Source: Hypanus sabinus (lineage: Eukaryota). Taken from it: a DNA stretch of 64,000 nt. A program made the translations under genes and the position numbers. Below the pieces are notes generated by a model. The model was not told where the DNA came from, did not search any database, and worked only from the letters and a program-made list of their open reading frames with translations. Positions within the stretch are counted from its first letter, which is position 1. Each line of letters starts with the position of its first letter. Positions 1 through 64,000 of the stretch are shown here, piece after piece. The stretch lies in the NCBI RefSeq assembly GCF_030144855.1, contig NW_026779273.1:1-64000 (forward strand), read 5' to 3'.

Positions 1-419
1 CACTTCTACACCGAGGTCCCAGATTATAAACATTCCAAGGATCAAACCATTCCATGTTTCCACAGATGGTTAAAGGAGATAATAAGCGGGAGCATTGATC
101 TTGGGGACTGAACATTATTGTCGGATTCAGTATCATCGGCGTAGAAAGGTTATGATCCTCCCGGACCGATTATGTGTGGGAAAATTGTACAAAACGAGGA
201 AAGATGGAGTGGAGAACAATGGTGGAAAAGTGAGTGTGCGGATAGTCTGAATGCTTATGAAGGGGAGGAAATGAAAAGACTCGGAAACTTAGCTCCGCCT
301 CTTATTTCACTGATTGGCTGCTACGGCAGAACGCCTGAGGGATAGACCCTCCTCCCGCCCTATGGTTTACGGACATCGTATTTCCTGTGTTGATGATATC
401 AACGTCTGTTCTGGCTTGG

Positions 420-458
420 GGTTTTTGTTCAGCTGTCCCGTCACTCTGAGCCGCCGTG
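420..458 (-). other. 23-RSS of V-A
   Basis: CACGGCG + 23 bp + ACAAAAACC. Confidence 0.93.
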
Positions 459-1060
459 ATCACTCCAGGCGCCTCCAGTTTGTCTGACATCAGGAAGAAC
501 TCGTTGGTCTGCCGTCTCTTCGCCGTAAATCCGCTGACCAATCCCTCTGGCAGCACGGAATTAGCTATCGTCGAGTAAAACATGCTCTCCGGACCATTTC
601 CCGGGGATTGTCGGTACCAGTGCAACTTGTTACCAGTACTGCTAATACCCTCTACCGTGCAATGCAGGGTCACCTTCCGGCCGACAGTTCCGGAGAAAGC
701 CGGCGTCTGGTGGATCGTCACCGAGGTCCCGTCTGGAAAACGAGACGGGGTTGGCAGAAAGTAGTGGATGTACTCAGTCGAACGGGCAATTCGTAAGTGG
801 GAGAAAAACGGAGCATTGATCAATGCGGAGATGAGGATTGAAATGGAGAAATCTCCATGAGGCGGTCGAAACATAGAGGCGGCGCAGGTGGAAGATATTC
901 TTCTGAAGCAAGAGTTTGGAAATAATTTATAATGTCTTAGAAACGACTGAAGTGTACAGTAAAGTGAAGGGAATGTGAAAGGATAGAAGTGGAATAAAAG
1001 AATATTTGGGAACTTTCACTCGCAGGAAAAGGCGAGGGTGAAGATCAGAAAGAGAAACAT
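459..1060 (-). pseudogene. TRBV: TCR beta-like V segment V-A, pseudogene
   Basis: Leader exon 1060-1024 (MFLFLIFTLAFS) has a GC donor (gcgagt) where paralog V-C has GT. V exon 732-459 has C23 and WYRQ. Relative to V-C, a 25-nt deletion (ggattcgtcggccgtgtatttctgc) removes the second Cys and shifts the frame. RSS is intact. Confidence 0.92.
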
Positions 1061-1232
1061 CTTCCTTGGAGGGTTTATTCTCTCAGTGATGAATGTTATG
1101 CGCGCAGCAGAGAAGAATATATTCACTTCAATCACGTCTGTTTCATATTTCGGAGACGCAGTTGAATTTGCGGAACTATCGATTGGCCCCTCCCCTTGCA
1201 TTCTCCAAACTGATTTCAGTGTATTCTGCTTC

Positions 1233-1481
1233 NNNNNNNNNNNNNNNNNNNNNNNNNNNNNNNNNNNNNNNNNNNNNNNNNNNNNNNNNNNNNNNNNNNN
1301 NNNNNNNNNNNNNNNNNNNNNNNNNNNNNNNNNNNNNNNNNNNNNNNNNNNNNNNNNNNNNNNNNNNNNNNNNNNNNNNNNNNNNNNNNNNNNNNNNNNN
1401 NNNNNNNNNNNNNNNNNNNNNNNNNNNNNNNNNNNNNNNNNNNNNNNNNNNNNNNNNNNNNNNNNNNNNNNNNNNNNNNNN
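1233..1481. other. Assembly gap (others: 3581-3954, 24275-24414, 27933-28161, 53158-53344, 62587-62893, 63233-63377)
   Basis: Runs of N. Confidence 0.99.
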
Positions 1482-4099
1482 TCTATCGCTATTCCCGTTC
1501 CGCAATCTCCTTTTCTTCCTCTCTCCGGTTACCTCACTATGTACGATTTCCTGACACTCCCAAGTCTTTGTAATTTCGGAAATTTACACAAACTGGTGAA
1601 AGAAAACAGACTACAATTCTTCTGTCGCAGAAATCACGCAACGCTCTTTCCAATTTGCTTTTCCACCCTCTACTGGTGGCCTCCACACTTCGCGTAACTG
1701 CAGACCATGCGCTTCTCGAGTATCAAACATCAACGACGTCAGTTCCTGCACACCTTTATGCTCTTACCACGTTCCAGGTACGCCACACAACATGTTCTGT
1801 ATGTCGCACTCCCCGTCCCTCCCTCTTACTTTCTTCCTCTCCCAATTTATTTCACTGTCCGAAGTCTTTGCAATTTCGGAAATCTACAAAAACCGGTGAG
1901 AGAAGGCGGGCCACAATAAACTTCTTTTCCCTTGAAATCTTGGGACTCTCGTAATGAAGGCCACAAGTTGTACCGTAAGAAACACCTGGCGCCCTGCACG
2001 GAGCAGCCCTCGGTATTCTGAATCTCTATTTCTCTCCTTGTCTCAGTGATTGTCTCTGAGTCTCTCTTGTTCTCTCCGGATGACCGTGCATCTATCGCTG
2101 GCTCTTAACACTTGTTGCGGCCCAGCGAACAGAAAATTCACCATTACAATAATATGTTCTATCTTTTCATTCGCTTACAAATATCTGACGTAACTTTCAC
2201 GGGAGCGCTTTCCCTGCCCCCTATTTGTAGTAGCCTCTGCCTGCACCCTCCGATCTAGCCTCCGATCTTACCCCCCGATCTAACTCTATGGCAGACAAGT
2301 AGGGAGAACATGCCTGTGAGAAAGACCATATATTGTTCTCCAGCATCTAATCTCAAGGACGTGTGGTTATGCACATCTTGATGGTCTAGCCAGGATCCAG
2401 GCTGATATCAAGTTTTATGACAAAGATCTGTTCTGTGTTACTCGGTTGAGTAGATATACCAAGCATGAATCAAGTTTAACTCTTTCCTTAAGGTGTCGGG
2501 TTGGGTTCCGTGACTTGAATCTTTAGCAATCAAAGTTACGAATTGCAAAGTTGCGACGTCGCGTCTACCTTCCTCATTTGATCTGTCACGCGGACTTCCC
2601 GGCATCCACTGGATCTTGTGGCGAATTTTAAACCTAATCAACAATCAATCTAACCATTGCTTTAAAACGGAGCCCTTAGTTTTATTCTGTATTCAAAATG
2701 ATATGGGCCATGTGTTTGAAAACTGGATTAACTGACAGGACAGGGAACCAAATACCATAACACATAGGGGCAACACTGGACCATTTATCCTGTGTCGTTG
2801 TTGCGTGCTGTTCGAGTTTCCTGCATCTGAAGAATCTCTTGCGTAAAAAAAAATCATCTACTGTCTTTCCTTGCGTGGTTCCGTAGTCTCCCTGTTACTT
2901 ACTTCCTCATGAGCTCTTCGATCTTTTTTCCATTCGTATTCCGGTTGCATTCCCAGATATTTTGGTCTCCTTACCTGATAATCACCCCCCACTGGCCAAC
3001 CCTCTCCTATCCCTTCTCTTTCCTCCTTGGTCCTCTGTGCTCTCCGGTCAGGTATCCACGTGGTTTCAGTTCTTTACCTCTGTAATCTATCCACATGGCT
3101 TCCCGGATCATTTCTCCTCTTCGTTTCCCACTCAAATCTTCTCACGTAGCAACTTCCGTCTTGACGTCCATCCCCGCCACAACATTCGTATAAAAAAGGG
3201 AGCCTGTGCTCCCTTCCCTTCCAGTATTGATTATTATCAGGTAGAGAAACTGATGTTCGTGTTGTCAGGATGGTGGCTGCCAGATAGAATATGAAGTTTT
3301 TCTTTCCCTTCCCTTCCCTTCTCGGTCCGTGGCGTTGAATGTTCAGACTCCTCCATAGATGCTGCCCGTCCAGCTGAGTTCCTCGAGGGATTTGAAACTA
3401 CAGCATTGAATTTCCACCTCTCACATTCCCCCTCCCGCTGTCTGCGATCGGTGCGCTCTGTGGCCGTGAGGGTGGGGGAGGGGGACGTTGTGGGCTGTTT
3501 GGTCGCGCGTTGAATCCGCGTCTATCCCCTGTTCTCTTACGTATCGGAAGAAACCAGCTCCGTTTCGGTTGCGTGGGCGANNNNNNNNNNNNNNNNNNNN
3601 NNNNNNNNNNNNNNNNNNNNNNNNNNNNNNNNNNNNNNNNNNNNNNNNNNNNNNNNNNNNNNNNNNNNNNNNNNNNNNNNNNNNNNNNNNNNNNNNNNNN
3701 NNNNNNNNNNNNNNNNNNNNNNNNNNNNNNNNNNNNNNNNNNNNNNNNNNNNNNNNNNNNNNNNNNNNNNNNNNNNNNNNNNNNNNNNNNNNNNNNNNNN
3801 NNNNNNNNNNNNNNNNNNNNNNNNNNNNNNNNNNNNNNNNNNNNNNNNNNNNNNNNNNNNNNNNNNNNNNNNNNNNNNNNNNNNNNNNNNNNNNNNNNNN
3901 NNNNNNNNNNNNNNNNNNNNNNNNNNNNNNNNNNNNNNNNNNNNNNNNNNNNNNGCTGATCTCCTGCATTAATCTGTCCCGAATGTCCTCAATAAGGACA
4001 ACATAACACACATCATCAGTGGCTCTGTCATTATGTGGAGCTGTGCACAGAGAACATGATTTCCCGTTCTGTCCTTTGACAAACTACTCTAAACTACGC

Positions 4100-5000
4100 C
4101 GCCAATCATCGTATCGTTTGCAGACTTACAAACCCATCGATCCGCGATTCCGTTCTTTACCCAGGCGAAGTGGCCGCTTTATTAGAGAGATATACACCAA
4201 TTCGTTAATGCAAATGTCTCATCAGCCAATCGTGTTGCTGCAATTTCAATGCATTAAAGCATGCAGTCATTGTCAACAGCTTCCTTTGCCGTCCAAACCA
4301 GAAATGTGATCTCAGAGACTTTGTCTGTGGAATGATTATTAGTGCCAGTGCCAGAGAGATCGGGTATCTCAGAAACGTTGTCTAGTGTTTACAGAGAATT
4401 CTGCGAAAAAATATTTGGGGGAATAATGTGGGTGAGAATAACCATATATTACAACTGTGGGGTACCGAAGAGCATCTCTGAAAGCACAGTAGATCACGAA
4501 CATTCACTGAGCGGTCATTTTATTAGGTACAGGAGGTCTTCAAACATATGTTCTCATCATTTAATCACATGTCTACACCAGACATAGATGTATGTGCGAG
4601 TTATTAAAATCCGTAAAGCTGCATCCGAAGAGGAAACTTTTACAGGAGCACCGGTACAGTGTAACTTTTGCACGTTGCTGTGTGCCGTTCGATCAGGAAA
4701 ATGTGCAGCGATGCACAGTGTACTGCTGCCCCCAAGTGGCCATAAGCCGGTTCTGCACCTCTTGGTCAAGAGGTGGAAGGTTTTTCTGTGGCCGAAGACT
4801 CGCGCTCTTGATGGCGTGTGAGAAAGTGTAATATTGGACGTTTCAGATGGGGACGGAGGGTGAAAAGTGGATCGGGGGGATGGAGGACGATGCCTGGATT
4901 AAATTTGTGCAGTCACGGACATGCAATGAGTCGTCACATTATTAGGTACAAGAGGTCACCAAACATCGGTTTCCTCATCAATCACAGTTGTATACAATAC
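4100..5000. repeat. Inverted homology block (partner ~61330-62200)
   Basis: For example gcaaatgtctcatcagccaatcgtgttgctgc (~4210) versus gctgcaacacgattggctgatgagacattcgc (~62062); both copies carry the CTCF-like site. Confidence 0.82.
4724..4739 (-). promoter_or_regulatory. Putative CTCF site
   Basis: CCACTTGGGGGCAGCA on the minus strand; inverted homolog at 61414. Confidence 0.65.
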
Positions 5001-5672
5001 ACAGTTGTGTGTACGAGATGTTGGCATGTGTACAGATGCAGCCGGATAGCAAACATGTACAGATGCCCTGGTAGAATATTTACGCGGGACAATGAACAAA
5101 TCTACATGCAATATTTCTGCCCCAAGCAGTGTAAATCCGTGCTGCTCCTCTCTGTGAATACGTGGAGGGATTATTCTGCTGTCCCACTCTGTATTGGACT
5201 ACTCTGTAGGAAAGAGTACGAATTGGACATTTCAGACAGAGACGCTTCATCAGGACTGAGAAGAAGGGGGAGGTGCCTGATTTAAAAGTTGCGGGAGGAG
5301 ACAAAAGCCAGCTGAAAGGTGATAGGTGAAGACAGCTGGGTGGGAAAGAGTAAGTGGTGGAGAGGACAGAATATGATAAAAGAGGATAGTGGACAGAAGG
5401 GGAAAGGGAAGGAGCTAATGGCCGAGGGGAAAGTAATAGGTGTGAAGAAGTAAAAGGTCTGAGTGGATATGGGTGTGGATATAAGAAATCGGTTTATATA
5501 CTATCAGGATGGTGGGTACGAAGACAGAATATAAGAGGTTGCACCTCCACCTTGAGGGCGGTCTCCCCTTGAGACGAGAGGAAGCCATGGACCGACACGT
5601 CGGAACGTGAATCGGAATCGGAATCGAGTGTTGCCCGTTTCTGACAGAAAGGAGCAGACGAACACAGTCCGC

Positions 5673-5688
5673 TGCTGCCGCCTAGAGA
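5673..5688 (-). promoter_or_regulatory. Putative CTCF site beside the V-B RSS
   Basis: TCTCTAGGCGGCAGCA, ~38-39 bp beyond the nonamer. Confidence 0.55.
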
Positions 5689-5726
5689 TACAACAGGAAA
5701 ACTAAAATTCGCTATGATTGGCTGGA

Positions 5727-5765
5727 AGGATTTTTAGTTTGAGATTCGTTATCTGAAGTTCTGTG
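5727..5765 (-). other. 23-RSS of V-B (degenerate nonamer)
   Basis: CACAGAA + 23 bp + AAAAATCCT; spacer nearly identical to that of V-P. Confidence 0.8.
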
Positions 5766-6056
5766 CGCTAGCGCAAGCGCAGTAGTAGACGGCGGAGTGG
5801 GATGCCGATGCATGTCTCAGTTCCAGTTCAAACAGAGTGCTTCTGTGTCTCGTCATGGAGGAATTGGATGTGTAGTTCGTAACCGAACCTTGTCCAGCAG
5901 AATAGAAGATAACATCTATTGTCCGGTGTGATCGCTGTCTGTACCAATACAGATATTGATAGTCCGTATTCAGCACAGTGCAGACGACGGTGAGCGGCTG
6001 TCCCGCACCGATTGACAGGGCCGACTGCGATTGTTCCACATAGGCAGGGAGACTCT
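5766..6056 (-). pseudogene. TRBV: TCR beta-like V segment V-B, open V exon without a recognisable leader exon
   Basis: Acceptor ctgacag| at 6057. Exon reads AYVEQS..C..LYWYRQ..IFYSAGQG..SAVYYCACAS; close paralog of V-O/V-P. No leader with a GT donor between the promoter (~6310) and the V exon. RSS nonamer is degenerate. Confidence 0.85.
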
Positions 6057-7960
6057 CTGTCAGACAGAAATTCGATTCTATTTTGATTTCCCTCAATTGC
6101 ACGCCAAAGGCTAAACTAGACAGAAGGAGGCGAATGGTGTGTTCCAAGACACTATTGTACAATGTGCCATCATCGCGCCATAACCATGATCGAATATTTG
6201 CCAAATGACCTAATGAATGTGCCGAATGAAGCTCAGTATCAGATCTCATGGACGTCTGTCTGGGCGACCTGATAAAGGAACTGTATTCTTGTTGGCTCTG
6301 TAACAATTACGTCACTTCCGTAGCGGAGGCCGTACTTTGGCGCGGTTGACGTTGTTGAGAAAATGATAAGAAGAGCCAAGATGGTTTCATGCAATGCGGA
6401 CGTGTTTGGACAATTCAAGGTGGAACGTATTGCAGGAAAACCTGTTTAAAATAACCGGCTCATCGATCCTTGGAAACCCAAGACGCACCCACCAGAGAGA
6501 TTCCATTTATTTATTTTTGGTTTCTTGAGCGGGTCATCGCTTCCATGCCAGGAAGTACTTGTCCTTCGCCACAACCTGATAGCAAGGCGGGATGTAACCG
6601 TCATGTCCTCTTCAGTGTTGAGGAAAGGGAAGTTATTCACGGTGGTTTCGGCTCCCGAATAATCACAACTCTGAACTATGTCAAAACCAATGCCCTCTCT
6701 TTCAAGATTTTTACAAATCGTTCTCAATATTACTTTTAGTACTCACTTAATTGGTCCTCTACTTCTTTGCTCTGTTTGATTTTGCTCAGTTTGTCTTCTT
6801 TTGCAAACCGATTTTCCGTCTTTCCGTTTAGTTGTTAATTAATCAGGTAATGGAATTAAAACCAATGGGAGATCCTGCAAACACATCTTATTTGCATTCC
6901 ACAACAAGTACTTATCCGGCAAAAAGATTCTTAATGGAGTCCTTCATCAGGTCTTCCAAGTCCCTTCGGACCACAGCGTTTGGAATTTCCTCTCCATTTA
7001 GAAAACTTCCTGAGTTTTTATTTCGGCCGCTGAAGTGCTTGACAATACACTGCCCGATCCTGCCATTTATTCGCCTTTTCACCAACCTGTGTTGTGTCCT
7101 TCTGTAGCCACCGTGTTTCCTTAAAAGTATCTGCCCCTCCACTTACCTTCCGACGGTCCGAAAACTTAACCACAGATCCATCAATTCCGTCATCTAAATC
7201 ATCGAAAGACAACGAATGAAGGAGTGGTCCGAATACAGTCGCCACATGTCATCTGCAGCCAATCAGAAAAGGCTCTCTCTGTATTCTCACTCTTTGTCTC
7301 CCGCCAATCACTCAATGCTGTGTCCACGTGACTCGTTCCTGGAACGCCCTGGGCTCCTGTTAAACATCCTCACACTTGGCCCCTTGTCAACGGCCTTCTG
7401 ACAATTTGTCAATGCAGATTCTTTATTTACAGCAATCCAACAGATTTGCCAGACATGATTTTCACTGCAACAAACCACACCGATTGACACCGATAGGTTC
7501 ATGTGTCTCCAGGTCCCAGGAAACCAAATCATTATCATTGAATTCGGCATCTACCCAACCACTGTGTTCAGTGTGACTGGCCTCTAATTGATGAGATTAG
7601 ATTACAAGCAGCATAGAACATATACAATGCGTTTCGCCGGCACAGTGCGGTCCGTTCCCTCTACCGTCTTTCGCCGACCTTATAATCTGCTCAACAATCA
7701 ATCTACGAATTTCGTATAAATGTAGTCCTTCGTTTTTCCATCACGGGGACGGTTTAGGTTATGTGATTGGAAACTGTGCGTGTCTTCATTCATGTGAATG
7801 CTTAACAAGTGGAGGACATTCACTACAATAGTTCCGCCCCTTCTCTCACTGATTGGTCGCTGGGGGGGCAGCGCCTCACTGTTACACCCTCCTCCCAACC
7901 GCTGATTGACAGACGTCGCTTTTCCTGTTCAGCTGACAGCAGTAACTCTTCTGACGGTGA

Positions 7961-7999
7961 GGTTTTTGTTCAGCTTCTCCGTCACTCTGAGCCGCCGTG
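7961..7999 (-). other. 23-RSS of V-C
   Basis: CACGGCG + 23 bp + ACAAAAACC. Confidence 0.93.
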
Positions 8000-8710
8000 A
8001 ATACTCCAGGCGCAGAAATACACGGCCGACGAATCCGCCTCCAGTTTGTCGGACTTCAGGAAGAACTCTTTCGTCTTCGTTCTCTCCGCCATAAAACCGC
8101 CGACCAATTCCTGCGGCTCCACTGAATCAGATGCGATCGACCGAAACATGTACTCCGGTCGAGATCCAGGGAATTGTCGGTACCAGAACAACACGTTAGT
8201 AGCACTGGTACTATCGGCTACTGTGCATTTCAGGGTCACCTTCTGTCCGGAAGTTCCGGAGAAAGCCGGAGTCTGGAGGATCGTCACTGAGGTCGCGTCT
8301 GGAAAAAGAGACGGGCTTGGCAAAATGCCGTGGATCAACAGGGAGATCCGGCTCAATGTGAAAGGGGAGAAAGTGTGTTCATTGAGGGAAGGGAACTGAA
8401 GCTGGGAAAGCTCGGGAGGAGACGCGGTTCAATAGAGAAGGGGATAAAGAGTGTGCAATGAGGGAAGGAAAGAGAAGGGCTGAAATCAGGAAAGCTCGAG
8501 AGGTGGACGGAATTCAGTGGCGGCGGCGGAGGGGTAACAGTGTGAGGAAGCAAAGGGTCGTAATTATACATAGTAAGTTTCCTAGACTACTGTTGGGTAA
8601 ATCAAATGAAGGGAGTTTGAAAGGAAGGTAGAAACAAAGAAATTAATATCATGTTTTTGTCAACTTTACTCACAGTGGAAAACGAGGATGAAATGCAGAA
8701 TTAGAAACAT
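8000..8710 (-). CDS. TRBV: TCR beta-like V segment V-C, intact
   Basis: Leader 8710-8674 (MFLILHFILVFH, GT donor). V exon 8298-8000 in frame, with C23, FWYRQ and SAVYFCAWS. Confidence 0.93.
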
Positions 8711-11700
8711 CTTCCTTCACGGGTTTATGCTCTCGGTGATGAACGCGGTGCATGCAGCGGAGACTAATCCATTCACTTCAACCACGCTTGTTACGTGTCC
8801 CAGTGACGTAGGCGGATTTGCGAAAGTAGCGATCAGCCACGCCCCTTCCAGGAGCCTGTCCCGATTCGATGGATGTGTTGCTTCTGCTGCACGACTTTGA
8901 CCACCCAAAACTCTCTATCTCTCTCCATATCACTTCCTCCATCTTTCTCCCTCTCCCCGCTATATCATATTCTGTACTGTTCCTTTTTTTTAATATATGC
9001 CTCTAAGTCTTTAGTTTTTAAACCTACTATCTCTTCCCTCCGGTTCCACTCTTCGTCCGCTTTCCTCCCTGGTCCGCTCTGCTCTCATATCGGAAATCTT
9101 CTTCTACCGTCTCTCTTCTATCAACAGCCTTTCCAGCTTCCCATATCACGTCTCCTCTCCAGTACACACTCAACTTCCTCCTTAACTGGTCTCAGCTATC
9201 GCCTGCCATCCTGAGGTCCTTCTCCTCCCGCACTTTATTATTCCGGCTTTCCTTCCAGTTCTGTTGTAATCTCTCAGTACTAAACATCGACTGCTCATTC
9301 CCCTCCATAGAAACTGCCTGACGTGCTGATTCCTACCAGCTTCTCTCAACCACCGCCGCCCGCAGTCAGAGCTCGTTTTAGCTCCTCTTCGTTGTTCTGT
9401 GAACCAGTTAGAATGAATGCATACGTCCTATCCAAATTAGCTGACTACCCACTTAACTCGCTCTCTGTCTGCCCCCTCCTCTCTCTCCCTCTCTTTCTCC
9501 CTTTCTCCCCCTTTCACCAGAGGAGTTCCCTCTATCTCTTTCTCTCCCCCTCTCTTTCTGAGGATTATTCACTCCCTCTACGTTTCATGAACATCAGGCA
9601 GTCACTAATAAGCCGTAGATTTGTTGGGTGCATTGACTCTCCCCTTCTCTGTCTGCGTCATTACCACTCTAACACTCTCCTTATCAACCGTCTGCCCTTA
9701 TCCCCTTCTGTCTTCTGTCTTCTCCGTCTGCCCTTCTGTCTGACGAAGTATTTATCTCTGAATGTCAGTATGCAGGTGGGCATGTAAGATTAAATGCATG
9801 GTTCTATTTCTCTTTCTATTTATTTCTATATGTCTACTTTCCATCTTTCTGAATTTCTTTCCATCTACCTATCTATCTGTCCGTTGCTCTCTCAAACTGT
9901 CTATCTAGTCGTCTTTCTATCCATCTATCTCTCTATCCATATCTATCTTAAAGTCTATTTGTCTTTCTTTCTGTCCTTCAGTCTGTGTTTCTTTCTGTCT
10001 ATTACCAATCTAACTGTCTGTTTGTGTATACATGGCCGATTTATTTACTGTTTAGAGCTTTGTTTACTGTTATCTGCTGTCATTCTCTATCTGGACGCAT
10101 TGGATGAGGTAGTTGGAAGACTCAATCCAGTTGGCCTCACTGGGAAGTTGCCTTAGACCCGGTCATGTAACGAAGCCCCGGCTGTGAATCACCGGCAGTT
10201 CACTCATGACTACCAGCTGATTCTTCCTTTCTCCGGACTGTTTGCGTCGCCGTGAATCAGCAAGAAGCGGAAATAGCGGGCCGTCGAATTCGTTCGGTCG
10301 CTCTCCCACTTAACAGAAACACCCTTTTCTTACTATTGACAGTGCTGAGTGTGGGAGCAAGGGATCAATTCAGTTCGTTCTGCCCCTTTCCGTCGTTCTG
10401 TGGGATACGGTGGGAAACTCAAAGTGTTTTCTCCATTAATCAGTTATTCTAATGACGTAGGTGGATTTGTTCAGGTACTGTATGGCCACGCCCCTTCTGT
10501 GAACCTATGGGATCTCAGTTTAAGCAGACTATTCTTTCTCTCTCTGTATATAAGCGCCTTTGTAATTTCAGAACCATCCGGAAGCGGCATGACAGGAGGG
10601 TCACAATACACCAAGATGTTATTGAAAACAAGAATCTCTCTCAATGAAAGTCGCCCTCGAAAGCTCAAGGGTTTGTGCCCCTGCAGTATCTCTTGTGTTT
10701 ATGACCCATTGACTCTTTTTAAGACGGCGGAGGCTCGCTCGGAACTACCAGAAGCACCGTGTAGCCGAACCTTAGACTGAACACGTCGCATTTTGGTCAC
10801 TCTGCCACTCAACAGAAAAACCCTGTTCTCACTATTAACAGCGGTGAGCGTGGGAGCAATCGATACATTCACGTCGATCACGCACGTTCCGCTCTGCGGG
10901 AAACGCTGGGAAACATCAATGTGTTTCCCCCGCCCTGCCGTCTTCAATGTACCAGTTAGAGCAAATGTGTACGTCCGTCCAAATTAGCTGAATACCAACC
11001 GAACTCTCTCGCTCTGCCTCCCCTCCCTCTCTCTCTTCCTACTCTTTCTCTCTTTCTTTCTATCTCACTGTCTGTCTATGCATCCGTTTCTCCCACTGCA
11101 TCTCTTTCTATCCATCCATGTAACTCTCCACCCTTCTTCTATGCATCTGTCTATCCATTAATGTCTAATAATTGATCTATCTTTCTTCTTGTCAGTCTAT
11201 TTATCAGTCCATCTATCTCCCTATTAATATCTAGACATTGCGGATTTATTCTCTGTTTACTTAATTTTGTTTACAGACTGACTTCGTCCTGTCAGACAGA
11301 CTGCATGAACCAATGGGGAGACAGGGTGTTACGTCAGTGGTAGACCTGCCCCGGCGCAGGGGATACAGTGCCCACAATGATGGGCGAAGCGAGGATTCGG
11401 GCGGGAGGTAGGTACAGGGAGACTTTAGATCGTTGGAAGTCTCAATCTAGTTGGCATTCTTCTCTCTTTGTCTTTTCTCTCGCCACGTATGTACGAATGC
11501 ATGCAAGTATGTATGTATTCTTGTAAGTACGTGTATAAGCATGTAAACTCGCATGTAACTTTCCATTTGTCCTTCTATCTCCTTTCTATCGTTCTATGTC
11601 TATCTACCGAATTTTCATTCTGTCTCCCTATATATCTATCCGTTTGTCTTTTTTTCTCTCGCTATCTATAATTCTATCCATCTATTTATCCCCCTCTTGC

Positions 11701-12291
11701 CATCTATATATCCATATCTGTCAAACGATATATTAATCTTTTTTTCTATAAGTCCGTTCAGCAACCCATCCTTATCTAGTCATTGCCGTTTTATTCTGTA
11801 TTTGGATGTTTAGTTTACATGACGACACGGCCATGTTGCGATTAATCGGCTGTGAAGTTGCTTGCGCGGAAGAATATCTCTCATTTGAATGCTTTCGCAA
11901 GAATGAAAGAGCCCCGCCTGCGCCATGTACTTTGTCGAATAACAGCACAATGTCGGCAGAGTGAAAAACGTCTGTCTACGTGACAGTCGGCTCACCTGTT
12001 TTCCCGCTGACGACAGACTTCTGTTATGCGTGAAGTTATTCCAGTCCTATCTCTTCCCCGGGAACCCACCCGATCGAGCGGGGGACGGGCAGTTCAAAGA
12101 TTTCTCCCTGTTCATTATCGCTGCGAACCTTTCATGGTGGGAGTATTGCTAGCCTATACCGAGGACCAGCTGTTCCTCAGCACAACAAATGTGTAGAATA
12201 GCTTCAGCCATTTGTAAGGCCGAACAAGAGAAATACATCACAGGCGCAGCTGCGATATCGTCGCCCTTTATTTCTCTCAGTGGCAGCGACG

Positions 12292-12307
12292 CAGCGCCAC
12301 CTGTCGG
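12292..12307 (-). promoter_or_regulatory. Putative CTCF site beside the V-D RSS
   Basis: CCGACAGGTGGCGCTG, 41 bp beyond the nonamer. Confidence 0.72.
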
Positions 12308-12348
12308 ACAGGCTCACACCCACGCTCAGACTGACATCAAGCCGGTGA

Positions 12349-12387
12349 GGTTTTTGTTCAGCTCCTCCGTCTGACCCAGTCGCTGTG
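12349..12387 (-). other. 23-RSS of V-D
   Basis: CACAGCG + 23 bp + ACAAAAACC. Confidence 0.94.
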
Positions 12388-12979
12388 ATCACGCCAGACA
12401 CAGAAGTACACGGCTGACGAATTCGCCTCCAAACCGACGGAACTCAGCCTGAAGACGTAGCTGCTCGGCCTCTCTGCGGTAAAGCCGTACAGCGACCCTT
12501 TTGGTTCCACGGTGCCGACATACGTAGAGTAGAACAAGTTCTCCAGCCCCTGTCCCGTGTACTGTCTGTACCAAAACATTCTATCAGCCGGGTTGCTACT
12601 CCCGTCGACAGTACAGTTCAGCGTCACAGCCCGGCCGGTAGGACTGGAGAAAGCTGGAATCTGGCGGATCGTCACCGGGGTCACATCTGAGGAAGAGAGT
12701 GGGAGCAAAAAGAGGTGAATATGCGAACGGCGAGAACGGCCGTCCGAACGAGAGGGTGAGGATTGACTTTGGGGTATTTTCGGGTGGCGGGCGGTATGGC
12801 GAGGTTTCGATGAAGAAAGATCAGAGTGAGGGTGGAAATGTGCAGAGAAAAGCGCAGAATGAGAGAGAAAGGCACAGGACCAGAGGAACTGAGGATTACC
12901 CGGGGGCAAAGAGCGGAAAAAGTATTAGAAAATTTCCCTCACAGTGTAAGGAGATGATCAGTTGGAGAAACAGCAACAT
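12388..12979 (-). CDS. TRBV: TCR beta-like V segment V-D, intact
   Basis: Leader 12979-12943 (MLLFLQLIISLH, GT donor). V exon 12686-12388 in frame: VTLNCTV..FWYRQ..LFYS..FTAERPS..SAVYFCVWRD. Confidence 0.93.
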
Positions 12980-13261
12980 CTTCCCTGCAGTTTTATTCCG
13001 TCCCAAGTGACAGTGTTGTGTTCAGGAACAATGAATCCACTCACTTCAGTCCCGCCTGTCATGTAACCCAGTGACCTGAATGGTGATTGGTGATACGGAT
13101 GGCCACGCCCTCTGTTCATTTTGGCCAATCAGAATCGAAGCATGCGCAGGAAATCTTTGCCGAATCATCATTGCCCCTTCTGGACTTTCCAAATCCCTTT
13201 CCGATCGACAGACAAGTGGTGATTGCTTCGGTGCAATCTCTTCTCCCTTATCGTTCTTTCT

Positions 13262-13267
<6 letters not shown>

Positions 13268-13347
<80 letters not shown>
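13268..13347. repeat. (CT)n microsatellite
   Basis: Perfect dinucleotide run. Confidence 0.97.
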
Positions 13348-13349
<2 letters not shown>

Positions 13350-14789
13350 CGCTTCCTTTGCTGGCCATGGTGGATTTAAATGTGGAAGTAAACGTTGAAA
13401 ACGAACGGGGCGCCGATATTTGAAGCAGGCACATCAATAGTTATTGTTCCTGTCACCTGCTTGGAGTTGGACGAATAAAGGAGATCCCCTAATCCGGCGT
13501 TGTCAATTGGAAAAATTCTCTGTTATTATTGGTACAGACGGAGCAGAGTGCAGGTTGGAAGCTGTTGGCCAGGGTCTCTCACTCTTTATCTCTCTCTCCG
13601 TCTCTCTCTTTCTTTCTCTCTGCCCTCTTTATTGTTCTCTCTCTCCCTCCCCCCTCTCTAACTCTCTCTCTCTCTCCACCTCCCTGTCCATAGTTCCTGC
13701 TGATTCTCTCCCTGCACATAACTTTCTCATCGGTCTATCTCTTTAGTTATTTATTTATTTGTCTGGATATATATCTTTGTATTTCAGTGACGCAAATTGT
13801 CATTGGTGACACCGAAGTCCACGCCCCCTGCTTCTTTTAACCAATCTGAATCGAGGCATGGGACAGTAATACTCTGTCGATTCGTCATTGTCCCTCATGA
13901 CTTTCGACTTCGCTTTCTCCCCGAAAGACAGGTAATGATGGCATTCTCTTCTTATCTTTTACTCTTTTGCTTTCTCTCCTTCCATTCTTCCGTCCCTGTG
14001 CATCTCTTCTGCCGGACTGTAGTTTTTCTTGACTTTCCCCCGGCTCGTAACCCGCTCATCTGTCTACCTCTTCGTTTATTTGTTTTGATATGCATCTCTG
14101 ATAAAAACGCCACGGCGATGAACAGCGCCGTTGGCCAAATGAGCCAACCTCAGATCAGAATGAACAATTACACCGGAATATCGGACAGCTGACTCGAATT
14201 TCATCAGCTCAGAGGATCCGGACTTCAACCACCTAACTGTACGGCGGATAAAAATACAAGTTTAATCCCGTCCGCCGGAGAGAAACTGTCATTTCCAGGA
14301 CTGAACACAAAAGGGAGAAGGACCGCCGTTCACAGGTGCTTGGTCATTGGTGGTCTGACCTTGCAGTTTGGGGACATGAGGTTTCGAATTTTCGACCCAC
14401 TACCAAGCTAAACAACGGCCATTGCCGCGCGAAGTGAGTCCACCAAGAACACCACCCCTTACCGTGGTTCTGTCCTCTTTTGACATACTTGGGATCAACC
14501 GCAGTTTAAGTCGGACGCAATGTGTCATACAAGCCAGCACCGATCCGAGAGGGACACAAGGCGCTTTGGGATCATACGTAGCAGTCTGCTAATATTCAAC
14601 AGAAACACTTTATTCACTTTACTTCATACTATATTGTCAACAAACAATTGATACTAGAGCGTACAATCATCACAGTGATATTTATTTCTGCGCTTCGTGT
14701 TCCCTGACGTACAAACCAAAATAAATATAATAAATTTTAAATTATAAATCAAAATTAGAAAATAGAAAAGAGAAAGTAAGGTAGTGCAA

Positions 14790-15035
14790 GTCAGGTCCGG
14801 ATAGGTTGAAGGTACGGCGCAGCTGGGGGTCAGGATCCGTTCAGCAGTCTTATCACAGTGAGAGTTTTAGGGGACAGGCTAAGTTTCAGCTTTCACAGGA
14901 AGTAAAGGCGCTAGTGGGCCTACTTCGCTGTGTACTCTGCTTGCTTAGACCAAGTCAGGTTGTTTCTGATATTTACCCCGAGGAATTTAAAGCTTTTGAC
15001 TTGTTCCACCTGCGCACCACCGATGTAGATGGGCC
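14790..15035 (-). mobile_element. Rex1/Babar-like LINE fragment
   Basis: VEQVKSFKFLGVNI..LTWS motif. Confidence 0.6.
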
Positions 15036-15615
15036 CTGGTGAGACCACACCTGGAATATTGTGTACAGTTTTGGTCTCCAAGTTTGAGGAAGGACATTCT
15101 GGCAATTGAGGAAGTGCAGCGTAGATTCACTAGGTTGATTCCTGGGATGGCAGGGCTGTCTTACGCAGAGAGATTGGAGAGATTGGGCTTGTACACACTG
15201 GAATTGAGGAGATTGAGAGGGGATCTGATTGAAACGTTTAAGATAATTAAAGGATTTGATAGGATTGAGGCAGGAAATATGTTCCAGATGTTGGGAGAGT
15301 CCAGTACCTGAGGGCATGTATTGATAATAAGAGGTCAGTTATTTAAAACAGAGTTGAGGAAGAACTTCTTCTCCCAGAGAGTTGTGGAGGTGTGGAATGC
15401 ACTGCCTCGGAAGACGGTGGAGGCCAATTCTCTGGATGCTTTCAAGAAGGAGCTAGATAGATATCTGATGGATAGGGGAATCAAGGGATATTGGGACAAG
15501 GCAGGGACTGGGTATTGATAGTGAATGATCAGCCATGACCTCAGAATGGCGATGCAGACTCGAGGGGCCGAATGGTCTACATCTGCCCCTATTGTCTATT
15601 GTCTGTTGTCTATTA
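15036..15615 (+). mobile_element. 5'-truncated CR1 LINE
   Basis: RPHLEYCVQFWSP..RRLRGDLIETFKI; (ATTGTCT)n-like tail. Confidence 0.9.
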
Positions 15616-16309
15616 ACACCGAGGTCAATCTTTAGAAAGCCACTATACCAAGCTCCAATGCAGCAGTTGTGTGCAAACCATCTTTTCAGAAATTCCTCAT
15701 TTCATTTTTTTTTTCAATTTTTCTTCCTGACTTTTCAAGGTATTAAATTATTAATTTTGGAACATTGAATTACTTTTGTTTTATGGTCACCGTTGAAACC
15801 TGATTGGCAGATGTTCTACAGCCTTCCAAAAAAAGGTTTCTTTTTATCACACAAAACATACAGAAATCAGTCAGTGGAAAATCACCAGAGATAAGCCGAA
15901 TTGAAAGAGGAAATTGAAAGGCTTTTGAACATGAACAGGGTATACATTGTTCAGAAAGTAATATCTACAACTGGTATAATCGGAAAGACGTTGGCATTAC
16001 ACAATTAGGCCTACGCAGCAATATCTAGGTAAGTCATTAGAAAGCCACAATACCAAGCACAAATCCAGCAGTACAGACGACCCCAACAATTGAGAAAAAA
16101 GCGCTGCAGTCACCAAAACTGGATGAACAATCAAGAGAACATAATTCATGGTCAGGTGGCTGATAACTGCATAATATTCTGCCTTTTCTAAAACAAATGA
16201 ATTGCGATCATCTTTCAGTCGGCGGTACAATCAGCTGATTCGACCCGCAGTAAGAAAATAATTCATCAAAAGAAAACTCCGAATGGACCATTTCAGTTTA
16301 AGAGCGGAG

Positions 16310-16675
16310 AGGGAATGTTGCAGCTATTGCGGAGCCTGGTCAAACGCCACTGGGAATACTCTGCACATTTCTGGTCGTCTCACTACAGAAATGATGTGGA
16401 ATCCATAGAAAGGATGCCGAAGAGATTTACAAGGATGTTGCCTGGATTGGGAAGCATGCCTTCTGAGAATAGGTTGAGTGAACTATGTTTTTTTCTCCTT
16501 GGAGCACGGATGATGAGAGGTGACCTGACAGAGGTATACAAGATAGTGAGAGGCATTGATCCAATGGAAAGTCTGAGGGATTTACCCAGGGCTGAAATGG
16601 GTAGCACGAGACGGCACACTTTTAAGGTGTCTTGAAGTAGGTACAGAGCAGATGTCAGGGGTAAGTTCTTTTTTA
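16310..16675 (+). mobile_element. CR1 LINE fragment
   Basis: LVKRHWEYSAHFWS..RGDLTEVYKI. Confidence 0.82.
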
Positions 16676-16929
16676 TGTATGTTTCTGCCTGTATCTATCT
16701 TCCTGTCGGTCTCCTGAGATGATATCTTCAATATAATTGAACGAACTGCACCTGGACCTTTGATGTCTCTTCTTCACTTAATCGCTACGTCAGAGATGAA
16801 GACAAGTACAGTCAGCGCACCTGAGCCATGAATCTGGTGGTTCAGAACACGTGGTCTTGTGCGATGCCGTGACTGGGTGGCTGAACGGCAGCTGCCAAGA
16901 CAGAAGTCAATGCTGCCGCTTTTGTCGTA

Positions 16930-16945
16930 GAGCGCCCTCTGTTGG
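16930..16945 (-). promoter_or_regulatory. Putative CTCF site
   Basis: CCAACAGAGGGCGCTC; weaker inverted homolog at 52099-52114. Confidence 0.68.
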
Positions 16946-18180
16946 CTTGGAGTTACGGTACTACAGGACCCTGTGTACTTTACTTCTATTTCCTCCCGTT
17001 TACTCAATGCATCCATGAAGCTTCACCATCTGTGTAGCTGTCCGAGTGTGGTAAACGTACCCTCCCCGACTACAAAAGTACTTCTTCCAGCAATACATTC
17101 CGTGTGTCTAACTTTATTGGAGGATAAACAGATGTCCCTCAGTATGAAATTCTGTAATTTGCGGTTAATACTTCCTACCCGCGGAAAATAATGCTGATGC
17201 TTCTCATCTATGATCGGGAGATTTTACAGGCTTCGATACAGTCAGTCCCAGTCAAAATAAATGTATTTTCATAGTACGTATATGGCAACAGAGATAACCT
17301 TGATTTTCATTTACTTGCAGGCATTTAGATGAAGAGGGTTAGGGTTAGGGTTGTTGGGGTTAGTAGTCTATTCTGTCACAGCCCCATCACATTCGGCTGG
17401 ATAATCCCGTAACGGTCGTGACTGCCTCCATTCCACAATTTGCTGTTTCAGGCTTATTCCTATTGCGGCCGCAGGGTGGCACTGTACACAAGAATTTGAC
17501 TTGGGTTTGCCAAGTCCCAGCCGCGGGGTCGCAGACTAAAGCGATTGCTTGCCCTGTTAATCCCATTCTCGAAATCTAAAGCGCTGCTGATGTGTTCGTT
17601 GCCACGTAGCCACTTCTGCTCCGCTGAGTTCGCTGCATTCTGGAGAATTCCGTGCTATACGCTTTCATTTTCCACTACAATAGTCATCCCTGCCGAATTG
17701 CTGGCATGATTATAGCTGGCATGAGGGGAGTTATGAAGTTATTTATTCGAAGTTGCCAGTTGGACCGAAGCGTCTGTTTCAGTAATGCACTAGTAAACGA
17801 CGCTACCATTTACACCTCTCCAACAATAAACATTTGGGCCGAGAGGTCAGCGTTTGTAATACAAATTCTACAACTCTGCTATTCTTAATTCATGAACAAC
17901 AGGGGAAAAAAGCACTCTGGGCCACCTTTTACGAAATTAATCTGTCTTTCTGATAAACGTAATCCGTACCTCCCTGCTTTTAGTCCCATCTGCGCCTCCG
18001 AAAACGGTACGATAACTCAATTTGTGACATTGAAGTTAGCTCGTCGTGTCCAGGACTGAAGGGAAATCTCCCGTTGTCCTGCTGAACTTGGAATTGGGTC
18101 CGGCTTCTCGACTGACTCCCGAATCACAAATGAATTGATCCACACACCATTCAAATTCAAAGCTCCCAGTCTCGCTACTC

Positions 18181-18210
18181 AGTGACGTATGTTTGAGGGG
18201 CGGAGCTTCG
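18181..18210 (+). promoter_or_regulatory. CRE-like decamer plus GC box in the V-E promoter
   Basis: AGTGACGTAT followed by GGGGCGGAGC ~100 bp upstream of the ATG; mirrored at 50865-50893 for V-M. Confidence 0.65.
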
Positions 18211-18291
18211 ACCGTTCACCCTGACAAGTCATTCAAAAGATTGCTCATTCCGAACGCCCTTCCGCTTGGAGGAAACTGTCTAAGTTGAAAG

Positions 18292-18959
18292 ATGTTCGTG
18301 TTATTGGAGCTGCTCATCTGTCTTCACGGTAAAGGACAGCTTGAATTTGCGAGTAGTTTAAGGAAGCAGTTCTATATTTTCCTCTCTGTGCTCCAACACC
18401 TCTTGCACTATATTTGCCCATCGTTTTCTATCGTGGTTTTTGATCACTTTTTGTATCGTTGAGCTGTTTTGCTATTTATCATAGTCCATCCAATTATATT
18501 TATTTTATGCTATTCTGTCTCAATCTCTATATCCTCCCCATCTATTTTTCTTTCCCCATATGCCTCTGCATCCCGCATTTATCTTTCTCCCTCTTTGATC
18601 CCTATCTCCATGATCCGAGTGCACCTGCCTACTGACGTCATTCTCCGCTCCTCTCTTCCCCAGCTGCGAACTCGCAAACTATCCGGCAGTCTCCACCGGC
18701 TTTTTCCGGATCTCCGGGGAACCCGATGGCGCTGTCCTGCAACGTGGAGGGCAGCGGCGATTATTACGTGTACTGGTACCGCCAGTACCCGGGGCAGGGG
18801 CCGCAGTTCATGTTCTACAGCAAAGGTGCTAACATTAAAAATCCAGACGGGGAGGTCGATGGATTTACCCTGCAGGCGCTTAAAAAGAACGAGAACAAAC
18901 TGGTGACCAACAGCCTGCGGGTGAATCACTCGGCCGTGTATTTCTGCGCCTGGAGTCTA
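18292..18959 (+). CDS. TRBV: TCR beta-like V segment V-E, intact; opposite orientation to its neighbours
   Basis: Leader 18292-18328 (MFVLLELLICLH, GT donor). V exon 18664-18959: ALSCNV..YWYRQ..MFYS..SAVYFCAWSL. Confidence 0.94.
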
Positions 18960-18998
18960 CACAGTGACGTGCCGAGAGGGAAGAGCTCGACAAAAACC
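18960..18998 (+). other. 23-RSS of V-E (perfect consensus)
   Basis: CACAGTG + 23 bp + ACAAAAACC. Confidence 0.96.
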
Positions 18999-19037
18999 CC
19001 AGACTGCCTGTAAAAGGCGTGACAGAGCAAGCACACT

Positions 19038-19053
19038 TGGCCCTCTGGTGGCG
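19038..19053 (-). promoter_or_regulatory. Putative CTCF site beside the V-E RSS
   Basis: CGCCACCAGAGGGCCA, 39 bp beyond the nonamer. Confidence 0.72.
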
Positions 19054-20952
19054 TCTTGTGTATCTTTTGTTTTGACAGAGGAAACGCGATGCAGACTGGA
19101 AGCAGAAGGGTTTTGTAACAACGGTGAGAGAGCAGGTGGCCAATCTTCTGGCAAGATGCCAGCTCTTACACAAGCACTGTGACGTCCTGCAGACCCATCA
19201 CTCTCCCACAAGCCCCGGACTGACAACGATTTACGTGAATATGAGGCGGAAAAGAAACAGAGGGTTTTCATTGCACAGACGCACATTTGATTCTTCCCTG
19301 TGACTACGTTTCCGTTACCGGCTGTTTTCCAGACGAGAGGCTCTTCCTGCTTTTAGAATATCCTGTCATTAATGGAACATTTATTGGTAAACCTTCTTTA
19401 TTTGCTTGCGATCGCATTTACAATTTAAATTACCCCTGTGAATTTCACCGTCCATAGTTTCATGTTAGCATTATTTCATCTCACAGGCACGTTACTCCGC
19501 CCTGCTGCCATCGTCCCTGAGAAAGGAGAAACGGTCCCCCTTTCCTTGTCGAGGGCACTGAGTGAAAGGTGCAAGAAGTCGTGATGAAATGAAGGTGGAT
19601 TAGACCAGCGCCGGAATATTGCACACAGCTTGGACAGGAATCGTGTTGCGACAATAGGAAGAGGGAGGAGATATTCATAGGAGTATTTCCTGGATAGGAC
19701 GACTACAGATGCATTGAAGATGGATCGGCCGGGTTTATTTTCACTGGAGCGGCTAACGACATACGGGTGCATAAAATTATAAAGGTCGAACGTAATTTGT
19801 TTGTCATGGATGAGGTTCCATAACTGCAAGGGCCATGTTTGAGCTCAAGAGGGGCACAACTGATGGATAGGGACCGGCAATGGATGTTAAAGACAAGTTT
19901 CTGCATGGACTGAGGAGGACAGCGGTAAGAGGGGCAGAGGAGAGAGAGGACAAAGGCAACAGGAAAATAAAATCAAGATGACCGAATGGAGAGATTGCGA
20001 ATGAAGAGAGGAGTAGGGGGTGTGTAAGAAGAGGCTCGAGAGAGGCTGGGCGTTGGAAATCAGGTACATCAGGTAATGGGTCGTTCTTTGAAACTCTGAT
20101 GGTTTCGTTACTGAGCTGAACACTCGTCATCTCAGAAAACCTCGTGTAAACATGGCCCGGATCTGCTGTCAGGAAAGGATTAACGTCCTCACCAAACAAG
20201 ACAGCCTCATCAAAACAGGTGCTGAATCGACATGGAGATTTTCAGCTCCAGTGCTTCACGTTACAACTGCGCGCCCTGCAGCCTCCGCCGGAAATGCAAC
20301 CGCAAAGTTAACCGTTTGGCCAGAGCGAACGATTCTTACCTCCAGCTAACCCATTGAACTTGAGTGATATTGGAAAGTCCGGAGAAAAGCCGACAAGGTC
20401 ACAGTGGGAACGTGGGGTTTTCGGGGCGGAAACTCCCTCAGCTGCGCCAGTCTGTCCAGTGGTAGATTTAACGACATTCGTTGAAAAATACCGAAGACGA
20501 ATTGAATCTGAAATAACTGAAAGTGGGGTCTTGATGAAGGGTGACGGACTCACTGATTGATGAAAACCGTATGTCTGCGTGTCCGAGTCCGGAGGCGTCC
20601 AGGCGGCTTTCCTTGGATGTCTGAGCAAATGTTATAGGGTAGAGGTTGGGGGGGGGGGAGGTCGGGCTTTACTTGGCTGTGATCTGTTCTGGTTTCTTTT
20701 CTCACTTTTTTGTCCTGTTCTTTTTCGATAGTCTATTGAACATTCTGGGCCGAAATGTGTGGCGACATTTGCGAGCCGACCCCAGCCCGTCCCAGGGTGT
20801 AACGTTTGTTAAAATTCTCAGCGGATTTCACCGCAGAGCCAACCGGCATGAAGAAGCTGACAATGTTTCCCCATCACAGTGCGGTTAAATTTCTGTTATC
20901 AAGAATTGGGCTCAAGTGTTACACTCAGCTCTCCGCTCCATCGGCTGCCTGG

Positions 20953-20991
20953 GGTTTTTGCTCGAGGCCTCTATCTCTGTCAGTCGCCGTG
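20953..20991 (-). other. 23-RSS of V-F
   Basis: CACGGCG + 23 bp + GCAAAAACC. Confidence 0.9.
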
Positions 20992-22122
20992 CAGACTCCA
21001 GGCGCAGAAATACGTGGCCGAGTGGTTCAGCTGCAGGCGGCCTGCGCTCAGAGTGAACTCGTTATTGTTCGGTCGGCTGGCGGTAAACCCGTCCACCTCC
21101 GTGTCCGGCGCTACGCTCGGAGCAACCATCGAGTAAAACAGGTTCTGCGGCTCCTTTCCCGGGTACTGTCTGTACCAAAACAATCGGTAGGTAGGTGCTG
21201 CTGCCGTCGACGGTGCAGTGAAGCGTCCGGTTCCCGCCGGGAGACTCGGACACAGCGTCGGGAGTCTGGCGGATAACCGTCGAGGTCACGGCTGGTGATT
21301 TAAAGAACAAACGAGGTGAAAAAAAATACAAACAAACAAACAATTAATTAATACATTCAGCAAAGGCAACGGTTCCGGGCGCTCGGGAGAGAAACAGACA
21401 GTTATAGATGAAAAAAAAAACAGAACGTGATAGAGAAATAACCTGACCGCGCCAGGGAGAGATGAGATAGAGATATAGAGAAATCGATAAGGTGATATTT
21501 ATGGATAATGATAGAGAAATAGAGAGGATGAGCGAAGGATGTGGCGGTGCGGAGTGAAAGGAAGACGGGCTGGGGAAGGAGCGAGGAGGGGTAACTATTG
21601 AAAGGTTGAGAGATTAATAATCAAATGAGAAGCGGTAGAGTAGAGAGAGAGAGAGAATCGTAAGAGGGAGGTGCGAGAAAAATAGCGGGACACGGGCTCC
21701 GCTGAAGCTGAGCAGGTAGGAACAGAGTGGGCGAGGTTGAGAGCGAAGGATGGACAGGAGCGATGTGGAGCGAGCGGGAGGCAGGGAAGAAAGGAGCGCG
21801 AGAATGCAGAGAGTCAGCGGGAGCGACTGCGCGAGGCAACGCGAGAATGAGAGTGGAGAAGTTCGGAAAGAGGCCAAGCGTGGAAATAATGGCAGAGCAA
21901 AGCCGGAAAATGAGGAGACAGAAGAACAGGGGTCCATAATGATGATGCTCACAGGAAAAGGAGGTGAGCGTGAGGTAGAGATAATGCTCAAAAGTGGATA
22001 AGACAGAATGAGAAAGGAAGAATGAAAACGTAGAAGCAGGGAACATCAGATTAGATTATTAGGCGGCGGTGCGAATATTCCTTACTGTAGAAGCAGGACA
22101 GACACGCCAGTACCAAGAGCAT
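20992..22122 (-). pseudogene. TRBV: TCR beta-like V segment V-F, frameshifted
   Basis: Leader 22122-22086 (MLLVLACLSCFY). V exon 21291-20992 has a 4-bp tandem duplication (acct-acct, ~21186-21196) before W41; removing it restores DGSSTYRLFWYRQ...ATYFCAWSL. Confidence 0.9.
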
Positions 22123-23090
22123 CCTGCAGAAAGTTTTACTTCTGGAAGAGTAGGACCTGTTCGGAGTGTGAGAACAGAGACAATGACTGGGTAATGTTCC
22201 TGTTTGAATTGCAACGCCCCGCCCCCGCTACAGTCGTTGGCATTCAAATCCCTCCGTCACTGAATGATGTTGCGTTCAGAGCAGAAAACGGAACTGCGCG
22301 AGATTACAGTGTCAATATGTGTGCATTGTAACCGCCAAAGCAGGTGTGTGGTACAGAACATGAAATGAGAAGCTATTGGTGTCGTTGAGCGACCTGTGTG
22401 TCCATTTCTCGGGCCCAGTTTCCACCAGTTTGTCTGCTCCTCTTTGCGTAGGCACTCAGTTCTATTCCAGGATTAATAAAAAAAAAAAATTCGCAAGCAG
22501 GACCATCAGACCCGATGAAAACTTGCCGCCCAATTACACATATGAGACCTATTAAGCTCCTGTCCCGTGCGTCCTTGCAGGATGGAAACGGGGCAACTAA
22601 GGGAACTCACGCCGTCATTGCGAGGAACGTACGAACTTCTTGTCGCAGCGGATGAACGGAACCCAGGCTGCTGGGGTTGTAAAGCGACGAAAGGACTAGT
22701 ACATTACTGTGACGCTGTATAGTTGTGTGTATAATCTATGTATGTTTGTCTGAGTATGTATCGATCTCTCTTTTAATCTATCTTGTTATGTATATCTCCA
22801 TAAAACAATCTATCTCGTTAACCATCCGAGAATCGCGTTGCAGCTTTGCACGCCGCTGCACAAACCTGATTCAGTACGTCATAAAACATCGTTTCCCTCA
22901 AGCAGACCGGTCCTCCGTTCGATATCACCGCTCTCCGTGTGACACAACGAGGCAGAGTAGATTTTTTTTCAGTGATAGCTGAGCTGTGAGGTTGCTTGTT
23001 ATGAAAATGTGCACTTCTGTGTCGCAAGGTCCCGTTCTCCGACTGAACGCTACCACACTCAGAAGTCAAAGCCGTTCTGCTTAGTCTTAG

Positions 23091-23105
23091 AACGCCCCCT
23101 GCTGT
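23091..23105 (-). promoter_or_regulatory. Putative CTCF site
   Basis: ACAGCAGGGGGCGTT on the minus strand. Confidence 0.55.
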
Positions 23106-23139
23106 CACCCAGAAGGGAAACGTGCACGACAGTACCCAT

Positions 23140-23570
23140 CCTTCCGAAAGTCAATGAAATTTTGTAACTGTGACAGCATCGACAGCTTCAATATAAAGAG
23201 ACCACAGTGCAACTGGGAGTTGGACTTCCTGTCGAACTCCCCAGACACTCAGGATGCACAACTGCCCCTCCCTCCCCATCGTCCTCAGCTCGGGAATCTC
23301 CCACGGCGGTTGCGGTGCCCATTGCTGTACATTCTGCCCACACTTGAGCGCACGGCCGAACACCCGGACAATCAGGTGGACAAGTTCACCGATATCACCG
23401 AGGGACTGCACGAGGCGTGGTGGAGGATGTGGTGGACATCGAAACATGGCGCCAGAGAAATAACAACGTCAACAGGAAAACGGAGATATGTTATCGAATT
23501 TAGAAGAACTAGCAGCATTCGCACACCCCTTAACACCAATGGCACAACAGTCCAAACAGTGAGCAATAAA
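23140..23570 (+). mobile_element. Rex1/Babar-like RT fragment
   Basis: Degenerate PQG..PLLY and KF.D.T RT motifs; LNTNGTTVQTV. Confidence 0.55.
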
Positions 23571-23574
23571 TAAA

Positions 23575-24274
23575 ATTGCAGACTATTTTCTAAATGGAGA
23601 GGATATGCCAAAAACTGAGGCGCAAAGGGCATTGTTGAGAGTTCATTAAAGTTTCATTTGGGTGCATTCTCTGCTGAGGGAGGCACATACGATGATAGCA
23701 TTTATTTCAAGAGTACAAGAACGTAAATGGCAGGATATAATGTTTCGGCTTCGTGAAGCGCTGGTGAGACCTCATGTGGAGTATCGTGTGTAGTTGTCGG
23801 TACCTTGTTTTGCAAAAAAAGGCCCGCAGGAACTGGAGAGGTTTCAAAGGAGTTTCAGGAAAATGATCCCAGAAATAAAAGGTTTGTCATTTAAAGAGGT
23901 TTTGATGACTTTGTGCCTGAATTCACAGAAAATCAAATGAATGAGTAATAATCCGATTGAAAACAACCCAATGGCAAAACGCCTTGAGAGAGTGAACGTG
24001 GAGAGGATGTTTCCAAAGGTGCGACAATCTCAGACCAAGAGACACAGCGTCAAAGTAGAAGGGCACCCTTTTTGATTGGAGGTGAGAAGGAATTTCTTCA
24101 GAGAGAGAGTGGCGAATCTTTTGATTTATTTCAGGCAGCTGTTGATAGATTCTTGCTTTGGTCGTGACTGGATCAGAGGAGAAAGCGGGAGATTGGGGCT
24201 GAAAAGGAAAATTCGGATCAACCTTGATGAAATGGCGGAATAGGCTCGCTGGACCAAATAGGTGAATTCTGCTC
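23575..24274 (+). mobile_element. Decayed CR1 LINE 3' portion
   Basis: gcgctggtgagacctcatgtggagtat (LVRPHVEY) and downstream 3' similarity; runs into a gap. Confidence 0.7.
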
Positions 24275-24725
24275 NNNNNNNNNNNNNNNNNNNNNNNNNN
24301 NNNNNNNNNNNNNNNNNNNNNNNNNNNNNNNNNNNNNNNNNNNNNNNNNNNNNNNNNNNNNNNNNNNNNNNNNNNNNNNNNNNNNNNNNNNNNNNNNNNN
24401 NNNNNNNNNNNNNNACTATTTTAATAATCTAACAATCAATGAATAGGCAGGAATTGTTCAATCTCTGAAATTTAGTCCATCTGCCCCTACAGTTATGGGA
24501 CCAACTGTTGACACCAACTGTAGAAAGTTGACACCACCGACGGCGGAGTGCCTTAAACTGGATTTTGCTTTGTCCTGCGAGCGTTTCATGCAAATTAACT
24601 TTAGAATGACGTGCATGTGAGGGGAGACCGATAGAAAACTTGTATTTGTAGACGAGTTCGACGGACGCAGAGGAAGCGTATGGCAAGGGGCTTCGATGGG
24701 CTGACTGTTCTCCGAATCACTGGCA

Positions 24726-24764
24726 GGTTTTAGTCTGAGGCGGTCGGGGACGTGCGCCGCCGTG
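24726..24764 (-). other. 23-RSS of V-G
   Basis: CACGGCG + 23 bp + ACTAAAACC. Confidence 0.88.
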
Positions 24765-25272
24765 CGGGACTTGCTGCGCAGAAGTAGGTCGCCGAGTCCG
24801 TCTCCTTGCAGCTGCTGAGCTGCAGAGTGAAGCCGTTCTGTGCAGCTTCGAGCAAAGTGGCGAACCGAGGTTTAAAGGGTGCGTCGCATGAGCCGAGCTC
24901 GTTGCAGACCCACTCCATACTCGTACCGACTTGCCGGTACCAGAACATGGTGTAGCTGCCCATGCCGCCTCTCTCCAAACTGCACTGAAAACTGAACTGT
25001 TCTCCCGGCCGAATAGAAGCCGCAGTAGGGATCTGGACCACTGTTGGTGCAGCCGACAGACCTGGAGTGACATGCAAGAGAACGGAATTCATGGTCAAGT
25101 CGATGACACGGCAAAATATTCCGCGATTTAACATATGATCTGGGACCTTCCTTGAATCAGCCGGTTCGACCCGGTGTGAGAGAATAATATATCAAACAAA
25201 AAACTCACAATTGTGCAAGAGTGTCAGGAATAAAGCCAGACAGACAAGAGGTACGTCTGGAGGTAAACACAT
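24765..25272 (-). CDS. TRBV: TCR beta-like V segment V-G, intact, cysteine-rich family
   Basis: Leader 25272-25209 (MCLPPDVPLVCLALFLTLLHN, GT donor). V exon 25061-24765 in frame: FQCSL..FWYRQ..WVCNELGSCD..LSSCKETDSATYFCAASP. Confidence 0.9.
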
Positions 25273-25895
25273 CGCGATCCTGCAGCGCTGTTCGATAGCA
25301 AATACCCTGTTCGCTTCCTCCACTGAGCTCTCTCGTCGAACGTGTTCCCGGATATGACGTCGCGACTTTCCGTACCCCAATTGCCAAACGATCTCCTGCT
25401 TACAACATCATTGTCTGATCGTCTACTCCGGAAGGAAATGTCAATTGCCCGGAGTCATGTTCCAGGCGGAGAAGATGCAGCCCCTCGGCCCCGTTCCTCT
25501 CCGCAGTCCAGATCTCCGACCGAAGCCCGTCGTGTCAGCCTGAATTTGGCGCGTTTTTCGCAAAACCTTCCCTTTCCATGTACCTGCCCAGATGTCATTC
25601 CGACGCTGGGAATTTTGTGTGCACCTCCCACCGACTGTATTACTCTTTGTAATAACCCATCATTTTAAAGCCCCTGGAACACCATTCACCTTCAACCCAG
25701 ATCTACGACTTATAGATTTATGGACATGGGTTTTGCATGTTACCTTTACGTGGAACCGATTAAGTTGTTCTTTCTTCTTTAGTGTGTAATATTATATCCG
25801 GACCGATATGAAAATGAACCACGGTATAATGGTGAATGAAGGAATCAACCAATCAATCAATCACTTCCGCACGCATATTTCCGTTAAGAATTTGT

Positions 25896-25911
25896 GCGAC
25901 AGAGGGCGCTG
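25896..25911 (+). promoter_or_regulatory. Putative CTCF site
   Basis: GCGACAGAGGGCGCTG between the divergent promoters of V-G and V-H. Confidence 0.6.
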
Positions 25912-26544
25912 TTGGAACACGGAATTAGTTAGAGGTTGCACCCGGAGACTGGAAATGCAATCCATTCTGCCCATCGAAACGTGCTAATATCAGTTCAAAT
26001 GAGGGAAACATGAAGCCTACTTAGTCACATTCTGCGTATATCTGCCCGTCTATCATGTATCTTATCTCCGTCAGTAGACTTTCTGACTGCCTCACTCAGT
26101 CTGGTAATGCTCCCCTTTCACCATTCTCCTTTCTCATTTCCCTCTCACGATCCCTCCTTTCACCTCCCTCTGGTTGTCCTCCCCCTTTTCTTACTTCTGT
26201 CCTCACCTATCAGACTCCCCATTGTCCAAACCTGTATGTCCTTCACCAATCAATTTCCTAACTTTTTATTTCACACAAGGCTTTTACGAGATGGGGTTGC
26301 TATCCCTGTGCCGAATACACCCCCTTTCACAAACTACTGTCTATGGGCGGAGTTTAATTCCATCGATCAATGAGAGCTTGGGCGTAACTACTTGCCGATG
26401 CAGCGCATGATGATCTGTCAATCATCGAGAGGGGGCGTGGATACTGACTCCTGGTGTACAGTCAGCTGGGCAATGTAAACTAGTTTGAAAGCCCGTTCCC
26501 CTCCTTGACACTCTCAATGGCAAGAGTGAAACGTCGACATAGTC

Positions 26545-27438
26545 ATGTTTCTCTTACTGGGGATAATAACGTTATTTCATGGTGAGTATTTCATGAAACG
26601 GGCCTGTTTTGTTTCAGCTTTTACTGCACTTTTACTTCTCACAGTCACTCACTATCGCACTGGCTTTCCGTCGTCACGATTTTTATGTATGCTTTCGCCA
26701 ACTTCTTCACTATTCTCTCATCCCCTTTATCTGTCCCTATCTCTTTTCCGTGTGCACTCATCGTTTGTAATTGCATAACTTCACTCAGCTCTACAACTTT
26801 TTTTAAACTTTTTTCCATCTTTAACCCTTTCTCTGATATTCTCCTGTCCATCTCCATTTACTTCCACCTGTCCATTTATCTTTTTAGTGCGTCTGCGTAT
26901 TGGTTTATGTTTTAAATATCATTAACTATCTAACTGTCTGTTTGTCTATCTTCTTATCTAAGTTCTCGCCAATCCATTTATCTATCTATTAAACCAGAAC
27001 GCTCTGGCGATCGATGTATGTAAGTATGCATATCTGTATCTATCTGTTCGTTCGCATGTTTGAATGCCTATCTATCTATCTCTCTATCATTGAGGTACGT
27101 TAATTGGAAATTATTTTGATTGTCGATTTTAACCTTTCTAGGGGCACGGAGTGAATTAGTTTTCCAAAAAGACCGATTCCTCACAGTATACGAACGGGGC
27201 TCTGTGATGATATCCTGTTTGTACAAAATACCCACCCCAGGACCTACTGGTATCGACAGGCTCCCAACCAGGGGCTGGAGCTCCTGATCTACGCCTATAG
27301 GAATAACGCCCCGGAGATATCCGAAGGATTCAGGAACAGACTGTCAGCAGTCAGGGGGTCAGACGATTCCTACCATCTTAACCTGACTGGGCTGCTCCTC
27401 GGGGACACGGCTGTGTATTTCTGCGCAAGCGATAGCAC
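26545..27438 (+). pseudogene. TCR V segment V-H (divergent singleton family), frameshifted; absent from the ORF track
   Basis: Leader 26545-26581 (MFLLLGIITLFH, GT donor). V exon 27142-27438 reads GARSELVFQ..VMISCLY, shifts frame near 27240-27247, then YWYRQAPNQGLELLIYAY..DTAVYFCASDS. Confidence 0.88.
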
Positions 27439-27477
27439 CACAGCAGTGCCGGCAGACTAACATATACTGCAAAAACC
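27439..27477 (+). other. 23-RSS of V-H
   Basis: CACAGCA + 23 bp + GCAAAAACC. Confidence 0.9.
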
Positions 27478-29569
27478 TATCGTCAAACATAGCCTCCAAC
27501 CCCCTTCACCACACTCCCCTCCCACCTCCCCTCATCCCCTCAGTGGCAACGGTTTCATAACCGGGGCACATTCAGAGGAACCCATGACTCCCGAAATTCC
27601 AAGCAGCCAAATGTTCTCACTGGTCTCCATGGCGACATTACTGACGCTTAGTAACCCATTAACATTTTCAGCTATTAATATTTTCATTAATACATTAATA
27701 TTAAATATTAATATTAATAAGTAAACATTAATATTTTCAGCTATTGTATGTTTAATACCTAATTATGCATCTGTCTATCTAATATATCTGCCTTACTGTC
27801 TATCGGTCCCTCTTTTTATCTATCTATCCATGTGTCATTCCATCGGTCTATCTATCTACCTGTCGATCTATCTATATCTGTCTGTCTGCCTCTATCTAAT
27901 TTCTCCGTCAGTCCATCTGTCTGACTGACTACNNNNNNNNNNNNNNNNNNNNNNNNNNNNNNNNNNNNNNNNNNNNNNNNNNNNNNNNNNNNNNNNNNNN
28001 NNNNNNNNNNNNNNNNNNNNNNNNNNNNNNNNNNNNNNNNNNNNNNNNNNNNNNNNNNNNNNNNNNNNNNNNNNNNNNNNNNNNNNNNNNNNNNNNNNNN
28101 NNNNNNNNNNNNNNNNNNNNNNNNNNNNNNNNNNNNNNNNNNNNNNNNNNNNNNNNNNNNNTGTAGTCCTTGCACTGGACCTGGGGAACCAAACTCGTTG
28201 TTCATCTGGCGCGACATCACCAGCTTTGTCTGTGGCCATCTGTTCTCCATTTGTATTCTTTAAGACTGAGAGCAGGAAACGTCTCCGAGAAATGTCCGAA
28301 CACTCTCACCCTCGTATCTTTCTGGTAAATGATCTAAATTTCTGCGATAAGGGCCAGCACCGGCCCAAATTTTTTATTGCTGTAGAAGCTCCGACGCGTC
28401 TATCCTTTCGATAACAAAAAAAACTTCAAAGTACAGGTGCCACCTAGCAACGGTTTCGGGACCGCGAACCCCTGACAAATACAGAATTCAGCTGCGTGTG
28501 TGGCATCTCTATTTTTCCGGAAAGCCTAACGGTTTCCGATTTGCACAACGTAATTTACAACTTTATACAGGAGCGTACAACACAGGAACAGGCAGTTCGG
28601 CCTACAATCCGGAGACTCACGAGCTAAGAAGCAAATCTATAACACCGAAAACGAATCCTTTTCACATATTGCATGTCCACTTCCCTCCTTCTTCCTCAGA
28701 TTTGTACGTCTATCGACATTTCCATTTAAAGGCACTAATATATTAGCCTTTCCCACCAGACCAGATAGGGCATACCTTGATTCTCTTTCAAATATGTTTA
28801 TTAAATTCCATATACACAAATACAAAATTCATATGTATATTTATTATACATCGAAATAAGTTAGCACAAAATGCAGTATATATAAATCGCACTGATGCAA
28901 TCCTTGATCATGATCAATCAAATACAATAAATTGAATTCTGAAATACAATAATTATATGGTTAATTATATTATTTAAAAAACCTACACCCACTATCAAGA
29001 ACAAGTTGGGTGAAAAAAAAGAGAAAAATGAGCACTGTACCAGGTAGTGCTTTGATATAATAGCCCAGATCTGTAACAATAACAATTCAAAGTTGATTAA
29101 AATAGTTCAGAAAGTGTCCCCATAGATGTTTGAATCAGAAGTCCAACAACGAATCTTCTCTAGATTTAAACATGACATAACATCGTATAACCGTTATGCA
29201 TGTGTGTGTGGCGTGGTGGGGGGACATCATTCCATTTAAGCAAGATCGCTATCCAAGACAAATAGAAATAAAAGCCAGTAACTGCAAATAAGAAGGCTCC
29301 AAACTTATAACTCTCCTCAAAAACACCAAGTAATGCAGTCAAAGGATTGGGCTTAAAATTAACTTTAAAAATGTACCGAGAGAGTTTGGGATACATCTTT
29401 CCAAACTTTTCCAACCTGGAACATGACTAAAACATAGAATCAATGAATCCTCTCTGATTATTACATCTGTTCATTATCTGAGTAAAATAATAACCCTGAC
29501 ATCCTACTTAAATCCTGGGAAAAGTATTCTGCATGTCTATACCTTTCATAATCTTATAATCCTCCATTG

Positions 29570-31370
29570 GGGAGGGGTCAGAGTAGATTCACGAGCTTGC
29601 TTCCAGGAAAGAAAGGGTTACTGTAAGAGGAACGTCTGTCAGCTCTTGGGCTGTATTCCCTGGAGTTCAACAGAAGGAGAGGGGTTATTGTAGAACCAGT
29701 AGGAATGTTATAAGGCCTGAACAGAGTGGATATGACAGGTGTTCTCCAAGGTAGGGGATTCTAGGAGAAGAAAGCTTGAAGGACATCCTTTTAGAACTGA
29801 GATGCAGAAGAAATTACTTTAGTCAGAAGGAGGTAAATTTCTTGCCACGACCGGCTGTAGAGACCAAGTCATTGAATGCATTTAAAGCAGTATAGATAGT
29901 TTCTTGATTAAGTAGATTTAAAATGGTAATGGGAGAAGGCAGAAGAGTGGGGATGACTGGAAGTATTGGGGGAGACAATGCTTGAATAACGGAGCAGATT
30001 CGATGGGCCAAATGGGCTATTTCTTCTCCTATATCTTATGGCGTTACGGTCTTTCAGATCTCCCCTCAGCCTCCGCTGCTCCTGCGAAAACTATCAAGTT
30101 TCCCCAGCTTCCCATGATCGCGCATTTTTTCTAAAGCTGTCAGCTTCCTGGTGAATCTCCTCAGAACCCTTTCCACTCTTCAGATTTCTTCCTGTAGTGG
30201 AGCGACCGTATGTCTCTGTAATTCTCAAAAAGCAGACTGACGAGATTTCTATAAAGTTGCAACATAATATCTTGACGTTTGAAGACAGTGCCTTGACTAT
30301 TAAAAGCAGGCACGCCATAATGCTTCTTAACCAACATATAGACATGCACAGCCATTTTCAAGGATCTATGAGCTTGTACCCCAGGATCTCCCTGTTAAAA
30401 GACACTTGTTAGGGTGACATTCTGTTTGCATTTGCCCTACCAAAGTAAAACACCTCACTAAAACACGAGATTCCGTGGAACTGAAGAGAAATCCGGACTG
30501 TATGTTATTCCCAGGATCCATGGTCAGGGAAGTCCCGGGTCGGGCTCACGACACTCTGGGTGAGGAGCCAGAAGTCTCGGTATATGTTGGTACCACCGAC
30601 ATCTCTTACCATCTCCTCTGTACCTACTTACAAACAATTTAAACTGTGCCTTCATTGTATTACCCGATTTAGCTCTGGGAAAAGAAAACCTCCGACTATC
30701 CACACAATCAATGCCTCTCATCATGTTATACTCCTCGCTCAGGTCACCTCCCAAATACGTCGGTCCAAGGAGAAAAGGCGGAGTTCACTCAAATTATTCT
30801 CATAGGGCATACTCTCCAATCCAGGTTACATCCTTGTTAATCCGTTCTGCAACCTTCCTATGATTTCCACGTCCTTCCTGTCGTGACGCGACCAGAGCTG
30901 AGCACGTGGGTTCTGACCAGATTCCTATATTGCTGCAACATTACCTCTCGGCTGTTAAACTCAATCCCACGATTGGTGAAGGCCAATGCACCGCACGCCT
31001 TCTTAACCACAGGGTCAACCTGCACGGCACCTTTGAGCGACCTATGGACTCGGGCCCCAAGACCCCTCTGATTCTTAGTCGGATGAGGAAGTTTTGTATG
31101 GGCCCCCAAATCCAAACAACTTTCTACAGGGGCATAATTAACAGCATGCTGACTGGCTGCACCACTGCCTGGTATGGGAACTGTAACTCCCTTAATTGTC
31201 GGACTCTGCATAGTGTGGTGCGGACAGCTCAGCGCGTCTGCAGTTGTGAACTTCCCATGATTGAGGACATTAACAAGGACGGCCATCCCAAACACAATCT
31301 ATTCCAACTGCTCCCATCCTGAAAGCGGTACCAATAGGATTGGGGGCAGCTTCTTCTACCAGGCCGTTAG
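29570..31370. mobile_element. Cluster of decayed CR1 (both strands) and Rex1/Babar fragments
   Basis: LAFTNRGIEFNSREVMLQQYRNLVR (minus strand, CR1); FYRGIINSMLTGCTTAWYGNC (plus strand, Rex1/Babar-like). Confidence 0.7.
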
Positions 31371-32000
31371 AAGGAGCAATAAGGAAGCGTTAGTTAGCAA
31401 TCTTTTCCTGCGATGCCCCTTGGGTAAGAGTGACCATAATATGGTGGAATTCTGCATTAAGATGGAGAGTGTCATAGCTAATTCAGATACAAAGATTCAG
31501 AACTTAAAGAAGGATAACTTTGAAGGTATGAGACGTGAATTAGTTAAGATAGACTGGCAAATGATACTTAAAGGGTTGACAGTGGATATGCAATGACAAG
31601 CATTTAACGATCGCATGGATGAACTACAACAGTTGTAAAAAAATAAATCAGGGAATAAACTACTGCGCCCGTGGCTGACAAGGGAAATTAGTGATAGAAT
31701 CAAGTCCAAAGAAGAAACATATAAATTAGCAAAAAAAACGTGGCACACTTGAGGACAGCGAGAAATTCAGAGACCAGCAGAGGAGAACAAAGGTCTTAAC
31801 TAGGAAAAGGAAAAAAAAAAGATTAGTGAATAGGAAAAGATTGGTCAAGACAAATGTAGGTCCTTTACAGTCAGAAACAGGCGAATTGATCATAAGGAGC
31901 AAATTCATGGCAGAGCAAATGAAAAACTACTTTGGTTCTGTTTTCACTAAGGAGGACATAAACAATCTTCCGGAAATAGTAAGGGACCGAGGGTCTAGTG
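31370..32000 (+). mobile_element. CR1 LINE ORF2 fragment, 5' of the hAT insertion
   Basis: Peptides such as LGKSDHNMVEF and KTNVGPLQSETGE..YFGSVFTKED, typical of the CR1 ORF2 endonuclease-RT linker. Confidence 0.82.
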
Positions 32001-34466
32001 CGGGGGTCGGCAACCTGCGGCTCCCGAGCCATTTGTGGCTCTTTCACCTCTGTGCTGCGGCTCCCTGTGGCTTTGGGAAATAATTGGTCAGTATTTAATT
32101 AAAATGTATTTTATGTTAGTTTGTTAGCTTTTGAAATGTAATTCTAAATTTGAAGATTATGGTGATCTTGTACAATCTAAGTGTGGCGACACATTTCCTG
32201 GCACATCCGAAACGGCTCACAATTAGCCAGCATTCCGGCTAAGGGAGATAGCCTACGGGGGTTTGTGAGTACGCGTCTTTTGCAGCATCTGCGTCCATGG
32301 GGGCTGGGTTGAGGGAGGCTTAAAAGCAAGGCTGTTTAGTTCGAATAAAGTTATTCGACTGCAGTTTACTGACTGCGTGAGCACTCCGCTACAACGTGTT
32401 TTTATCGCTATTAATATACGTCACCACTGCCAATACCTGACACCCGCCAGTGCGCAATTTCTTTAATTTTTCGATCCAAGGTAAGCCAACTATGGAGAAT
32501 TCTAAAAAAAGAAAAGTGACTGAAGAAAACAGAACGTTTAATGATACGTGGACAGATTCATTTGCTTTCACTGTTGACGAGACTGGTTTACCGGTATGCT
32601 TAATATGCAATGAGAAACTAGCAAACAACAAAAAGTCAAATGTCGCAAGGCATTTCCAGAATAACACGCAGCCTTTGCTCAAAAATATCCGGATGGAGAT
32701 GAGAGAAAAAAAGCCGTTTCGGAACTGATGCGGAAGGTTGATCTGAGCAAAAATCATTTCCAGAAATGGATGAAGTCTGGAAAATCAACGACATACGCCA
32801 GTTATATTGCCGCTCAGGAAATAGTCAGGCACGGGAAGCAGTTTACAGATGGTGAATATATAAAAGAATCTTTCATTAAGATTTCAGAACATCTATTCAC
32901 GGACTTTAAAAACAAGAGTGAAATTGTGCAGAAAATCAGGGATATGCCCCTCTCTGCAAAGACTGTCAAAGACAGAACCATAAAAATGGCAGAAGACATC
33001 ACAAGACAGCAAATTAAAGACATCAATTTAGCTGTGGCCTACTCGATTGCCTGTGACGAGTCTAAAGACAAAGGTGATATTGAACAAATAGCGCTGTTCT
33101 GCCGGTATGTAAACTCTGCCGGGCCACAGGAAGAACTGATTGAGTTGATACCTCTAAAAGACCAAACACGGGGGGAGGACATCTGTGAGGCTGTCTTGAA
33201 TTGTTTAAGAGCCAAAGGAATAAAGACCACCCATCTGGTGTCAGTAGCTACTGATGGGGCACCGAATATGACGGGAACGCACAAGGGATTTGTGGCTTTA
33301 CTGCAGAAGTCGCTGGACAGAAAGCTGCTGACTTTTCACTGCATCTTGCACCAAGAGGCACTGTGCGCTCAAACATTTCCTCCGGAATGCACAGAAGTAA
33401 TGGATGCTGTCATTCAGATTGTCAATAAAATAATGGCAAAAAGTTTAAATCACCGTCAATTCCGTTTGTTACTGGACGAGCTGGAAAGCGCATATTCTGA
33501 TCTCTTGCTGCACAACAAAGTCCGGTGGCTGTCCAAAGGGGAGGTGCTGAAACGTTTTGTCGCGTGTCTGGAAGAAGTGAAAACTTTCCTGGGCAGCAAA
33601 GTGCTCACCTTTCCTGAGCTGGAACAGCCAGAGTGGCTGGAAAAGCTACACTTCATGGTAGACATGACAGCGCACCTGAACACGCTGAACACAGCTCTTC
33701 AGGGGAAAGGACGCACAGCCCTGCACATGTTGGAGGATGTCTTGGCATTCGAGCGCAAGTTGACAGTGCTTGCCAGAGATTTACAGAAAGGCACTTTGTC
33801 TCACTTCCCCAATTTGAGAGAGTTCAAACAAGGTCACGACATGATAAATTCGGAGTATTTACATTCTGCAATCATCGCAATGCAAACATCGTTTGGGAAA
33901 CGCTTCTGTGAGTTCAGAGAGGAAAAAAAACACATTATCCTTCCCGGTCACTCCCCTAAGCATCGATCCATCCCTACTGAATACGACTGCATTGTCAGGT
34001 GTGAGTCAACCTGAACAAGTATGATAAATATTTTAATTGCCTATTATTTTACGTATACTCATATGTTTTCATTGTTCAGTGAAATAGTCCTTTTATTTTT
34101 CAGGTTGACAGCTGGCTGACGTTATTTTTGGTTTGCTGCTGGCGGCAAATTTAAGTTTGGCGTTTTTCATAAATACAAGAAGAACTCAAATAGACATTGA
34201 GTATTTTACTTAAAAGTAACCTTCAACCCAACCTCTTTTTTTCGGAGTTCAAAATGTTTTTGTTGCATGCAGAAATGTAATTTCGTTTTCTCTGCAGGAG
34301 TTCATCAATTTCATAAATGCAACACATTATAGTTTGTTTATACATAGCATAAAGGCAAAACAAAACGTTGTATGCAGTGTTATTTCATTTTAATGGTCAA
34401 ACGGGTTTTGCGGCTCCCAGTGTTTTCTTTTCTGTGGGAAACGGGTCCAAGTGGCTCTTTCAGTGG
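32001..34466 (+). mobile_element. hAT DNA transposon (Charlie/SPIN-like), defective
   Basis: Left end CGGGGGTCGGCAACCT preceded by a Charlie-type 8-bp target GTCTAGTG. Transposase 32492-34014 has a Zn-finger-like CLIC..RHF, YSIACDES, SVATDGAPNM, HCILHQEALC and VRWLS motifs. Frameshifts near 32660 and 33925; C-terminus and right TIR missing. Confidence 0.9.
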
Positions 34467-36120
34467 AACTGAGGGAAATAAATGTTTGTAAGGAAGTGGT
34501 GTTAGGTAAATTGAAGGGATTAAAGGCAGACAAATCCCCAGGGCCAGAATGCTTAAGGAAGTAGCCCAAGAAACAGTGGCTGCATTAGCGATAATTTTTT
34601 CAAAACTCCTCATATTCTGGATTAGTTCCTAGGATTGGTGGGTGGCTAACCCCACTTTAAAAAAAAAAAAAACAGGGAGAGATAAACCGGGGAATTAATG
34701 ACCGGTTAGTCTGACATCGGTGGTGCGGAAAATGCTGGAGACGGTTATCAAATATGTGATAACAGCACATTTGGAAAGAGGTGAAATTATCGGACAAAGT
34801 CAGCACGAATTTGTGAAAGGAAAATCATGTCTGACGAATCTTATATAATTTTTTGAAGATGTAACTAGTAGAGTGGATAGGGGAGAACCAGTGGATGTGG
34901 TATATTTAGATTTTCAAAAGTCTTTTGACAAGGTCCCACAAGGAGATTGGCAAGGAGATTAGTGTGCAAACTTAAAGCACACGGTATTGGGGGTATGGTA
35001 TTGATGTTGATAGAGAATTGGTTGGAAGTTAGGAAGCAAAGAGTGGTTGTAAACGGGCCCTTTTCAGAATGGCAGGCAATGACTCGTGGGCTACCGCAAG
35101 GCTCAGTGCTGGGAGCCCAGTTGTTTACAATATATATTAATGATATAGACGAGGGATTTAAATGCAGCATCTCCAAGTTACCGGATGACACGAAGCTGTG
35201 CGGCGGTGTTAGCTCTGAGGAGGATGCTAAGAGGATGCAGGGTGACTTGGATAGGTTAGGTGAGAGGGCAAATCATGGCAGATGCAATTTAATGTGTATA
35301 AACGTGACGGTATCCACTTTGGTTGCAAGAACAGGAAAACAATTATTATCAGAACGGTGGCCGATTAGGAAAAGGCTGGTGCAACGAGACCTGGGTGTCA
35401 TTGTACATCAGTCATTGAATGTGGACATGCAGGTACAGCAGGGGGTGAAAAAGGCAAATTGTATGTTGACAGTCATAGCACAAGGACTTGAGTACAGAAG
35501 CAGGGAGGTTCGAATGCAGTTGTACAAGGCCTTGGTGAAAGCGCACTTAAAATTATTGTGCGCAGTTTTGGTCCCCTCATCTGAGGAAAGACATTCCTGC
35601 CATAGAGGAAGTACAGAGAAGGTTCGTTCACCAGATTGATTCCTGGGATGGCAGGACTTTCATATGAAGAAAGACTGGATTGACTCGTGTTATACTCACT
35701 GGAGTTGAGAAGATTGAGGGGGGATATTATTGAAACGTATAAAATTCTAAAGGCTTTGGAAAGGCTAGATGCAGGAAGTTTGTTTCCGATTTTAGGTAAG
35801 TCCAGAACGAGGTGTCACAGTTTAAGGATTAAAGGGAAGCCTTTTATCACCGAGATGAGGAAAAACTTCTTCAGACAGAGAGTGGTGAATCTGTGGAATT
35901 CTCAGCCACAGGAAACAGTTGAGGCCGGTTCATTGGCTATATTTAAGAGGAAGTTAGATATGGCCCTTGTGGCTAAAGGGATCGGGGGTATGGAGAGAAA
36001 GCAGGTACAGGGTTCTGAGTTGGATGATCAGCCATGATCATACTGAATGGCGGTCCAGACTCGAAGGGCCGAATGGCCTACTCCTTGCATCTATTTTTAA
36101 TGTTTCTATGTTTCTATGAC
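34467..36120 (+). mobile_element. CR1 LINE ORF2 RT and 3' end, resuming after the hAT
   Basis: KSPGP, YLDFQK.FDKV, PQGSVLG, DDTKL and RRLRGD motifs with many disruptions; (TTTCTATG)n-like tail. Confidence 0.88.
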
Positions 36121-37170
36121 TTGAGTGATTTTTACCCCTCATGTTTGTGAAGGATGTAAGAAATAATTTCAATTCAATTCAATTTAGATCTTTATCATTT
36201 TATTTACTTTACAACTAAGAGCTCATGTTTGTTCCACTGTCAGTGGACGCTGCCGGAACTACTGGGAAATCCCGATGTGGTTGTTCTAATTGTTGTGGTA
36301 TTTTTAGCTAATTCCATGTACATACCTCTCTCTGTCTGAACATGTTACTCCTAAATTTTCACCATTTCACCAAGAAGCTATACGTTCAGTCTGGAAGCGT
36401 TATCCCTCTAATCCTTCCCCATTTCAGAGCCTTTTTTACAGATTCAGCAGAGTGAACCAACATCGTCCAATTACCCCCGGGTGACCAAATAACCTACTAC
36501 CATTTATGTCTTCGGAATGTGGGATGAAACCGGAGCACCCGCATGAAATTTACGCGGTCCAGAGTAGAACGTTGGAATTCCTTATAAAACTGAACGAGGC
36601 TCGCTGGCGATGCCATTCCGTCACGTCAACCGTGCTGCCCCTGAATACTACTCGGCTTTGTAAATGTAATTGCATCAGCCACTTCCCGTGTGTAGAGAAG
36701 TTTCATCGCATTTTCCCCCTCCTGTTAAAACTTTACTTTTCTACAGAACAGATACTGCAGACACTGGAAAACAAAAGTAGCAGACAAGGTAATGGTGAGG
36801 GAGCCGGTCATGGAGGCCGGTGTGACCGTCGGTGTAGGAGGGGATCACGGATCGGGGAGGGATATAGGGGAGGGAAAATAACGAAAACAGGGCCTATGTA
36901 TGAGAGGGAGGGTCTGCCGGAGATGCTGAGCAGCGTATTGTAGGGGGAGATCACAATAACCGGGCTATGTAGGGGAGGGAGAGTTTACTGAGAAGCGGAG
37001 GGTTGCAGGGGATAGATGGAATGGCAGGGACAGGGATTTATGTAAGGGAGGACGAGGGTAATAGAGATCGAGATAGGCGTAGAGAAGGGAGTGTTGACGG
37101 AGAATGGGAGGAGCGACCTCTGAGTTGACTCAAGACAGCTGAACACCCTTTTTGGACCAAACTGTAATTA

Positions 37171-37430
37171 GTGGCCCTTCGCTACTTAATCAATACATTC
37201 TTCCCCCTCGATTGGAGCTGGCGGGAAGACGCACTTCGCATGCACGCTGGTACTGGTAGAGAATGTGTGGGCACTGGATCTCTTGTTAACCTCCGCTGGG
37301 CAAGTCTCCATCAGCACCTACACGCCTGTCGGATACACGGCCAAGATGTTCAGTGATACGTGCTTGTCACTGGAAATGAAGGAACCCTCGCCCTCTCAAT
37401 CGGCCGTCCTCTTCTGCGCTTGCTGTACCT
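37171..37430 (+). pseudogene. TRBV: Decayed V segment V-I (V-B/O/P/Q family)
   Basis: Aligns by eye to V-O; C-terminal part reads LLLTSAGQVS..SAVLFCACC. CDR1 region deleted, WYRQ disrupted. RSS remnant CGCAGAG + ~21 bp + TAGAAAACC at 37431-37467. The 5' boundary is approximate. Confidence 0.8.
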
Positions 37431-39476
37431 CGCAGAGCTTCAAGAGGTGGACCTCCCTTAGAAAACCGTTCCCCAACTTGGACGATGGAGGTGAGACTGA
37501 TCCCCGACAAACGCCGTGGTAACTCTGTTTCCTCGGCTGTATTGAAGTACATTTGTTCTTCCTCGAGGTGGCAGCACATGTAATATATCGGGCTCACGTC
37601 TTCCACGATTGTGTCACAGTGACAAATCCAGGACTGGCCTGTTTTTGTCAACTGGAAGAAGTGATGACGTATTTCTATTAATTCTAAAGTGATTTCTTTT
37701 AAAATTCCTGGATAATTTGTTTTCACTTACTTTCTTTGGCGATACAGCAATCCTACCAGCCCAACGGAAACGCGCAGGACAATTTCTCCCACGTGACCTT
37801 TTGATTAATCAACTCTTACGTCTTTGCACTATGGGAGGAAATCGAACGACACTGAGGAGACCCACGCAGTTATGGAGAAAGCAGAACGAAACGCGGGCTC
37901 ATGTCGCTGACAGGACGCAGAGAAAGAGATAGACAGATGGAGAGAGACAGTGAAAGTGAGAAAGAGAGAGGGACAGTGACACAGGATGTTACTACAAAAC
38001 GTTATATAATGTCGTAGAGAGCGAGGGACAGAGAGAGAGAGAGAGACACAGACAGACAGACAGACAGACAGACAGAGAGACGGAGAGTAAAAGGGTAATA
38101 ACAAATCACTTTTCATGAGTTCATGAATCTTCATAAATCTGCTGGTGCGGTGTATGAAGCTGTTCCGGAATCGTTAAGTACGGGTCTTCGGTCTCCTCTA
38201 CCTGCTGCCCGATGTTGGCAAGGAGACGAAGACATGACCCTGGTGGCGCGGGTTCTCAGTGCTGGTGGGCGCGACGCTCATCTCCCAACAATATCCAGAC
38301 TATTGGGGATGATTGAGCCCCTGCTGGGGCTGGCTTATTCCACAGCTCTCGCTGGGCTCTTGCTGGATGCACCGAATGAGTTGATTCTACAACCCTCTGC
38401 AGACCCTTGCCATCCTGTGATTTGGAGCCTCAAAACAAGCGGCGTTGACATTCTAGATCACATCCAACTCCTAACATAGTAAAACCGCTGTCTCGTGTTG
38501 TTGCACTGTCCATCCCACCCACCCAGCTTCCACTCCCCCCTTGCGTTATCAGTTTATCAAGCATCTACCATTCATCCTTTCCGCTCGGATCACTTCATGC
38601 GCACTGGATAAGTGGGCGGTGAGATTTGTTTGCTGACGTTTGCACACGTGACCGTTCTGCTAATCGTTGTTTGCACACGGCTGTTTGCACCAGTGCCTTG
38701 TAAACTGCTGGTTGCTATTGTGTTGTCTGTAATGATCCTGCCCTGTGCTTTATGCTTGGCATTGAATCACAATCAATCCTGGAATGTTTCACAGACGGGT
38801 AATTATCTGATTCAGATGTACTTGTGCACAACTGAACTTTGATCTTGACTCCAAATAAGAGTCTGAAAATTCTTAAAAACGCACCATCCCCTCGTACTTT
38901 AATATGATTTATTTATCTAGAATTACATCGTGCAACTGGCCCTTCCGACCGAACGAGCCGGGTGGCCCGTCTAGCTTAACCACAGGACAATAGAATGACC
39001 AATCAACCTACCAAACGGTCCGCCTTCGGGAGGTGGGAGGAAACCAACGTGGTTCACGTGGAGAAAGTACAAAATCTCACAGATGCCGTCTGAAATTCAC
39101 CATGAACTCAGGACGAGCTGTTATGGTGTCGCGCTAACAGCTACTCTGCTGTTCTCTTATTAATTTCAAAGAGGGGATCTCCCGTACTAAATTGTTGTTC
39201 AATATCAAGTGAGTTTATTACAAACCAGTAAGATGTGCAATTTGCTTAAAGTCTATAAATTGCCGCAGGGGTTATCGCTGAGATGATCCCCGTGTGGATA
39301 CGGAGTGCCCCCTGTTTCCACTGCAGCACCTGGACATCCGGTCTCCATCGATCCGATTCTGCGCACATTCCTCCAATCAGAGACATAGGGGTAAAACAGC
39401 CAATCACATGACGAGAGTCGTAATAAAGGGGCTGGTGGCGTATAGTCTGCCATCTTACTTGAAGATGAAACAACAA

Positions 39477-40835
39477 ATGTCGACTGAGCGTTTGATACTG
39501 CTAATCGCGATGGTGCTTTTCGTTCAGCGTAAGAATTTTTGCAAAGATTTAATTTGCTTATCGTTTGTTCGCTTCATTTAAGGAGTTCAGATGCATGAAT
39601 CAAGGCTCATTGTCCATGGCGAGACACGTAGGACAGATGAAATTTAGTGTCCGTCAATATTGAGATTCAAAAGTGGCCATGGAAGCGAGAAGGATCTTTC
39701 GAGGTTGAAGTTGTAAAGATAAATATCTGAAATTCAGAGTGCAAATGTGCATTTTTTTTATTTATGTCGAGGCAACTTTTGAAATAGTGTGTCAATTCTT
39801 CTCGCCGCATTTGTAGGAAGAATCCAATGTACTGTTGTTGTTTTTTTTTATTTTGTTTTATTTATTTTTTGTTTTTGTGAACGGATTCCCAATATGTTGT
39901 CACGAAACTGGTCAGTGTTAGCTTTAATTAGATGTTAGACAAGCAGTGGATTCGGCGGTGGAAGGATAGTGATTGAGGTCTGTAAACTTATCAGGGCGGA
40001 CAACCACAGTGAGTGCGGAGATGTCAGACGGCCGGAGTTTAAAGGGAGAGAGGGAATGTTAAAAGGAGATTTCCATGTCCACTTTTGTAATCACAGTGGG
40101 TGTTTGATGGTGACTTTGAAGAATTATTTAGATAGACCCGTGAATAGAGAGACAAGAAAGGGCCATGGAACACGTGTCGGCAGACTCGATTAGGTAGACT
40201 GGCATCAGGCTTTTTCTTGCTCTGCACTGTTCCATCTTGAGTGCATGGTGCGAATCTGGCACAGGGAGAGATATGGAGACGGTAACTCTGCACCGTGCTC
40301 CTGACGTTTGGGATTGGGCCAGGCCGTGGTGGGGGAGGATACGCAGACTGGAACACTGCACACAGTTCATTCCAATTCTACGATGTCTTGTCTCTTTATG
40401 TCTCTTTGCCAAATTTACTACCCATCATTCCGAACCCTGTGGATCCCTTTTCCCCACCGCGCCGAAACTGTCTCTCCACACCCCACCGTCCGACACTGCC
40501 TGTTCACTGATGCTTCTTTTCCCCGACATCCTTCCCCAGCGGCGAACTCGCAGACAATCCGGCAGACTCCAGTGGCCTACAGCGGCTCTCCAGGAGACAC
40601 CGTGACACTGAGATGCACTCTGACGGGCAGCGGTACCTTTAGTATGTTCTGGTACCGGCAGCGGGCGGGAGAGCAGCTTCGGAACCTGTTTTATTCCGTG
40701 AGCCCGGGTTCGGTTACACCGCAGGAGGCTGTCGATGGATTCACCGCCGTGCGACCCGAAGAAACGCTATTCCTCCTGAACCTCTCCGAGCTGCAAGTCA
40801 GTCACTCGGCCTTGCTTCTCTGCGCCTGGAGTACT
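39477..40835 (+). CDS. TRBV: TCR beta-like V segment V-J, open frame with non-canonical SALLLC instead of SAVYFC
   Basis: Leader 39477-39528 (MSTERLILLIAMVLFVQ, GT donor). V exon 40540-40835: VTLRCTL..FWYRQ..LFYS..FTAVRPE..LLLCAWST. Confidence 0.88.
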
Positions 40836-40874
40836 CACAGCGGAGCCGACAGATACAGGAGCGCTACAAAAACC
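40836..40874 (+). other. 23-RSS of V-J
   Basis: CACAGCG + 23 bp + ACAAAAACC. Confidence 0.94.
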
Positions 40875-43599
40875 CTTCAGAAGCGAGAGTCAGGGGAGCG
40901 GAAGCCAGCTGGAGGGCTGTAAGATTATTCGCAACATGGAGAAGTGAAACTTAATTTCGAGAAGCAACATCCCGTGGCTGAGTTTCTTGTCATCCGCCCA
41001 AAATCGTCTCTGCACATGCGCAGTGAAAAAGGAACTTCCAGCTGCATCAGAGACACAAGACTCACCAGAAAGAAAAGTCAATTAAACTGTAATTATACAC
41101 AATCCATGCAGTTCACAACACATTTGAAAAAAACGAAAAAAATCGGAGTCAATTGCTTGACAAATTGTTCGATTCGTGCCGGTCTGTTTGCCGAATGGTT
41201 GAAGGGAAGTCATTGTTCCTGAACTTAATCCTGTGAGGAATTTCACCTTCTCTACCTCCTGTCCGATGGGGACTGCGAGAGGATGGCGTGGTGCAGACGG
41301 TGTGGGGACCTGATGTGCGTGCTAATTGCAAACCAGAAGCAAATTCAACGGGGGACGCCTCCGCACGTTTGCCAGGGTTCTGAGAAAGTAAAATGGCTGA
41401 CGCGGATTCGTGGCTATTCCCTCACTGGCGAGAGACTGTCTGGACCCAAGTGCTGGAGGATCCGAGGCTTGAATCACGAGGTGTGACTGAAACGGGAACA
41501 GACAACTAAACAAGAGGCTGGACGACAAAACAAGCTGTGGTGACGATTGGTTACCAGATATCTTGAAGTTGAGAAAGAAGTTGGAGAGCCCTAATTTACA
41601 GTTTTCTGTACCGACTCCTTTATATACCTGCGGAACGACCTATGCGCGTTTGAAAGTAAAATATACAAGAACGTCCCCGGGACTCCGGGGCCCCAGTTAT
41701 AAGGAAAGATTGAATAGGTTTGGAGTTTATTGCTTGGAATGCAGAAAGCTGAGGGGGGATTTGATAGAGGGATACACAATTATGAGGATGAACAGAAGTA
41801 GTAATAATAGTCGTAGCCGCAGATCCCAGGGGATCACTGGTTCGCTTCTCTGGCGAACTGCATCCACTCCAGGGCGCAAGCCTGGGCGGGAGGATTTGAA
41901 GAACCGGCAGTTGTCCATGCAGCGGCTTCGTCACGTCTCTGATGTAGTAACAGGGAAGGGCAAGCGCCGCTACTGCTTGACAGCAGTTGTCGTCGTACAG
42001 GTTGCCAGAGTCAAGCTGCAAACAACATCAAGCTTCCTTAGGGACGCCGGCTCCGGATTTCTTCTTCGGGGCTTACCCCCGAAGCCTTTCCCATGGGTGC
42101 GCATGGCCGGAAGGCAGCGGAGGTGTAAAATCACAGTGTTCCTTCTCCTCGGCGGGCTCTGGTCCAAGACTCACGAGCGCCACCTGGCCGTGTATGAGGG
42201 ATATAGCTAGAGTAAATGCAAGCAGGCCTTTACACAGAGGCTGGATGGGGCAACGTGAGGAGATGCGCTGAGGGTGAAAGTTGAAATGCTTAAGCGGAGC
42301 ATGAGAAGAAAAGTCTTCAGTCAGGGGATGAGGAAGAACCAGCGCACAAATGGTGCATGAGATTCCGATATCAGCGTTTCAGAGAAGGTGCTTTTGGTTC
42401 ATGTATGGCAGAGCTATGGAGGGCATCTGATCCGGGGATTGGTCAATGATATTGGGCCGTTTAAATAGTTCGGCTCAGCTATATAGGCCGAAGCGTTTGT
42501 TTCTGAGCCCTACCTTTCTGTGACTCTAACCTCGATTCGAAGGGCCAGTTCATGTGCTGTGGTGCTCTGCCTTCGACTTTCTGTGATCCACGGAGATCCC
42601 CACCCTCTTGTCAGATTCCAGTCTCCGCTGTCAGACAGGATAACAGAGTGTTGTGTGGAAACTTACAACGACAGAATTCGCTTAAGAAATTAATAGTATT
42701 TGAATAAACTTGGGTTTGGTTGGTGTTTCCTCCACAGCGACGGTAGAGAGAGCTCTCGATCCACGGACCAGCTTTGAATGGGTTCCACCAATTCTGAGAG
42801 AGAGACCGGATGCTAATTGACACCTCCAGCAGAGGCACGTCCTGCTGAGATATCAGTCTCTGTTCCGTTACCGGCGAAATGAACGAACTTAAGTGCAGGA
42901 ATCCCTATTCTAGCTCCCGGGACCAAGTCCGAAATGGTCGCTGTTTTGCCTCAGGGAGATGGAGGGGAGTTGCGCCGGTGGTGCGTTGGGTCAACTGCTC
43001 CCGCAACATCTTACGTTTACGCCCCGTAGAAAAGTCCTACCAGACCGGGGTACCACCAGTATAGAAGATAATTAACTACGTGCTCAGGCATAATAAAAAT
43101 CGTTAGTTTGCGTGCCTTGCAGACACATCAGCCCATGTATAACCATATCCGTGGATGTATCATGGCCGGTTAAAACACGGCTCAGCACATCAGGAGATAT
43201 AGCCTGCCCTCCACAGACTCTACCTATACATCCCACTGCCACGGTAAAACAGCCGGCCAATTCTCGTACCATTTCAGCCCAATATTTCCTTCCACCTCCT
43301 TCCGTCGGGAAGAAAACACAAATGTTTCACAGTCCGCACTCACCGCTCAAACTGGGCAGGTTCTCACACGTTATTCTCGACCTGCAATCCAGTTATTTAT
43401 TTTCATGTTTCATGTTACGACCTCAATGCTTTGATCTACATGAACGATATGCAAGTCAAGTGAATTGCCAAATGCTCTCTTCTAAGCCAGACCCCCTCCC
43501 TGCCCTGCACCGCCATCCACAACTCCAGATCCCAACTCCGAACGTCCCGTTTGACAACCCCATCCTCACCTTCCACCAATTCCCCGGTTCACCAAATCT

Positions 43600-43960
43600 A
43601 CTGAGCAGGTGATAAGGTCTCTGGGGAGACTCGGACAGGGCAAAGCATTGTGTTCTCAAGTTGTGAACTCCAAGGTCCTGAGGGAATCTGCTCAGCGTCT
43701 GTGTGGAGTTCCCCAGCGCATTTCCAACTTGACCCCCAGGGTTGAAAGCGTGGAAACATCATGTTTGGTCACAGTAGCCAACAACGGCCAACTTAAAGTC
43801 TCGAATGAATACCGTCCAGTGGCCGTGAACTGTCATATCATGAAGACCCCGTCGAGGCTGATCTTGTCTCACCTCCGACCGTGGCCAGATCAGCCCTCGA
43901 CCCCCTGCAGCTTGCCAGCCAAGAACGGATTCGTGTTGAGGAGACTGTCATGATCTGCAG
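43600..43960 (+). mobile_element. Rex1/Babar-like RT fragment
   Basis: NEYRPVAVNCHIMK motif. Confidence 0.6.
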
Positions 43961-44044
43961 AATAGAGCCTTGGACAATCAGGGCAGCAATGTGAGGATCA
44001 TGCTTTTTTTTAATTATTATTTGTTTACACAAGTGCTTTCGATA

Positions 44045-44135
44045 ACCGGTGGGAAGCCACGCGTTCACCAGGAGAGCCGATAAACTCCTTTACAGCCAGC
44101 GGCGGGATTTGAACCCGGGTCGCTGGCGCTGAACG
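44045..44135 (-). mobile_element. tRNA-derived SINE fragment
   Basis: B-box-like gggttcaaatcccgccg; related fragments near 36520, 39030, 49340 and 54300. Confidence 0.5.
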
Positions 44136-44406
44136 CTGAAAATATTTCAAAGTAAATTTCTATTAACTAACGCTAGTCAAACTTTCAGTGTACTGGATTG
44201 CGACAGAACAAAAAAAGAAAAGCGATTGACATGTCGTTTATACTGTATTCATCCGCCAATAAAGAGTCGAATTGTAGGTGGAGGGTGGATCTTTCTGTTC
44301 AAATGGGCTGGCATCTCTTCCTGGCTCTCTCTGCCTTTACAAATGTGATAAACGGCAGCTGAGCACAAGACTCGCTCATTATCTGAAGGAACGTTTCTGA
44401 ACAGGG

Positions 44407-45175
44407 ATGTTTGTGTTCCTCGGACTGATGATCTGGGCCCACGGTAAGCAATTTCCTGCGCCTACAAACTTGATGACCACTTTTGTTCTCATCTTTACCC
44501 TTTCCTTCTTTATATCCTGATCCACTTTTCGCCCGTCTGTGTTCATCTTCTAATTTCTTTCTAAATTAATTATCCTCCTTTTACAATCCGTCCATCTTTC
44601 TCCTGCTACAGACTGCGAGCCTCAGGTTCACTCTTCCTGCCCAAATCTCGTTCTCTTCCTCACTTCCTCCTTGCAGTCTTTGCACCTATATTTTCGTTCA
44701 TAGACGATTTACCCTCTTTCTCAAAATTTCCTTTTAATTCCCTCTATTTTTCTTTATTTCCCAGCTGCTTTTCCATTTCTTTCTAATGTTCCACTGTTTT
44801 TAATCATTTCCTTTCCTCTTACGTTTCCAGAGCTACACTGATCACCTGCTCAACCGACCTCCCCCACACCCCCAGATCTCCACCAGCATCATTAACCGTG
44901 CTCCTCTCCCCGTCTCTTTCCCAAAGGTCAGCTCGCAGACGATCGCCCAGATACCGGCCGTGCTCCCGAGATCCCCCGGCGGGAACGTGACGATGACGTG
45001 CACGGTGAAAGGCACGAGAGCTAGCCCTTACATGTACTGGTACAGACAGCTCCCGGGGAAAGAACTGGAGAACCTGTTTTACTCCGCTGTTGCTGGCGCT
45101 GTCAATTCCTATGAGCCCGTCGACGGTTTCACCGCCAAGAGACCGGACGAAATGACCCTCACTCTGAGGAGTCTA
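44407..45175 (+). pseudogene. TRBV: TCR beta-like V segment V-K, pseudogene
   Basis: Leader 44407-44443 (MFVFLGLMIWAH). In-phase acceptor appears mutated (caa for cag at ~44922-44924). An in-frame ~48-nt deletion removes the F strand and second Cys (TLTLRSL). Confidence 0.9.
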
Positions 45176-45214
45176 CACAGTGGCTCAGAGAGAGGGACAC
45201 TCCCAACAGAAACC
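45176..45214 (+). other. 23-RSS of V-K
   Basis: CACAGTG + 23 bp + ACAGAAACC. Confidence 0.92.
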
Positions 45215-47249
45215 TGCTGACAACGCCGGGGAGCGGCTGGTGGTGGAAGGTAGAATGGCAGCTCGCTTCACCGACAAAAGACAAAGACAAAGTGGAGTTT
45301 AAAGTCACATGCACTTACACTCAGTAGCCACACTGAGATGTTCACCTTCCCACCCGCACATTAAGACAAATATCTAATTAGCTAGAATAGAGTGCGAGGT
45401 CAACAGCTCGTTTTATCGGACCTGCGGACCACTCAATGGCCATAGTCTTTTAGTGCGAGGTAGAATCTGCCCTTGAGCCCGGTGGCATGGGATAGGATCG
45501 TAGGATCTTAATCAGTGAGGGCGTCAAAGTTTACGGAGAGAAGATGGAAGGTGAGACCTGTACCAGAGAGACGGATTACACCTGAACTACAGAGGGATGA
45601 ACATCCTTGCAGGGAGGTTTGTTAGTGCTGTGGAAGGGGGTTTAAACTAGTTTTGCAGGGGGATGGGAACCCGAACAATGCATAGTCTGTTCACGTTCCA
45701 AAGCCTTCCAGTTTCCTCTTTCAAATCGGCACATTTCTGCTGATTTTCCATGTACTGAGTTCTGTACGTTTTGTGTGATAAAAGGAAAACTTTTGTTGGA
45801 AGGCTGATGAACATTTGCCAATCAGATTTCTACAGTGACCATAAAACAAAACTAATTCAATGATCCGATATTAATAATTTAATACCTCGAAAATGCACGA
45901 AGCAAAATTGAAAAAAAAAACCTGATGCACTCGAGCTAGCTTTTGTTAAAGCGAGTCTAGTACTGAAGGGGGCATTTAGAATCTATAAGACATACAGGTA
46001 AAAGGGATGAGGTCATACCTTCATCATCAAAAATGGGTTTCAACGCACCACGCGAGCGCATGTAATTGTAATATGAAGTACACACCACTGAACATAAATA
46101 AGATCATTACACAGAGAAATCAAGATAAAGTTAACCATTGAAAGAATATGACGCTCCATTGAAAACATCCCTAGGTTTACCTGTCTGAGAATGATGATGC
46201 TGATGATTATTAACCTTTGTATTATTATTGTAAGGTGTCCTTGTACCGAGAATTAAACAAATGCAATCTGCAACCACGGAGCATATGATCCCCATTTTGA
46301 CAACAGACAGTGCTCTATGAACATGAAACCGGTCGGTGAAAAACATTAAATATTACCTTTCAGTCAAGAAAGCGAAACAAGGCCAGTTTTCTTTCCAACA
46401 AACCTATATGCAGCGCACTCAAAATGCTGCAGGATTCAGCATCTGAGGCAGGATCAGTGCGATATTTCATCAGGACTGGAGAGAAAGTGTGAGGAAGGCA
46501 GAACCAGAAGGTTGGGGAAGGAAGTGACAACGACCTCGAATTTGAATGGTACAACCACGTGAGTGGAAGGGATGTGGGTGGGGGAAGCGGTGTAGTAGGA
46601 TGCTGGGAGCTGCAAAGTGGAAAGACTAATGGCCTGAAGAAGTGAGCTGATAGAAGAATGGAACATCATATAAACGGCAGGAAAATGAACAGATGAGGGA
46701 GGTGATGGGGAGGCAAGGAGAAAAGAACAGGTGTGAAAAGAGTTATAAAGGGGTAATGAAAGAACCAAGAAGTACCGGATGTTTAAGAAACCTCTCCGCG
46801 TACAGTCAGGCTAGATGCGAGACAGGCGGAATATAGGGATTGCCCCCAAAACGGCTGAAAGACCTTATATCGGCAACAGACGATGCTATGGACTGACATG
46901 ACGAAATGGTAAGAGGCATTGGATTTAATATTAGTCTTCTTCGCTATTGTGTTATAAGTTGATGGCGTGGTACCGCTTAAACGCAAACTCAATTCCTGAA
47001 ACTGAATGCTCACAGCGGTTCGATATGGCATTCGTCCATTCCCTTTCAGTTGGGCGGGTGCAGACGAACGTGGCCGCAAATGGTGGGGGAGAGGCGCTTA
47101 GGGCGTATATGGAAATCTCTAGTTACAGCGAGCGATTGGAAACCCGGGGTCTGTAGTTCCTGGAGAGAAGGAGGATGAGGAATGTCTTGAAGAAGCGTTA
47201 TAAAATCATGAGGGGCATAGAAAGTGAGATAATTGCAGCATTTTACCAA

Positions 47250-47840
47250 GGACAATAGACAATAGACAATAGGTGCAGAATTAGGCGATTCAGCTTTTCG
47301 AGCCAGCACCGGCATTCACTGTGATTATGGCTGATCAACTACGATCAGTACCCCGTTCCTGCCTTCTCCCCATAACGCTTGACTCTGCTATATTTAAGAG
47401 CTCTATCTAACTCTCTCTTGAGAGCATCCAGAGAATTGGCCTCCACTGCCTTCTGAGGCAGAGCATTCCTCAGATCCACCACTCTCTGGGTGAAAAAGGG
47501 TTTCCTCAACTTCGAAATGGCCTATATTCTTCAATTGTGGCCTCTGGTTCTGGCCTCCCCCCAAAATCGGGAACATGTTACCTGCTAACAGTTAGGTTTC
47601 AGTCAGATCCCCTCTCATCCTAAATTCCAGTGTATACAAGCCCCTTCGCTCCAATCTTTCAACGTATGACTGTCCCACCAACCCACGAATTAACCTTGTG
47701 AAGCTACGCAGCACTCCCTCAATAGCAAGAATGCCCTTCCTCAAATTTGGAGACCAAAACCTACGAATCTAAAAGATGTAGGTCTGGTTTTAAGGTGAGA
47801 AGTGCAGAGATGCTAAAAGGGGCCTTTAAATTATTCTGTT
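47250..47840 (-). mobile_element. CR1 LINE 3' portion
   Basis: Reverse complement of the 15036 element, with an (AATAGAC)n tail. Confidence 0.85.
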
Positions 47841-48221
47841 TCGACAAAGAGTGCCGGAATAATTGGGCACGGCATATTAGTTACAGGAGCCTTAAAGACA
47901 TCCAGACCGGTCTGTGGAATGGAAAGTTTTCATCAGAAAAATGCGCGAATCACTGGGCAATGCGACAACCTTCGATAGGAAATCTGATCAGCAGAGCAGA
48001 ATGTGGCCGAAGGTCTCTCTCCGCACTCTCTGATACACGACTCCTGGCAATTACCTTTTGTATCCAAAGTAGACAATTAGTCCTCGATGACGTAAGCAGA
48101 CGATCAATTGGCAATTGTCACGCACGGTCAGGTGTCATTTCCGGTGGTACATCCCACCGACAAGTCGAGTTGAGAAAGGGAAGAGGGCGCTTTCGCTCCC
48201 GAACAGCTTTTCAGAAGGGCA

Positions 48222-48733
48222 AAGCATTTCCCAGCTGACGTGACCCTCGCCTTTCTCACTTTATCCCTGACTCTTCTGGACCATTGTGAGTTTTAATTTG
48301 ACGAATTATTTTCTTAGAGCGGGTCGAATCAGCTGATAGCATCACGGATACAAAGAGGATCCCATATCGTTTCTTTTATAAAACGCGGAATATTATGCCG
48401 TTATCAGCCTCCTGACTGTGAATTATTTTCTCTTGCATACTAATCCAGTACTGGCAGCTGCACCGAGAGTTGTCCAGCTCCCTACCGCGGCGACTATTCG
48501 GCCGGGAGACCATCTCTTTTTTGAGTGCATTGGAGGGAGGCGGCATGAGCAGCTACAATATGTACTGCTACCGGCAATTCGGAAGGAGTCTGGGGTGGTT
48601 CTGCTGCGAGTTCGGCACCTGGTTTGAACTACGGTTCGTCAATAAACTTGAAGTGCAAAGAGCCGCTTCACTCGGCAACTCAACGGCAGCGAGGAGACGG
48701 ATTCGGCTATCTGCTTCTGCGCAGCGTGTCTCG
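48222..48733 (+). pseudogene. TRBV: V segment V-L, pseudogenised inverted paralog of V-G
   Basis: Leader remnant 48222-48285 with ATG>AAG. V exon 48449-48733 has two frameshifts and W41>C. RSS CACGGCG + 23 bp + ACAAAATGC at 48734-48772. Confidence 0.88.
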
Positions 48734-50081
48734 CACGGCGACACACGTCTACGGCCGCCTCAAACAAAATGCTCCACGGGACTCGGCTTATCGCAGCCGT
48801 GCTATCCACTTTCTCCCCTCACCCCGCAGGTGCAGCCAAAACGCATTAACCTGAAAAGCTGCCAGGCGAAAGCAGTATCCATTATCAATCCCTCCGCCGT
48901 CGAGGCCATGTTCGCAACTCGCTACTGCAGTAGGGCAGTAGTTTCAAGAAACGTTGGTTTCACAACGGCACGCTCGTCCGGAGTCACTTTCCAGGATTGT
49001 GAAACTCATTCCTATTGAGTGATGGATTGTCAAGACATTGCACATTGATTTTCATTAATTCTATTGTTTGCTTCGTTGAGAATTGCCCGGCAGTACAGTG
49101 AGCAATATCCGTCATTTGTTATGAATTTACTTTGAAATTTGGATTTTAAGCGCCCGAAGCGATGTTCCCCTTCAGACTTTCCCGCAGTGTGTTTTTTTTT
49201 TAAATTCTGTCACATTTCCAATTTGTCAGCCAGCCAAACAGTTATGGTTGATCAAACCGTGCAGGACCCCAAAAGCCGATCCTTCGCCGATGTTGCGCCG
49301 ACACTTTAACCCATCCCATGTTAAACCTTCTCTCTTACATGCGCACACCTTATACATCTTTCACCTGGTGTTTCTTCCGGGTGTTCCGCTTTCCCATCAG
49401 AGTCAAAAGTAGCGGTTAGGAGGTTAATGAGACATTATAAATTGTCCGGAGGTTAGGGATGCATTAAAATAAATTGGTTTCTGGTCGGCGCGCCTCGGCA
49501 GACAGGACGGGTGTATTCATTCCTGTATCTCTACATGGATACCAAAGAAGACCTGAGTGAATCAAATTCACAAGTTTGACCAAGACGCACTGGACTGTTT
49601 TTGTGGGAGAAAATAATTTTAACATGGAACTATGGACGGCGATATCCAGAGGGGTAATTTTAACTATAAATGCGATCGGAAGCAAAAGTAAAAAAAAAAA
49701 TAACAATTCCAATAATTAAAGGACTTTATAAAGCAAGAACATTCGTTCTGAAAAAAAGCCGGTAACGGAAGCGTGGTCACAGGGAAGAAGCAACTGAGCG
49801 TCTGTACAATGAAATCCCTCTGTTTCTTTTCCACATAATATTCACGTAAATCGTTGTCAGTACGGGGCTTCTGGGAGAGTGCTGACTGTGCGTGACGTCA
49901 CAATGCAGGTGTCGGAGCTGGCATCTTGCCAGAAGATTGCCCATCTGCTCTTTCACCGTTTTTACAAAACCCTTCTGCTTCCAGTCTGCATCGCATTTCC
50001 TCTGTCAAAACAAAAGATAGACAAAACGTCACCACAGGGCCAAGTGTGTTTTCTCTGCCACGTCATTTACATGCGGTCTGG

Positions 50082-50120
50082 GGTTTTTGTCGAGCTCTTC
50101 GCTCTCGGCGCGTCACTGTG
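50082..50120 (-). other. 23-RSS of V-M (perfect consensus)
   Basis: CACAGTG + 23 bp + ACAAAAACC. Confidence 0.96.
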
Positions 50121-50782
50121 TAGACTCCAGGCGCAGAAATACACGGCCGAGTGATTCACCCGCAGGCTGTTGGTCACCAGTTTGTTCTCGTTATCTTTAA
50201 GCGCCTGCAGGGTAAATCCATCGACTTCCCCGTCTGGATTCCTAATGTTAGCACCGCTGCTGTAGAACATGAACTGCGGCCCCTGCCCCGGGTACTGGCG
50301 GTACCAGTGCACGTAATAATCGCCGCTGCCCTCCACGTTGCAGGACAGCGCCATCGGGTTCCCCGGAGATCCGGAAAAAGCCGGTGGAGACTGCCGGATA
50401 GTTTGTGAGTTCGCGGCTGGGGAAGAGAGGAGCAGAGTATAAAGTCAGTAGACAGGTACCTTCGGATCATGGAGACAGGGCGCAAACAGGGAGAAGGATA
50501 AATGCGGGAAGCAGAGGCATAAGGGGAAAAGAGAAAGAGATGGGGAAGGTTTAGAGACAGTGAGAGAATAGAATACAATAAATATAATTGTATGGACAGA
50601 GGTGAGAACTGAATAGCAAATTGCGGAATGATGGGAAAAGCGAGAAAGGAGCGCTAGAGAGTGTTAGTAAAGCATATAGTGCAAGAATTTACGGAACACA
50701 GAAAGGGTAGTGCAGAACTAATCGCAAATTGAAGCTGTAGTTTACCGTGAAGCCAGATCAGCACCTCCAATAACAGGAACAT
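50121..50782 (-). CDS. TRBV: TCR beta-like V segment V-M, intact; inverted paralog of V-E
   Basis: Leader 50782-50746 (MFLLLEVLIWLH). V exon 50416-50121; 10 nt differences from V-E over 296 nt. Confidence 0.94.
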
Positions 50783-52918
50783 TTTTCAACTTGGACAGTT
50801 TCCTCCAAGTGGAAGGGCGTTCGGAACGAACAACCTTTTGAATTCCTTGTCAGAGTGAACGGACGAAGCTCCGCCCCTCAACCATACGTCAGTGAACAGC
50901 GACACTGTGAGCTTTGAGTTTGAATGGTGTCTGGATCAATCCATTTGCAGTTTCGGATGTCAGTCTAGAGGCCGGGCCCCATTCCAAGTTCAGCAGGGCA
51001 ACCGGAGCTGTCCCTTCAGTCCTGGACACCACAATCTATCTTCAGTGTCACAAATTGAGTCATCGTATCGTTTTGGGAGGCGCAGAGGGGAATATAAACA
51101 GAGAGGTACGGATTATGTTCAGCAGAAAGACAGATTAATTTTGTATATGATGGTCCAGAGTGCTTTTCCCGTGTTATTCATGAATTGCAAATAGCGGAGC
51201 AGTAGAATATGCATTACAGACGCTGACCTCTCGGCTCAAATGTTTATGGCTTGAGAGGTGTAGATGGTAGCGTCGTATACTAGTGCATTACTGAAACAGA
51301 CGCTTCGGTCCAACTGGCAACCTCCTACAAGTAACTTCAGAAGTCCCGTCATGCAAGCTATAATCATGCCAGCAATTCGGCAAGGACGACGATTGCACTG
51401 GAAATTGAAAGCGTATAGCACGGGATTCTCCAGCAGGCAGCAAACTCAGCGCGGCAGAAGTGGTTACGTGGCAACGAAACACTTGGATGCGAGTCAGATT
51501 TCGAGAATGGGATTAACAGGGCAAGCAAGCTGTTTACTCTGCGACCCCGCAGCTGGGACTTGGCAAAACCAAAGTCTTGTGTAGAGTGCCACCCTGCGGC
51601 CTCGATAGGAATAACCCTAACACAGCGACTTGTGGAAAGGAGAAAGTCACGACTACTACGGGATTATTCGGCCGAATTTGATGGTGCTGCGACAGAATCG
51701 ACTACTAACCCCACCAACCCTAACCCTAACCTGTCTCTCTGAATGCCCGCAGTTAAGTAACTGTCAAGGTTGCCTATGGAGCCATATACGTACTTTGATA
51801 ATAAATTTATTTTGACAGGGACATTGACTTTATTGTGGCATGTAAAACCTCCCGGAGCATAGACAAGATGCATAATCATTATTTCCCCTGGGTAGGAGGG
51901 ATTAAAATTAGATAATTACATACATCTGTTTATGTTTATGCTCAAATAAAGTCAGATACGCGGAATGAGTTGCTGGTAAAAGTAGTCGAGGAGGGTAAAC
52001 CTACAACATTCGGGCAGGTACAGAGCTGGTAAAGCTTCATGGATGCATCGAGTAAACTGAGGCAAATAGAGTTAAATTACACAGGACCCCGTAGTACCAG
52101 AACAGAGGGCGCTCTAAGAAAAAAGCGTCGGCATTGACTTCTGGTTGGGAAGATGCCGTTCAGCCACCCAGTCACCGCATCACACATGACCGCGTGTTGT
52201 GGACCACCGGATTCATGTCTCACGTACGCTGACTGTACTTGCCTCCATCTCGCACTGAGCTCTCACATGAAGCAGAAACATCAAAGATCCAGGTGCAGTC
52301 TGTGCAATTATATTCAAGATATCATCTCAGGAGACCGATCGAACGATGGATACAGGTAGGCACATCGATCGCAAACCACAGGCAGGTAAGAGACAGATGA
52401 ATAACTCTCTAGATTTGAGATTGTCCGTCAGCGGTTATTCCGTTTTTACGTGAAGTCCAACGCATAAAACATCCATCACGATAAGGTCCTTTGAAATGCT
52501 TCTCCCTGTTTCCAAGCAACGTCTTTCAATGGAGGAGGGGCTGGTGTGCCGTTGTCTGCAATTAAATGAAAGGTGCCATCAAAAGAGACGGACAGAAAGA
52601 CGGATAAAGGTAGAAAATAGGTAGGTTTTACAGGCAGACAACAGGAAGTTAAGAGAGATAATTAACTCTCTAGTTTTAATGGATCGATGAAGGCGACTCG
52701 GAAGTTTAGACCCGGGACCCAATCTCTTCATGGGCTGTGAGAAGTATCGTTCCGTTCCCTGTTTCCGATCATCGCCTTTCAGCGGAGGGAAGGGCCGGTG
52801 AGCCAATCGCAGACAATGTGGTGGGGGGGCTGGAAGTTCACCCTCAGCCTTTAGCAACCGTCTTTCCCCGATTCACCTTCAAGACAGGTTTGACTCGTTG
52901 TCTCTTCATCTCGAGTGA

Positions 52919-53725
52919 ATGATGTTCCTGGTACTATCACTGGCGGCCTTTTTCCATCGTAAGGGAACTTAACAGCTTTTTTATTGATTCATCTTCCCCT
53001 TGCTCTCCTTTTGTCTTTCTCGCATATTCACAGCAACTTTTCGTTTATTTTTTTTCCTTCTTCTTGGACCCCGTCCTTTTAACCTCTCTCCCCCGCTCTC
53101 GCTCTCTCTCCCTCTATCTCTCTCCCTCTGTCTCTTTCTATCTGTCTCCTTTTCTCCNNNNNNNNNNNNNNNNNNNNNNNNNNNNNNNNNNNNNNNNNNN
53201 NNNNNNNNNNNNNNNNNNNNNNNNNNNNNNNNNNNNNNNNNNNNNNNNNNNNNNNNNNNNNNNNNNNNNNNNNNNNNNNNNNNNNNNNNNNNNNNNNNNN
53301 NNNNNNNNNNNNNNNNNNNNNNNNNNNNNNNNNNNNNNNNNNNNCCGTCATGCCGTCTCCCTTTTACTCCATCTCATCTCTGCGTCCGGTGATCTTTATT
53401 GAATAACTTCTTCCCGCGTTCTATTACCAGATGCGAATTCGGAGATTATGCGCCAGACCCCCGCCGTTGTTTCTCAGCCTCTCGGCGAGGCGGTGACACT
53501 CCAATGCATCAGTGAGGACGGCAGAATTTCTCAACTATACTGGACAGGCAGAACCCGGGGAAGGAGCCGCAGAACCTATTCTACACCATGGCTGCTCGAA
53601 GCGTGGCCCAGGACACCGAGGTGGAGGGGTTCACTGCCAACCGGCCGATTAACGGCGCCTTCACTCTGAGCGTCTCTCGCCTGCAGCTGAACCACACGGC
53701 CACATATTTCTGCGCTCGCAGTCTG
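52919..53725 (+). pseudogene. TRBV: TCR beta-like V segment V-N, frameshifted; paralog of V-F
   Basis: Leader 52919-52958 (MMFLVLSLAAFFH). V exon 53431-53725 has a 1-nt deletion after TGG (53543/53544); the rest reads RQNPGKEPQNLFY..ATYFCARSL. RSS CACAGCG + 22 bp + AGAAAAACT at 53726-53763. Confidence 0.9.
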
Positions 53726-54049
53726 CACAGCGACTGACGACGATGGAGGACCCGAGAAAAACTCACCAGGGCAGTTGGTGGCGACATTAATTCACATTGA
53801 AAGCGAATACTTCACAGTCTGAAAGGGAAAATTCAGACAGCGGCACGGCAAAGTCGGAAAGCAGCAAGATGCCGAGAGAAATGATTAGTCCCGTATTCTT
53901 AGATACGTCGGATCCACTTACGGTCGCAAGCCCCGTTGCTTTCTCACGGGCTGTTCTGAACCCCTCTGCCAATTACATACAGGTTGCTGGTTGACCTCAT
54001 GGGTTGGCCTTCATTATCTCCTTTCTGATCCTGAGGATGATCCGAGATT

Positions 54050-54065
54050 GCTGCAGAGGGCGCTA
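54050..54065 (+). promoter_or_regulatory. Putative CTCF site
   Basis: GCTGCAGAGGGCGCTA, ~290 bp downstream of the V-N RSS. Confidence 0.55.
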
Positions 54066-56529
54066 TTGAGCCGCGAATGCAGAATCCTCGGTCGGAACAG
54101 CACCTGCGTTTTGAAAACCTTGCGCTGAATCTGGCGCCCTGAATTATTTACTAACATCTGGTGCAGGATTTAAGGCTCCCATATCTCCATCCCAACTGTA
54201 GCGAACTTAACCTGGGATGGATGGCATAATCCATGATGATTGATGCCGCTTGCTGTTGAGGGAAGGGAGAAAGAAGAAATAATTGTGCGCGTGCGTGGAA
54301 AAGTTTCTACGTCCTTCACTTGAGGACGTGGGTTTCCTCCGGGTGTTCCGGTTTCCACTCAAGTGATCAAAGTAGCGGTTAGTAGGTTCATTGTACTGTG
54401 ATTAGGGAACTGTTAAAATAGACTGGTTACAGGGCGACTTGACTCGGTCAGTCGGTAGGAACTGTTCTGTGCTTTACGTCCAGATTAAAACCTCGGAACA
54501 CGACGCTTTCTGGCTCCCCGCACAGGCCCGGAGAGCTCATTACAGGCTGTAAAGTGGCTCGTGCTGCTGCCGTCTCGTTTATCCAGCTGGCGGTGTTTTA
54601 TCGCGACAGCCCCAAAATGCCCAGAGTTGCGCATGCATTACGAGTTCTCTCTGTCATCATACGTGTTCTCTCTGCGTGCTGTGGTATTTTTATCGGACAA
54701 TAAGCCGCCTCTCTGCTGCCCGGTTACCTGGACCGTGGACATTGACTTTACTTTCATAGGCATTTCAAGGTGAATTTCGCGTTAAAGTTTAATTTTAATT
54801 GTTACTAAAACAATTATCGATACCCATTATTAGAGCCAAACGAGACAGTGTAACTCCGGGGCCAGGATGACAGCCACAGTACCATCAATCACACAAAGCA
54901 CAGGGCGAAATACTGTCACCTGAAATATATATTCTAACAGTCACGTGTTCATGGATGTTGCAGCAACCTGCCGTCCGACACAATACAACGTTTTGTCTGC
55001 CGGTTGGACGCTAGGGCGCAGCATCGACTGAAACCTGGACGCCGCACCACACTGACTACGGTGGAGCTTACGGACTCCGACGCTTCTCTGCTGGTCGGCA
55101 GTCAACGGGCGTCAACGTGGCTTCAGGCCGAGTCCATTGTCCTACCGAGGCCACGGAGCATCCGCGCTGTTTGCTCCTACGGTCTGCTGATAAATCAGCG
55201 AAACCTATTTTGCTGCCTTCCACGTTAGCATTGTCCTACAGGACACCAGAAAGCGGTGATCGCTGTACGTCTGCTCATCTCCCTCGGGCACCGATACATC
55301 CGGCTCCTCTCTGACACAGGCCTCACCACGTCCTGCTCCTTCAGTTTCTCTGTCAAGAGCTACACGCTCATGGGGTGGACCTGATTTTCCTGAAATAATA
55401 ATGTCCCGTAGGGTCTTCCGTACCGGAAACGAACAAAGAAGTTTTAAAAGTAGAATATGGAGGCCTTCTGCCGCCCATCCACGTCATGCGTCGACATCCG
55501 TGCAAATCTTCTGACTTCTACTCTTGAAATGTGTGGTTGCTTGAGTATCCACAAGGGGAGCTGACTCAGGAAGGCAACGACCACCATGAAAGAACCCCCC
55601 CCCCCCCCGTCCCACCAGCACCATCCGGTCTGTGCCTTCTCCCCGCACCTCCCACCGGGCAGGAGGAAGAGAATTGAAGTCCCTACACCACATCGTTCAG
55701 GGGCGACTTCCCTTCAACCATCCGGTTCCTGAACCGACCGGCCCAGCCCGGATCGATCCCTCAGTACAGCGAAACTGTGACCACTTGGCAAAAAGGTGGA
55801 CTTTGTTTCCGATGCCTCCTGTACCAAAAAAGTGGCCACTGCCTGTCTGGCGCTTTTCTTCTGCCGCCCGAGCCCATCCACTTCCTTAAAACAACCAGCG
55901 TAATGAAAGATCCCAGACACCACTCGAGCAGCTTCTCTCCCGTTTGACTTCCGACTCTCCAACGAGAGGAGTCTGCAATAATGTGGACTCTCCGCATCAC
56001 AACCTACCCAATTATGGCCCGTATGGTCCGGTTTCTCTGTTTAACTCCATACTCGTGGCACCACAAGCTACCCTGAGATTAATTTCCGGGTATTTACAGC
56101 AGATGCGTTAAAATAAACCAATAGAGCCCATGAAAAAAGATGGACAAAAAATTTGTAAATGAAGGCAAACTGTGGAAAGACACAATAAGCAAACAACGTT
56201 AAATATGTACGTAATATCATTGAGATCAGAGTCTGTGAAAAATTTAAAGAGATTCCCTATGTTTCCAAACACTCAGATACTGAGCTGAGTGACGTTGCCA
56301 ACACTGAGTCAAGAGCCGGAGCCAGTGAGAATAACTTCACTCACCTCAACACTGAAGGAAACAAGATGGCGGCTACACTCCGCCTTGCTCTGCGGTCATG
56401 GCGAAGGCCGATTACTTTCTGGCAAGGAATTGATTCCCGGATCACGGAATTGTAAGAAAGTAACTAGCAGCTCTAATCTGGTAATGCATTTATTTGGGGT
56501 CATTAACGGAGTATTTGGAAACTAATTCC

Positions 56530-57010
56530 TATTTTTATTCCTGGGATGTCCGGACTGTTGGACGCAGAGAGGTTAGAGAGACTGGGCTTGTACACTCTGG
56601 AATTAAGGTGATTGAGTCGGGATCTGATTACAACATGTAAGATGATTAAGGGATTGGACAAGACAGAGGCAGGAAATACGTTCCAGATGCTGGGAGTGTC
56701 CAGTACCAGACGGCATGGTTTAAGAATAAGGGGCAGGTCATTTAGGATAGAGTGAAGGAAAAACTTCTTCTCGCAGAGAGTTGTAGGGGTGCGGAATGCA
56801 CTGCCTCAGAAGGCAGTGGAGGCCAATTCTCTGGATGCTTTCAAGAAGGAGCTAGATAGGTATCTTATGGATAGGGGTGTCAAGGGATATGGGGACAAAG
56901 CAGGAACGGGGTATTTACAGCAGATGATCAGGAATGATCTCAGAATGGGGGTGCAGGTTCGAAGGGCCGAATGGTCTACTTCTGCACCTATTGTCTATTG
57001 TCTATTGTTA
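56530..57010 (+). mobile_element. 5'-truncated CR1 inserted upstream of the V-O promoter
   Basis: Same family as 15036-15615; (ATTGTCT)n tail. Confidence 0.88.
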
Positions 57011-57249
57011 TTTCCTCTCAGCTTGGAATCATCCAAACTTGCCTATAGCACATGCGTGGAACTCGGGTCTCATCACAACTTGTCAGCACTGTAAACCGCT
57101 CCAAAGAGGCAAATATATTTGCGGAAGTGACACGATTGCCACGGAGCCAATGGGAGAATTGCTTTCTCAGGCCACGCAGATAGACTTCCCCGTGAGCTGA
57201 AACGGAACATCACTCGATTCCACACAGCGGAGGTATCCTCGCGCTGTAA

Positions 57250-57819
57250 ATGATGCTGACGGCCAGGCTTTGCATTCAGCTGATCGTGGCGGTGATCCCG
57301 CGTAAGTTAAAATCGCAGGTCTGGGGTCAGGTGGTGTAAAATGCCCTTTGTGGAACGGCGAGGTGCAGTATCGAACGTGGTTCTTCTTGGTAGATTTTCT
57401 CCCCAAGAGGCCAATGATTTGATGTCTCCCTTTTAACAAATGACAAAGTACTTTATGACAGATAAATATGTAACGCGCTTGTCAGAGTGACCCCCTGTGG
57501 GGTCCTTCAGTTCTGCCACGAAGCTCTGAGAGGATATCGGGGGTTTCTTGTAGGATGCGAGGGGAATTGAACTCAGAACAAATGTGTGCTTGTTAAACGG
57601 CATTTTACCCCGGTTCCTCACTGCGGTTCGATGGATCAGCTTTTGCCCGAGTTCGAGTACGTGTGCATCAGCGCCTTCGTGCGTTTGGGTGTCTCATCTC
57701 ACAGCAGTTCGTTGTGTTGGTCGCAGAGCGGCCGGTGTCTTTCGAGAGTACAAGCCCCTTCTCCGCAGTCATTGTGTTTGCTTGTCAGCGCTACAAGAAA
57801 GAAAAAGGTGGGCGGGGGA

Positions 57820-57876
<57 letters not shown>

Positions 57877-58402
57877 GTTGAGTTAGGCTGTTCAGCCCAT
57901 CGAGTCTGACCCACCATTCGGCCATGGTCATCGGGTGAGGATCGTACATCACGCCTATTGCACATCGCACAACAGTGCGAATCTCCGGGTTAATCGGAGA
58001 GTGGCCATGGTCTGTCGATAACACCAAACTCTTCCATCTGTCTTGCTTCCGCGCCCTTTGATGATCAATTGAGAGAAATTGGAGTCTAATCTGATTTCTG
58101 TCCCACAGGGATTCTGACCGCCTACGTGGAGCAATCGCCTTCCTCCCTGTCAGTCGCAGAGGGAGAGCCGGCCACTCTCTCGTGTACGCTGCTGAATACG
58201 GGCTATCCAAGTATGTACTGGTACAGACAGCGATCCGGCCGGACAATTGATGTTCTCTTCTATTCTGCTGGGCAAGGTTTAGCTATGAACTACACATCTG
58301 ATTCCTACGCGGCGACAAGACCCAGCGATACACTGTTTAAACTGGAACTGAGGCGGGCATCGTCCTCCCACTCCGCCGTCTACTTCTGCGCTTGTAGTAG
58401 CG
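57250..58402 (+). CDS. TRBV: TCR beta-like V segment V-O, intact
   Basis: Leader 57250-57301 (MMLTARLCIQLIVAVIP, GT donor). V exon 58109-58402: ATLSCTL..MYWYRQ..LFYSAGQG..YAATRPS..SAVYFCACSS. Confidence 0.93.
57822..57872. repeat. (GA)n microsatellite in the V-O intron
   Basis: Perfect dinucleotide run. Confidence 0.96.
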
Positions 58403-58441
58403 CACAGAGCTTGAAGTAAAGGGTCTCTCAGTACAAAAACC
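58403..58441 (+). other. 23-RSS of V-O
   Basis: CACAGAG + 23 bp + ACAAAAACC. Confidence 0.93.
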
Positions 58442-58480
58442 TTCCTGTTTATCACAGGGTTGTTCAGAGTTCATGATACA

Positions 58481-58496
58481 CCACTAGGAGGCAGCA
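58481..58496 (+). promoter_or_regulatory. Putative CTCF site beside the V-O RSS
   Basis: CCACTAGGAGGCAGCA, 39 bp beyond the nonamer. Confidence 0.72.
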
Positions 58497-58777
58497 AAAC
58501 AGCCGCATTTTGACGGGAATCTGAGATGTCGGGTCGTGAAAACTGTCCTATCATCGGGCAGAGACTTTCATTCGCAAGGTTTCTTGTGCTGTTAGCATTT
58601 CCGGATACACTGCAATTCAACCATTGCGCTGTCGAATAGAACGGCGTGGTAATCAACGCTCAAACTCTACCACCCTATCCCTTGGAAATGATGCGGCGGT
58701 TACTTCCACGTCCTTGAACGCTTTATCTATTTCTATTGCAGTTAACAAGAATTACATCAACATGTAATAATTCAAGT

Positions 58778-58781
<4 letters not shown>

Positions 58782-58846
<65 letters not shown>
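58782..58846. repeat. (GA)n/(GACA)n microsatellite
   Basis: Direct observation. Confidence 0.95.
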
Positions 58847-59466
58847 AGGGAAGAAACAACGAAAGTGAATTTATTTTCAACGTAAGTGCAGCTTTCCACA
58901 TGATACACCGAGATTCGATTTGAGACAGGCACTCACAGTATAATAAATAAATACAATAGAATAAATGGGGAAAAAGAAATCACACACAATTATAGAAAAT
59001 GAAGCAGCACTGTGCACTGGCTCTTCCTCCACGCTCTGTACTTACTGGCGCTTTGAATCAGCTGACGTGAAATGTCACTATCATCTGCTGTTCCCCGCAA
59101 ACCTTCCGTCTGTCGCGGCCGTTCCCCTCCATACCACATCCAGGCGGCTTTTCCCCATTCGCTTCCTGTCTCAGCCCTACAGACACCATTTGTCCTCTAA
59201 TCTTCTCTTGTCCTTTCCTACCGCTTCTCAAACAGGCCGCTTATTTTGTGGGTCTGGTGAAGTGCCGTTTATTTTCTGCAATCGACGCGAAACACGCTTG
59301 AAGCTCTTCTATGGTTGCGTATTCCCTGCCCTCGGGAACATTGTCCAATCATTTTGAACCACCTTCCCATGGATGTGCGCTTCCCAGCTTCAAATCGTCC
59401 GAACGTATCTGCATTGCCTGAACTCACTTCGGGCATCATCGTCAGTCCGAAGGCGTTCACCGTAGC

Positions 59467-59479
59467 GGAAGTGACGTCA
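59467..59479 (+). promoter_or_regulatory. Ets (GGAA) plus CRE decamer in the V-P promoter
   Basis: GGAAGTGACGTCA ~105 bp upstream of the ATG; matches the mammalian TRBV promoter decamer AGTGAYRTCA. Related motifs at V-B (6307-6319), V-O (57123-57135) and V-Q (~63472-63488). Confidence 0.75.
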
Positions 59480-59584
59480 TCTCCACAAAACAACGATAAT
59501 CTCGTTCCTTTATCAGACCACACAGATAGACTGTGTGAGAGCTGGCTCTGAGCTTCACATAGAGGAAATATCCTCATCCTGTAG

Positions 59585-60476
59585 ATGATGGTGCGGAGGA
59601 TTGTTTGCCTCCCGCTGATCGTGGCGATGATTCCAGGTAAGTACAAATCACAGATCTCGGGGAAAGGGTGTGGAACGACGTGTTTCAGCATCGCACGTGG
59701 TTAGACTTGGCAGATCTGGACATGAGGCCGAAGGTTTGATGCCTACCTTGCTACTCAGGAGCCGAATGTGAAAACGCCTTCCCACTGATAAATCCTTGCC
59801 GCGCTGGTCGAACAGACCCGATTGAAATTGCGCGTCTCCTTCGGTTTCGCTAAGCTCGGAAGGGGGTATCGGGATTACTCCGAGGGTGCGTGGGGTTCTG
59901 TGCCAAAATTGAAACAGGACGAAATGAGATTATGCTCAATGACATTTAACCCCGCTTCCTCACTGCGGTTCGAAGAGTCTCATTTTCTCTGAACTAGTGT
60001 GCATCTGTGTCAGGATGGTGTTTAGCGCAAATTTCACGGTGCAGAATAGTGTGAAACATCGGGTTAACCGGAGAGTGGACAGAATATTTTGGGAACGCCA
60101 GACCGTTCCTGCTGTCTAGATCACACGCGAGCTGATCAACAATTAAGGGAAATTGATGACTAACCGATTTTCTGTTTTACAGGGATTCTGACCGTGTTCG
60201 TTGACCAGTCGCCTTCCTCCTTGTCAGTCGGAGAGGGTGAGACGGCCAGCGTCTCGTGTACGCTGCTGAAAACGGACTATACACGAATGTATTGGTACAG
60301 GCAGCGACCCGGCCAGGCAATGGATTGTCTCTTCTATTCTGTTGGACAAGGTTCGGTTAGGAACGACACATCCGATTCCTACACGGCGACAAGACCCAGC
60401 CGCACTCTGTTTAAACTGAAACTGGGACGGTCCTCGGCCTCTCACTCCGCCGTCTACTACTGCGCTTGTAGTAGCG
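59585..60476 (+). CDS. TRBV: TCR beta-like V segment V-P, intact
   Basis: Leader 59585-59636 (MMVRRIVCLPLIVAMIP, GT donor). V exon 60183-60476 in frame, ending SAVYYCACSS. Confidence 0.93.
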
Positions 60477-60515
60477 CACAGAACTTCAGATAACGCGTCT
60501 CCCACTACAAAAACC
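60477..60515 (+). other. 23-RSS of V-P
   Basis: CACAGAA + 23 bp + ACAAAAACC. Confidence 0.93.
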
Positions 60516-60554
60516 TTCCAGCCTGCAGCAGGGAGGTTCAGTGGCCTTGTTGTA

Positions 60555-60570
60555 TCAGTAGGTGGCAGCA
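60555..60570 (+). promoter_or_regulatory. Putative CTCF site beside the V-P RSS
   Basis: TCAGTAGGTGGCAGCA, 39 bp beyond the nonamer. Confidence 0.68.
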
Positions 60571-61413
60571 ACAGACCGCGTTCGGCTGCTACTTTCTGTC
60601 ACGAACGGTCTGCACTCGGCTGCATTTCCGCGCATGCGCTTGCTATCTCGGATTTGACGGCAGGAAACCGGAGAGGGCCCTGCGCACAGCTCAGCACATC
60701 GCTCAAACGTCCCCTCTGTCCGTACACATCGTTACCTCAGTAAAGGAGCCGATGATAATGAAGGCTCCAGTCACCAATCCAGCAGGATATCTGCCTTCGT
60801 TCCCCTACTCTTATGCTCGAGGATGGGACAATAATGTGGATTCTCGACTTCACAATCCACCTCTCTGTAGTCCTGTTCACCCTCACTGCGGTTTTCTCTG
60901 GTGGTTTTAAACATTTTTGCTGAAACTTATTCTTCACCAGTACACTGTGATCTGCATGCAAGACCAGCTTTTCACTGTAACTCCAGCGAGGCAGCACGTG
61001 TAAACATATTCATTAATTTATCTTTCTCTATTTCAATTCAAAATGTTATGAATTGATCTCTGCGACAAGTTTTTCACCGCATAACTGCACAGGAATTCTC
61101 TGGGGCCAAACATTGTAATTCCAAATCCCTATCACTATACTCTATCAGTCCAGCCTTTGACCTTTCCTTTCAATCTGACTTCACCTATCACATTCCAGCT
61201 GTCCTTTAACTCATCCCGCAACTTTTATTTCAGGCATCGTTCTCCAACCCCCTTCCCGTGCACTTTTCACTCTCAGTCCTGATAAACGGTCTCGGCCGGA
61301 AGCATACGATGTTACACTTTACTATAAGGCCATCAAGAGCGCTGGAGCACTAGTTTCCGGCCACAGTAAAAACTTTCCACCTATTCACCAAAAGATGTGG
61401 AATCGGCCTTTAG

Positions 61414-61429
61414 CCACTTGGGGGCATCA
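61414..61429 (+). promoter_or_regulatory. Putative CTCF site
   Basis: CCACTTGGGGGCATCA; mirror of the 4724 site. Confidence 0.6.
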
Positions 61430-63599
61430 GCACTCAGTGTATCGCTGCACATTGCCCTGATCGAACTGCACACAGCAATGCGCAAAATTTAAGACGTTGC
61501 ATCTGTAAAAGTTTGTCCTACGAATGCATCTGTACAAATGCTAATATCTGGCACATGCATCTATGCCTTGTATAGTTATGTAATTAATGGGGAAACCTCC
61601 GTTTGGTGACATCCTGTACCTAATAAAATGGCAACTCACAGTATGTTCGTGGTCCTCTGCCATTGCAGTCAATTCCCTCCAAGGTTCTACATATTGTGCA
61701 TTCAGAGATGCTCCTCTGCACACCACTGTTGTAACACGTGGGAACTTGAAACGCTGCCGCCGTCCTCTCAGCTTGAAAGAGTCTGACCGTTCCCTTCTGA
61801 CATCGGCCATTAACCGGGTGTTTTCAACCACGTAATTACCACAACAGTGTTTCGCGACATTCTCTGTAAACACAAGAGAAAGTAGTGTGTGAATATCCGA
61901 GGATTTCAGTCGTTTCTGAGATAGGCAACCTCTCCCGGATTGGCACCAATATGCATTCTACAAACGAAGTAAGTTAGATCACATTTCTTCCCTATTCTGA
62001 TGATTGAACTGAATCGGAATGGAACCTCTTGACCATCTCTGCATGTTCTTCTGTATTGACGCTGCAACACGATTGGCTGATGAGACATTCGCATTATCGA
62101 GTGGGCGTAGAGCTGTCTACTAAAGTGGCCACGTCATCTGGGTAACTTGAATGAAAACGTGGATAGATACGATTGTAATTTTGAAAAGGACACAACGATT
62201 GAAACATGGATGTTAGAGCGGGTTCGCAGCGGAGAAAGCGGGATATCTGTGGAGTCACTGCGTATCTGTAGCTGATAATGATTCCACGGAGTGTATGTTG
62301 TGTTATTTATATTATCAACTCTGCAGACCGACGCTGAAACTTCTCATCTTTCGCAGTATTCCATCTGGAGGAGAGATTGCCCAACCCGAGGCAGGAGCAT
62401 ATTGAGCTCCTACTGATCTTTCGCTTCTTTTCGTACCAGGGGACAAACGACGTTTTGTGTTTGCTGTATAACCGCAACGTCTGCATCGACTCGCCACGAA
62501 ATTCCCTGTGACATTCACGCGCTTTCAGTCTGCGGGTCCAGAGTCAGTGAACCAGTAGACACACACAAATGCATTATGGATAATTCNNNNNNNNNNNNNN
62601 NNNNNNNNNNNNNNNNNNNNNNNNNNNNNNNNNNNNNNNNNNNNNNNNNNNNNNNNNNNNNNNNNNNNNNNNNNNNNNNNNNNNNNNNNNNNNNNNNNNN
62701 NNNNNNNNNNNNNNNNNNNNNNNNNNNNNNNNNNNNNNNNNNNNNNNNNNNNNNNNNNNNNNNNNNNNNNNNNNNNNNNNNNNNNNNNNNNNNNNNNNNN
62801 NNNNNNNNNNNNNNNNNNNNNNNNNNNNNNNNNNNNNNNNNNNNNNNNNNNNNNNNNNNNNNNNNNNNNNNNNNNNNNNNNNNNNNNNNNNNNTATACGT
62901 ACATACATACGTACATAGATAGATAGATGTTTGGAGAGACAGATAGAAATATAGCAAGTTCACAGTTCATTTTTAATTTTTGACGTATACCATTCCATAC
63001 CCTGGGTCAGCAATATTGATTGTTTCTGTTCTAACCAGGAAAAGCAAAGCGTTTCCCATAGCTGATGTATCAACACAGCTTCTTCATTCACCCAACACGA
63101 AATCCCTGGGGCGTTCACGCGCTTTCAGCATCTGAGTCAGGGATGCGGAGAAATATTCAGAAGCATTTTGAATAATTCAGGAAGATCCGTGGATAAATAA
63201 ATAGATACATAGATAAATACACACAAACATAGNNNNNNNNNNNNNNNNNNNNNNNNNNNNNNNNNNNNNNNNNNNNNNNNNNNNNNNNNNNNNNNNNNNN
63301 NNNNNNNNNNNNNNNNNNNNNNNNNNNNNNNNNNNNNNNNNNNNNNNNNNNNNNNNNNNNNNNNNNNNNNNNNNNNNTTTAATTAAGCCACACTGCAGAA
63401 ACTGCGACCTCCACTCTCTTTCGGTTATCTACTGAAGACAAAAGAAGAACGTACCGCCCATCAATTACACAGGAAGTGATAGACGTCATAGGGCCAATCG
63501 GCAGCAGCCACTATATCGAGCAACGCAGAACATTTCTTAGGAAAGCTTGTTTTCAACGGCACTCCACCCCAAAGACCGCCAGGGTCTACCCTGCAAACG

Positions 63600-64000
63600 A
63601 TGATGCGGGGAACATATTGTCTTCTGCTGATCGTGGCATTGATCCCGCGTAAGTCAGGTTAACAATGGTTCTGGGGAAGGTAATACAGTTTCAGAGAACG
63701 GGCTACCATTTATTGAGAGAAATTAGGCTCTAATGAAATTTCTCCCTTGCAGGGATTCTGGCCGTGTATGTGGAACAGTCGCCCCCTTCCCTGTCAGTTG
63801 GATTCGGAGAGTCAAACACCGTCGAATGCACGCTGCTGAATTCGGGCTATACTAATATGTATTGGTACAGACAGCGACCGGACGGGGCAATAGAAGCTCT
63901 TTTCTATTCTGCTGAGAAAGATATAGTCAACAGTTACACGTCGGAATCCTACGCGGCAACAAGGTCCAGCAGCACTTTCTTTCAGCTGGAACTAAAGAAT
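63600..64000 (+). CDS. TRBV: TCR beta-like V segment V-Q, partial (runs off the window)
   Basis: Leader 63600-63648 (MMRGTYCLLLIVALIP). V exon from 63753 is open to the window end: VYVEQSP..VECTLL..MYWYRQ..LFYSAEK..YAATRSS. Not in the ORF track. Confidence 0.9.

What the first reader, a model, noticed from the sequence alone, without database searches (positions are those of the whole stretch)
4724..61429. CTCF-like motifs are strictly divergent: minus in the left arm, plus in the right arm
Motifs seen at 4724, 5673, 12292, 16930, 19038 and 23091 all lie on the minus strand. Those at 25896, 52099, 53771, 54050, 58481, 60555 and 61414 all lie on the plus strand. The site next to plus-strand V-E follows its arm's orientation, not the gene's. 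In mammalian antigen-receptor loci, V-region CTCF sites generally point toward the D-J recombination centre, in line with loop extrusion. Applied here, this predicts an insulating switch at ~23.1-25.9 kb and a recombination centre on each side.
Basis: partly seen in the sequence, partly recalled or inferred. Interest (0 to 1): 0.8.

Follow-up and report, generated by a model that had tools for sequence, protein, structure and literature searches.

The report
CTCF-like motifs follow mirrored V genes
In this T-cell-receptor beta V-gene cluster of a ray, CTCF-like motifs do lean to opposite strands in the two halves. They do so mainly because they are built into V-gene units that were duplicated as mirror images, not because of a separate, strict chromatin-loop code.

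Summary
All 13 listed motifs exist at the stated places and strands, but their strength is uneven: 52099 scores -1.7 bits, 5673 7.4 and 53771 9.0 against a CTCF matrix.

An unbiased scan shows a real strand-by-arm bias that is not strict.
- At p<1e-5: left arm 6 minus / 1 plus, right arm 0 minus / 4 plus (Fisher 0.015).
- At p<1e-4: about 12/2 against 6/12.
- Omitted opposite-strand sites: 17466+ (14.7 bits), 51584- (12.2), 26442- (12.7), 26161- (11.8).

The 17 TCR-beta-like V segments diverge in the same way: left 6 minus / 1 plus, right 9 plus / 1 minus. The switch lies at 25.1-27.1 kb, inside one contig. A tree pairs V genes across the arms, so the arms are an old inverted duplication (70-83% identity).

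Several of the best motifs sit 36-38 nt behind a V recombination-signal (RSS) nonamer, co-oriented with the V. All four strong right-arm sites belong to one such paralogous family.

The single "arm, not gene" case (19038) is a degenerate quasi-palindrome that is lost in its mirror copy.

No D, J or C segment lies in the window, so recombination centres on both sides remain untested. They are plausible, because salmonid and pike TRB loci have that layout.

First readers noted the RSS-linked motif on other pieces of this genome; those notes are unchecked.

The parts
470..757 (-). V segment V01 (TCR-beta-like), left arm
   Evidence: tblastn; RSS CACGGCG-23-ACAAAAACC, no CTCF-like motif behind it
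5752..6078 (-). V02 (CACAS family), left arm
   Evidence: Pfam V-set 7e-11; sits in the clade of V15/V16/V17
7961..8338 (-). V03 (CAWS type), left arm
   Evidence: no motif behind its RSS
12349..12699 (-). V04, left arm, RSS CACAGCG-23-ACAAAAACC
18651..19010 (+).
   Evidence: V-set 2e-12; sister of V13
20929..21304 (-). V06, left arm
   Evidence: sister of V14
24733..25080 (-). V07: innermost left-arm V, in the same contig as V08
   Evidence: V-set; sister of V12
25081..27154 (.). Head-to-head switch zone between V07 (-) and V08 (+); holds weak CTCF-like sites 25893+ (11.3), 26161- (11.8) and 26442- (12.7)
   Evidence: lies inside contig 24415-27932
27155..27457 (+). V08: innermost right-arm V
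37199..37444 (+). V09: decayed V of the CACSS family with a degenerate RSS
40521..40919 (+). V10, right arm
44903..45214 (+). V11 (V relic with RSS at 45176)
48430..48765 (+). V12: mirror partner of V07
50070..50429 (-). V13: the one minus-strand V of the right arm; mirror copy of V05 with an identical consensus RSS at 50120
53421..53761 (+). V14: mirror partner of V06; starts 77 bp after gap 53158-53344
58090..58416 (+). V15 (CACSS family)
   Evidence: best single-domain PDB matches are TCR beta V domains
60164..60490 (+). V16 (CACSS family)
63737..64000 (+). V17 (CACSS family), cut by the window end
4724..4742 (-). Strongest CTCF-like site (19.5 bits), 36 nt behind a relic nonamer AGAAAAACC; mirror partner of 61411
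5673..5691 (-). Weak (7.4 bits) RSS-flank motif of V02, V-sense, 36 nt after the nonamer
12292..12310 (-). RSS-flank motif of V04 (16.7 bits), V-sense, 38 nt after the nonamer; flank not alignable with the CACSS family
16930..16948 (-). Intergenic CTCF-like site (17.3 bits) in a ~100-bp element also found at 23090 and 52096
17466..17484 (+). Omitted opposite-strand site (14.7 bits), 1.2 kb upstream of V05 and co-oriented with it; partner 51584-
19036..19054 (-). Quasi-palindromic site 37 nt behind the V05 RSS (12.0 bits antisense, 2.6 sense); lost in the V13 copy
23090..23108 (-). Diverged direct copy of the 16930 element (13.8 bits)
37558..37576 (+). Motif of the GGCAGCA family (14.9 bits) behind V09 relic
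51584..51602 (-). Omitted opposite-strand site (12.2 bits), co-oriented with V13; 17 of 19 bases identical to 17466
52096..52114 (+).
58478..58496 (+). RSS-flank motif of V15 (16.8 bits), V-sense, 36 nt after the nonamer
60552..60570 (+). RSS-flank motif of V16 (14.3 bits), V-sense, 36 nt after the nonamer
61411..61429 (+). Relic RSS-flank motif (14.7 bits); mirror partner of 4724
16679..19485 (.). Left copy of the 2.8-kb inverted duplication (83% identical to 52365-49602), carrying V05 and three motif sites
49602..52365 (.). Right copy of that inverted duplication, carrying V13
4103..6140 (.). Left copy of the inverted block V02 + RSS motif + relic motif (about 73% identical to 62201-60140)
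60140..62201 (.). Right copy of that block, carrying V16 and the motifs at 60552 and 61411
32728..34014 (+). hAT-type (GTF2IRD2-like) transposase ORF in the transposon-rich centre

Best explanation
The window is part of a TCR-beta-type V-gene cluster of a ray. It is built as two head-to-head V arrays: the left is transcribed leftward and the right rightward. The arrays arose by an old inverted segmental duplication, followed by local tandem duplications.

Most CTCF-like motifs are parts of the duplicated V units, so they flipped strand together with the genes.
- The clearest class is a motif 36-38 nt behind the RSS nonamer (core at +39 to +41), co-oriented with the V.
- It occurs in the CACSS family (V02, V15, V16, relic V09, and relics at 4724 and 61411) and independently behind V04.
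- A few look-alikes are coded inside V exons.

The strand-by-arm bias is therefore a by-product of V-unit orientation.

Inference, not shown: the RSS-flank motifs are real CTCF-binding elements that stall cohesin and present the adjacent RSS to a recombination centre lying downstream of each array, as at mouse proximal VH genes.
For: Shown.
- 17 V segments, left 6-/1+ and right 9+/1-. They are V-set domains and closest to TCR beta V domains.
- Inverted blocks 4103-6140/62201-60140, 16679-19485/52365-49602 and 24729-25599/48769-47894 at 70-83% identity.
- Cross-arm sister pairs V05-V13, V06-V14, V07-V12 and V02 with V15-17, with 100% bootstrap.
- V-sense motifs at a fixed 36-38 nt behind the nonamer in V04, V15, V16 and V02; relics carry the same nonamer-to-motif spacing at 4724 and 61411.
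- All four right-arm sites at p<1e-5 belong to that one family.
- V-exon look-alikes at 665, 8231 and 40652.
- No base-composition skew that could bias the strands.
- Motifs are enriched over shuffles even after collapsing paralogs: 9 lineages against 2.2 expected, Poisson 5e-4.

Context.
- Skates have a CTCF orientation code (PMC10115646).
- Mouse Igh has CTCF sites within 100 bp of the RSS (PMC5859386).
- The hAT transposase ORF is 96% identical to a Hypanus sabinus protein.
Against: - Only 3 of about 16 V segments carry a strong RSS-flank motif, so the module is family-specific here, not general.
- Intergenic sites with no detectable V link (1661, 2980, 5542, 16930/23090, 54047) also lean to the arm's strand. 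After collapsing paralogs that is 5 lineages to 1, p=0.22: too few to tell, but not excluded as a real arm-level signal.
- Constraint on the motifs is weak within the window. In the 83% block, 16930 and 19036 are degraded in the mirror copy, and the conservation of 4724/61411 (17 of 19) is not significant on its own.
- No occupancy data exist.
Confidence: 0.7

Rival explanations
1. CTCF sites form an arm-level orientation code that is independent of gene orientation, with an insulating boundary at about 23-26 kb and a D-J-C recombination centre beyond each end of the window. Sites near inverted V genes obey the arm.
For: - Significant strand-by-arm bias.
- 18 of 19 IUPAC matches follow the arm.
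- 19036- and 16930- near plus-strand V05 follow the arm.
- In mouse Igh and Tcrb all V-region sites share one orientation (PMC5859386, PMC10772921).
- Head-to-head TRB loci with V genes in the middle exist in pike and salmonids (PMC10464911).
Against: - Opposite-strand sites of equal strength exist (17466+, 51584-, 26442-, 26161-).
- 17466+/51584- is the best-conserved pair in the V05/V13 block, and it follows the gene.
- 19036 is quasi-palindromic, homologous in register to sense motifs, and lost in the mirror copy.
- 52099 is not a match.
- The switch zone reads +,-,-.
- After removing V-linked and paralogous sites the remaining bias is not significant (5:1, p=0.22).
- No D or J in the window.
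Confidence: 0.15
2. Look-alikes without function. The motif-like strings are neutral passengers of duplicated V-gene flanks and G-rich low-complexity DNA. CTCF does not bind them, and the fixed spacing merely reflects shared ancestry of the V flanks.
For: - Most strong sites fall into two paralogous families.
- Mirror copies of 16930 and 19036 have decayed at about the neutral rate.
- 2980 and 26161 lie in purine-rich tracts.
- Most V genes with good RSSs have no motif.
Against: - V04's flank is not alignable with the CACSS-family flank, yet it carries a 16.7-bit motif at the same spacing and orientation. The chance of that is about 3e-5.
- Within the family, the positions that stay invariant are the high-information positions of the CTCF matrix, and the variable one (position 12) is a low-information position. 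This is partly circular, because the sites were chosen by score.
- First readers noted the same +39-40 spacing at other TCR-beta V genes of this genome (unchecked notes).
Confidence: 0.25
3. Scaffolding artefact. One of the large contigs is placed in the wrong orientation across an N gap, so the two 'arms' are really one co-oriented V array.
For: - Gaps at 24275-24414 and 27933-28161 separate the three contigs that define the arms.
- Nothing in the window spans them.
Against: - Contig 24415-27932 itself holds a head-to-head V pair, V07 minus and V08 plus. Its ends match the orientation of the neighbouring contigs.
- Each big contig also holds one internally inverted V (V05, V13), so inversions are real here.
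- The arms are 70-83% identical paralogs, not collapsed copies.
Confidence: 0.07

Closest known systems
RSS-adjacent CTCF-binding elements of mouse proximal VH genes (Igh)
   Same: The motif lies within 100 bp downstream of the V RSS, is co-oriented with the V, and so points to where a downstream recombination centre would be (PMC5859386 table 2; PMC10293834).
   Different: - This is a TCR-beta-type locus of a ray.
- The spacing is about 39-41 bp after the nonamer.
- Only some V families carry it.
- Binding is untested.
Mouse Tcrb V-region CBEs
   Same: Same receptor chain. All 18 V-region sites share one orientation, convergent with the sites flanking D-J (PMC10772921, PMC5859386).
   Different: In mouse most sites are at or near V promoters and only 2 are near an RSS. 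Here the clearest ones are behind the RSS, and the cluster has two opposed arrays.
Head-to-head duplicated TRB loci of pike and salmonids, [C-J-D-V]-[V-D-J-C]
   Same: Two V arrays in opposite orientation with the V genes in the middle, produced by inverted duplication (PMC10464911).
   Different: - D-J-C clusters are not visible in this window, so the full layout is unproven.
- The lineage is cartilaginous fish, so it would be an independent origin.
- The arm copies are much more diverged (70-83%).
Divergent CTCF motifs at TAD boundaries, including in the little skate
   Same: Minus-strand motifs on the left and plus-strand motifs on the right of a point, as at insulation minima (PMC10115646).
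   Different: The switch zone here holds only weak sites in the order +,-,-. No Hi-C data are available.

Membership tests
CTCF-binding element (CBE) | Sequence match to the vertebrate CTCF matrix at p<1e-5 | tested here: met
11 sites reach >=12.94 bits.
CTCF-binding element (CBE) | Occupancy by CTCF and cohesin in the relevant cells | not testable with these tools
   No ChIP, CUT&RUN or ATAC data are reachable. The sequencing-run search gave only small-share holders.
CTCF-binding element (CBE) | Purifying selection on the motif relative to its flanks | tested here: inconclusive
   - The 3' half is invariant in the CACSS family, and the spacing is shared with the unrelated V04 flank.
- But 16930 and 19036 are degraded in their 83%-identical mirror copies.
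V-region CBE array convergent with a recombination centre (mouse Igh/Tcrb type) | V-region sites share one orientation relative to the V genes | tested here: inconclusive
   RSS-flank sites: 7 V-sense against 1 antisense (19036). Other sites are mixed (16930 antisense and 17466 sense relative to V05).
V-region CBE array convergent with a recombination centre (mouse Igh/Tcrb type) | Oppositely oriented CBEs flanking a D-J-C recombination centre | not testable with these tools
   No D-like or J-like segment in the window.
Head-to-head duplicated TRB loci [C-J-D-V]-[V-D-J-C] | Two V arrays in opposite transcriptional orientation, back to back | tested here: met
   Left 6-/1+, right 9+/1-, with the switch at 25081-27154 inside one contig.
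Head-to-head duplicated TRB loci [C-J-D-V]-[V-D-J-C] | The arms are paralogous mirror copies | tested here: met
   Inverted alignments and cross-arm sister pairs with 100% support. The order is only partly mirrored: V06 and V05 are swapped relative to V13 and V14.
Head-to-head duplicated TRB loci [C-J-D-V]-[V-D-J-C] | A D-J-C cluster at the outer end of each arm | not testable with these tools
   Lies outside the window.

The most novel reading that the evidence does not exclude
The RSS-flank motifs (core 39-41 bp after the nonamer, V-sense) are true CTCF/cohesin anchors in a ray TCR-beta locus. If so, the 'RSS plus CBE' design known from mouse proximal VH genes, and with it loop-extrusion-guided presentation of V segments to RAG, would date back to the common ancestor of jawed vertebrates. 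Two mirrored V arrays would each feed their own recombination centre.
Probability: 0.35. Interest if true: 0.7.

Novelty: new member of a known kind. Interest (0 to 1): 0.4.

Why it matters
If the RSS-adjacent motifs bind CTCF, they would show that coupling V-segment recombination signals to loop-extrusion anchors is ancient rather than a mammalian Igh speciality. They would also give a compact, testable locus in a cartilaginous fish.

The specific claim of a strict, gene-independent divergent code matters less. The pattern is what an inverted duplication of V units carrying an oriented motif must produce. Counting 13 sites as 13 observations overstates the evidence.

Tried and rejected
- Base-composition skew as the cause of the strand bias: GC and AT skew per arm are within about +/-0.04. 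Rejected.
- Pure chance: rejected by shuffles.
- D, J or recombination-centre elements inside the window: none found.
- Testing gap continuity with paralogous alignments: no alignment spans any gap.
- Identifying the organism:
  - A word-based homolog search with a V exon found nothing.
  - The protein atlas reached only 'Chordata'.
  - Sequencing-run names are coded and shares are small.
  - Exact-protein look-up of the transposase ORF found nothing.
  - The transposase homolog search finally pointed to stingrays. This is a transposon, so it is a soft indicator.
- A PDB search with V05 was swamped by multi-domain antibody constructs. V15 gave clean TCR-beta hits.
- Literature search for CTCF plus RSS in sharks: nothing relevant.
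- Treating the correlation between motif conservation and matrix information content (rho 0.59) as evidence of binding: kept only as a hint, because the sites were selected by that matrix.
Full report
**What the window is**

The window has 46.7% G+C, a CpG observed/expected ratio of about 0.8, and seven N gaps.
- A pattern search plus tblastn with the window's own V exons finds 17 V segments or relics. They are Pfam V-set domains.
- Most carry 23-bp-spacer RSSs, often with the consensus nonamer ACAAAAACC.
- They end in YFCAWS- or YYCACSS-type sequences. For V15 the best single-domain matches among solved structures are TCR beta V domains.
- No D-like or J-like element is present.
- The centre (about 28-47 kb) is rich in transposons. 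A hAT-type transposase ORF at 32728-34014 is 96% identical to a protein of the stingray Hypanus sabinus and 92% identical to one of Hemitrygon akajei.
- That fits earlier notes calling this genome a shark or ray. Because the ORF is a transposon, it is a soft indicator.

**The observation**

I scanned both strands with a CTCF matrix of the JASPAR MA0139.1 type. Its column sums of about 910 and its consensus TGGCCACCAGGGGGCGCTA are as expected, and an independent IUPAC search agrees on the top sites.

Their quality is uneven.

| Site | Strand | Bits |
|---|---|---|
| 4724 | - | 19.5 |
| 16930 | - | 17.3 |
| 58481 | + | 16.8 |
| 12292 | - | 16.7 |
| 61414 | + | 14.7 |
| 60555 | + | 14.3 |
| 23091 | - | 13.8 |
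| 19038 | - | 12.0 |
| 54050 | + | 11.5 |
| 25896 | + | 11.3 |
| 53771 | + | 9.0 |
| 5673 | - | 7.4 |
| 52099 | + | -1.7 |

The p<1e-4 and p<1e-5 thresholds are 8.0 and 12.9 bits.

Motifs are enriched: 14 sites at >=12 bits against 2.2 in dinucleotide shuffles, with 0 of 200 shuffles reaching that number.

**Not strict, but biased**

- Opposite-strand sites: 17466+ (14.7 bits) in the left arm; 51584- (12.2), 26442- (12.7) and 26161- (11.8) in the right arm.
- Same-strand sites: 1661-, 2980-, 5542- and 37558+.

Strand by arm:

| Threshold | Left arm (-/+) | Right arm (-/+) | Fisher p |
|---|---|---|---|
| p<1e-5 | 6/1 | 0/4 | 0.015 |
| p<1e-4 | 12/2 | 6/12 | 0.0045 |

So 8 of 32 sites at p<1e-4 are on the 'wrong' strand. 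Base composition does not explain the bias: skews are within about +/-0.04.

**What explains the bias**

1. The V genes diverge in the same way.
   - The left arm has six minus-strand V genes and one plus-strand V (V05, 18651-19010).
   - The right arm has nine plus-strand V genes and one minus-strand V (V13, 50070-50429).
   - The switch lies between V07 (24733-25080, minus) and V08 (27155-27457, plus).
2. The arms are mirrored paralogs.
   - Self-BLAST finds these inverted blocks:

   | Left block | Right block | Identity |
   |---|---|---|
   | 4103-6140 | 62201-60140 | about 73% |
   | 16679-19485 | 52365-49602 | 83% |
   | 24729-25599 | 48769-47894 | 70% |
   | 20956-21299 | 53761-53423 | 73% |

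   - An ML tree of the V exons gives cross-arm sister pairs V05-V13, V06-V14 and V07-V12, and places V02 inside the V15/V16/V17 clade. All four have 100% bootstrap.
3. The motifs sit inside those units.
   - 4724 pairs with 61411.
   - 5673 pairs with 60552 and 58478.
   - 16930 pairs with 52096.
   - 17466 pairs with 51584.
   - 23090 is a diverged direct copy of the 16930 element.
   - Some weak hits are coding sequence of V exons (665, 8231, 40652).

The 13 sites therefore reduce to about seven lineages. All four right-arm sites at p<1e-5 (37558, 58478, 60552, 61411) belong to one family ending in GGCAGCA or GGCATCA.

**The RSS-flank module**

For each V I located the RSS and the best motif behind it.
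- V04 has a 16.7-bit, V-sense motif starting 38 nt after the nonamer.
- V15 (16.8 bits), V16 (14.3) and V02 (7.4) have one at 36 nt.
- The strong sites 4724 and 61411 have no recognisable V exon. They do keep a nonamer-like AGAAAAACC (or AGTAAAAAC), followed by TTCC and the same 36-nt spacing, and their downstream flank is homologous to that of V02 and V16. I read them as relics of the same module.
- V09, a decayed member of the family, keeps the motif at 37558.
- The flank of V04 is not alignable with the CACSS-family flank, yet motif, spacing and orientation coincide. By chance this would be about 3e-5.
- Within the aligned sites, positions 5, 10, 11, 13, 14 and 15 are invariant, and position 12, a weak position of the matrix, is the most variable. 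This is suggestive but partly circular.
- Most V genes here (V01, V03, V06-V08, V10-V14) have no such motif, so the module is family-specific in this window.
- First readers noted a motif 39-40 bp after the nonamer at other TCR-beta V genes of this genome. Those notes are unchecked and I do not count them as evidence.

**'Arm, not gene'**

The only place where the two rules differ is the V05/V13 block.
- Behind the V05 RSS, at the usual distance (37 nt), the matrix prefers the antisense reading (12.0 against 2.6 bits).
- In the alignment of V flanks, the sense strand of V05 (GGCCCTCTGGTGGCG) lines up in register with the sense motifs of the other V genes (CCGACAGGTGGCG in V04).
- It differs mainly by an A-to-T change at the strongly weighted position 9. 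That change happens to complete a reverse-strand match, so the site is a quasi-palindrome.
- In the mirror copy V13 the site is lost in both readings (best 4.4 bits).
- 16930- follows the arm but is degraded in its mirror copy, which lacks 11 bp in the 5' half.
- 17466+/51584- is conserved at 17 of 19 bases in both copies. It lies about 1.2 kb upstream of V05 and V13 and follows the gene.

The block therefore gives no verdict.

Sites without a detectable V link, after collapsing paralogs, lean to the arm 5:1 (p=0.22). That is too few to decide.

**The switch and the gaps**

By V orientation it lies at 25081-27154.
- The weak sites in that zone read +, -, - (25893, 26161, 26442), not a clean change.
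- The zone lies wholly inside contig 24415-27932, so a gap does not create the head-to-head junction.
- No motif lies in a gap; the closest, 53768, is about 420 bp from one. No call depends on continuity across a gap.
- No paralogous alignment spans a gap, so contig order and orientation remain as the assembler set them. Gap 53158-53344 follows a GA-type simple repeat.
- I did not try to fill or look up gap letters.

**Comparison with what is known**

- In mouse, all V-region CTCF sites of Igh and Tcrb share one orientation, convergent with the sites flanking D-J.
- In mouse Igh many proximal VH genes have the site within 100 bp of the RSS. In mouse Tcrb most sites are near promoters and only two are near an RSS (PMC5859386, PMC10772921).
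- In mouse Igk, where half of the V genes are inverted, CTCF orientation does not follow gene orientation (PMC5859386).
- Skates have the CTCF orientation code at TAD boundaries (PMC10115646).
- I found no paper on CTCF motifs at RSSs in cartilaginous fish.

**Verdict**

The divergent pattern is real but not strict, and it is best explained as inheritance of an oriented, V-linked motif through an inverted duplication of V units. The open question worth pursuing is whether the RSS-flank motif is a working CTCF anchor in a ray.

Noticed in passing
window 32728-34014 (+); RT fragment at 34947-35639: An intact-looking 428-aa hAT-type (GTF2IRD2-like, DUF4371) transposase ORF, 96% identical to a Hypanus sabinus protein. 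Similar proteins at 80-86% identity occur in snakes, salamanders, teleosts and a tunicate, so this is a widely and probably horizontally spread transposon family. It sits in the transposon-rich centre between the two V arms.
   Followed up: partly
window 18930-18998 (+) and 50150-50082 (-): V05 and V13 keep the last 30 coding bases and both RSS signals (CACAGTG and ACAAAAACC) identical; the 23-nt spacer differs at 2 bases. Their 2.8-kb block is 83% identical, against about 70-75% for the other mirrored blocks. That suggests a later duplication or gene conversion of the one V that is inverted in each arm.
   Followed up: partly
window 16850-17030 (-), 23010-23190 (-), 52015-52195 (+): A non-coding element of about 100 bp is present in three copies. 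It has a CTCF-like core (A[AG]CAG[AG]GGGCG[CT]TCTA) and an invariant TTGACTTCTG about 30 nt downstream, even in the copy whose flanks no longer align. Its function is unknown.
   Followed up: partly
window 665-683, 8231-8249 (-), 40652-40670 (+): V-exon coding sequence itself gives CTCF-matrix hits of 8-10 bits (codons for G-Q/R-K-V-T-L and W-Y-R-Q-R-A-G). Any strand-aware motif scan in V clusters will pick these up with the gene's orientation.
   Followed up: yes
window 53084-53156; also 57815-57875, 58778-58833, 13263-13360: GA-type simple repeats. One abuts the assembly gap at 53158-53344 and probably caused it.
   Followed up: no
window 4690-4880 (-) and 61224-61654 (+): Relic RSS (CACACGC, 23-24 nt spacer, ACAGAAAAA) with no recognisable V exon upstream, yet with the best CTCF-like motif of the window behind it. 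The motif seems to have outlived the gene in both mirror copies.
   Followed up: partly
Its mirror partner V12 is only about 39% identical in protein.
   Followed up: no
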